Source: Eledone cirrhosa
Taxonomy: Eukaryota
Direction of reading: 5' to 3'
DNA length: 64,000 nucleotides
Assembly: GCA_964016885.1 (NCBI GenBank)
Contig: OZ024741.1
Location: forward strand, 241,180,001 to 241,244,000
Part shown: positions 1 to 64,000 of the stretch, one piece after another
Position numbering within the stretch: the stretch's first letter is position 1
Layout of the letters: each line of letters begins with the position of its first letter
The notes under the pieces: generated by a model
What the model saw: only the letters and a program-made list of their open reading frames with translations
The model's database searches: none
What the model was told of the DNA's origin: nothing
Made by a program: the position numbers and the translations under genes

Positions 1-74
1 TATTTTTATAAGATGGTAAGTTGTGTAATTTGAGGAAGACCTGACTGCTAGTCCAGGTAGGTTGAATGACAAAG

Positions 75-255
75 GCAGTATCGGTAGAGGGTCAGACGCC
101 ATGCTTTGCAGCAAAGAGTTACGGCCCTTTATGGTCTGAGTTCAAATCCCGCCGAGGTTAACTTTGCCTTTCATCCTTACGGGGTGGATAAAATAAAGTA
201 CCAGTAATACACTGCGATAATTGTTGACCTTGTGCCAAAAGTAGAAACAATTATT
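75..255 (+). mobile_element. tRNA-derived SINE family A (about 190 bp), representative copy
   Basis: A-box-like tggcagtatcggtagag, B-box GAGTTCAAATCCC, body ttaactttgcctttcatccttacgggg and an (att)n tail. Other copies are at about 17405+, 31505-, 34083-, 35668-, 36063+, 43448-, 43653-, 43870-, 45060+, 45998+, 46438+, 50130+, 51205- and 58130-. Confidence 0.85.
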
Positions 256-884
256 GGTTTAGAATACTGAGTGTTGTCATCGTCGTTGTATATCACTGAC
301 AATTTCTTTTAGGATGGAGTAGTCTCCCTTGAAGCAGTAAAGCGAATACCGAATATTAATGTTTAAAGTAACGTTTCCTCGCCATCACACATGTCCACAC
401 TATTATACTACACCACAACACAATATAGCCTCCCTACCACACTACATGACGATATATCATCTATTCACTACCACATCCACCACACGCCCCCACCACCATA
501 CAACATGTCCTCTGTACCACACTACACTGCCACACAACATGTCCTCATTGCCACACTACACCAACATACATATCCTCACTACCACACTACATCACCATAC
601 AACATATCCTCTCTACCAGACAACACAACATGTTCTCAAAACCACACAATATATCCCCATCACACAATATGTCCTCCTTACCACACAACACATCCCCACC
701 ACACAACACAACCACACAAGATATGCACACACCACCACATGTCCTCACTGCCTCACTACAACACCACACAACATGTCTTCACTGCAACACTCCACCACCA
801 CAAAACGTCCTCACCACTGCATTACACCACCACACAACATGACTTCACCTCACAACTACCACCACCTCCATGACACCACCATAC

Positions 885-3800
885 CACTACCACATGACCA
901 CAATACTACACCATACAACACCAAACTACCACATGATCACAATACTACACCATACAACACCAAACTACCACATGATCACAATAGTACACCATACAACACC
1001 AAACTACCACATGATCACAACACTACACCATACAACACCAAACTACCACATGATCACAATAGTACACCATACAACACCAAACTACCACATGATCACAATT
1101 CTACACCATACAACACCAAACTACCACATGATCATAATAGTACACCATACAACACCAAACTACCACATGATCACAATACTACACCATACAACACCAAACT
1201 ACCACATGATCACAATAGTACACTATACAACACCAAACTACCACATGATCACAATACTACACCATGCAACACCAAACTACCACATGATCACAATAGTACA
1301 CCATACAACACCAAACTACCACATGATCACAATACTACACCATGCAACACCAAACTACCACATGATCACAATACTACACCATACAACACCAAACTACCAC
1401 ATGAACACAATACTACACCATGCAACACCAAACTACCACATGATCACAATACTACACCATACAACACCAAACTACCACATGATCACAATACTACACCATA
1501 CAATACCAAACTACCACATGATCACAATACTACACCATACAACACCAAACTACCACATGATCACAATAGTACACCATACAACACCAAACTACCACATGAT
1601 CACAATACTACACCATACAATACCAAACTACCACATGATCAAAATACTACACCATACAACACCAAACTACCACATGATCACAATAGTACACCATACAACA
1701 CCAAACTACCACATGATCACAATACTACACCATACAACACCAAACTACTGCATGATCACAATACCACACCATACAACACCAAACTACCACATGACCACAA
1801 TACTACACCATACAACACCAAACTACCACATGATCACAATACTACACCATACAACACCAAACTACCACATGATCATAATAGTACACCATACAACACCAAA
1901 CTACCACATGATCACAATACTACACCATACAACACCAAACTACCACATGATCACAATAGTACACTATACAACACCAAACTACCACATGATCACAATACTA
2001 CACCATGCAACACCAAACTACCACATGATCACAATAGTACACCATACAAAACCAAACTACCACATGATAACAATACTACACCATGCAACACCAAACTACC
2101 ACATGATCACAATACTACACCATACAACACCAAACTACCACATGATCACAATACTACACCATGCAACACCAAACTACCACATGATCACAATACTACACCA
2201 TACAACACCAAACTACCACATGATCACAATACTACACCATACAATACCAAACTACCACATGATCACAATACTACACCATACAACACCAAACTACCACATG
2301 ATCACAATAGTACACCATACAACACCAAACTACCACATGATCACAATAATACACCATACAACACCAAACTACCACATGATCACAATACTACACCATACAA
2401 CACCAAACTACCACATGATCACAATAGTACACCATACAACACCAAACTACCACATGATCAGAATACTACACCATACAACACCAAACTACCACATGATCAC
2501 AATAGTACACCATACAACACCAAACTACCACATGATCACAATACTACACCATACAACACCAAACTGCTACATGATCACAATACTACACCACACAACACCA
2601 AACTACCACATGATCACAATACTACACCATACAACACCAAACTACCACATGATCACAATAGTACACCATACAACACCAAACTACCACATGATCACAATAG
2701 TACACCATACAACACCAAACTACTGCATGATCACAATACTACACCATACAACACCAAACTACCACATGATCACAATACTACACCATACAACACCAAACTA
2801 CCACACGATCACAATACTACACCATACAACACCAAACTACCACATGATCACAATAGTACACTATACAACACCAAACTACCACATGATCACAATACTACAC
2901 CATACAACACCAAACTACCACATGATCACAATAGTACACCATACAACACCAAACTACCACATGATCACAATACTACACCATACAACACCAAACTACCACA
3001 TGATCACAATAGTACACTATACAACACCAAACTACCACATTATCACAATACTACACTATACAACACCAAACTACCACATGATCACAATACTACACCATGC
3101 AACACCAAACTACCACATGATCACAATACTACACCATACAACACCAAACTACCACATGATCACAATACTACACCATACAACACCAAACTACCACATGATC
3201 CCAATACTACACCATACAACACCAAACTACCACATGATCACAATACTACACCATACAACACCAAACTACCACATGATCACAATAGTACACCATACAACAC
3301 CAATCTACTGCATGATCACAATAGTACACCATGCAACACCAAACTACCACATGATCACAATAGTACACCATACAACACCAAACTACTGCATGATCACAAT
3401 ACTACACCATGCAACACCAAACTACCACATGATCCCAATACTACACCATACAACACCAAACTACCACATGATCACAATAGTACACCATACAACACCAAAC
3501 TACTGCATGATCACAATAGTACACCATGCAACACCAAACTACCACATGATCACAATAGTACACCATACAACACCAAACTACTGCATGATCACAATACTAC
3601 ACCATGCAACACCAAACTACCACATGATCCCAATACTACACCATACAACACCAAACTACCACATGATCCCAATACTACACCATACAACACCAAACTACCA
3701 CATGATCACAATACTACACCATACAACACCAAACTACCACATGATCACAATAGTACACCATACAACACCAAACTACTGCATGATCACAATAGTACACCAT

Positions 3801-4386
3801 GCAACACCAAACTACCACATGATCACAATAGTACACCATACAACACCAAACTACTGCATGATCACAATACTACACCATACAACACCAAACTATCACATGA
3901 TCCCAATACTACACCATACAACACCAAACTACCACATGATCACAATACTACACCATACAACACCAAACTACTACATGGTCACAATAGTACACTATACAAC
4001 ACCAAACTACTGCATGATCACAATACTACACCATGCAACACCAAACTACCACATGATCACAATAGTACACCATACAACACCAAACTACTGCATGATCACA
4101 ATACTACACCATACAACACCAAACTACCACATGATCACAATAGTACACTATACAACACCAAACTACCACATGATCACAATACCACACCATACAACACCAA
4201 ACTACCACATGATCACAATAGTACACCATACAACACCAAACTACCACATGATCACAATACTACACCATACAACACCAAACTACCACATGATCACAATAGT
4301 ACACCATACAACACCAAACTACCACATGATCCCAATACTACACCATACAACACCAAACTACCACATGATCACAATACTACACCACA
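885..4386. repeat. 39-bp minisatellite, about 90 copies
   Basis: Unit ACTACCACATGATCACAATACTACACCATACAACACCAA, highly homogeneous, flanked by degenerate CAC/ACA-rich sequence (380-885, 4386-4645). Confidence 0.97.
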
Positions 4387-4752
4387 TCAAACTCCAATTC
4401 CCCCATCATTGCCACCATACAAGATTACACCCTCTACTACCACATCACACCACTACAATAAACATACTGCACTAATCTACACCACTGCACCATACTCTTT
4501 ACCACTACATCACACCACACCACCACACAACATCACCACACCACACAGCATCTCACCATCACACCACACTACATCACCACACCACACTACCACACACCAC
4601 CACACCATATCACGACACCACTACACCACATCTTACCACCACCATATATGACCATCTATGTATATCTCATTGATGTGGTTGATTTGAGAATGAAATTATT
4701 TTCGTTGATGAAAATTTGATGAAAAAGATTTTTTCATAATTCACATTCCATT

Positions 4753-5530
<778 letters not shown>

Positions 5531-5699
5531 GCACCATCCTTGCCACCATCAACACTATATCTCCATGGTTGATCACTTCACCTATGATTATAATCTTCAT
5601 ACTTCACTGAAAATCAAATTAATTCATTTTGTTTTCAGTGGTTTTAATTTTCTCTTGAAATTCAAAATTTTAACCACATTGTGGATTCTATTGCTGATA

Positions 5700-7172
5700 C
5701 AGTTGATGTTGTTGGTGGTGGCAGTGGTGGTAGTGTTGTTGGTGGTGGTGTTGATGATGGTGGTGGTGATAGTGTTGTTGTTGGTGGCAGTGGTGATAGT
5801 GTTGTTGGTGGTGGTGTTGATGATGGTGGTGGTGACAGTGTTGTTGTTGGTGGCAGTGCTGATAGTGTTGTTGTTGGTGGCAGTGGTGATAGCGTTGTTG
5901 GTGGTGGCAGTGGTGGTAGTGTTGTTGGTGGTGGTGTTGATGATGGTGGTGGTGACAGTGTTGTTGTTGGTGGCAGTGGTGATAGTGTTGTTGGTGGTGG
6001 TGTTGATGATGGTGGTGGTGACAGTGTTGTTGTTGGTGGCAGTGCTGATAGTGTTGTTGTTGGTGGCAGTGGTGATAGCGTTGTTGGTGGTGGCAGTGGT
6101 GGTAGTGTTGTTAGTGGTGGTGTTGTTGATGGTGGTGGTGATAGTGTTGTTGTTGGTGGCAGTGGTGATAGTGTTGTTGGTGGTGGCAGTGGTGATAGTG
6201 TTGTTGGTGGTGGTGTTGATGATGGTGGTGGTGACAGTGTTGTTGTTGGTGGCAGTGCTGATAGTGTTGTTGTTGGTGGCAGTGGTGATAGCGTTGTTGG
6301 TGGTGGCAGTGGTGGTAGTGTTGTTGGTGGTGGTGTTGATGATGGTGGTGGTGACAGTGTTGTTGTTGGTGGCAGTGGTGATAGTGTTGTTGGTGGTGGT
6401 GTTGATGATGGTGGTGGTGACAGTGTTGTTGTTGGTGGCAGTGCTGATAGTGTTGTTGTTGGTGGCAGTGGTGATAGCGTTGTTGGTGGTGGCAGTGGTG
6501 ATAGTGTTGTTGGTGGTGGTGTTGATGATGGTGGTGGTGACAGTGTTGTTGTTGGTGGCAGTGCTGATAGTGTTGTTGTTGGTGGCAGTGGTGATAGCGT
6601 TGTTGGTGGTGGCAGTGGTGGTAGTGTTGTTAGTGGTGGTGTTGTTGATGGTGGTGGTGATAGCGTTGTTGGTGGTGGCAGTGGTGATAGTGTTGTTGGT
6701 GGTGGTGTTGATGGTGGTGACAGTGTTGTTGTTGGTGGCAGTGGTGATAGTGTTGTTGTTGGTGGCAGTGGTGGTAGTGTTGTTGTTGGTGGCAGTGGTG
6801 ATAGTGTTGTTGGTGGTGGCAGTGGTGGTAGTGTTGTTGGTGGTGGCAGTGGTGGTAGTGTTGTTGGTGGTGGCAGACGTTTTGTTGTTGGTGGTGGTGG
6901 TGTTGATGTTGTTGTTGGTGGTAGTGTTGTTGTTGTTGATGGCAGTGGTGATAGTGTTGTTGGTGGTGGCAGTGGTGATAGTGTTGTTGGTGGTGGTGGT
7001 GGTGGAGTTGATGATGGTGGTGGCAGTGTTGATGTTGGTGGTGATGGTGTTATTGATGTTGGTGGTGGTAGTGTTGTTGTTGATGGTGGCGATGGTAGTG
7101 TTGTTAGTGGTGGTAGTGTTTCTGTTGGTGGTGATGGTGTTGTTGATGTTGGTGGTTTTGCTGTTGTTGCTT
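5700..7172. repeat. GGT/GTT low-complexity minisatellite
   Basis: Reiterated ggtggcagtggtgatagtgttgttggt blocks with larger internal duplications. Confidence 0.9.
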
Positions 7173-8137
7173 GTTTAACCCTAGGTACCTCCTAGTTTAG
7201 CAGAAGCATTGTAAATCTTCCATACTTTTATCTTCTACTGTAGCCATGGTTTACCTAAAACCTTGTGAAAAGGTATTTGTAGGTATCAGATTAAATGCCT
7301 TGTGGTATTTTTTCCAGCTCTCAATGTTCTAAGTTCAAATATCACTGAGGTCAAATTTATCTTTCATCATTTCAGGTCGGTATTTCTGGACAGTGGAATG
7401 CTGGAATTTCCAAAGCATCAGCTTTGAAGCCTTGCAAAATCTCTTTTGGTCTGTTGTGTTTTGGTCTGCAGTGCCACTGATATTTATTTCCTTTGGTCAA
7501 CATCAGCGGAATAGAGAAAGAAGAGATTTGCATGAATGGGTGACAGCTATTCTTCTACAGAAACATTGCTTGTGCTTTGAAGAGAAATTTCCTAGGTGCA
7601 GATAGACATCCAGAGACCTCCAGATATTGGATATAGAAACAGAGTGTACATGGCTGCCAGATAAGTCTTTTGGGGGCCATAAGCACTACAAAGACTATGA
7701 TGTTCCCACCCTTTCACCTATATATAAATACTGCAAAAAGAAAAAAGAAGTTTTGAATAACAAATACATTTCATTTTAATATGAAGGGAATCCAGCCAGA
7801 AAAACACTGCCAAAAACTATAACATGCACAATGATTCACAGTAATTGCATACACTGGGTCCAACCCATGCAAGCATGGAAAAGCAGATGTGAAATGATGA
7901 AGATGATGATTGTACCTTTCTCCTCTTGGTTCCCTAAACATGTGCATATTTTGCTTAATGGTAGCAGAAATACTAGGCACAGTAAAACAAGTAAATGAGA
8001 ACCTTACATGGGGCTCCTTTATACAGACTTCAGTATACTAGAAAAATGTATGTTTTAAGAAGAGTACTATAGTAAATATACAGTAGCTTTTATTTTTTTT
8101 ATAAGTACTCTCGGGTCTTGAATAATGCCACCCCATC

Positions 8138-11100
8138 CAGGGCTGGATTAAAACCCTTAGAGGCCCTAAGCACTACAAAATATTGGTGCCCCATACATTT
8201 GTAGATAAAAAAAAACAATAATATATGGTAAATTAAAGTTTTATTTATTGAAATTTCAAAATAAAGCAAAACATACAGAAAGAGAGAATTTAATTTATTG
8301 AATAATTTTTTCCTGCTTTTTTTTCTTGCAAAGTCTTTGATCAGATCCTCGTAACCAATCTTGCGTAACACTTCTGCTTCTATACACAATAGGGATAAAG
8401 CATCCAGCCTGTATTGTTGCATGGTTGTTCTGAAGGGATTTTTTATATATTTCAACCGTGAAAATGAATGCTCCGCTGAGCAGTTAGTAACCATTAATGT
8501 TAAAAATATACGAAAGGCTATGTCTACATTTGGAAAGGCACACTCAATATTGTCTTTTACAATAATTTTATAAAGTTCAGCATGATTAAATCTTGTTTTT
8601 ACATTTTCTGTTCTACTCATCTTATTTCGCACATATAAATGAAACTGCTGAAGCTCAGCTGAGAAATTACTATTGAAATCCTCTGGATAAGCATCGATCA
8701 ACTTTTGACAGTACTGAGAATACCTTTCAATATTAGTAGCTGTTGGAGTGCCTATATTTGGCACATCACTAAGAAAAGAAAATTTCTCTGCCATTTCTTT
8801 GTATATGTCTCCTCTTCTTTCCATCTCAGCTGCAAGTTTGTCAACAACTGTGTAAAATGTGGTGATACGAAACTTATCTCTGGCATCTAAATAAACTTCT
8901 ACTGTATCTCCGTCATTGGGTACTTTTTTTCTAATACGTTTGCGAGTTGCAGTTGTCCTGTAATCAACATCTGGAAGAATTTCCTTGGCCTCTTTTTCAT
9001 ATCTTTCAAATTCATCTTGTGAGGTGTTCAGTTGGTCAGCTAATGATACATAGAGATCTGCACATGTCTTTAAGTTTGCATCCTCATTTTGTAGAACTTT
9101 GCTTACTCTGTAAAAATTCTGCAAAATCGCATTCCAAAAAATCAACATAAAAACGAATTCTAGCTCTTGCATCTTATCAACAATATTATTTGCCTCTCTT
9201 CTAGCGTCTCCCTTTTGTGATTGATCTTCGGCTATATATTCTATTTCATGGAACGATTTCAAGATTGCTGCTGTTGCCATAGCATGTGCTTCCCATCTTG
9301 TATCAGAGAGGGATTTCAAGACACATTCATTCTTAATACAATCTTTGAGAATTTTCCAACAGTTAGTGGAAGCAGGAAAAAAATTATAGAGTAACTGTAC
9401 TGTAGAGAAAAAATTAACAGCCTCTTGACAGCAGTCAACAGCACTCCGGCCAACAAGATTTAATGAATGAGCTGCACAGGGCACATATATAGCAAACTTG
9501 TTTGTTTCTAAAATTTTTTGCTGCATCCCCTTATAACGCCCAGACATGTTAGCAGCATTGTCATAAGTCTGACCCCTACATTTTGAAACATTTAACCCAC
9601 AAGCTTCACGTAAATGCAGCAGCACCTGGTTCGCCATATTTTCGCCAGTGTGGTTTTCTATTATGATGAAGGTTAAAAATCGTTCAGTAGGCTGTCCATC
9701 TTGTAAATACCTAACTACAACACTCAATTGATCGCTATGTGATCAATTTGGTGTTGAATCAACAGACAAACTAACATAGCCAGAAGATTTAACTTCGTTA
9801 GTAATGAACTCACGGACCTTTTGTGCCATTAGTTGAATAATTTCCTCGATAGTGGTTTTTGACATGTAAGAAGGATTTCCTTTTCTAGAATTTCCATATT
9901 TAGAAATGTGGCCTGCTAAAAATGGATCAAACTGGCTTATGAGTTCAAGCAGCCCTAAAAAATTCCCATTTTGCAACAATCCAAACTTCTCTTCACTTCC
10001 TCGAAAGGCATGCCACATTCAGCTAACATACAAATAACAGTTATGACACACCTCAAAACGTGTTCCCAGTAATTGCACTCTTCATGAATTTGTTTCTCCA
10101 AATCTGACTTTAACCCCGCACGTTGCCTGCGAGTTAAATATGCCAGCAAAGAGTCTCGGTGAATAATGCTTTTCTCATACTTTTCAATTACAATAGTATT
10201 GCGCCAATCACTGAACCCTTCTCTTGAAACAAAAATTGAATTTTTTTCATGAGCAAACAGTTTACAAACAAAACAATAAACTGATCCTCTTGATGGTGAA
10301 TAGAGTAACCACTCTATCTTGTATTTTTCACCATTGGCTTTTGTCCCAATAAAAAGTTTCTGTGAGTAATACCCTACTGGTTTGCCACTACTAAAATGAC
10401 AGCAAGACTTTTCAAATGGCCTGTTGTGGTGTTGACAAATACTGGGTTCACAAGTAATCCAATAAGCTATATCATTAGCAGAGAAATCAAGCCACATTCC
10501 TGGATCATTCGCTAAATTGTAATTTTCTTCATTTTTTACAGGCAAACTAATTTCACCGCCATTGTCACAGTGCTCTAAACTTCTATTTTCAGCAATTATT
10601 TGAGCCTTATCATCATTTGCAGTAGAGGTATCTGAATAAAGAGAATTCACAGGCAAAGTAAGATCAGTTGTGAGACATGTGCTGGATGAACATGCTTGCG
10701 ACATCTCGGTACTTCTAATGCCATCATATTTTGATTCTGAAGTAATCAAAGTTGTATTTGCCGTATTCATGTCTACTTCTGATAACGTATATCGGTTTTG
10801 ACCTGGAATATGTAAATCATGTTGTGGAACTTGTGAGAAAAAATTAGTCAGCTTTACTGTCTTGCGATCTAATTCCGAAGCTTTTTCTTGTTTCTTGTTT
10901 GAAAGTTTTCGTTTTTGTGCCCCACTTAACTGAATGCGTTTCATCTTGGTTTTGGGGATCTGTTAATTAGATTTGAATGGTTAGATTTTTGGGGGATCTG
11001 CTAATTAGATCTGATGGTTAGATTTGAAAAAGGATGGTGTGAACCCAAATAAACAATCAGCAAATACAGTTATAAAATTAAAGCTTGAGTTTGTTCAGAT

Positions 11101-11666
11101 AAAAAAAATGTTAAAAAAAATAAAAAAATTATGTAGAAATAAAAAAGTTATACTATATAGCAGATAATCTAGAACACAAATGACAATTATTTTTGATATG
11201 GAGTCTACAATATTAAAAGGTTCAAGTTCAAAAATAAATTTGTAAAAAAAACTAAAAAACCCTAATGAACAGAATTGTTAATAAAAAGAAGCAGAAAATA
11301 AACCTTGGTTAGTTGGGATTGGGAGTATCAAAAAACTTTCAGCTGGTGGCTATATTCATAAACCTTAAAAAACATTTCAACAAGCATGTAGCCATTTTAA
11401 AATTGAACCAGAATACATTGGAGTTTCAGAAAAATTTCTAAAGATAAATGTCGGAAAAACTGAGATTTAACAAATAAACTGAAATGAACAACTATGTTTA
11501 TACCGAATTTATTAATTTCTTATTTCATTTTGAAAATTGCTATAAAATTAATTAATTTAATAATTTAAACTGTAAATTCATCATATAAAATAATTTTGAG
11601 GTGCCCCTTCTTCCTTTGATGCCCTAAGCATGTGCTTTCTTTGCTTATATTGTTAATCCACCACTG
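8138..11666 (-). mobile_element. hAT-superfamily DNA transposon (ZMYM1-like transposase type), full length but decayed
   Basis: Imperfect 14-bp TIRs: CAGGGCTGGATTAA at 8138 versus the reverse complement CAGTGGTGGATTAA ending 11666. The subterminal motif GCCCTAAGCA occurs at both ends, and the element encloses the transposase ORFs. The candidate 8-bp TSD matches only 5/8 (accccatc/cccctacc). Confidence 0.85.
8300..10944 (-). pseudogene. hAT transposase pseudogene (TTF-type zinc finger, DUF4371-like region, RNase H-like core, hATC dimerisation domain)
   Basis: Motifs WLLYS..VYCFVCKLF, AFRG..NGNFLGLLELISQFD, DSTPN*SHSDQLSVVVRY, GQTYDNAANMSG, CAAHSLNL, SDTRW and VTNCSAEHSFSRLK. Split by a frameshift near 10010 and an in-frame TGA at 9743-9745. 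The native stop appears lost, so the ORF reads through the TIR to 8099. Confidence 0.9.
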
Positions 11667-12565
11667 CCCCTACCGCCGCTCTTATTCCATCCCCACTCCG
11701 TTTATTAAATTTTGCTAATCTATCTCCAGTGAAATTTGATTTTAAGTTGTAGCATTTCTGCAACAATTAATTTTCTTTATACATTAAAAACATTATACAT
11801 GACAAAAAAAGTACATTACTAGAAATCCCATACATTATAAAATACATAGGATGGGTTGGGGGTCTCAATATGTAAACTAAATCACTAATTCTGGTTTTTT
11901 AAAAATCACCTGAGACAACCAAGAAAAATTACAAATTTTCCAAACCCCAGCTTATCCACCCTCCTATTATTTGGGACCCCGAGAGTACTTTTGGTAGAAT
12001 ATTTGTCGAAGGGGATGATGTGGGTCTTGTTTTGATGAATGGGTGGGAGTTGTGTACTGTTGGTAGTGTTGGTCGTTGTTGTGTACTGTTGGTAGTGTTG
12101 GTGGTTGTTGTGGCAGTGTTGGTGTTAGATCTGGCTCTGGTAGTGATGGTAGTGATGGTGTTAGAGCTGGTTCTGGTGGTGGTGGTGGTGGTGGTAGTGG
12201 TATTGTTTGTATTATAGCTGGTCCTGGTGCTGGCAGCGTTGGTGTTAGAGCTGGTCCTGGTGGTGGTGATAGTAGTTGTAGCAGTGGGTAGTTGAATTAT
12301 TTACTCATTCTTGTACTTCCAATTTCTAAAGTTTCACAATTCCTTTATTGTCCTTTCCCTCAGGTAACCTAAGATATGTGTCTCATTGATACAACATAAT
12401 TACATCACGTCTCTATCACTTTCTTTTCTTTCCCTTTTTTTTTCCAGTCTTTCTTCCTTGGCAAAATCATGGAATGATGACATTATGTTTGAACTTGAAA
12501 CTACAGATTGCAAACTTTTCTAGATATTTATTCAATTTAGACTTCTTGCCAGAATCTTCTACTGC

Positions 12566-12621
<56 letters not shown>

Positions 12622-13353
12622 TAATAAAGAGTCTCCAATAAATTTTCACCAAGATCATATCAGTACCAATCTGTTTAAAGCAGAACTGAGGTAAAGAAAA
12701 AAAAAAAGAAATACAAAAAAAAGGAATATAAAAAATAGTAATAATAAAAAATTGCCTTGGGTATAACGATGACTTAATTGAAATTAATTAAATATACTTC
12801 AAACTTTCAACTCCGATCTTCAGTTGACATCAGAGTCTGTATTTCTACTGACAATTACTGGTGGCGGGGAAGTTAATGTAGTATGTTTTTATTTAATTTT
12901 TATTTACTGTCAATGTTGTTAGTATTGTTGATGATGGTGTGGTTGTTGTTATTAATATTGTTGTTTGTAGTAGTAGTTGTTCTTCCTATTGTTGCTGTTC
13001 TTGTTGGTGCTGTTGTTATTATTGTTGTTCTTGTTGTTGTTGGTGTCATTGCCATCTTTCTTGTTGGTAGCATTGTTACTGTTTGGTGTTGTTGTTGATG
13101 TTGTAGTAGTTGTGATGATTGTTGTTGTTCCTGTTAGTGATATTGTTGTTATTTTGTTGTCACTTTTGTGGGAGCTGTTAATGTTGTTGTCGTTGGAGGT
13201 TTTGTAGTAGTAGTAGTAGTAGAAATAATAGTAGTAGCAGTAGTAGTAGTGGTAGTCAGTAACTATGTTAGAAGTCTCTGTAGACCTTCAGCAAATAAAT
13301 ACTTCTTTACTGAATATACTCAATATCTTGGTGAAATGATATGTATATGTATA

Positions 13354-13388
<35 letters not shown>

Positions 13389-13783
13389 TCATTATATACA
13401 CTTAGCCTTCTTTCTTTCCCTATCTTCATCAAAACACCACCACCACCACCATCACTACTATTATCACTATAAACCACTACATCACAATTACCTCAATCAA
13501 CTCCTACACTACCACCACAGCCACCATCATCACCATTACCACTATCAACTACTACACCACCAGCACAACTACCAGCACCACCATCCACCACTACACCATC
13601 ACCACAACTACCACTCACCCAATGTAAATATCTTTCTAAATCTAATTAACTTCTTTTACTTTTCTGTTTTTACTTTAAAAGGCTTTGAAAAAAAGATACT
13701 GAATAGTTATGTAGATAATTAAAAACAAATAAAAAAAGTTAATACAAGTTTAATTTTCAGGTCAGCTGGCAGCAAGATCACTG

Positions 13784-14204
13784 TTTCAAACCTCTACTTT
13801 ACTATATGGCTCAGAAGTTTGGTTCTGGGTTTCATCTGATAACACTGTACAGTAGGCAGACATCTTCTACTGTGAAGTGGTGAGGTTGATGCAGTGGGTG
13901 TTGCTGGCTGTTCTAAATGACTATGACTTCGCCATTTTGGTCTTGGGGTGCAGTTGAAATATACCAAGAAGACTAGGACACGTCAGTTGTGTCAAAGACA
14001 TGATAATCTCTCTAGTGGTGGTGACACAATAAAATGCACTTCAAACCTTTACTGTACTGTGCTATACAACTCAGAACTTTGGTTCTGGGTTTTATCTGAC
14101 AACACTGTACAGTGGGCAGGCATCTTCTACTGTGAGGAGATGAGGTTGATGCAGCAGGTGTTGATGGCTGTTCTAAATGGCTATGCTTAGCCTTTTGGTC
14201 TTGG
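13784..14204. repeat. Diverged direct duplication of about 160 bp (13784-13945 and 14040-14204)
   Basis: Both copies contain ttcaaacct...tttggttctgggttt.atctga.aacactgtacagt...catcttctactgtga...gaggttgatgcag...ggctgttctaaatg.ctatg...ttttggtcttgg. Confidence 0.8.
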
Positions 14205-14219
14205 TGTATTTTTCAACTG

Positions 14220-14450
14220 CAATAGTTATTGATACACTGGTGTTCATAGGAATATGATTCAGTGTTAGCCAATTGTAATTATTTCTCCTTTATTTTTCTT
14301 CTGTTTGTATAGTGTTGAAGGATTCTATTGTTCTGAAACTAAATGATATTTCATATACCAGGGGTTGTAGAATAACTAGCTTTTGTACCTGTCGAATGAT
14401 TTGTTATTATAGATAGTTGTTTTTGTTGAAGAGTTAACTAAGAAGAGAAT
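14220..14450 (-). mobile_element. Degenerate Penelope-like element fragment (RT-EN linker)
   Basis: The minus strand reads KASYSTTPGI*NII..NNRIL, resembling the K.SYS..PN...II..HN..IL motif of Penelope-like ORFs. Multiple stops. Confidence 0.35.
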
Positions 14451-15123
14451 GTGTTTTGTCACTCAGATTTGGATGTTCATGCTCAATAGTGGATTAGATC
14501 AAGTCATATTTTTGTCCTTCATATGCTTTTTTGTAATGAATGAGTTGTGGATGACTCAGGAGTTTGTTTTGTAATTATTAGGGCCCAAGTTCAATCCCAC
14601 TATGTGGCATCTTGGGCAAGTGTCATTTACTATAGACTTGAGTTGACCCATACCTTGTGAATGAAATTGGGTAGACAGAAGGTGTTTGGAAACCTGTCAG
14701 ATGGATTGTGCCTCTATTTTAAAGAGCCAGCTAAGTCAGACAATGTATCATGCTAAATCTCCCTGGGGATTAAGTTAAGGCTACACGTATCTGTAGAGTG
14801 CTCAGGCACTTGCAGGTTAATTTCATAAGCATGCTGTTCCATTGATGGAGCAACTGGAACACTCATCATGAAACCAATGGAGGTCCATTTCACAGTCAAT
14901 GGTTTCTTATTTATGAAATGGCTACAAACCTATACCTTGTCCTAAAAAATTTATTTTATTAAGATTTGGCTACTATTTCTAGCAATCGTATATAAGTTAT
15001 TTTGTTTTATTTGTAAATGTGTATTGTTATATTTGTTATATATATAAGTTATTCTTATTCTTTTTCTTTTTCTTCTTGGTAGGGTCATGGTGGAAGAGTC
15101 TTCAAACACACCTTCCACACACA

Positions 15124-15205
<82 letters not shown>

Positions 15206-15272
15206 GGGGGGAGGGTCATGCTGCCAATAAGAAATCTTGCAAAACAAATACAAAAAGGAAGTAAATATATTA

Positions 15273-15640
15273 GTGGTGATATATAAAGCAGAAGTGACCC
15301 TCACCAATTAGAACCACCAAATTGAAGCCCGAATTTATGTAGGAGTATCTGAGAGCTGGTTCAATTGCTGTTTCCTCAACCACGAAACAATCTTTAGGCA
15401 TCCTGACAAAAACATACCACTCAGCTTGTGAACCATATGTGGAACCTCAAAGATAATGGCACAGCATTGCACATTAAATGGAGGATACTGGAAAGATCCA
15501 CCCCCAACGTCATATGGGAGAAATATTGTCAGCCTTGTAGCTCTGAGAAGTGAAATATACTCTCACAACTGTCTTCAAGGAAACGTTGCTTAAATCCGTG
15601 CAAAATTTATTTTGAAAAATGGTGTAGACCAGTTTAATTA
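15273..15640 (+). mobile_element. Penelope-like element GIY-YIG endonuclease fragment (pseudogene)
   Basis: Translates as VVIYKAEVT..*..RIYVGVSESWF..CFLNHETIFRHPDK, then after a frameshift HTTQLVNHMWNLKDNG..HIKWRILE...CQPCSSEK. This fits the PLE GIY-YIG domain pattern. Confidence 0.75.
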
Positions 15641-15970
15641 AATTAATTTTTTAAATTTTCAATTTAACCTTGGCTCCCTGTGAAACAAGTTGCCTACCTT
15701 TATTTTTTCAGAGTTATCTTTCTTTTCATTTACAATAGTTAGGGTATCTGTGTAAGCATGGGATCATTTCATGATTACCTGCCCTTAGAACTCTCCTATA
15801 CTTTCTAAAATCTCCATGGATGGAAGCCATTTTTCTTATGCCGAGCAGAATGAGTTGGGATAAACAACCTAATGAAACTGAAGTGCCTCTATATGTCACT
15901 GTTATAACTAATTGTATATGTATGTGTGTGTGTGTATATAAATATATTCATTTATTATGCCTAAATAATG

Positions 15971-16020
15971 AGTTTCGTTACTCTGGAGTTTCACATCTTA
16001 CAGGGTCATCAGGCAAGAAC
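15971..16020 (-). ncRNA. Type I hammerhead ribozyme remnant (PLE-associated)
   Basis: Minus strand gttcttgc-CTGATGA-ccctgtaagatgt-GAAA-ctc-ca-gag-T-A: core and GUA site intact, stems I and II weak. An inverted decayed sister copy lies at 16401-16447. Confidence 0.5.
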
Positions 16021-16466
16021 TAAAATTCAATAGCAGGGACAGTACAAATAAGGGAAAACTGGGGTGGGTGGGGTGGGTGGGAAGGAGATTAATTGAGGAG
16101 GGGGAATTAGTAGGAGTAAGATGGAATGAACAGGATGGTAGTGGTAGTTGGGTGAGAGAGGAGTAGAACTGTGTGAAGAAGATGATGATGATAATGGCCA
16201 TTGGCATAAAATAGGTTTTAAAGTTGGTCAGTTGAAATAGATATTTAAGATGAATTGGGTCAGTGGCAATAGGGTACAAATATGATAAGGATCTAGCAGG
16301 TAATGATGCTGAAGGTGGTTGTGTAGGTGGGGCAGTGAAGAAGAAGAAAACAATGGTGGAGTTGACAGGATATTTATAAATATATATATATATACATATA
16401 TGATAATCCTGTGATAAACAGTTGAAGCTCTACAGTAACAAGACTCACTATCTAGCCTTTATAAAA

Positions 16467-16501
<35 letters not shown>

Positions 16502-18423
16502 TAGAGTGTGGTAAAAACTAACTAGACCATTACCCACCAGAGTACTCAAATACTGGCGCTTTAGTTCGGATCTAGCTGTTGAAACAGCCGGAGCTCAGCT
16601 GTCGGGTCCTGAATCTTTTCATATCTCTATATATATATATATAAAATTTTAAAAGGTTATAAATTAAATATATATATATATATATATGTGTTTATGTGTG
16701 TGCGTATTTATATGCATATATGTAGTAGTCTGTATGTGTCTATGTATATGTATGTATATGAAATAAGCTGTATTAGAGCAGTTTACCTTGTAGAGTTATG
16801 TATATATATATATGTGTGTGTGTGCGTATGTGTATAAAATTTTTGGTGTCATACTGTCTATTGTACAACCAGAGTTTTAAAGATTGATGAATTTATTATA
16901 AATTCTTCAAATGTTATTTCAGCATCTCAATTTGAATATTTATAACAGAAAACCATTGATTAGTTTGATCCAATTAATGCTTATAGTATATCAATTGGTA
17001 ACAAACCTTTGTGATGATGATGATGGTGATGTTGGTGGTTGTGGTAATGGTGATTATTAGGGTCATGGTGGTGTTAATGTTGCTGTTGATATTTAGCCCT
17101 AGGTCAGGCCACAGCAAGTAGACCCATGATCAAAGACATTCCAGCCATGATCACCATGTCTATTTTTCTGTATCTAGGATATTATACATTGTGTATAATA
17201 ATTAGATATTAATGTAATTATTTTTACATTTGTATAGCTTTTGGTTAAATCGTGTACTGTTTCTACACAAACATGTATTTATTGTATAATTCAACTGATT
17301 AGCACACAATCTAATATCTAATTGAATTAACTACCAGTGGAAGCACTAATATTGTTAAACAAACCGAAGTTTCTGATGTGCTCATACTACTATAGATAGC
17401 AAATTAGCGGAATCATTAGAATATCTGATAGAATGCTTTCTGGTATTCATTCCTGCACTCTGAGTTCAAGTCCCACCAAGGTCAAATGTGTCTTTCATCA
17501 TTTTGAAGTCAATAAAAAAGTACCAGTCCAGTAATGGGTTAATTCTTCCTCTATATCTCTTTCTTACTTCCTCTCTATCACTCCCTCTCTGGCTTTCTGT
17601 ATCTTTCTATCCTTCTCTGTCTCTGGAAAAATATCAGCTGTGTTCAGACCTGGAGAGGTGATGAGCTCTGCCAGGTTTAAAAAATGCGCAAGACATACAT
17701 GTTGTATTTCGTTACTGTACCCTTACATCTCCATCAAGAGTTATGGGTCCATACATACATAGACTACCATATTTGATTGGTTTATAAAGCCATTAGCTGT
17801 GTATTTTTCCATAGACTGGAAGATATATACATGGTCCATGGAGGATAACACCAATTTAAATTATTTTGGTTATATCTTCTACTGTTTCTGCACAGGTATG
17901 TATTTATTCTACATAATGTCCATTTTAAACCTTTCATTACCATATTTCTAATGAAGGAAACTGTCTTTGTGCTTCGGTAAAGTTTGAAAATAATCAAATA
18001 TTTGAAGAAATTTAATAAAATAATTAGCTCTTTCTTTAGTAAGTTGATATTCAAAACATTATTTAACAAACAATCCTTAAATTAAATTATGATGGAAGGG
18101 TTTAATATAAGTATAATCATTTTAAAATTAGCAGTTTTGTATCATAAATCCAAAATGGTTTCAGGTGGTTTGGAATCAAATGTAGGGGTATGATTTGAGG
18201 GAGATTTAGATTATATTTCGAACATAGCATACTGTTTGACAAAAGAAGGAATAACAGGACCTTCAAGACCTAGTGAAAGGGAGGAAGGTACTGTAAAATT
18301 GGAAACAAGGTCCAAATGCTTGCTACAGAGTAGACTCTGCTAAAAGCACCAAAGGGCCATATGGTGGTGTTAAAGCAGACAGAATATTAAATCTTCTACC
18401 CAAGAATGTTTCAGTGGGATTTT

Positions 18424-18915
18424 ATAACAACTGATGCAGGTAGTTTGTTCCATGCTTCAGCAACTCTGAGGGTGAAAAAATGTTTCCGAAAGTCAAGAGG
18501 TTGTGCTGTTTTCTGATTTTGAAAGCATGTCCATGGGTGTTAGACACATATAATTCAAAAGGGTACTCAGGGTTGTTGTTGGAGAGATGGTTAATAATCT
18601 TGTGGGTATCTACTAAGTCAGTTGCCAGACGTCGGAGCTTTAATGTATCTATGTTCGGGGAAGCAAGGCATTCTGAGTATGTTAGATGCTTAATGGAGGG
18701 TATTTGTTTGGTTGCATGTCTCTGAACAGTTTCCAAGAGATCAATATTCTGAGTAAGATAGGAGTTCCAGACAGGTGATACAAATTCTAAGTGTGTGCTC
18801 ACCATAGCTATATACAGCTTTAAATATATAGCTGAAGATCAGCAAGAAAGGTCTTACTGAGTGATGTTAAGACACCTCAGTCTTCTTGACAATTTTAGAG
18901 ACGTGCTTTGTCCAA
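18424..18915 (-). mobile_element. CR1-like LINE 3' fragment
   Basis: HLEFVSPVWNSYLTQNIDLLETVQRHATKQIP..LKLRRLATDL..HGHAFKIRK matches the post-RT C-terminus of CR1/L2-group ORF2. Confidence 0.85.
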
Positions 18916-19509
18916 CGCAAATTTTAACTCAGAACTATGAGAGATGAAACAAATACCACTTGGCATCACGGCCAGTGTAATAATGAAATGTAGAGTCGAC
19001 TGTTGCAGGATTTGAACTCAGTCCACAAAGATCCAGAACATAAGACATTTTGATCTATGCTTTAAAAATTCTGTTAATTTGCTGCCTATACATTTGTCAA
19101 CTTATGGTAGCAGTAGTGGTTGTGGTGGAGAGTGAGAATTTGTTGTTGAAATTATTGGAACCTATTTGTCCTTATGTTTCAAATCCATTTCCTACAGTTG
19201 TGTTAAGGAAGTTACTTCCTGCTGTCCATCAGGTAAAAATCACATGAAAAAATAAAAATTATATTGATGGACTGGCAGGAGCATCCATTTGTTTAAGTGG
19301 TCCTTCATCCATGCTAAAAATATTATCCTGCCTGCCATAATCAACAGATCTACTTACTTAAATGATTCACATTTAAAATATAGTTGAGATGTATATATAT
19401 ATATGTGCATGTGTGCATATGTGTGTATATGTATGTATATCTATGTATATATCTATGTGTATATATATGTGTGTATATATATGTGTATATACATATGTAA
19501 ATATATATG

Positions 19510-20095
<586 letters not shown>

Positions 20096-20456
20096 TATAT
20101 ACATATACACACACACAGTCACATATGTAAGAGGACTGTCATACTATTATAATGATGATAAATGATAATGTGGTTATCTTATGGCAATCTACAGGGGTCT
20201 CAACCTGAGTGTTTTGCAAAGGGTTTCATTAATGTTTCGAGATAATGCCTGGAAAGTTCTGTTTTCAATCAAACGATTTCATCTATTTAAACACAAATGA
20301 ATAAAGGAAGCTATAAAACTGTCATGGAACCATGGTGTGTGTGAGGAGTGAAAAGAGATAGACCACATAGTGAGGTAATGTTTTAATGCCATCACACACA
20401 CACATAAATAAACATTAACAATACTTAACAGATATATTATATATACAAATATATAA

Positions 20457-20522
<66 letters not shown>

Positions 20523-21717
20523 TTTTCTATATATCTACTCAAAACAACCATTATACATTCTAATTTTTATATCACTGGGTTCTGTCCCCTATGTCTAACC
20601 CCCCTTCCATACACATACACTCACTCACCCTACCACACATCCATACTTTCTCAATGGCCTCTCTCTCTCTATCTACATTTTTATTTCTGTTCTGTACCTT
20701 ATTTCTATACCTGCCACACACACATACACACATATATAAACCATACTTTCTCACTCTCTCTCCTGCTGTCTATCAGACTCTACCAACCACCCAAGGGAAT
20801 ATTTATCTCCCCTGACAACTGCTGTTTCCAATACATGACATTTCTCATTTGATGCTAATACAGCATGTTATTGTTGTTGATGTTGTGTTGTTTGTTGTTA
20901 TTCTGTGAGAACATGCTAAAACACAAACAGAAATAAATAATATATATAAAATAACTATAGACAATAAGACATGACAGGGAGGTGGTTGTACTGGTGGTGG
21001 TAAGGGGAAGAATAAAATAACAGAAATAATTGAAAGATGTCTGACCAATCATAGAATTAATTTCTACAAATGTATCTCTAAAATAACAACCATAATATAT
21101 ATACAACAATAATTATACAAAAAAACAACAAACTGTTATTTTTCACTTTTATTGATTCAATAGTTTATATTTTATATGTAACATAAATATACATATATAT
21201 ACATATATATATACATATATAAATATAACATATATATATATATATATATTTATGATTATGATTTTTTAAAATATATTTATGTACATATATATATTTATTT
21301 ATATTTATGTATATATATATATATATATATATATAAATATACACAATATTTATTTATATATATATATGTGTATATTTATAAATATATATATATCTTCTCA
21401 AAAAATACCTATATATGTATGTACATGTGTATTATGTACATACATATATATATATGTGTGTATGTATATATATATATATACACATACATATATATATATA
21501 TATACACTCAATTACCAGTCCATCTGTGTGTTACAATACACAGTTGTATCTTTAACATTTTATATCTTTTCAATTAATAGACAGTAAAACAAACTCAGAC
21601 CCACACCCATTCTTTCTCTCCTCTCCTCCATCCCACTTTTCCTCCTCACACCACCATTTTCCTCTGGAACCATTTTCGAAGTTTAAACAATCATTAATCA
21701 CTCCCCCCCCCCCCCAC

Positions 21718-21794
<77 letters not shown>

Positions 21795-22248
21795 TTTGGT
21801 CAGTTTTTTTAATTTATTATAAACATAATTGTTATATATATATATCTATATATATATATAACATCATATATATATGTGTGTGTATATATATGTATGTATA
21901 TATGTATATATATGTGTGTGTATATATATGTATGTATATATGTATATATGTATATATATATATATATGTGTGTGTCTGCGTGTGTGTATATATATATGTA
22001 TGAATGTATGCATATATATATATATATGTGTGAATGTATGCATATATGAATGTATGCATATATGAATGTATGCATATATATATATATGTATGAATGTATA
22101 TATATATATGTGTGAATGTATGTATATGTATGTATGTTCGTATGAATGGATATGTTTTTTGATGCACTTTGAAAATATCAATTCTATGATTGTGTGAGCG
22201 AATTTCAGCATTATGTGTGTATGTATGTATGTATCTATGCATGCATGC

Positions 22249-22363
<115 letters not shown>

Positions 22364-22869
22364 TGTGTGAGTGTGCGTGTGTGCGCATGTTAGTGTGTAT
22401 ATATCTTTGCTGAATATAATAAATATAATCCACATTTACAAATTTTTATCATTAAATGTTAAACAATGAAAAATAGTTATTATTTATATGAAGTTGTTGT
22501 TGCTGTTGTTGCTGCCATAGTGGTGGTTGTACACGGAGTTGGCTTTAACTAGGTGTGTTGGTGTTGTAGCTGATGTTGTAGTGAGGGTTATAGTTGGTGT
22601 GGTGGCAGTTGTTGTAGTGGTGATTGTTGGTGTGGTTGTGGTCATTGTTGTTGCAATTATTATTGTTATTGTATTTGTTGTGGTGGCAGTTGTGGTGGTG
22701 GTCATTTTGATGGTCCTAGTTGTTGTGGTTGTTGAAGTGTTGGTTGGGTTGTAGTTGTTGTTGTTGTGGTGGTAGTAGTTGTGATGGTGGTTGTTGTAAT
22801 GATATTTCTAATTATTGTAGTGGTGTTGATTGTCATGATGGCTGTAGTTGTAGCTGTTATTATGGTGAT

Positions 22870-25800
22870 GGTTGTTGTAATTATGGCTGTAGTTGTTGTG
22901 GTGTTAGTTGTTGTAGTGATGGTTGTAGTTGTTGTGGTGTTAGTTGTAGTTGTTGTGGTGTTAGTTGTTGTAGTGATGGCTGTAGTTGTAGTTGTTATTA
23001 TGGTGATGGTTGTTGTTGTTGTGGTGTTAGTTGTTGTAGTGATGGCTGTAGTTGTTGTGTTATTAAGGTGATGGTTGTTGTTGTTGTGGTGTTGGTTGTT
23101 GTAGTGATGGTTGTAGTTGTTGTGGTGTTAGTTGTTGTAGTGATGTCTGTAGTTGTTGTGGTGTTAGTTGTTGTAGTGATGGTTGTAGTTGTTGTGGTGT
23201 TAGTTGTTGTAGTGATGTCTGTAGTTGTTGTTGTGTTGGTTGTTGTAGTGATGGCTGTAGTTGTTGTGGTGTTAGTTGTTGTAGTCATGGCTGTAGTTGT
23301 TGTGGTGTTAGTTGTTGTAGTGATGGTTGTAGTTGTTGTGGTGTTAGTTGTTGTAGTGATGGCTGTAGTTGTTGTGGTGTTAGTTGTTGTAGTGATGGTT
23401 GTAGTTGTTGTGGTGTTAGTTGTTGTAGTGATGGCTGTAGTTGTTGTGGTGTTAGTTGTTGTAGTGATGGTTGTAGTTGTTGTGGTGTTAGTTGTTGTAG
23501 TGATGGCTGTAGTTGTTGTGTTGGTTGTTGTAGTGATGGCTGTAGTGGTTGTGGTGTTGGTTGTTGTAGTGATGGCTGTAGTGGTTGTGGTGTTAGTTGT
23601 TGTAGTGATGGCTGTAGTTGTTGTGGTGTTGGTTGTAGTAGTGATGGCTGTAGTTGTGGTGGTGTTAGTTGTTGTAGTGATGGCTGTAGTTGTTGTGGTG
23701 TTAGTTGTTGTAGTGATGGCTGTAGTTGTTGTGGTGTTGGTTTTGTAGTGATGGTTGTAGTTGTTGTGGTGTTAGTTGTTGTTGTGGTGTTAGTTGTTGT
23801 AGTGATGGCTGTAGTTGTTGTGGTGTTGGTTTTGTAGTGATGGCTGTAGTTGTTGTGGTGTTGGTTGTTGTAGTGATGTCTGTAGTTGTTGTGGTGTTAG
23901 TTGTTGTTGTGGTGTTAGTTGTTGTTGTGGTGGTTGTGGTGTTAGTCGTTGTAGTGATGGCTGTAGTTGTTGTGGTGTTAGTTGTTTTAGTGATGGCTGT
24001 AGTTGTTGTGGTGTTGGTTGTTGTAGTGATGTCTGTAGTTGTTGTGGTGTTGGTTGTTGTAGTGATGGTTGTAGTTGTTGTGGTGTTAGTTGTTGTAGTG
24101 ATGTCTGTAGTTGTTGTTGTGTTGGTTGTTGTAGTGATGGCTGTAGTTGTTGTGGTGTTAGTTGTTGTAGTGATGGCTGTAGTTGTTGTGGTGTTAGTTG
24201 TTGTAGTGATGGTTGTAGTTGTTGTGGTGTTAGTTGTTGTAGTGATGGCTGTAGTTGTTGTGGTGTTAGTTGTTGTAGTGATGGTTGTAGTTGTTGTGGT
24301 GATAGTTGTTGTAGTGATGGCTGTAGTTGTTGTGGTGTTAGTTGTTGTAGTGATGGTTGTAGTTGTTGTGGTGTTAGTTGTTGTAGTGATGGCTGTAGTT
24401 GTTGTGTTGGTTGTTGTAGTGATGGCTGTAGTGGTTGTGGTGTTGGTTGTTGTAGTGATGGCTGTAGTGGTTGTGGTGTTAGTTGTTGTAGTGATGGCTG
24501 TAGTTGTTGTGGTGTTAGTTGTTGTAGTGATGGCTGTAGTTGTTGTGGTGTTGGTTGTAGTAGTGATGGCTGTAGTTGTGGTGGTGTTAGTTGTTGTAGT
24601 GATGGCTGTAGTTGTTGTGGTGTTAGTTGTTGTAGTGATGGCTGTAGTTGTTGTGGTGTTGGTTTTGTAGTGATGGTTGTAGTTGTTGTGGTGTTAGTTG
24701 TTGTAGTGATGGCTGTAGTGGTTGTGGTGTTAGTTGTTGTAGTGATGTCTCTAGTTGTTGTGGTGTTGGTTGTTGTAGTGATGGTTGTAGTTGTTGTGGT
24801 GTTGGTTGTTGTAGTGATGGTTGTAGTTGTTGTGGTGTTAGTTGTTGTAGTGATGGCTGTAGTTGTTGTGGTGTTAGTTGTTGTAGTGATGGCTGTAGTT
24901 GTTGTGGTGTTAGTTGTTGTAGTGATGTCTGTAGTTGTTGTGGTGTTAGTTGTTGTAGTGATGGTTGTAGTTGTTGTGGTGTTAGTTGTTGTAGTGATGG
25001 CTGTAGTTGTTGTGGTGTTGGTTGTTGTAGTGATGGTTGTAGTTGTTGTGGTGTTGGTTGTTGTAGTGATGGTTGTAGTTGTTGTGGTGTTAGTTGTTGT
25101 AGTGATGTCTGTAGTTGTTGTGGTGTTGGTTGTTGTAGTGATGGCTGTAGTTGTTGTGGTGTTAGTTGTTGTAGTGATGGCTGTAGTTGTTGTTGTGTTA
25201 GTTGTTGTAGTGATGGTTGTAGTTGTTGTGGTGTTAGTTGTTGTAGTGATGGCTGTAGTTGTTGTGGTGTTGGTTGTTGTAGTGATGGTTGTAGTTGTTG
25301 TGGTGTTAGTTGTTTTAGTGATGGCTGTAGTTGTTGTGGTGTTAGTTGTTGTAGTGATGGCTGTAGTTGTTGTGGTGTTAGTTGTTGTAGTGATGGCTGT
25401 AGTTGTTGTTGTGTTAGTTGTTGTAGTGATGGTTGTAGTTGTTGTGGTGTTAGTTGTTGTAGTGATGGCTGTAGTTGTTGTGGTGTTGGTTGTTGTAGTG
25501 ATGGTTGTAGTTGTTGTGGTGTTAGTTGTTTTAGTGATGGCTGTAGTTGTTGTGGTGTTAGTTGTTGTAGTGATGGCTGTAGTTGTTGTGGTGTTAGTTG
25601 TTGTAGTGATGTCTGTAGTTGTTGTGGTGTTAGTTGTTGTAGTGATGGCTGTAGTTGTTGTGGTGTTAGTTGTTGTAGTGATGGCTGTAGTTGTTGTGGT
25701 GTTAGTTGTTGTAGTGATGTCTGTAGTTGTTGTGGTGTTAGTTGTTGTAGTGATGGCTGTAGTGGTTGTGGTGTTAGTTGTTGTAGTGATGGCTGTAGTT

Positions 25801-28720
25801 GTTGTGGTGTTGGTTTTTGTAGTGATGGCTGTAGTTGTTGTGGTGTTAGTTGTTGTAGTGATGGCTGTATTTGTTGTGGTGTTAGTTGTTGTAGTGATCG
25901 TTGTAGTTGTTGTGGTGTTGGTTGTTGTAGTGATGGTTGTAGTTGTTGTGGTGTTAGTTGTTGTAGTGATGGCTGTAGTTGTTGTGTTAGTTGTTGTTGT
26001 GATGGTTGTAGTTGTTGTGGTGTTAGTTGTTGTAGTGATGGCTGTAGTTGTTGTGGTGTTGGTTGTTGTAGTGATGGTTGTAGTTGCTGTGGTGTCAGTT
26101 GTTGTAGTGATGGCTGTAGTTGTTGTGGTGTTGGTTGTTGTAGTGATGGTTGTAGTTGTTGTGTTGTTAGTTGTTTTAGTGATGGCTGTAGTTGTTGTGG
26201 TGTTAGTTGTTGTAGTGATGGCTGTAGTTGTTGTGGTGTTAGTTGTTGTAGTGATGGCTGTAGTTGTTGTGGTGTTAGTTGTTGTAGTGATGGCTGTAGT
26301 TGTTGTGGTGTTAGTTGTTGTAGTGATCGTTGTAGTTGTTGTGGTGTTGGTTGTTGTAGTGATGGTTGTAGTTGTTGTGGTGTTAGTTGTTGTAGTGATG
26401 GCTGTAGTGGTTGTGTTAGTTGTTGTAGTGATGGCTGTAGTTGTTGTGGTGTTGGTTGTTGTAGTGATGGTTGTAGTTGTTGTGTTGTTAGTTGTTTTAG
26501 TGATGGCTGTAGTTGTTGTGGTGTTAGTTGTTGTAGTGATGGCTGTAGTTGTTGTGGTGTTGGTTGTTGTAGTGATGGTTGTAGTTGTTGTGGTGTTAGT
26601 TGTTGTAGTGATGGTTGTAGTTGTTGTGTTAGTTGTTGTAGTGATGGCTGTAGTTGTTGTGGTGTTGGTTGTTGTAGTGATGGTTGTAGTTGTTGTGTTG
26701 TTAGTTGTTTTAGTGATGGCTGTAGTTGTTGTGGTGTTAGTTGTTGTAGTGATGGCTGTAGTTGTTGTGGTGTTAGTTGTTGTAGTGATGGCTGTAGTTG
26801 TTGTAGTGCTGGCTGTAGTTGTTGTAGTGATGGTTGTAGTTGTTGTGGTGTTAGTTGTTGTAGTGATGGCTGTAGTTGTTGTGGTGTTGGTTGTTGTAAT
26901 TATGGCTGTAGTGGTTGTGGTGTTAGTTGTTGTAGTGATGGCTGTAGTTGTTGTGGTGTTGGTTTTTGTAGTGATGGCTGTAGTTGTTGTGGTGTTAGTT
27001 GTTGTAGTGATGGCTGTATTTGTTGTGGTGTTAGTTGTTGTAGTGATCGTTGTAGTTGTTGTGGTGTTGGTTGTTGTAGTGATGGTTGTAGTTGTTGTGG
27101 TGTTAGTTGTTGTAGTGATGGCTGTAGTTGTTGTGTTAGTTGTTGTTGTGATGGTTGTAGTTGTTGTGGTGTTAGTTGTTGTAGTGATGGCTGTAGTTGT
27201 TGTGGTGTTGGTTGTTGTAGTGATGGTTGTAGTTGCTGTGGTGTCAGTTGTTGTAGTGATGGCTGTAGTTGTTGTGGTGTTGGTTGTTGTAGTGATGGTT
27301 GTAGTTGTTGTGTTGTTAGTTGTTTTAGTGATGGCTGTAGTTGTTGTGGTGTTAGTTGTTGTAGTGATGGCTGTAGTTGTTGTGGTGTTAGTTGTTGTAG
27401 TGATGGCTGTAGTTGTTGTGGTGTTAGTTGTTGTAGTGATGGCTGTAGTTGTTGTGGTGTTAGTTGTTGTAGTGATCGTTGTAGTTGTTGTGGTGTTGGT
27501 TGTTGTAGTGATGGTTGTAGTTGTTGTGGTGTTAGTTGTTGTAGTGATGGCTGTAGTGGTTGTGTTAGTTGTTGTAGTGATGGCTGTAGTTGTTGTGGTG
27601 TTGGTTGTTGTAGTGATGGTTGTAGTTGTTGTGTTGTTAGTTGTTTTAGTGATGGCTGTAGTTGTTGTGGTGTTAGTTGTTGTAGTGATGGCTGTAGTTG
27701 TTGTGGTGTTGGTTGTTGTAGTGATGGTTGTAGTTGTTGTGGTGTTAGTTGTTGTAGTGATGGTTGTAGTTGTTGTGTTAGTTGTTGTAGTGATGGCTGT
27801 AGTTGTTGTGGTGTTGGTTGTTGTAGTGATGGTTGTAGTTGTTGTGTTGTTAGTTGTTTTAGTGATGGCTGTAGTTGTTGTGGTGTTAGTTGTTGTAGTG
27901 ATGGCTGTAGTTGTTGTGGTGTTAGTTGTTGTAGTGATGGCTGTAGTTGTTGTAGTGCTGGCTGTAGTTGTTGTAGTGATGGTTGTAGTTGTTGTGGTGT
28001 TAGTTGTTGTAGTGATGGCTGTAGTTGTTGTGGTGTTGGTTGTTGTAATTATGGCTGTAGTTGTTGTGGTGTTGGTTGTTGTAATTATGGCTGTAGTTGT
28101 TGTGGTGTTAGTTGTTGTAGTGATGGCTGTAGTTGTTGTGGTGTTAGTTGTTGTAGTGATGGCTGTAGTTGCTGTGGTGTTGGTTGTTGTAGTGATGGCT
28201 GTAGTTGTTGTGGTGTTGGTTGTTGTAGTGATGGTTGTAGTTGTTGTGGTGTTAGTTGTTGTAGTGATGGCTGTAGTTGTTGTGGTGTTGGTTGTTGTAA
28301 TTATGGCTGTAGTTGTTGTGGTGTTGGTTGTTGTAATTATGGCTGTAGTTGTTGTGGTGTTAGTTGTTGTAGTGATGGCTGTAGTTGTTGTGGTGTTAGT
28401 TGTTGTAGTGATGGCTGTAGTTGCTGTGGTGTTGGTTGTTGTAGTGATGGCTGTAGTTGTTGTGGTGTTGGTTGTTGTAGTGATGGTTGTAGTTGTTGTG
28501 GTGTTAGTTGTTGTAGTGATGGCTGTAGTTGTTGTGGTGTTGGTTGTTGTAATTATGGCTGTAGTTGTTGTGGTGTTGGTTGTTGTAATTATGGCTGTAG
28601 TTGTTGTGGTGTTAGTTGTTGTAGTGATGGCTGTAGTTGTTGTGGTGTTAGTTGTTGTAGTGATGGCTGTAGTTGCTGTGGTGTTGGTTGTTGTAGTGAT
28701 GGCTGTAGTTGTTGTTGCAG
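22870..28720. repeat. 36-bp minisatellite, about 160 copies, with higher-order structure
   Basis: Unit GTAGTTGTTGTGGTGTTAGTTGTTGTAGTGATGGCT. Variant markers recur at 1149-bp and 252-bp spacing. Confidence 0.97.
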
Positions 28721-29209
28721 TGTTGTCTTATTGAAGTTGTTGCTTAATTAAATTGTTATTTAGTGCCAGATCAACCCTTATTAATCTGACCTACCATCAA
28801 AGACATCCCAGCTATGCCCCACCCGTAATTAAAGTGGTATCTAGGACTACATTATCTGATATTTTTTTGTTTATTTAAAATAGCAGAGGTGTGTGTGTGT
28901 GATTCCTTTGCTTCTATAGTTGTTGTTGTTGATGTTGTTGTAGTAGTCACCACCACCACTACTACTGCTACTACTACTGCTTTTGTCCTGAGTAGAGAGA
29001 TACAGTGTGTCAGCTCTGTGTGTGATGACCATCGTTACCTTAGTTACCAGTTGCCTTCTGTCTCATATTGTTTAGTCCAGTTCCTTGTATTCAGACAGGA
29101 GGGGTTGATAGCACTGGTGGTTATGATGGTGGTAGTGGTGGTGGTAGTGGTGGTACTTTCACTGTAGTCTCTCTCTCCCTCTCCATTGCTCCTCATCCCC
29201 AACTAGTAT

Positions 29210-29265
29210 CTAGTACTGACCTCTGTGGGGGCCTGAGGACATGTTTTGTCTGTAATTATGTAGGG
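29210..29265 (-). CDS. PCDH: Protocadherin cytoplasmic exon 3 (ALHNYRQNMSSGPHR, then GQY* or spliced at 29221)
   Basis: Strong acceptor ctctttttcatttcAG (29266-29267), open in phase 1 as exon 2 requires. An internal donor AGAG|GTCAGT at 29221 gives a 45-nt phase 1-1 exon; otherwise the frame stops at TAG 29210-29212. Confidence 0.6.
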
Positions 29266-29297
29266 CTGAAATGAAAAAGAGAGTATCAATTGAGACA

Positions 29298-29369
29298 ATC
29301 ATCATCATCATCATCATCATAACCACCATCATCATAACCATCATCATCATCATCATCATCATAATAACT

Positions 29370-29416
<47 letters not shown>

Positions 29417-29419
29417 AAC

Positions 29420-29452
<33 letters not shown>

Positions 29453-29483
29453 AATAATAATAACCATCAACATCATCATAACT

Positions 29484-29515
<32 letters not shown>

Positions 29516-29808
29516 AACCATCATTATCATCATTATCATCATCGTCATAGCCATCATCATGACCGTCATCATCATCATAACCATCGTCATAACTATTGTC
29601 ATCATCACCATCGTCATCATCATCATAATCATCATCATCATCATAATCATTATCATCAACCTCATAATCATTATCATCATCATCATCACCAATATCATCA
29701 TCACCGATATCATCATCACCAACATCATCCTCATCATCATCATCATCATCATTATAACCATCATTATCATTATCATCATCATTATCATCAGCATCATCCT
29801 CATCATCA
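29298..29808. repeat. (ATC)n trinucleotide tract
   Basis: About 500 bp imperfect ATC/ATA/ACC array just upstream (in transcript orientation) of the exon 3 acceptor. Confidence 0.95.
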
Positions 29809-29849
29809 TACAAAAGAAAACAAACAAGAAAAGGAAAGTATTTCTCATC

Positions 29850-30420
29850 ATCAAAGCGATACTACACATCATGCCACAATAAACATGAGCACCATATGAG
29901 TAAAGCTGTTGCAATCATTGCAAATTCTAGACCTTACTGCCACTACAAATCTCTCATAGTAGATGGACATTCTTAACAGAGTTAAGACTAATAACTACTG
30001 ACCATTCACAAAGCTCAGATGAGACTCACATTGCAGTATTGGACTTGCATATAGAATTGTGCTGTTAGTTACTCACACAACACAAACAACCTATATAGCA
30101 ACTGAAGGAAGATCAGTGGACTGATTGGCATAAAGTCCACTAAGAGATACCTCCATACTCTAGCCCACACATGTGCTGTCTTGCTGTCTTCTCTCTTTGC
30201 CTTTTTTATCCCTACAACAAAGTCTCTAGCAATCAGGACTGGCTATTTTCATGCTACTTCCTCTAAAGCACTCCTGACTTATTCATCTCTTGTCCTATCA
30301 ACACCTATAATGTGCCCATCCACTCAGACCCTACACTAACCACTATGCAGAGTTCTTCCTACCTAGATGATGGCCCACTTGGAATTCCTTCTCTGCCCAT
30401 CTTTCCTTACAAGAGTCAAA
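29850..30420 (+). mobile_element. Old degenerate CR1/L2-group LINE fragment
   Basis: accattcacaaagctcagatgagactcacattgcagtattgg reads TIHKAQMRLTLQYW, similar to the YKA.IRP.LEY motif. Heavily mutated. Confidence 0.4.
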
Positions 30421-30679
30421 CTGCAACAGTTCAAGTGGTATTAATCTCCTTTGTCTTTGAGGGCCTGTGTGTGCTATGGACATTGTCCCTTCTAGATATT
30501 CGAATAAAAATACACACAGGCCACTCATAAAATCAATCTTACACTTTCAGTATTATATTTATAATGAAACACGCTGCCTCATTGTTTCAATAAAGTTTGA
30601 AAATAACCAAACATTTAACATTTGGAAGAATTTAATAAAATAATTCAGTTTTCTATTAGTAAGTTAATGTTTAGAGTGT

Positions 30680-31023
30680 AAGGGGTAAATATCACTTTCA
30701 GTCATGAATGACGATGGGGTCTGCACCTAGAAAGTGCTCTTCTGAGGCACAAGTCATGCAAGATTGTTTGCGGTAGACCAGCAGTTGCACATGCATATTA
30801 GCCTCCCTTTTCCACATCACTGATGTTGTCCAAGGCAAACACAAAGGCCGATACAGCTTAGCACCAGTGATGTTGTAACTCATTTCTACAGCTGATTAAA
30901 CTGGAGTAATATGAATCAAAGTGTCTTGCTCGAAAACACAACGCATCACCAGGTCCGATTATCAAACTCACAACCTCACAATTGCAAGTCCAATGCTCTA
31001 ACCTCTAAGCCATGTTCCTTCGT
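30680..31023 (-). mobile_element. SINE (family B-like head) inserted into a piggyBac-like MITE (30552-31152)
   Basis: tRNA-like end at 30960-31023, with tgtttag at both junctions. The flanks align with 17940-18180 and end in aaaggggTTAA. Confidence 0.55.
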
Positions 31024-31151
31024 GTTTAGTACTTAACAAAAATATCTAAAATATAATTATAATGAAAGGTTTTAATATAAAGATAAACATTTTCAAATGA
31101 GTTATATCATAAATCCATAGCAGTTTTAGATGGATTTGTATCAAAGGGGTT

Positions 31152-31229
31152 AAGGAAATTTGTGTGGAATCTATATTGACAAAAATTATACAAGGCAGTT
31201 TATGAGTTTGGATCAGTTTTCATATCATG

Positions 31230-31273
<44 letters not shown>

Positions 31274-31350
31274 CATGATATGAAAACTGATCCAAACTCA
31301 TAAACTGCCTTGTATAATTTTTGTCAATACAATTCCACACAAATTTCCTT
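31152..31350. repeat. About 200-bp near-perfect palindrome centred on (AT)n
   Basis: Arm 31152-31232 is the reverse complement of 31271-31350; the central (AT)n is self-complementary. Confidence 0.92.
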
Positions 31351-31472
31351 TGAGTTTGAGTTATTTTTCCTAAATCTTTCGTTAACTACTTTTCCCATCT
31401 TGACGTTATAGTCGCATATATGTTATAGAATACTGTTAGCTTCTTGCTAAAACAATCTCTATACCTCTCATT

Positions 31473-31504
<32 letters not shown>

Positions 31505-31952
31505 ATAATAATTGTTTCTACTTTTGGCACAAGGCCAGCAATTACCCCCAGTGCATTACTGGTGCTTTATTTTATCAACCCCGTAAAGATGCAAGGCAAA
31601 GTTAACCTCGGCGGGATTTGAACTCAGAACGTAAAGGGCCAAAACTCTATGCTAGAAAGCATGGTGTCTGATACTCTACCGATACTGCCATGTATCATCT
31701 ACCTCCTTTTCCACCATGAGAATCTTAGGTAACACCTACTACTCTCACTTAACATCACACTTCTCTCTTACTTTCCCTCTTTCACTCTCTCTCTCTCTCA
31801 CCTTGACATATCACTATTGCTATCTCATCATGTTGCTCATGCTGTTTTATACTCAACCTACCAACAACTAGCTACATCTCTCTACTCTACCATTACTCCA
31901 TTTTCCTCTTCACACTCATATTTGTGTATAAAAGTATATGGTTGTTATTTAC

Positions 31953-32124
31953 CTAACATAGCTGGTATTTCTTCATATTGGTCTTTGTCTGCCCTACTCC
32001 ACATATGTCCAGTGTCCCTATCACTGAGATAACTATGGCCCATCACCATCATCTCATCAACATCTGCTTCTCCTGCTGCACAACTAGTCGCTGTAATGGC
32101 TGGCTGGTACATCTTTGACTTGGG
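31953..32124 (-). CDS. PCDH: Protocadherin cytoplasmic exon 2 (PKSKMYQPAITATSCAAGEADVDEMMVMGHSYLSDRDTGHMWSRADKDQYEEIPAML)
   Basis: Acceptor tcaccctctcAG at 32125-32126 is open in phase 0, matching the exon 1 donor. 172 nt of unique, protein-like sequence among repeats, with SDRDTGH and YEEIP motifs resembling protocadherin tails. Donor TTAG|GTAAAT is phase 1. Confidence 0.75.
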
Positions 32125-32169
32125 CTGAGAGGGTGATAATATCAGATACATATAGTTTAGTGGGGATGG

Positions 32170-33240
32170 TATGGTGTGGTGTGGTCTTGTGTTGTTGTCT
32201 TGGTGGTACGGTGTAATGGAATTGTGGTATGGTATTGGTGATATAGTGGTATGGTGTGGTGCAGTGGTATATTGGTATTGTGTGGTGTGGAGAAGTGAAG
32301 TGTTGTGTAGTTTGGTATGGTGTGTAGTGTGATGTGGTATGGTGTAACTTAGTGTGGTGTGATGGAATTGTGGTATGGTGTTGGTGATATAGTGGTATGG
32401 TATGGTGCAGTGGTATATTGGTATTGTGTGGTGTGGTGAAGTGTTGTGTAGTTTGTTATGGTGTGTAGTGTGATGTGGTGTGGTGTAACTTAGTGTGGTG
32501 TGATTGAATTGTGGTATGGTGTTGGTGATATAGTGGTATGGTATGGTGCAGTGGTATATTGGTATTGTGTGGTGTGGTGAAGTGAAGTGTTGTGTAGTTT
32601 GGTGTGGTGTGTGGTGTGGTGTAACTTAGTGTGGTGTGATTGAATTGTGGTATGGTGTTGGTGATATAGTGGTATGGTATGGTGCAGTGGTATATTGGTA
32701 TTGTGTGGTGTGGTGAAGTGAAGTGTTGTGGAGTTTGGTTGTGGAGTGTGGCAATAGTCTGGTGGTGGTACGTCTTAAGCTTCTTCTTCATGTGTTATAT
32801 TTCTGTATGTATAACTCTAATCTACTATAGTATTATATAGTGTGATGTATATTGTATATTTGTGTAGTCTGTATGGTATTGTACTACTGGGGACATAGTA
32901 TGGTATTGTACTACTGGGGACATAGTATAGTATTGTACTACAGGGTATATAATGTGGCAATGGCAGTGTATTAAGTATAGTGACATTATAGTATAGATGT
33001 GTTGTTAATATAGTCACATTATAGTATAGATGTGTTGTTAATATGGTTCCTTTATAGTATAGATACGTAGTGAATATTGTAACATTATTGTATAGTTGTG
33101 TAGAGAATTTAGTCACATTATAGTATAGTTTTACAGTGAATATAGTTCCTTCATAGTATAGATATGTAGTGAATAGGGTAATATTATTGTGTAGTTGTGT
33201 AGTGAAAATAGTCACATTATAGTATAGTTATAAAATGTAG
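32170..33240. repeat. Degenerate tandem repeats (GTGGT-rich about 150-bp units, then about 33-bp tatagt units)
   Basis: Recurring ggtgatatagtggtatggtatggtgcagtggtatattggtattgtgtgg and tagtcacattatagtatag. Confidence 0.8.
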
Positions 33241-33774
33241 TAACTTTTACATAAGAAAAACAATAACATAAGATAGCAGTATAATATATATAGTAAAGAT
33301 AGCCACAATATAGTATGAATGTTTAATAAAGATAGTAACATCATGGTATAGTGTACAAAACACATTAACATCATAGTATAGCAGTGAAGAGAATGTGGTA
33401 ACAATATAGCATAGCAACATACATAGAATATCAAATATAGTAATGTGATAGGGTAGATGTTGTGAAGACATATATAGTTGATCGACCTCCATTGTTTCCA
33501 ACAGCAAGTGTTCCGAATGTCTGGACAATGGAATAGTCTGCATTTTAAATTTACAGGCAAGTGACTGAGCAGTTCACAGACACATGTGCCATTAACATAG
33601 TTCTCAGAGAGATTCAGTGTGACACACTGTGTGACAAGGCTGGCCTTTTTGAAACACAGGTACGCCTTATTTTTGCTAGTTGAGTGTTACACTCAAGGAC
33701 ACAACCTCCAGCTGAGAATCAATCTCATGATCATGAGACAAACACAGTAACTAGTAAGACAGATTTTTTCCAAC

Positions 33775-34040
33775 CCCTGCTTATTAGATTTTACTAATGT
33801 ATCCCTGGCAAAGTAGTAGCATTCCTGTGACAATTAATTTTCTTTATACAACAAAAAACATATGCGACAAAAAAAGTACATTACTAGAAATCGCATGTGC
33901 TATAAAATAAATAGGATGAGCTGGGGTCTCAATATGTAAACTAAACGACTAATTCTGTTTTTTTTTTAAATTAATGGAGACAACCTAGAAAAATTACTGA
34001 TTTCCTAATCCCTCCACCTATTATTAGGGACACAAGAGGA
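33775..34040. mobile_element. Partial second copy of the same MITE
   Basis: Shares gacaaaaaaagtacattactagaaatc, ggggtctcaatatgtaaactaaa and cctattatt..gggac with 11700-11987. Confidence 0.7.
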
Positions 34041-34837
34041 TATATATATATATATATATGATTTATATATATATGTGTGTATAATAATAATTGTTTCTAC
34101 TTTAGGCACAAGCCAGCAAATTACCCAGTGCATTACTGGTACTTTATTTTATCGACCCCGTAAGGATGAAAGGCAAAGTAATAATTATAAATATGATAGA
34201 TATATATTTACATATCTACACTCTACCCACTAGTATTGAGTGCTCATTCAGTTAATGTTTGAATGGGTTAAATAATACTGTATTTCAAACACGTATTCTA
34301 ATATATATATATATATTTAACCCTGGCAGCATGGTGGTAGGCAGACATAAAATGATGTTGATGATCATACATAATTATATATATATATATACACACGCGT
34401 GCACACACATATATATATGAATACATACATACACACATTTATTTATATATATATATATATATACACACATAGATATAGATAATTCATGCAGTATTGAGTA
34501 AATTGACCAAATGTTTTATATGTGTGAGAATGTGTTGCTGGCAGGGAAAATGGACATCAAATAATGATGATATGTATGCATGCATGTATGTAATGCATGC
34601 ATGCATGCATGTATCTATCCATCTATCTATCTATCTATATATCTATCTATATCAATATATAAATATATATATATATAGGATAACAAGTTATCATTATAGG
34701 TAATCCAGTTAGAGGTTGTGAGTACTCTGCATCGTGGATAGTTTTAACGTACGGCTTTGTTTGACTCAACAAGATGCTTCCATAGTTATGCAGTGAGTTT
34801 GCGGTAATTTCTATGCAGGTTATACTTGGAGTAATAA

Positions 34838-35592
34838 TAGTTAAAGAATGAAGAGTAACATGGTTGGCTGTACAATAGGGCTTTATTTAAAGTACTGACA
34901 ATTATCAAACGGCCAACTGGTCACTGGATCATAAATCTCTGAGCATTTCTTTCACCCTCTCTCCCTGAAACAGCATCAACCCCATTAAGATAGAACAATC
35001 AGCAAAACATTTACAACAAGCGTTTATCAAATGTCCCATCACCCCTAGCCCATAAATTTCATACATGTATCTACCAATTAATCACTAATTTATTGTCTTT
35101 TCTTTTATCGGACCCTCTACACGTATCTATGTACATCTCGAATCTGGTTTCACATGTTAGCACTAAACCCACCAACGAATCCTTATAAGAACACTTACTC
35201 AAAAACTACTAATATCTACTTACACGGTCTCACTTATTTATTTCTTTATATTTTCCATTTTCTCATTTCCTTATTTTTTAATGTACCCTATCTTATATTT
35301 TACTTTTTACATCTGTAACTTCTCTACCTATTTACCATACATGTTTTATTATTGATGTTATTGTTTTGATTATATGCTATTTTTCTATATAAGTCCTGCC
35401 TCAAGTGTATTACTTTCATATCTACATACTCTGATGTGTTGACCAGAGGTAAATAATGTATTGGGGATCGATTGATGCAACCTCAAGCGATTAGTGAACT
35501 CTAGACTCACCTGATCAACAAAACAATTGTCAGTACTTTAAATAAAGCCCCTTATTGTACAGCCAACCATGTTACTCTTCATTCTTTAACTA
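34838..35592 (+). mobile_element. Penelope-like element 3' fragment with inverted partial pLTR and decayed hammerhead
   Basis: About 66-bp inverted repeat (34838-34903 vs 35525-35592). Hammerhead at 35427-35535: tact-CTGATG(T)-gttgaccag..ctgatcaac-(A)AAA-caattg-TC-agta, with two core substitutions. Confidence 0.6.
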
Positions 35593-35595
35593 TAT

Positions 35596-35946
35596 ATATA
35601 TTTGAAAAAAAGGAAAAGAATGACTTCACTTGTAGTGTTAAAAAATTTTTATGATTTAATGTTATAATATAATTGTTTCTACTTTTTGGCACAAGGCCAG
35701 CAATTACCCCAGTGCATTATTGGTGCTTTATTTTGTCGACCTTGTAAGGATGAAAGGCAAAGTTAACCTTGGCGGGATTTGAACTCAGAACGTAAAGGGG
35801 CGTAACTCTATGCTGCAAAGCATAGCGTCCGACCCTCTACCGATACTGCCAATCCACCAATATAATATTATAATATTATCTACCAACTCATAATATTATA
35901 ATATTCACTACAAGTGAAGTCATTCTTTTCCTTTTTTTCAAATATA
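35596..35946. repeat. 41-bp perfect inverted repeat enclosing a SINE
   Basis: tatatttgaaaaaaaggaaaagaatgacttcacttgtagtg (35596-35636) versus its reverse complement at 35906-35946. Confidence 0.85.
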
Positions 35947-35975
35947 CCTAACTGTACTAAGGATCGCACACATTT

Positions 35976-36024
<49 letters not shown>

Positions 36025-38065
36025 GATGTGTGTGTATGTGTAATACATGTGTATATACATCATGAGGTTAACTTTGCCTTTCATCCTTACGGGGTTGATA
36101 AAATAAAGTACCAGTAATGTACTGGGTTTTGCTGGCCTTGTGCCAAAAGTAGAAACAATTATTATTGTTATCAAAATTTTGAAGTCTAATATCCTGGAAT
36201 GGTTAATGGTTATTTTTTTATTTTTATCTTGTGCTATTTCGTCTGTGATGCCCTACTATCCTGTGATCTGACTGCACCATGTCTTCTGACATAAATACAT
36301 CATATTTACCAACAGTAGATGCTAGCTATATGCTCCACATTCATTTTACATCATGATGCTTGAGTGATCTAGTCTCACTTGTACATTGCATGGTTCCTTA
36401 ACTCCAGATTTAGAAATAGGGTCACTGTTGTGATATATGGTGTGTCATGCATTTAAACCTGGCAGAGTCCATCCCTCTCACAGCCAATTTCTTCCGAAGA
36501 AAAAGAGACAGTAAGAGAGGAGAAATGAGAAAAAAAGATAGCTAGGTAGAAGTGATTCCAGTACTGGTCTGATACTGTGTTTATTGACTTTGAAAAGATG
36601 AGAGGTGAAGACGACTTTAGTGGGATTTGAACTCAGAGCACAGAGAACCAGAACAAATTGTGTAAAGCCTTACATCTCACATCCTAAAGACTCTGCCAGT
36701 TCACTGCCTACTACTTGTACATAACACACACACTTTTAATCTTGAGTCTCCCCCCTCTCTCTCTCTCTCTCACACTCTCTCTCTTTCTCTCTCTATCTCT
36801 TCCTCTCTCTCACTCTCTCCCAGCACACTTCTGTACTCCATCCACCTCACATTCATCTCAAAATTTAACATCGTCATCATCATCATGGACATCATCCTCC
36901 TTGTCATTGTTATAATCATTTTCATCATCATCATCATCATCATCGTCATCATCATCATCATCGTCATCAACATCATCATCCTCATCATATATATATCATC
37001 TCCCAGCAACATAATAACATTATCTGGCTTACTTCCATCCTTTTTGGAGGGGTCATTCTCTATTGAACCCCAAATCTCTGTCAATGTCCTTTCCCATCTA
37101 CAACTTGTTCTCCCTCTCTTCCCTGGTGTCTGTATCTTAAAGATTCCATTCTAGCTTCTGTTTATTTTTAATGTATTGTAATGGCCTATCTATTATTATT
37201 ATTTATATTTGTTCTGTGCTGTATTTCATGTTAGTTGGTCTATCTATAGATGGCTCTAGTAATGTGTTGGATTTTGTATGAGCTCCTTGCTGAAGCCTTC
37301 TTCATTTCTGGAGGTAAGACCACTGTGGGTGGTCTCCCTTGACACTTGTGTGATGTAGCCGATTCAGAGAAAGACATGAGAGATGTATTTAATTATGTCT
37401 CATATAAAATAATACAACTGGCTATCCGCAAAATACGTATAGTTAGCACCCCAAGCGTATAATTGGGATTATACTAAGGTATATCCTAATGTTTGTTGAG
37501 TGAGACGGAAGTCAGTCGGAGTATTGCTTAAAGTTTTCTCTGTTAATGTATTAAAAATTATATATATATAGTAAAATATCAGTGGATATTACAAATAATA
37601 ATTATTTGAACCCAAATATTTAGAGGATGTCTATAACTCAAAGACCAACTCCTTGCTAAGTGGAATCACTCGACGAATTCAATTGATTTTCAACCACCTT
37701 AATATTGATATATATTCTTTCTTGATAACTTTTCTTTTTCCACACTTACATAATGCAATACACTTTCAATACTACTGAACTCCAAAGCTTAATAAATATA
37801 AACATCTTGCCCACATACTAACACAGGTACACTTAGGTTGCCATTTCAAATTAACATCTTTGAGTTATTTCCCTTCCTTTTACCATGGTGTGTTCAAACT
37901 CGTAACAAGTGCCCAATGATTAGGCCACAAATTTGATAGCTCTTACAATTTGGGGAGATGGTCAAAATTGGGCTGTGAAATCTTAAGTAGCGCTTTTGTT
38001 CTGTGTATTAACATAAATAAATGTATCTGATGCTTTAACCATTCATCTGGTCTTCAACATCAATA

Positions 38066-38532
38066 CAGTACAATGAACTATACTACACTATAGTACCTAC
38101 TTACAGCTAGGTGGTCAGGACCATTGAAAGTGAAGTGCCCAAGTCACAGACACAGTACAGTGAACTATACTACACTATAGTACCTACTTACAGCTAGGTG
38201 GTCAGGACCATTGAAAGTGAAGTGCCCAAGTCACAGACACAGTACAGTGAACTATACTACACTATAGTACCTACTTACAGCTAGGTGGTCAGGACCATTG
38301 AAAGTGAAGTGCCCAAGTCACAGACACAGTACAGTGAACTATACTACACTATAGTACCTACTTACAGCTAGAGTTAAAAGTCTTTATTCAGAACATAATA
38401 CATTGAATTACACCACACTATAGAACCTGCTAACAGCTTGGTTGTCTGGGTCATTGAAAGTGAAGTGTCTTCATCATGGACACAGTACAATGAACTATAC
38501 CACACTATAGAATCTACTTACAGCTAGGTGGG
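38066..38532. repeat. 87-bp minisatellite (3.5 near-identical plus about 2 diverged units)
   Basis: Units start at 38066, 38153, 38240 and 38327. Confidence 0.9.
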
Positions 38533-40334
38533 TTGTACTGTTATTTGTGGAGTTCTGGATGAATTGTAAAGGACAATATTTTTTTTAATGTCTTTCTTGA
38601 GCCCAGAGACTTATCAGGGCAGAGATTATTCCTATGTCATAGGGCATTAACCCATAGTTACCAACCCAGCCAAAAACTGGCATTTGTTCTATGAAATAAA
38701 ACCACCCATTTTAAAGGTTTCCAATTTTATATAAGAACTTTACCTTAAGTTACTATCTTACTAATGAAATAATGAGTAGTTTTAGTAATTCCTTCGAAAT
38801 TCTTCATTTATTAATTAAAATAGAGTGTATTTCATTAGAAATGTGGTCATAAAAGAGTTAAACTACTGAGAGTAAAAACATGATACCAGTTGAAGTCAGA
38901 CTTAACCCTTTGCTGCCGGTACTCATTGCTTTCAATCTGGTGAACTGGAGGGATATGAATTGAAGTGCCTTGTTCAAGGACACAATATACTGCCTAATCC
39001 AGGGATCAAACTCATGACCTTATGTTCATAAGACTAATATTTTAATCATAATTTTTTGAACATAAGACTACTACCTTAATCATGACCCTAAGACTAATAC
39101 TTTAATGTCTTTGGGCAATAACACAGTAAATTAGTTGAACTGAAATCTGTAAGATATTGGACAAACTGAAACTTTATTAGTCAAAACAACACAAAGACAA
39201 TGTTTGATTGATACACATCTTTCTCTTATAACATCACAAAGTTATCAGACATACTGTGTTTGATAAACACAGTAAATCTGATTGATACACTTAAATCTAT
39301 TACATTTCAGAATTTCTTTGTTTAACAAACATGCTGTTTGATTGTAATACATATGTTTTAAACAGTTGAGAAGTTCCTTGTTTAATAAATGTATTGTCTG
39401 ATTGTTTACATAACTGTCTTGTATATTTGAGTAGTTCTATGTTTGATGAACATAATGTCTGATTATTGCAAATCTTCTTTATACATTTGAGTAGTACTGT
39501 GTATGACAGTGTCTGATTGTTACACACTTGTGTTAAACAGTTGGGAATTCTGTGTTTGATGAGCACAATGTCTGAATCTTACAAATCAGTAGTTCTGTGT
39601 TTGATAAACATAATATTTAATTGTTATACAGCTGTTTTATGACAAGTTCTGTTTGATAAACACTATTTTTTTAATGGAATGTTCTTGTATAAAAAGAAAA
39701 AGAATAGGAGGGAAATATGACAAGACTATATGAAAATCAGTTTAGCTTATGACTAGTGATTAAACACTGATCATAAATGTTTTAAATTATGTCATATCAT
39801 TATTTCATGTAGGTCAGTAAGATGAAGAAATACATGAAAGTCGGTGATTATGATATGCCATAATTACTCCATGCCATAATTAATCTATATTGTAGGTCTG
39901 TAAGATGATCAGATATATGATGGGATGCAATTATGATGTCATGATTAGTGCACCTGAGCACTGTAGACAATAATTTCATTATCATTATATATATATATAC
40001 TCCATGTCATAATTATTTAATGTTGTAGGTCAGTAAGATGAACTGTTATAGGATGGGATGTAGTTATGATGTGTCATAATTACTCCATGGCATATCTATT
40101 TCATATTGTAGGTCTGTATATGGTGGAAGATAAGGGGATCAATCACAGTATACAGATGTATATTGTATTTGTTTATTTTTTAAATATTTATTTTTATAAT
40201 TTAGTATAAGGAGAGTATAGCCCATAGCTTTCCTTTGTAGGGCCTCTTAGACACAGTTGGGTAATTTGAATACAGTCAATGTTCAGATTGATATTTTTGT
40301 GTGTCAGGGGTTGATAACAGAAAACAAAACCAAA

Positions 40335-40630
40335 CAAAACACAGACAGAGTGGGATTTCCAAAGGGATAGAGGTTATGAGGAGCATGGATTGGTCAGTTC
40401 TTGACATTCAGAGGTCATGGATGAAATGTGTAGAAATAAAAAAAAGAAAAAAATACTAAGAAAGCATCATTCTTAGTAATTCAGTCTGTTAACAACACAG
40501 ACAGGGTGGGATTTCCAGGGGGAAGGAAGCTGTGGGGAGGATGGATTGGGTAGTTCTTGATATTCAGAGTTCATGAATGTAATGTGTAGAAAGAAAGAAA
40601 CATCGATTCTTAGTGATTCAGTCTGTTAGT
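40335..40630. repeat. Diverged tandem duplication of about 150 bp
   Basis: aacacagacag.gtgggatttcca...atggattgg..agttcttga.attcagag.tcatg...ttcttagt.attcagtctgtta occurs twice. Confidence 0.75.
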
Positions 40631-40770
40631 GTTAAGGGTGGCAACCCATGGTGGCACAGTTGCTGCACTCTGAGTATAATCAGCTGCCGCTGTCTGTCTG
40701 TGTGTCTGCTGGAGTCGGAGATCTGTAGCCCAGGGACAGGGAATCTCTCTCTCATACAACCAATCTACCT
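40610..40770 (-). CDS. Candidate alternative or orphan terminal exon within the protocadherin intron
   Basis: GC-richer unique island after acceptor tttttttgtttttgttgtAG|aggtAG. It is open for 53 codons in phase 1 (EVDWLYEREIPCPW...NRLNH*) or 48 codons in phase 0 from the second AG. AATAAA on the minus strand at 40172-40177. Confidence 0.35.
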
Positions 40771-41249
40771 CTACAACAAAAACAAAAAAAGTCTCTCAAA
40801 GTAAATAGAAACTAATATATTTATTTAATTATTTATTTTCTGCTGGATGTCAAAAAAGTTAACAGAATAATTAGTAACATAATAATGTTAACGAGGATTT
40901 CACCAAGAGAAGACAAGATCTATACAACTGGGGTGTAGGGATGTAGTGGGTTACATCAGACTGGGGCAAAGGAATTTACAGGGATCTCAGAAAATGTTTC
41001 CATATTTTGAAGACTAGTATTTACAGTAGTGAGTCTCTGTAAGAAGTTTGTATCCTTGATAAAATTCTTCTCAGAGGGCAGTTGTTAAACTTACACACAC
41101 TCACATGTATCAGCTGAAACGTGTTAGTTTAAAAGCATATTGATTCTTTGGTGTTTCTTAATCTTTTTATATCAGCTCTGCATGAACCCCACTGCATCGA
41201 GCTTTAAACCCTCTGGCAAAGTTTATACCCAATAATAGCAACACTATTA

Positions 41250-41292
<43 letters not shown>

Positions 41293-41641
41293 TATACATA
41301 TGTGTCGACAAGCACAGCACTAAGAGAAATTTTTTAAACTCATCTATATCTATCTATATGTATATATACCAGGATAGAACCAGTTTAAAACTAGTTAGAC
41401 CATTATTCATCAGAATACTCAATACTTGGGGTAGTGGAGTATGGCTATATTATAAAGAATCAGGCCCCAAAGGCTGAGCTCTGGCCATTTCAACAGCTAG
41501 TTCTAGACTGAACTAGCTGTTGAAAGGGCAAGACTCTTTATAATATATATATATAAGCAAAGGGATATTTACTATCCAGGAAAAACTTGAACCGTTAAGA
41601 TCTCGTTCCTGGATATGTCAATATTTATAAAACAAACTTTG

Positions 41642-41702
41642 TATTTTATCTGATGAGAGTGTACCAAAGTTTTGTTACCCTTGAAATATATATAATATAA
41701 TA
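41642..41702 (+). ncRNA. Type I minimal hammerhead ribozyme motif with intact catalytic core
   Basis: Stem I tattttat/atataata, CTGATGA at 41650-41656, an 11-bp stem II with 2 mismatches (41657-41682), GAAA at 41683-41686, palindromic short stem III ATATATAT, and cleavage triplet ATA at 41692-41694. It sits in a PLE-like 3' end. Confidence 0.6.
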
Positions 41703-43447
41703 AATATGGTTTTATAAATATAGTTTCCATTTATTAATATCATTGTATATATATATATGTTCAGAAAGGTTTTACTAGGAGAGACTTGATAAACTCACCT
41801 ATGCATACATTCACACACACACACACACACATACATGTATGTATGTATGTATATATATATATATATATTTGTGTGTGTATGTGTGTTAACAAATGTTTCA
41901 CCAGAAGTTTATTAGAACTACCACATCAATAATGAGAGAGAGTAGAAGAGAGAGAGAGAGAGAGTAGAAGAGAGCGAGAGAGAGAGAGTAGAAGAGAGCG
42001 AGAGAGAGAGTAGAAGAGAGAGTGAATTGATTCCAGTACTTGCTTGGTTGGTGGCTTTACTTATCAATACTGTAAAGACTTTCATCCTCACATGGTTGAT
42101 AAAATAAAGTACCAATCAAATACAAGCACTGCTATATTCAACCGTACTAGTAATTCTCAACCTTTACCTTACGAAGAACCCTCTTTAATTTAAATGAATC
42201 CCTGCTTCCCCTGCTACAATTATTTCCCCCTCCAGAGGGTTTATAAGGTAAAAATAACAATCGAAAAAGAGAAATCTTTCAACTTCGAAAAAAATGGCAG
42301 CCCAGTAACATGCATCATCATCTTCATCATTATCATGATACGTTTATTTCCCCTAGTGGCAAGAGTTAGATGTACCATCACCGACTGGTCAGCACTGAAG
42401 TGGAGCCGCTGATCTATGAGTGTGCCAAGGCATAACATATAATCTCATGCTCTACTGAATGCATTTTCTCATACTACCAACACTAGAGAAATTGCCATTC
42501 CTTCGACACAGCTGAAGAGACCATATGACAATTTGGTTGGTAAGTTTTCTATAGCTAGAGGCCTTGCCTATCACCACCTTCTTTACAGAGTGTACTGTGT
42601 ATACACTCAGTTTACAGTGTGAACAGGGTACAGACATAGGTAGTCTTAGTGTAATACTCAGGGTGATTCAGTATGATATAATGTATGACAAGATTAGCCC
42701 TTTGAATTACAGACACAGTCCAGTCAATATGCTTCCAAAAAGTTTCCATCCAGTTTCACTCACAGGGCTTTGTTTGGCCTGAGGCTATGGTAAATGATAT
42801 TTGCCCAATGTCATGTAGTGGAATCAAACTTGAGATCTAATTATTGTGAAGCAAAATGTTTAACCATTTGGCTATACTGTTTCTATAGAATATAGATGAA
42901 CAATAATAAGCCACAGGTCAAATCTCTTTAATCTGTTGACCTTGAGACCAAACAATTTCCAGACAAGAATTTCCCCTATGAGGAGCCCCCTATGTAAACA
43001 TAGTGCATTGCCATGTTATTCCATTTATATATATATATATATATATTGTTTTTAATGATTTATTAAAGCTAGAGTAAAGCTTAGAACAAAATAGCTGCTG
43101 ATGCTGGACTTCCATTGGTTTCAACAATGGTTGTTCCAGTTACTTGATCAACAGAACAGACTGCTCATGACCCCTTAATATGTATGTGACTAAGCATTTC
43201 AAGGACACATGTACCCTTAATGTAGCTCTCAGGGAGAATCAACATGACACAATGTGTGACAAGGCTGGTCCTTTGAATTGCATGTACAACTTATTTTCAC
43301 CAGTTGAGTGGCCTGGAGCAATATGAAATAAAATATTTTGTTCAAGAACACATCATGTTGCTGGGAATTAAACTCACAACTTAACGATCATGAGCTGAAC
43401 ATACTAACCACTAAGCTACGCACCTTCACAACAGGAAATAAGACAAC

Positions 43448-43642
43448 TAATAATTGTTTCTACTTTTGGCACAAGGCCAGCAATTATCCCAGTACATTAC
43501 TGGTACTTTATTTTATCAACCCCCGTAAAGATGAAAGGCAAAGTTAACCTCGTTGGGATTTGAACTCAGATCGTAAAGGCCGTAACTATATATAGCAAAG
43601 CATGGTGTCTGACCCTCTACTGATACTGCCAATCCACTGCCC
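43448..43642 (-). mobile_element. SINE family A, full-length copy (followed by a partial tandem copy 43653-43760)
   Basis: Reverse complement of the family A consensus; caactaataat is repeated at the junctions. Confidence 0.8.
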
Positions 43643-45059
43643 CTAATTCAACTAATAATTGTTTCTACTTTAGGCACAAGGCCAGCAATTACCCAGTGCA
43701 TTACTGGTACTTTATTTTATCGACCCCATAAGGATGAAAGGCAAAGTCAACCTCGGCGCAACTAATAATGATTCTGAACAAGGTTTTTATCGTTTTATGT
43801 AATATAAAATCTAAAGCTGATTTAGGCAGAGAGCCAGTAATTGTTAGGGAGGGGAAAGATGATAAACTTTATTTTATTGACCTCAAAAGGATGAAAGTTG
43901 ACCTTGGCTGGGTTTGAACTCAGAAAGTAGAGAGCCAAAACAAATACCACCAGGCATATGTTCAACACTCAAAAGATTCTGCCAATCCACTGCCTTAAAG
44001 CCAAAATAATAATACTATGTACATGCAGACAAATTACAGCATGCTGGACCATGGGAATTGCCAAACTCTGGAGTGTAAAATTTAAGAGGTACAGCCTGTA
44101 TTTAAGATCATGGAGTCTAATGTTCTAACATAACTGGAGCTATCACAAAATGATTTCAAACATAGATACAAGGCCACAAATTTGTTGGCAGGAAGGATAT
44201 AGGTTAGTGGTTCACAACTGAGGCTTCAGAAAGACTATATTATGGGTTTGTGAACTAAGTTCAAAATGTCAAACACTTTGTGAAGAACATAATATGTATA
44301 TAACAACATCCCTAGTGTTGGTGATCGTGTATACAAATAAAAATAAGTTCTGACTTATTAGTACTTGGATACTTTAATGCAAATCTATGCATAAATGCAC
44401 AAGTATGTATACAATTTATATAAATGTGACTGTATATATGTGAGTATGAGTGTATGTCTGCATGTATATGAATATATATATGTTTATCAATACATATGAG
44501 TATAAATACCGGCATATTCATATGTGGGTTTATTTGAATCTGTGAGTAGATGTGTAAATATGTGTATATATGAATATGGATATGTACAGGCATATAATGA
44601 TGAGCAAGTTTGCAAGCATGGATATATCTACAGGCAAAAGTATGTTATCCTTAAATATTTTAATCCAGGAATAGTTAATGACAGATATACTACAGTATAT
44701 CTGAATTATATTTTTATCAATTGAGGTATGAATTACTAATGCTATTAGTACAACAAATCTGAGGGCTTATCAGGCCGGTGCTTATCCCAGGTCCTATGGC
44801 ATGAAGCATCTGAGAATACAAAACTCCCCCTTGGACAGGAGGCCAGCCCATCACAGGCTTAAACCCCCAGCTATTACTGGTACACATTTTCACCTACGTA
44901 TACTGGAGAAATGTGAAATGGAGTGTTTTGATCAAGAACAGAACACACAACTCAGTCCAGGAATCGAACATTATGATCATTGGTCCAATGCCCTTATCAC
45001 TAGGCCACATGCCTCCACCCCATACAACAAATAGGACACCATTATATATATCATTTATA

Positions 45060-45250
45060 GGCGGTGGATTGGCAGTATTGGTAGAGTGTCGGATGCCATG
45101 CTTTGGTGCATAGAGTTACGGCCCTTGCCATTCTGAGTTCAAATCCCGCCGAGGTTAACTTTGCCTTTCATCCTTACGGGGTCGATAAAATAACGTACCA
45201 GTAATACACTGGGTTATTGCTGGCCTTGTGCCTAAAGTAGAAACAATTAT
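45060..45250 (+). mobile_element. SINE family A, full-length young copy
   Basis: ggcggtggattggcagtattggtagag...gagttcaaatcccgccgagg...gtagaaacaattat. Confidence 0.85.
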
Positions 45251-45719
45251 ATATATCATTTATTTATATTTACTTATTACCATTATCATTACTATTAAAA
45301 TCGTTATTATATTTTAAGTTTACTCATTTCTTTCACTGGTGATGATATTTAATTTCTGCAGCTCCCAAACCATGGTTCCACTGTGAGAACCGTTTGGCAC
45401 GTCCACCTGACCTTTCTCTCCTCATAATGGTGCCATCCAGTTCCACACTGTAAATGTGGTTGGGGCTCTCAAACTGGTTCCACTGTGAACAAGGTACGGT
45501 GCAGCCAACTGGTCTGTCCCTCCTCATAACAGTGCTGTAAATGTGGTTGGTGTTAGGAAGGGAATTCAGATGTAAAATTCCTGGCCAAATTTACAGTTCT
45601 GTCTGAATAAGGAATCACACTGTTAATCTAACCAGCCTTGTCTCATCACATAGATGACCTGTCTAATTCAGGCAAACGTGGAAAATGGATGTTAGATGGT
45701 GATGATGATGAATCAACTC

Positions 45720-45860
45720 AAATGACCTCAAATTGTTCATAGTTCCCAACAAAGTAGATTTTTGCAGAGTAATTATATTTGGTGAAATGCCAATTTCCTT
45801 CAAATGACATTTTAAGTTATTATTGACTGATCCTATTGTTCCTTTTAGTATTGATATCGT
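45720..45860 (-). mobile_element. Second, older R4/Dong-like 3' fragment
   Basis: ISILKGTIGSV...LKEIGISPNIITLQKSTLLGT parallels the C-terminus at 46741-46900. Confidence 0.55.
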
Positions 45861-46405
45861 TTTTTTCTTTGTGTGTGTTTTTATCTCACACCCTACCAAT
45901 TTTGACTCTACACTCTCAACTATTTTTATTATTATTATTCCCCTACATGTCGGCCCTTGTGGCTAATAAATGAAATCATTATTATTATTATTATTGTTGG
46001 TGGATTGGCAGTATCGGTAGAGGGTCGGGCGCCATGCTTTCTAGCATAGAGTTACCTCTCTTTATCATCTGAGTTCAAATCCTGCCGAGGTTAACTTTGC
46101 CTTTCATCCTTACGGGGTTGATAAAATAAAGTACCAGTAATGCACTGGGATAATTGCTGGCCTTGTGCCAAAAGTAGAAATAATAATAATAATTATTATT
46201 ATTATTATTAATGCTTTTTTAATGGGCTATCTCCACGATGGCCCTCGGACGTCTCCCCCCTATTGGGGAATTTTTCATTGTTCTTTTTTTGTTACATCCT
46301 CTGTTTTTTTTTTACATGCAAAAATGCCCATTTGTACTGTCCTGTATTGTCCTGTACTGTCCTTAATGTCTACTTTGTTTAAACCCTTGTGGTTAATAAA
46401 GAAAG

Positions 46406-46438
<33 letters not shown>

Positions 46439-46600
46439 GAGGGTCAGATGCCATGCTTTGACGCATAGAGTTACGGCCCTTGCCATTCTGAGTTCAAATC
46501 CCGCCGAGGTTAACTTTGCCTTTCATCCTTACGGGGTTGATAAAATAAAGTACCAGTAATACACTGGGTAATTGCTGGCCTTGTGCCAAACGTAGAAACA

Positions 46601-46656
<56 letters not shown>

Positions 46657-46662
46657 CATTAT

Positions 46663-47086
46663 TGTTCTTTGAGTCTCAGTCATTGATGTTAGTTAACTGG
46701 AAAGTTTGTTGAAATGAATATCAAGCCACTACCTGCAGCCTCAGATATTCAGGACGTATCGGAGGGTTCTTGCTGTTCCCAGCAAGCATGCCTTTTGAAG
46801 TGTTCCAAAAAGCGGGGCGGGGCCAATTTTCTTTAACCATCCCTGGAAACTTTTTGAGATAGTACCTAGTGCGCCTATGACAATCGGGACCACTTTGACT
46901 TCATGGCAGTTCCAAATCCTTTTTACCTCCCACTTTAAGTCCTGGTATCGGTTAATTTTCTCCCTCTCCTTCTCTTGCACTCTTGTGTCAAATGGGCAGG
47001 CCACATCCACAATCAGGCACAATCTTTTTTCCTTGTCCACAACCACCAGGTCAGGTCTATTGTGTTCCAGTTTCTTGTCCGTCTGT
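46663..47086 (-). mobile_element. R4/Dong-like non-LTR retrotransposon 3' end (restriction-like endonuclease domain)
   Basis: QTDKKLEHNRPDLVVVDKEKRLCLIVDVACPFD..EKINRYQDL..VVPIVIGALG..LQKACLLGTARTLRYVL* carries the PD..D RLE motif. The 3' end runs into a (TAA)n tract. Confidence 0.85.
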
Positions 47087-47180
47087 ATATTTTATGGAGT
47101 TTCTGTGATTTATTTAAACCTGTTGAAGGATACTTTAAAGATCCCTATCCATTGATTCAGTGTATTTTGTGAATGCAAAT

Positions 47181-47211
<31 letters not shown>

Positions 47212-47604
47212 TTCATCTATTCATTTATACCTCCACTCACCCATGCGTACACATGCACACACACATACATGCATATATACATACAGATACAAACACACAT
47301 GCATGCACATGAATACATACATACACATGTGCATGCATACATACAAACACACATACATGCACATACATGCATACATACATACACATGTGCATGCATACAT
47401 ACATACACATGTGCATACATACAAAGACACATACATGCATACATTCATAGTATAGTTATATGGAAGAGGAAAGGAGGCAATCATCAGAATGAACCATGGA
47501 ATCTACGTCTCCATTAGGCTTTTCATCACTAATGCTATCTGCTGGTAGGAACTCCTGGCAGAAATATCACTTCTTTTACTGGGGCAGGAAGCAGAATTTG
47601 AACC

Positions 47605-47938
47605 CATCATCATCATTTCATTTTACGTCCACTTTTCCCTGCTTGCAAGGGTGGGATGGGAACTGATTCTGGCTTGATTTCTACAGCTGGATGCCCTTCC
47701 GAACACCAACCTCATTTACAATGTGGACTGGGTGCCTTTTTGCCGTGGCACCTCCACGGCCACTTTGCAGTGGAATGATAGGGACCCCAGTCCCTATCAT
47801 CTCATTTCTACAGCTGAGTAAACTGGAGCAATGTGAAATAAAGTGTCTTGCTCAAGGAAACAACACATCGCCCGGTCTGAGAATTGAACTCACAACCTTT
47901 CGATAGCAAGGCCAATGCTCTAACCACTAAGCCATGTG
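47605..47938 (-). mobile_element. SINE family B, near-identical inverted copy of 19759-20095
   Basis: ORF-track peptides 19373..20005(-) and 47691..47906(+) are almost the same, reflecting DNA identity. Confidence 0.85.
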
Positions 47939-48067
47939 TATGCATATTACACACAGTCAGAACAGTTGCTGTAAATCATTCTGTCTGATTCTCTGACAGT
48001 TCCACCAATCCTCACCCCTGGCCAGGTACTATACTTATTGACACCGAAAAAAAAATGAAAGGCAAAG

Positions 48068-48643
48068 TTGACCTCGACGGGATTTATACTCTTGACCTCG
48101 ACGGGATTTATACTCTTGACCTCGACAGGATTTATACTCTTGACCTCGACGGGATTTATACTCTTGACCTTGACGGGATTTATACTCTTGACCTCGACGC
48201 GATTTATACTCTTGACCTCGACAGGATTTATACTCTTGACCTCGACAGGATTTATACTCTTGACCTCGACGGGATTTATACTCTTGACCTTGACGGGATT
48301 TATACTCTTGACCTCGACGGGATTTATACTCTTGACCTTGACGGGATTTATACTCTTGACCTTGACAGGATTTATACTCTTGACCTCGACGGGATTTATA
48401 CTCTTGACCTTGACGGGATTTATACTCTTGACCTCGACGGGATTTATACTCTTGACCTCAACGGGATTTATACTCTTGACCTTGACGGGATTTATACTCT
48501 TGACCTCGACGGGATTTATACTCTTGACCTCAACGGGATTTATACTCTTGACCTCGACGGGATTTATACTCTTGACCTTGACGGGATTTATACTCTTGAC
48601 CTCGACGGGATTTATACTCTTGACCTTGACGGGATTTATACTC
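48068..48643. repeat. 24-bp minisatellite (about 24 copies) inside a minus-strand SINE
   Basis: Unit TTGACCTCGACGGGATTTATACTC, flanked by the SINE sequences atgaaaggcaaag and ctcagggcgcagagc. Confidence 0.95.
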
Positions 48644-49385
48644 AGGGCGCAGAGCAGAGAGACAGAATAAATATTTAGTCTGCTGCTCTGTCGACTTTGT
48701 CAATTTACCCGTGTGTGTGTGTGTGTGAGAGAGAGAGATAAGCACACATATGCACACATGTAATCATCCTCATCCTCATCATTTTAAGTTTGCTTTCCAT
48801 GCAGACTGTTTTAGGAATTTTAGAGAATATTGAAGAGTACTTTTAGACCTCCATACATATCATTGATGTTTCAGTTGTGTATGTATCTGTATATATATAT
48901 ATCCTCATCGTTTAATGGCCACTTTCAATGCTAGTATGGGTTAGACAGGTTGTCCCATTTGAGGTAAGTTGGGTCATGTGACTATGTCTTGCTTATATAG
49001 AATGTTCCTGGCTAGAATTCTACAGCTAGTTGCCCTTCTTAATGTCAACCACGTTTGCAGTGTGTGCTGACTGCTTTGTGTCATGACTCATACATTACCA
49101 CTTTACAGTGTGGACTGGGTGTTATATATATAAGAGAGAGAGAGAGAGAGAGAGAGTTCAGTTTAACATGTTTATTCCAATATATGTTTCATCAGTGATC
49201 AGGTTCAAAACCATTCTCAATTACATAACATTATGTAATGATATGTCCTGACTCCATAGACCACTGGTTCCAAGTTTAAGTCACATCTTTTTCCACGAAA
49301 ATACAATGAAGACTCTGGTGTGACTCTTACAAGAGTGTATATGTCATGTAAACCTAAATAGGAGTTTCAGACTAGGAGACACAGC

Positions 49386-49441
<56 letters not shown>

Positions 49442-49442
49442 A

Positions 49443-49516
<74 letters not shown>

Positions 49517-49881
49517 TTTATGTGTGTGTGTTAAAAACAGATTGGTGATTTGAGTACTATTAGTTGAAGTTGTGCGTGAAGGGGGAGATGTAAGATTATA
49601 AATTCTGTTTATTCTTGAAGTAGAAGTGTAAGACAGTGCAGAAGAGTGGACATAGAAGGGTGAAGATGACATAAAGTAAGAGAGAGATTTTATCAATGAG
49701 GTTTACTCTTAATGTCCTCTGCAACATGAAACCACTTTGAAAAGTATAAAGCAGCCATAAGACTGGGATCATATTTAAATCTATAGGCTTTACTTTAGAT
49801 TACTGCAAATTTTCACTACAAATTTGTCTATTGGTAAAAACTCTATAAACATCTTTGTTATCATGGAACAAACTACCTTCA

Positions 49882-50125
49882 TCAGTTATTAACTGTCGGG
49901 ACACTGCATTCTTCGAAACCTCCATGCTTCCCGAAATTCGCCAATACTACATCTGATATTCCCCCTCCATACACATGCACACATGTCTGTGTATATATCT
50001 TGACTCATACACTGTTCACTTTCTTGACTTTTATACATTATTCTATGTACTATACACACACCTTTGATGAGTTGTAGTGCACCTGAGCATTGTACACAAT
50101 AATTTTCATTATCATTATTATTATT
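49882..50125 (+). mobile_element. CR1-like LINE 3' UTR fragment
   Basis: Matches 55990-56220 (gacactgcat..catgcttcccgaaatt...gttgtagtgcacctgagca). Confidence 0.8.
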
Positions 50126-50489
50126 TTTAAGGGCGGTGGATTGGCAGTATCAGTAGAGAGTCAGACGCCATGCTTTCCTTTCCAGCATAGTTACGTCCCT
50201 TTACGGACTGAGTTCAAATCCCGCCGAGGTTAACTTTGCCTTTCATCCTTTCGGGGTCGATAAAATAAAGTACCAGTAATGTACTGGGTAATTGCTGACC
50301 TTGTGCTTTTAGATATTTTCTAATATACCATTACAGGAAGTCAAAAGCTAAGAACATTGCGAGTCACTGAAAGTGATATTTCATTGAATAGACACAATGC
50401 AGTGCTAGTGATAACATATATTGTTTACACTATTGATACTGTGGTGTCTATACAGAGCTAGGCATACTGGGTTGTTCCTTCTCAATAAT

Positions 50490-51080
50490 CTTAGTTACTT
50501 GGCAATCTGACCATCTAAGTTGATTGTCCAGTACAGTAGTAACCACATGGCTATGTGACCATTCAGTTACTTGTCTAACTAATGATCTTGGTATTTGGTT
50601 ATTTTACCACTTCAGTTGCTTGTCCAGCACACTAGCTGACCCTCTCAGCCGGTTGTCTAGAACTCTAGCTATTAGGCTATCTGACCTCTTCAGTTGGTGT
50701 ATAGTTACAGCTTGTCTATCTGACCGCCTAGCTATGTAGTTGTTTGATCTTTTAGCAACTTGGCAATCTGACCACATCAGTTGGTTGTCCAGTACTCTAG
50801 CTACTTGGCATTCTGACCTACGTTGATTGTCCATTACCCTAGCTACTTGCCAATTTGACTTCAGTTGATTGCCTGTATCTTAGCTACTTGCCAATTTGAC
50901 CGTTTCAGTTGGTTGTCCAGTATCATAGCTAGCTATCACTCTGACCATCTCAGTTGGTGTGTCACAGTTGCTTGACTATTTGACCACATAGCTATTTAGT
51001 TGTCTGATCTCCCAGCTACTTGGCTATATGACTACCTCAGTTGGCTGTCCTGTCCCTTAGCTACTTGGCTATCTGACCAC
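50490..51080. repeat. Degenerate tandem repeat of about 45 bp
   Basis: Recurring tagctacttggc..tctgacc...cagttggttgtccag. Confidence 0.7.
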
Positions 51081-51686
51081 CATCATCATCAACTTCTGAA
51101 GGTTGATGATGATGATGATAATGGTGGTGAGATGATAATGCTGCTGATGATGAGAATAATGATGAAGATGGTCATGATGATAACGAGGGTAATGATGATA
51201 ATAATGGTACTTTATTTTTATCAACCCCGTAAAAGTAAAAGGTCAAGCAAACCTTGGCAGGATTTTAAATCACGATATAAAAGGTTGTAACTCTATGCTA
51301 CAAATCATGTTATCCGATGCTCTAAGGACTCTGCCAAACCACCACCCTTATAATGATTTCTGATACTAAAGGTAATGATTAATACCAGTGTTATGTCATG
51401 GTTAACATATTTACTTTATGTTTGATATGTTTGATTAGTTTTGGTCAGCTCAGATCAAGAAGACCTTGACTTCAGGTATAACCTTCTTTATTCTGTCAGC
51501 CAGGGCCTTGGGGCAGCCAGTGTGTGGGACCCCATTTGCTCATAATAGTGAGAGAGATGGAGGCAATGACAATGGAAGTTTGGTTCCTCTGTTTTCGGAC
51601 CTGGTGTATACATGTGTGTAATTTTACACTATCAACTCTTTCCCTTCTATACACACATACACACACACACATACACATACATACAT

Positions 51687-51742
<56 letters not shown>

Positions 51743-52486
51743 TACATACATATACACCAGCAGAAGAGGTAGGATGAGAGAATCTAGTTTCCAGCTGAAT
51801 ATATTACAATTATTCATTTTGTTCCTCTCAGTTTATAGAGAAGGGAAGTTAATGTCTGACAATGTTATTAAGGTCTAATATATAGATTTGACTGTGTATC
51901 CAACCCTCACATTTACCTCTACAATAAACAAACCTAATTGATTATAAGTTGATGTACTGAACAACATATACAAACCCTTCTTAATTAATTGAAATTTCTT
52001 TCTTCATTGGTGAAAGAAAATACAAACAAAAAAGAAAAAAAAGAACACAAAGCAAAAAGAGATAGTGGCAATTGTTAGCCACTTTCAAAGAGAAGGGGGG
52101 ATTATTTCAAAATATTAAGAATTAAGTTCTAATCTTTGTTAGCAGGCTTAGTGTTGATTAAGGACATTAAGCCTTATTGAACTTCGTCAGCAACTCTAAC
52201 AATTACCTCTACATTTTTCTCCAACTAAAAGATAAATTTCAATTAACTGAGAATGTTTTACACTGTTCAGTACCTTATCCTCTTAGCATATTTATCAAAA
52301 TTCAATCTATTGATTGACTTCAATTATTTCTCTCGAGCTAATTTAAATATATGTGTATATATTTATGCAAATTAATTCTAATGGATGGAGGAAATGAAAT
52401 AGGATTTAAGTGACAAACTAGACATTGTTTTGAAGAAAGTGAGTGTTTGACAACATAGACATGCATCAATGTCCATTGTTATTTAC

Positions 52487-54868
52487 CTTTGTTAATTTTG
52501 GTAAAGTTGTAACCATTGTTGATGTTTTCCATTCATTCTGTGATTCTTCTTCAGGATAAAACTGGTTTTTAGATTTCATTGATTGTGTGTTTCTATTTAA
52601 CATCTCCTCTGGGTTCCCAGCAAGGACTATTGGGTTACTTGTTTGATAAATTAGTTGTTTCATCTCTGTTCTTGATTGATATGGTTGATTTTCTGTTGCA
52701 GCATTGTTTCTCTGGTTATTGCACCTGATTGCTGTAACTGTGATGAATATAACGATAGCAATAGACAGTAGCACTGCTACAACAACAATGATGATCACTA
52801 AATTTATATCTATCATATCTTCAGACTGTACTTGAACGGCTGAGAAAGCCGTGAATGTCTCGTTACTAACAGTCAGAGTCAATGCCACAACAGTAGTTGC
52901 TGAGAGTACTGGGGTTCCACTGTCTTTCACTATAAATTGAAGGTCATATGAACCTGCATCATTTTGGTAAACAGTTCGAGAGAAAGACAGAACCCCTGTG
53001 TAAAAATTAACAGAAAACAGATGTTTTTCATTGCCTGAGATGATTTCATACCTAAGGAATGAGTTCTCCCGACTATCCCTGTCAGATGCCCGCAGAACGG
53101 TGATGTCATTCTTACTTTGGGGATAATAATGAATGTCTAAACTGAATGGGCTAACACTGGGGAAAGTGAAATAAGGAGCATTATCATTTTCATCCATGAC
53201 TTCCACAATGATGTTAGCTGTGTTATTTAGAGATTTCACTCCATTGTCTTTAACAAACACTTTAAATCTATACACATCTTGCTGCTCTCTATCTAATGAC
53301 TGTGTGGTCAATATGAAGCCATTTTTTGTTATAAACAAGGGAAGATTACCATCATCTTTTAAGGAATAGGTCAGCTCTCCTCCAGGACCCAAATCAGGGT
53401 CTGTAGCATCAATAAAACCAATAGGGAAATTTGGAGGTTTATTTTCATAGGTGAGGAATTTGTATGTCAGTTTAGTAAACTGTGGTTGTACATCGTTGAC
53501 ATCAATAACTTGGATGGAGAAATTTCTTTTTGATTTCAATGGAGGATTTCCTTGATCTTCACAGCTAATCGTGATATAATAATAATCTTCTACTTCTCTG
53601 TCCACTGAACGTTTCAGTGTTATTTTGAATTCTTTAGAACCCAAACTCAACAGTTTGAATACTTCATGTTTGAGGTCACATGTCACTTCACCATTTGGAC
53701 CCAGGTCATTATCAGTGACCATCACATAAGCAATAAAACTGCCAACTTCGATATCTTCAGGAATTGCAGTGGAATTTTCTGATATTGCTGATACAAAGTC
53801 CACACTGATGGTGGGGCTGTTGTTTTGCTGATTGATCACATTAACAAGAACCATGGCTGTGGAGCTGAGAGAGGGCTTTCCTCCATCAATAGCCTCCACA
53901 AATAATTTGTATGTTTGTTTCTGACCCGGAACAAATGTTTCCTTTAACAAAATTTCACCAGAATCTGGCTTCAAATAAAAATTCTTTTTGTCAACATTTA
54001 ATGTCTTTGGACTGAAGTGGTAAAAAATCTTTTTGTTTTCTCCAATGTCCGAATCTGTGGCTGACAATGTAATGATTGGTATATTTTTATTGTGACTACT
54101 TTTTATGGAGACATTAAATGAATTCTGATGGAAAATTGGTAAATTATCATTGACATCTATAACAGAAATTTGGACGTTTAAAATTCCAACTTTTGGTGGG
54201 GAACCACCATCTTTGGCAATAATTTGAAGTGAGTAATTCCCTTTAACTTCTCGGTCTAACTCTTCGTCAAGAAGCAGATCAATCTTAGATCTTCCATCCA
54301 CACGTTTTGTAACAGACAATGAAAATGGCTCATTTGGGTTCTTCCGAAGTTCATATTTTATCAAGGAATTTAACACACCTATATCTTTGTCTACAACATT
54401 TGGAATTGGTTTCACTGTTCTAGTTCTGTCTGATTCAAGGAAATGAAGGTTAACTTCTTTCACTGGAAACTCAGGTTGGTGGTCATTGATGTCTTCTATT
54501 ATGACTTTAATTTTTAATATCTTCATAAATGTCTTTTTCTGGTGAACAGCTACTTTGATGATTTTAGAACATTCCTTGTTATATATACATAGAACCTCAG
54601 CATCCAATCTCTGGGCAGTGAACAACCTGCCATGTTTACTGATATTAAACAGTTGGGAAGTTCCAGAGACTTTCCGCTGGAGTTGACTGAAAGATATTCG
54701 TTCATGTTCATCAATGAGAAAACCATTAAGAAGAGGGGAGTCAATTGAAATGTCCCCAATAAAGGTCCCAGGACTTCTTTCTTCCTCTATATGGTAAGTA
54801 AGGTCCACAGAAAAACTTCCATGAAGGATGAACAGAATTAGCAGTCCGACCAGTGTATTGGGGTTCAT
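52487..54868 (-). CDS. PCDH: Protocadherin, large ectodomain exon (signal peptide, EC1-EC6, TM, proximal cytoplasmic tail; 794 codons)
   Basis: ORF 52466..54919 contains the signal peptide MNPNTLVGLLILFILHGSFS, EC1 with a C-x5-C motif (LCIYNKEC), linkers DINDHQP, DVNDNLP, NQQNNSP, DVNDVQP and DENDNAP, LDRE/DxD motifs, and the TM segment INLVIIIVVVAVLLSIAIVIFITVTAI. Acceptor ttttcattccAG gives exon start 54894. Donor AAG|GTAAAT after LPKLTK at 52487 is phase 0. Confidence 0.95.
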
Positions 54869-55192
54869 GGTTCTTAAAATGGTGAGGGTTCTTCCTGGAA
54901 TGAAAAATAAAAAAATCATTTGTAAAATTCATATGAAAAATGGCAAGAACAGAGTTGGGGTAAAGAAAGCATGGAATAGGTAAGTTCATTTATAATCATC
55001 ACTGTTTAACATCTATTTTCCATGCTTGCATGTATTAGATGGATTGTCATGTATTGAGGTTCAACTGGTCAGATGAACTCATCTTGCTCGTTATGCAATT
55101 CTTTTGGTTTGGTGTCCAGAGCTGGATGCCTTTCCCAATGCCAGCCACTTTACAGTATGTACTAGGCATATTTTATCATATGTATATATATG

Positions 55193-55231
<39 letters not shown>

Positions 55232-55248
55232 TTGTTTTTTGTATAGAA

Positions 55249-55287
<39 letters not shown>

Positions 55288-55617
55288 TATTTATGTTCAC
55301 ATACATGCACACAAATAAAACACAAAAAAATTCTGCTACAGATAATACAGAAATTCACAAACACACATGCACTCACATTTACATAAACATACACACTCAC
55401 TCACACAAAAACTACACACAAAACTCTCACACTTTAGCTACTATACTTTCAGAACATCCTCCACCTCTAATTTGGTCACCTATATATATATATACACACG
55501 TGTGTGTGTGAATTTCTTTAAACTTGGCACAAGCTCAATTTTTATAGGGGAGAGGGTTATAATCAACTTGATCCAGTATATTACTGGTATAAATTCTGTC
55601 AACATAAGATTCCACAC

Positions 55618-56220
55618 TTGGCATTCCACACTTGGAATTCGCATCATCAGTCTGGAACCTCTATCTTGCTCAGAACATTGACCTCTTGGAAACTGTTCAG
55701 AGACGTGCAACCAAGCGCATACCCTTCATCAGACATCTACCATACTCTGAACGCCTTGCTTCTCTGGCTGGGCATGGATTCATTGAAGCTCCGACGTCTG
55801 GCAATGGACTTGGTAAACACCCACAATATTATTAACCATCTCACCAACAACAACCCTGAGCACCTTTTTGATCTCCATGTGTCTAACACATGTGGACATG
55901 CCTACAAAGTCAGAAAAACAGCACAGCTCCCATGACTTTCGGAAACATTTTTTCACGCTTAAAGTGGCTGAAGCATGGAACAAACTGCCTGCATCAGTTG
56001 TTAGCTGCCGAGACACTGCATCCTTTAAAACCCTCATGCTTCCCGAAATTCACCAAAACTACACCTGTTGTCCCCCTTCCATACACATGCACACATGTGT
56101 ATATCATGACTCATGCACTGTTCATTTTCCTGACGTTTGTACATTACCCTATGTACTACACATACACTTTTGATGAGTTGTAGTGCACCTGAGCACTGTA
56201 CACAATATTTTCATTATTAT
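55618..56220 (+). mobile_element. CR1-like LINE 3' fragment with 3' UTR (same family as 18424-18915)
   Basis: LEFASSVWNLYLAQNIDLLETVQRRATKRIP...CGHAYKVRK..RKHFFTLKVAEAWNKLPASVV (frameshifted), ending gcacctgagcactgta..(att)n. Confidence 0.88.
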
Positions 56221-56825
56221 TTTATATAAATGAAAAGTAAAACCCAGGCAGATGTGCACTGAAAACACTGAGGTATGAATCAAAATAGGGAAAATACTTA
56301 GTTAAATGTTCTATGATGTCACTAGTTTAGATAGCTAAGTTGATAGCATACTAGGCAGCCAGCTGAGACAGTATACTGCAGGGTTTCCCAGCCTGGGCGA
56401 TATTGCTCACCACTGGGTGACTTCAACTGGTGGGTGGGCGATAAGCAACTGAACAGGAAATAGTAGATGATATAGGATTTTGAGTATTAAGAAGGTATTT
56501 TAACATATGCTGCCCCAAAACAAACATTCAAAGGTGTTAACCCTGCAATGGACTGGCATTCTATCTAAGGGAATGTCTTTTACTCTCAGCCACTTAACAC
56601 CAATGAAAATAGGATAAGCAGCAGCCTTATGAGCCTCCATGCTTAGAACTGACACAGCACTGAATTACCTAAAATTCACACAAAAGTATATACCATCTCA
56701 TAATTCTTGCATTCTACCTACTGCTACATAGAGTTGGAACTATTCTAATGATATAGCCATATCAATTTTCATAAGTCTGATCAACCTTTCTTAAAATTTG
56801 CCAGAGGATAGTACCCTGTGGTGGA

Positions 56826-57042
56826 TTAACCCTTTAGCATTCACATTATTCTATATATATACTATTGTATTTTCATGGTAAAGGCTTTACCTCACATAAT
56901 ATCGAATCTATGAGATTTCGAAAGTTTTTAATTTGAGAAGAATACCTTAAAATCAGTTTGAGCGACCAGTTACAGCCAGTTTCAACAGAAAGACGTAGAG
57001 AATTCTGGCCGGTTTTGGCAGGTTTGAACATTAAAGGGTTAA
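56826..57042. mobile_element. piggyBac-like MITE with TTAA flanks
   Basis: TTAA-ccctttagcattca ... tgaacattaaaggg-TTAA (imperfect 14-bp TIR). Confidence 0.7.
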
Positions 57043-58743
57043 GGAAGGGGAAGGGGCTGACTGGGTTGTAGCTTAAGGATCCACAATGTTTAAAGAGCCT
57101 GAAATAAAATTTTCTTGCTACAAAGGGCCTTGAGGAAATTTTCAACCATGGGCCTAATACTAGTTTAATCCGCCTGTAGTAGTATCTCACATAACTCTTC
57201 AAACCTTTCCATTGCAATCACAACACCACTTTGCCATAGCTATCAAAACTAAGGTGGACTACCAATACTGCAAATCCATCACCCTTGGTGCTGACAACAA
57301 TAATGAGGACATCTGGTATCTATGTATGTATGTATGTATGTGTGTATGTGTGTATGTGTGTATGTGTATGTATGTTCTTCTGGTTTTATAATTTCACAAA
57401 GTTTTGCCAATAGAGAGAGTCGGTCTCTAACATAGTTACAAGACTCTCTCATTGGAATTTACACAACATCAACTAGGTAGATATAACTATGCATGTCTGC
57501 ACGCATTCATGTGTGTGTGTGCAGGTATGGATGTTACTGTATGTGTGTATGTGTATGTTTTGAGTTGTATTGTATGTGTGCATGTGCATATGCTTTGTAT
57601 CTGTACATGTGTATATGCAGTTATTAGATGCAACATTTTTGGAATGTTTTACATATTTTGACTGATCCATTATTGGATTGTACTTGTAATTTCCTAATTA
57701 GTTGTGTTCTTTCTGTATTCTTTATGTATGTATGTATGTATGTGTGTACGTGTTTTTTTGTGCGTGTGTGTATGTTTTTTGTGTATGTGTGTGTGTATGT
57801 TTTTTGGGTATGTGTGTGTGTATGTTTTTTGTATATGTGTATGTATTTATGTATGTACCTGTAACTCTTGATGGAGTCATTGGGGCAGTGTCGTGACTTG
57901 TGATAGGCATTTTACTTGTGCATTTTAAACCTGGAGGCGCCCATCTCCTCTCCAGCTCTAAACACAGTTGATTTCTTACAGAGAAGGAGAGAAAGTGAGA
58001 TCCATCACACAAGGAATTAATTTGAACTTTATCTGTAACACTAGAAGCAAAGTCTGTCATCGACAAGATTAAGGGATGTAATTGATTTGATAAATATAAT
58101 TAGGATATAGGATAAATAACTATTTTGACACATTTGGCACAAGGACAGCAATTTTACAGCAGAAGAGGAAAGTCGATTAAATCGATCCCAGTGTTACTGT
58201 AAGGATGAAAGGCAAAGTTAACCTTGGCAGGATTTGAATTCAGAACGTAAAGGGCCGTATCTATACGCCTCAAAACATGTTGGCCGACGTCTGCCGATAC
58301 TGCCGTGGTCATTTGTATTAGTAGAAATTAGGAATTGTAAGGGAGATAACTGTGTTAGGAATGAAGTAGAGATGTTATGTGTGTGTGTGTGTATCTATAT
58401 GTTAGCTTGGTGTATATGTGTGTGTGCTTCTATAATGTGTCTGTATGAAGCAGTTTGTATGTGTGTGTGTGTGTGTATATAAATGTGTATATAAATTTGT
58501 ATGTAAACGTCTTTGTGTGTATGCAAGTGTATATTTGTGTCTGTATGTGAATGTATGTAACCACTCTGTGTGCATGTCTATATGACCGCCCCCCCCCCCG
58601 CCCCTCTCCCAACATCATCAGCAGCAACTACTAAATATTCCCCTATTTGATCTGCTAGAAATAACAGCCAAATCTCTGTAACAGCTACACTACTTCTCAT
58701 TCTCTTCTCATAACTAACAATAATTGCTATAAAGGCAACTCCC

Positions 58744-58945
58744 CACGAGGGTAGGCTGAAAAGTTCATAGGCTGACTATGAAGGAATGGTGCTAGAGCTG
58801 TGAAATCTAGCATGCATTAATTTCATCACTTCTTATTGATAACTGCATTGTTTCTTTCCAGAGACTACGTTGAAAAATAAACCTCATTTGGTCATTCCAT
58901 GAAAGTATCTTGGTCAGCCTATGAACTTTTCAGCTGACACTCATA
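58744..58945 (+). mobile_element. mariner-derived MITE
   Basis: TIR cgagggtaggctgaaaagttcataggctgac versus gtcagcctatgaacttttcagctgacactca-TA. The internal gactacgttgaaaaataa reads as the mariner C-terminus DYVEK*. Confidence 0.85.
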
Positions 58946-59063
58946 CATTAGAATCAAGACAGGTCCACCTTGTTTTAACACTGCATAGGCAAATGTTTGG
59001 ATTTACATATATATCAAACCCATGTTGAATATTTAATATGGGTTTTGAAATAGTTAGAAATGG

Positions 59064-59139
<76 letters not shown>

Positions 59140-59141
<2 letters not shown>

Positions 59142-60647
59142 ATCTATGTATGTATGCATCAATGTATATATGTGTGTGTGTGAGCATCTATGTATGTATG
59201 CATCAATGTATATATGTGTGTGTGTGTGCATCTATGTATGTATGCATCAATGTATATATGTGTGTGTGTGTACATCTATGTATGTATGCATCAATGTATA
59301 TATGTGTGTGAGTGTGTGCATGTATGTATGTATGCATTAATGTATATATGTGTGTGAGTGTGTGCATCTATGTATGTATGCATCAATGTATATATGTGTG
59401 GGTGTGTGTGCATGTATGTATCAACGTATATATGTGTGTGTGTGTGTGTGTGCATCTATGTATGTATGCATCAATGTATATATATATATGTGTGTGTGCA
59501 TCTATGTATATATGTGTGTGTGTGTGTGTGCATCTATGTATGTATGCATCAATGTATATATGTGTGTGTGTGTGCATCTATGTATGTATGCATCAATGTA
59601 TATATATATATGTGTGTGTGCATCTATGTATATATGTGTGTGTGTGTGTGTGCATCTATGTATGTATGCATCAATGTATATATGTGTGTGTGTGTGCATC
59701 TATGTATGTATGCATCAATGTATATATGTGTGGGTGTGTGTGCATGTATGTATCAACGTATATATGTGTGTGTGTGTGTGTGTGCATCTATGTATGTATG
59801 CATCAATGTATATATATATATGTGTGTGTGCATCTATGTATATATGTGTGTGTGTGTGTGTGCATCTATGTATGTATGCATCAATGTATATATGTGTGTG
59901 TGTGAGCATCTATGTATGTATGCATCAATGTATATATGTGTGTGTGTGTGCATCTATGTATGTATGCATCAATGTATATATGTGTGTGTGTGTACATCTA
60001 TGTATGTATGCATCAATGTATATATGTGTGTGAGTGTGTGCATGTATGTATGTATGCATTAATGTATATATGTGTGTGAGTGTGTGCATCTATGTATCAA
60101 CGTATATATGTGTGTGTGTGTGTGCATCTATGTATCAATGTATATATGTGTGTGTGTGTGCATCTATGTATGTATGCATCAATGTATATATGTGTGGGTG
60201 TGTGTGCATGTATGTATCAACGTATATATGTGTGTGTGTGTGTGTGTGCATCTATGTATGTATGCATCAATGTATATATATATATGTGTGTGTGCATCTA
60301 TGTATATATGTGTGTGTGTGTGTGTGCATCTATGTATGTATGCATCAATGTATATATGTGTGTGAGTGTGCATCTATGTATGTATGCATCTATGTATGTA
60401 TGCATCAATGTATATATGTGTGTGTGTGCATCTATGTATGTATGCATCAATGTATATATGTGTGTGTGTGTGCATCTATGTATGTGTGTATCAATGTATA
60501 TATGTGTGTGTGTGCATCTATGTATGTATGGATCAATGTATATATGTGTGTGTGTGTGTGCATCTATGTATGTATGCATGAATGTATATCTGTGTATGTA
60601 TGCATCAATGTATATATGTGTGTGTGTGTGCATCTATGTATGTATGC

Positions 60648-60683
<36 letters not shown>

Positions 60684-60710
60684 ATGTGTGTGTGCATCTA
60701 TGTATGCATG
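59140..60710. repeat. Compound microsatellite-derived satellite (catctatgtatgtatgcatcaatgtatatat(gt)n)
   Basis: Units of about 40-45 bp with a variable GT tract. Confidence 0.9.
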
Positions 60711-60718
60711 CATGTATA

Positions 60719-60789
<71 letters not shown>

Positions 60790-60873
60790 TTATAAATATA
60801 CACACATGCATATTTATATAATACACACATAGATGCATGCATGCATCTATGTGTGTAGAGTGTGAGTGTTTCT

Positions 60874-60947
<74 letters not shown>

Positions 60948-61271
60948 TCACATACATATATATATGTACACATAAGACTCAGAGCCACCAACATATCCAG
61001 TTACCAGTACCACTCACACAGCCACAACCTCTAACACATGCATGTAGGCAAACACATACACACACACACACACACACATACACACGCACACACACACACA
61101 CACACAACAGACCACTACTTTTAACGGCACTACTTTTAACCCACCCACCCATTCACCTGTTAGTTATTTCCCCTTAACCACACTCTACCTTTTTCTGTCT
61201 GCCATCTTCTTATGATGTATGTCTGACCTATACAACAGTATCATATATCTCCATCCTCCTGTCTCTCTCCT

Positions 61272-61325
<54 letters not shown>

Positions 61326-61681
61326 ACCTATCAAATGGTACAATACATTGATACACCGCACATAAACACCCACCCATACATTTATATATATATAGGTCTA
61401 CGCATGGTTGTGTGGTTAAGGAGCTTGCTTTCCAACCAGTTGGTTCTGGGTTCAATCTCACTGCTCAGAACCTTGGGCATGTGTGTTCTACTATAGATCT
61501 GCATTGACCGTTGCTCTGTGAGTGGAATTTGGTAAACAGAAACTGCAGAAGCCCATTATGTATAAAGCTGTTATAGATGTGGAAACGGCAAGGGGTCAAC
61601 CACTGGGCCCTGGCTCTCTCTAACATATATAATATACTTTGGTAATGGAGTAGTTATATTTTGTGTTGTTCCCTTTCTAAT

Positions 61682-61726
<45 letters not shown>

Positions 61727-61899
61727 GGTGGCTGCCAACTTGTTTTCGAGTACGGCCACTACTTTATATCCATGTAGGAGAACCCCTACCGATGCGCTGA
61801 ACGAGTGTGACTATTTAGTCCAGCCAGCGACTCAAAAACTCTGGTACAAACACTACACTTGTGACAATTATTGACACATAGTGCTGGGCCCATGGTACC

Positions 61900-62278
61900 A
61901 TGTGACGACAAGTGCAGAGAGATCTCCAGATATAAAGCAATGCCTGTGCCGTGAAGCTTTTATAGTGAGCAAAGGCACTGCACAAAGACAGTCCCACTCT
62001 CTTAACCAAGATGATATTTACCAAAAAGAAGAACAAGTCAACATCATTGGATACCATCAAGGTTGCAGGTGTTATATCAGAGTTTTCCTTCTCCTAGAAT
62101 TCTGCCTTGACAAAGGCTAAGGGGTCATCTCTCCCGGTGATTTTGGATGGCCATTGACTCTTAAGAGCTCCTTTGCCCTTTGACAGATTTTGCTTTTAGT
62201 ACTGCAGGATGTCCAAAGTTACCCTCCACACCTAGAAACCTTGGTGGGGTTGCCAGTTTAGTCGCCAACGACACGACC
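61900..62278 (-). mobile_element. RTE-clade LINE 5' UTR-like fragment
   Basis: The minus strand contains cgttggcgactaaactggcaacccc and ttagcctttgtcaaggcagaattctaggagaaggaaaactctga, resembling RTE 5' UTR motifs as I recall them. Confidence 0.5.
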
Positions 62279-62310
62279 ATGTATATATATATATACACAC
62301 ATATATATAC

Positions 62311-62353
<43 letters not shown>

Positions 62354-62810
62354 TATGATGATGATGATGAATATATATATAGATATAGATATATTGGAGA
62401 GGAATAACACAGAAGAGTGTGTTTTCCTCTCTATATGGTATATTGAAGTGCCCAGGAAAACGTTTTTCTTTGAGCTCATTAAATTACAGGATTATATGCG
62501 AGTTCAATACTCCGTTGACACAACAGTCCGCACTGTAAGGTGGCTGTGTAGGAGACCCAGTGAAAAGGTTCCAAGTCCACACTGTAAATGTGGTTGGTGT
62601 TAGGAAGGGCATCCAGCTGTAAAAATAAAACTTGCCAGAGACGCTTCTGTTCAAGCGAGACATGGTCTCCCGACCATTCCCGCATCAAATGGAACAAAAC
62701 CGTCTAACCCATGCAAGTGGGGAAGATGGACGTTAAACGATGATGATGATGATAATATATATATCATCATCATCATCATCATCATTTTACATCCGCTTTT
62801 CCCTGCTGCA

Positions 62811-62884
<74 letters not shown>

Positions 62885-62940
62885 AGATAATTCAATATTT
62901 ACATACTTTAGTTTTTTAAAATAATGTCTGTTATGTTCAT

Positions 62941-62994
<54 letters not shown>

Positions 62995-63163
62995 TATACA
63001 CACATTTAATGTCCATTATCGATGTTAGCATGGATTAGCATGGATTAGATGAGTTGTCTAGTTTTGAGACAAATCAGATCAGGTGACCATGTCCTGCTCA
63101 TACAGAGCAGTTTCTTGCTTAGATTCTACCAACTGATGGGTTAGACTGGACACTTTTCATCAT

Positions 63164-64000
63164 GTCACCAACACGACCACCTTACAGGGTGGGCTGGGTA
63201 TGTTTTGTTGTGTCACCAACACGACCACCTTACAGGGTGGGCTGGGTATGTTTTGTTGTGTCACCAACACGACCACCTTACAGGGTGGGCTGGGTATGTT
63301 TTGTTGTGTCACCAACACGACCACCTTACAGGGTGGGCTGGGTATATTTTGTTGTGTCACCAACACGACCACCTTACAGGGTGGGCTGGGTATGTTTTGT
63401 TGTGTCACCAACACGACCACCTTACAGGGTGGGCTGGGTATGTTTTGTTGTGTCACCAACACGACCACCTTACAGGGTGGGCTGGGTATGTTTTGTTGTG
63501 TCACCAACACGACCACCTTACAGGGTGGGCTGGGTATGTTTTGTTGTGTCACCAACACGACCACCTTACAGGGTGGGCTGGGTATGTTTTGTTGTGTCAC
63601 CAACACGACCACCTTACAGGGTGGGCTGGGTATGTTTTGTTGTGTCACCAACACGACCACCTTACAGGGTGGGCTGGGTATGTTTTAATGTGTCACCAAC
63701 ACGACCACCTTACAGGGTGGGCTGGGTATGTTTTGTTGTGTCACCAACACGACCACCTTACAGGGTGGGCTGGGTATGTTTTAATGTGTCACCAACACGA
63801 CCACCATACAAAGTGGACTAGGTGCTTTTTGTAGTGTCACCAATATGACCACCTTACAGGGTGGGCTGGGTATGTTTTGTTGTGTCACCAACACGACCAC
63901 CTTACAGGGTGGGCTGGGTATGTTTTAATGTGTCACCAACACGACCACCTTACAGGGTGGGCTGGGTATGTTTTGTTATGTCACCAACACGACCACCTTA
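63164..64000. repeat. 48-bp minisatellite (17 or more copies, runs off the window)
   Basis: Unit GTCACCAACACGACCACCTTACAGGGTGGGCTGGGTATGTTTTGTTGT. Confidence 0.96.

What the first reader, a model, noticed from the sequence alone, without database searches (positions are those of the whole stretch)
29210..54894. Cephalopod-type protocadherin with one variable-like ectodomain exon and small cytoplasmic exons 20 kb away
Seen: the phase-0 donor at 52487 matches the phase-0 acceptor at 32124, and the phase-1 donor at 31953 matches the phase-1 acceptor at 29265, replacing the apparent read-through end VNNNGH*. The large exon also starts with its own acceptor (54894), implying an upstream non-coding exon that I could not locate. 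Known: vertebrate clustered Pcdh alpha/gamma genes splice variable ectodomain exons onto shared constant exons, whereas octopus protocadherins are generally described as independent tandem genes. Inference: these distal exons may be private to this gene or shared by upstream ectodomain exons, which would be a convergent variable/constant system.
Basis: partly seen in the sequence, partly recalled or inferred. Interest (0 to 1): 0.75.

Follow-up and report, generated by a model that had tools for sequence, protein, structure and literature searches.

The report
Octopus protocadherin with private tail exons

Summary
The gene model is right; the variable/constant idea is not supported. All four splice sites exist with matching phases, giving 869 aa. 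NCBI proteins of Octopus bimaculoides, O. sinensis, O. vulgaris and Argonauta hians carry the same exon 1-2-3 joints. The tail exons are private. Exon 2 DNA has one match in the genome. In 1.064 Mb around the window, 3 ectodomain exons alternate with 3 exon-2 copies. The upstream neighbour's orthologues end in their own tail. In the downstream arrays, 77 of 77 and 9 of 9 ectodomain exons have their own exon 2. Of 150 ectodomain exons listed, 134 lie 3' of these tail exons and cannot use them in cis. This agrees with Albertin 2022 (whole-gene duplication). No RNA run was available, so the junctions are unread in this species. The 5' non-coding exon was not located. The scan had already reported private tails for other arrays of this genome (e1-9859209, e1-10323705). 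Ordinary.

The parts
52487..54894 (-). Large exon: 26 nt of 5' UTR after an acceptor, ATG at 54868, predicted signal peptide, six cadherin repeats, transmembrane helix and juxtamembrane tail; phase-0 donor
   Evidence: 95% identical to O. bimaculoides P0003 over 777 aa
32125..52486 (-). Intron of 20,362 nt (GT...AG), repeat-rich; holds an untested candidate for a short-isoform last exon at 40770
31953..32124 (-). Cytoplasmic exon 2, 172 nt, phase 0 to phase 1, ending in the family YEEIP motif; private to this gene
29266..31952 (-). Intron of 2,687 nt (GT...AG)
29210..29265 (-). Coding part of the last exon (17 residues plus the split codon and the stop)
   Evidence: 14 of 17 residues match P0001
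28870..28875 (-). Candidate polyadenylation signal about 335 nt after the stop (the only AATAAA or ATTAAA in the 3 kb downstream); use not shown

Best explanation
The window holds one self-contained octopod protocadherin gene with a large ectodomain-plus-membrane exon and two small tail exons of its own, which are likely spliced together into an 869-residue receptor as in its annotated orthologues. Shown: the exons, their splice sites and phases; orthologous proteins with the same joints in four species; one exon 2 per ectodomain exon in all stretches examined. Inferred: transcription starts at a private promoter with a non-coding first exon further upstream (not located); the gene likely also makes a short-tail isoform through an alternative last exon, as its orthologues do in three Octopus species; the protein likely acts as a neuronal adhesion receptor. 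The family grows by duplication of whole genes, tail exons included, and the near-constant tails inside the dense arrays are copies that are likely kept alike by gene conversion or recent duplication, not one shared exon set.
For: Splice sites and open frame. Cluster of 8 NCBI/UniRef proteins, 5 with the long tail and 3 with a 795-aa short tail. Of 128 proteins held, 5 match the P0001 tail at 83% or more and all 5 have an ectodomain at least 90% identical to P0001; the next best tail is 41%. Exon 2 DNA: 1 match in G000. C2:240.78-241.844 Mb, contiguous and without N: 3 ectodomain exons and 3 exon-2 hits, alternating. The upstream neighbour (C2:241.74 Mb) has its own exon 2 at 241,722,358 and last exon at 241,697,246, matching the tails of its orthologues. 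The downstream neighbour's exon 2 is 50 kb from its large exon, so 20 kb is unremarkable. Arrays at 239.25-240.28 Mb: 74 of 77 listed ectodomain exons paired with a private exon 2 from the two search lists, and the other 3 did after fetching their DNA. Sample of the 238 Mb array: 9 of 9. In the 240 Mb array, 9 of 9 near-identical units also carry their own exon-3-like block and their own promoter-like block ending in a donor. Albertin 2022 states that cephalopods use full gene duplications, not shared final exons (PMC9068888, passages).
Against: No RNA junction was read in this species. The orthologue proteins are database gene models whose RNA support I could not inspect, and annotation pipelines may disfavour chimeric models. 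All exon-1 donors seen are phase 0, so cross-gene splicing would stay in frame. Not examined for exon 2: the genes at 240.40 and 240.55 Mb, most of the 238 Mb array, the 251-253 Mb and 331-334 Mb groups, C7 and C1211. Exon 3 of the downstream neighbour was not found in 240.76-240.80 Mb.
Confidence: 0.93

Rival explanations
1. Exons 2 and 3 are a shared constant region onto which several upstream ectodomain exons splice, as in vertebrate Pcdh-alpha and -gamma.
For: Large first coding exon plus small distant tail exons; every paralogue fetched has a compatible phase-0 donor (30 of 30); this exon 2 is single-copy as DNA.
Against: Only one other ectodomain exon lies in the 609 kb examined upstream, and it has its own tail exons. 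134 of 150 listed ectodomain exons lie downstream of these exons. 77 of 77, 9 of 9 and 3 of 3 ectodomain exons have a private exon 2. No protein among 128 joins this tail to another ectodomain. The low copy number (2 matches) reflected divergence: a search with an array exon 2 gave 82 matches.
Confidence: 0.02
2. Genes are self-contained, but read-through transcripts occasionally splice one gene's ectodomain exon onto a downstream gene's exon 2, swapping tails in frame.
For: Same orientation throughout the C2 238-253 Mb cluster; uniform phase 0 at the exon 1 / exon 2 joint; tails in the arrays are so alike that short reads could not tell.
Against: No RNA evidence. The window gene's neighbours are about 505 kb upstream and 355 kb beyond its last exon downstream, and each has its own terminal exons or exon 2. 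No chimeric model for this gene or its two neighbours among the 23 cluster members listed.
Confidence: 0.04
3. The gene is a single-coding-exon protocadherin ending at the read-through stop (52466), and the distant exons are unrelated.
For: The large ORF has its own stop six codons after the donor; no junction read here.
Against: Orthologues in four species continue into exons 2 and 3 or into a one-residue alternative end; none of the 8 cluster members ends with the read-through residues. The residues after the donor are not conserved among the 30 paralogues, near-identical array copies apart, whereas the GT is.
Confidence: 0.01

Closest known systems
O. bimaculoides XP_014775153.1 / O. sinensis XP_029645390.1 / O. 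vulgaris CAI9733561.1 / Argonauta hians GAB1604054.1 (automatic name 'protocadherin beta-15-like')
   Same: One-to-one orthologues by sequence: 95% over exon 1 and 91% over exon 2 against O. bimaculoides, with the same joints. The upstream neighbour's Argonauta orthologue has the adjacent accession GAB1604053.1.
   Different: The window protein is one residue longer in exon 2 (869 against 868 aa). The 'beta-15' name is a best-hit label; cephalopod protocadherins expanded independently of vertebrate ones (PMC10084454, passage).
Coleoid protocadherin clusters (Albertin 2022 PMC9068888; Styfhals 2019 PMC6339937; Jiang 2022 PMC9795677; passages read)
   Same: Multi-exonic genes, head-to-tail on one chromosome, diversified by whole-gene duplication; a large exon for ectodomain and membrane helix.
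   Different: This gene is a widely spaced singleton 5' of the dense arrays, with 20 kb and 2.7 kb introns; array members have exon 2 about 0.2-1.5 kb after exon 1 in most cases.
Vertebrate clustered Pcdh-alpha and Pcdh-gamma (PMC7811963, passages)
   Same: Large exon coding signal peptide, six repeats, membrane helix and juxtamembrane tail, followed by small tail exons.
   Different: Vertebrate variable exons share one set of three constant exons; here each ectodomain exon has its own tail exons. The large exon here also begins with a splice acceptor, implying a separate non-coding first exon.

Membership tests
Coleoid (octopod) protocadherins | Six cadherin repeats with a protocadherin-type first repeat, one membrane helix | tested here: met
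   Cadherin_2 once plus five Cadherin stretches; hydrophobic segment after the sixth repeat seen in the translation
Coleoid (octopod) protocadherins | Ectodomain and membrane helix in one large exon; multi-exonic gene | tested here: met
Coleoid (octopod) protocadherins | Closest relatives are cephalopod protocadherins | tested here: met
   All named hits among 119 are Octopus, Argonauta or Acanthosepion proteins; the unnamed Logan/ENA rows carry no organism
Coleoid (octopod) protocadherins | Lies in a same-orientation chromosomal cluster | tested here: met
   134 of 150 listed ectodomain exons lie on the minus strand of C2 at 238.0-240.9 Mb, next to the window
Coleoid (octopod) protocadherins | Neural expression and homophilic adhesion | not testable with these tools
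   No RNA holder listed; no binding assay
Vertebrate-type variable/constant cluster (Pcdh-alpha/gamma layout) | Tandem variable exons that lack their own tail exons | tested here: not met
   77 of 77, 9 of 9 and 3 of 3 ectodomain exons have their own exon 2
Vertebrate-type variable/constant cluster (Pcdh-alpha/gamma layout) | One set of constant exons 3' of the variable array | tested here: not met
   The window's tail exons lie 5' of 134 of 150 listed ectodomain exons; only one other ectodomain exon in the 609 kb examined upstream
Vertebrate-type variable/constant cluster (Pcdh-alpha/gamma layout) | Different ectodomains joined to the same tail in transcripts or proteins | tested here: not met
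   For this tail, none among 128 database proteins; RNA junctions could not be read
Vertebrate-type variable/constant cluster (Pcdh-alpha/gamma layout) | A promoter for each ectodomain exon, chosen stochastically, with CTCF sites | tested here: inconclusive
   A promoter-like block occurs once per unit in the 240 Mb array (10 copies in 200 kb) but has no match near the window gene; CTCF sites and promoter choice not tested

The most novel reading that the evidence does not exclude
Because every ectodomain exon seen ends in phase 0 and the genes all face one way, octopus neurons may splice one gene's ectodomain exon onto a downstream gene's tail exons as a regulated event, giving tail-swapped receptors hidden beneath the one-gene-one-tail layout; for this gene that would mean the 241.74 Mb ectodomain using the 32124 acceptor, or the 52487 donor reaching tails further down the cluster.
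Probability: 0.04. Interest if true: 0.7.

Novelty: already known. Interest (0 to 1): 0.1.

Why it matters
As found, it matters little: it is a correct gene model for an orthologue already annotated in four species, plus a direct exon count (about 90 genes) that backs the published statement that cephalopods duplicate whole protocadherin genes. A shared constant region would have contradicted Albertin 2022 and shown convergence with vertebrates at the level of splicing; the evidence points the other way. One small lead remains: database models of this gene and both neighbours show a fixed ectodomain with alternative tails, the reverse of the vertebrate layout, and the short forms drop the YEEIP-bearing exon where it is present.

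Tried and rejected
(1) RNA junction test: no RNA holder listed. The three runs found come from one sample, cover introns and showed no joint at the predicted splice sites among the rows displayed; this says nothing on expression. (2) The first exon-2 search gave only 2 matches, which looked like sharing; rejected once the profile scan and a second query showed one diverged copy per gene. (3) An exon-3-like hit 3' of the 240 Mb array (239,873,603) has no acceptor and lies in a closed frame: chance. (4) A six-residue match to a neighbour's alternative tail at window 40128 has no AG before it: chance. (5) The upstream non-coding exon was sought with the N-terminal extension of O. vulgaris P0004 and with a DNA profile of the array promoter block: nothing above background in 1.064 Mb. 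(6) Alternative last exons and exon 3 of the downstream neighbour were not located. (8) Albertin 2015 is not held and Wang and Ragsdale 2017 was seen only as cited by others; both, and supplements I did not open, may describe this exon layout. Four paper searches listed no title or abstract start reporting shared constant exons in cephalopod protocadherins. No structure prediction was run: it does not bear on the question.
Full report
1. Observation. On the minus strand the window has one long non-repetitive ORF of this kind, 52466-54928, with one Cadherin_2 and five Cadherin stretches. The joined frame runs 869 residues to a stop at 29210, with introns of 20,362 and 2,687 nt. Phase agreement alone would not be convincing, since 745 YAG sites lie in this span. 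Homology is: the exon 2 peptide retrieved 1 protein cluster among 6 candidates, O. bimaculoides XP_014775153.1, at 91% identity. That protein passes from exon 1 to exon 2 to exon 3 at the predicted residues. Of its 8 cluster members, 5 (O. bimaculoides, O. sinensis, two O. vulgaris models, Argonauta hians) have this long tail and 3 (one per Octopus species) stop one residue after exon 1. None ends with the read-through residues. All 30 ectodomain loci fetched from the genome show an in-frame GT at the homologous place (by inspection), and 26 of 30 show an acceptor-like site within 90 nt before the ATG (by inspection; the other 4 are at or beyond the edge of the printed stretch).

2. Context. 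The window is G000:C2:241,180,001-241,244,000 in a 3.0 Gb genome; I call it octopod from protein similarity only. A search with the end of exon 1 listed 150 scored matches of 407 candidates; by my count 134 lie on the same strand at C2:238.0-240.9 Mb, that is 3' of the window's tail exons. A constant region must lie 3' of the exons that use it, so these 134 cannot use the window's exons in cis.

3. Are the tail exons shared with upstream exons? I fetched C2:240.78-241.844 Mb without gaps and scanned it with tblastn of 126 proteins and a local profile built from 75 exon-2-region peptides. It holds 3 ectodomain exons (241.74, 241.23, 240.85 Mb) and 3 exon-2 hits (241,722,358; 241,212,127; 240,801,811), alternating. 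The upstream neighbour's exon 2 scored weakly (E 6.5e-5) because it is divergent and has a low-complexity expansion, so I checked its orthologues: 2 clusters among 79 candidates, 8 members, all ending either in that same exon 2 plus a five-residue last exon or in the last exon alone. That last exon is at 241,697,246. The downstream neighbour's exon 2 is 50 kb from its large exon, so a 20 kb gap is not unusual here. Among 128 proteins held, 5 match the P0001 tail at 83% or more, all with ectodomains at least 90% identical to P0001; the next best is 41%. Exon 2 DNA has 1 match in the genome.

4. Is anything shared in the dense arrays? The first exon-2 search found only 2 matches, which briefly favoured sharing. 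It was a sensitivity effect: an array exon 2 gave 82 matches. Pairing the lists for 239.25-240.28 Mb, 74 of 77 ectodomain exons had an exon 2 before the next ectodomain exon; the 3 misses each showed one when their DNA was fetched and scanned. In 100 kb of the 238 Mb array the count was 9 of 9. In the 240 Mb array, 9 of 9 near-identical units also carry their own short block with an acceptor, an open phase-1 frame and a stop, which I read as exon 3, and their own block with a CCAAT box, a TGACGT site and a GT donor, which I read as the next gene's promoter and non-coding exon (both readings are inferences). The three more divergent intervals of that stretch were not resolved for exon 3. Genes not examined for exon 2: 240.40 and 240.55 Mb, most of the 238 Mb array, 251-253 Mb, 331-334 Mb, C7 and C1211.

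5. RNA. No RNA holder was listed. The three runs found are from one sample and cover introns; they agree with the exon sequences but cannot test splicing. The model therefore rests on orthologous database proteins whose RNA support I could not see.

6. How it most likely works. A private promoter and non-coding first exon (inferred; not located) splice to 54894. The large exon supplies signal peptide, six repeats, membrane helix and the first part of the tail; exons 2 and 3 add 75 residues including the family YEEIP motif. An alternative last exon likely gives a short-tail form as in three Octopus species; the best candidate by polypyrimidine tract among 7 AG-Arg-stop sites 3' of the donor is at 40770 (untested). 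Adhesion in neurons is inferred from the family (PMC9068888, PMC9795677; passages). Confidence in the private three-exon gene: 0.93.

7. Comparison with what is known. Albertin 2022 says that, unlike vertebrates, cephalopods do not splice multiple first exons to shared final exons and diversify by full gene duplication, with homogenisation by gene conversion suggested (PMC9068888, passages). Styfhals 2019 cites 168 multi-exonic genes in O. bimaculoides (PMC6339937, passages). A review notes large ectodomain-plus-membrane exons in octopus (PMC10084454, passage). The vertebrate layout is defined by variable exons spliced to one set of three constant exons (PMC7811963, passages). The window gene meets the tested features of a coleoid protocadherin and fails the tested features of a variable/constant cluster. 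Albertin 2015 was not held; no supplements were opened. Four searches listed nothing that reports shared constant exons in cephalopods, as far as titles and abstract starts show.

8. Side result. In 21 members of the 240 Mb array, mean amino-acid identity in 25-residue windows is 0.66-0.83 around the first-to-second repeat boundary, 0.86-0.93 through the rest of repeats 2 and 3, and 0.96-1.00 from repeat 4 to the tail; fourfold-site differences reach 0.52 in the variable part against 0-0.14 in the constant part. So the proteins are variable-plus-constant although the exons are not shared. I saw this before consulting the scan's notes, which report it several times already; it is not part of this finding and does not raise its score.

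9. Verdict. Observation confirmed; interpretation partly supported (private branch). Already known; interest 0.10. The boldest reading left open is regulated in-frame tail swapping between neighbouring genes (probability 0.04), which only long-read cDNA can test.

Noticed in passing
window 8099-10962 (-): Two ORFs (547 and 335 aa) of a hAT-type DNA transposon remnant; the longer hits Dimer_Tnp_hAT (E 4e-6) and DUF4371 below cut-off, the shorter has no Pfam hit.
   Followed up: partly
window 341-4651, 5532-7195, 22700-28750, 47947-48699, 63123-63834: Long tandem repeats that give stop-free frames of up to 1645 codons; low-complexity DNA, no sign of genes.
   Followed up: no
window 40770 (-): Acceptor with 15-16 of 20 pyrimidines followed by an arginine codon and a stop: candidate last exon for the 795-aa isoform annotated in three Octopus species. 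Use not shown.
   Followed up: partly
window 32218-32642: Contigs of runs X2 and X3 skip 423 bases of a repeat 94 nt before the exon 2 acceptor, while an X1 contig follows the window to 32286; likely a second allele.
   Followed up: no
P0127-P0140 and P0001-P0008 (orthologues of the window gene and both neighbours): All three genes have database isoforms with the same ectodomain and different tails (exon 2 skipped, or alternative last exons), conserved across three Octopus species: a fixed head with variable tails.
   Followed up: partly
G000:C2:241,722,358 (L100): Exon 2 of the upstream neighbour carries an in-frame glycine/valine-rich expansion that is much shorter in the Octopus orthologues, and it lacks the YEEIP motif.
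   Followed up: partly
G000:C2:239.95-240.23 Mb: Array members vary mainly from the end of repeat 1 through repeat 3 and are almost identical elsewhere, synonymous sites included; already noted by other findings of this scan.
   Followed up: partly
G000:C2:239.955-240.05 Mb: A block of about 500 bp with CCAAT box, TGACGT site and a GTAAG donor occurs once per array unit (10 copies in 200 kb), 2.5-6 kb before the next ectodomain exon; likely promoter plus non-coding first exon.
   Followed up: partly
G000:C2:239,912,507; 239,930,434; 239,238,912: Broken or orphan pieces in the cluster: an exon 2 with an internal stop, a frameshifted extra exon-2-like piece, and an isolated 67-codon fragment of an exon 1 end.
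   Followed up: no
window 31953-31975 (-) and paralogues: Exon 2 ends in a YEE(I/L)P-type motif in most paralogues although the rest diverges. That YEEI is a Src SH2 binding motif is recalled and also noted in e1-9809617; not tested here.
   Followed up: no
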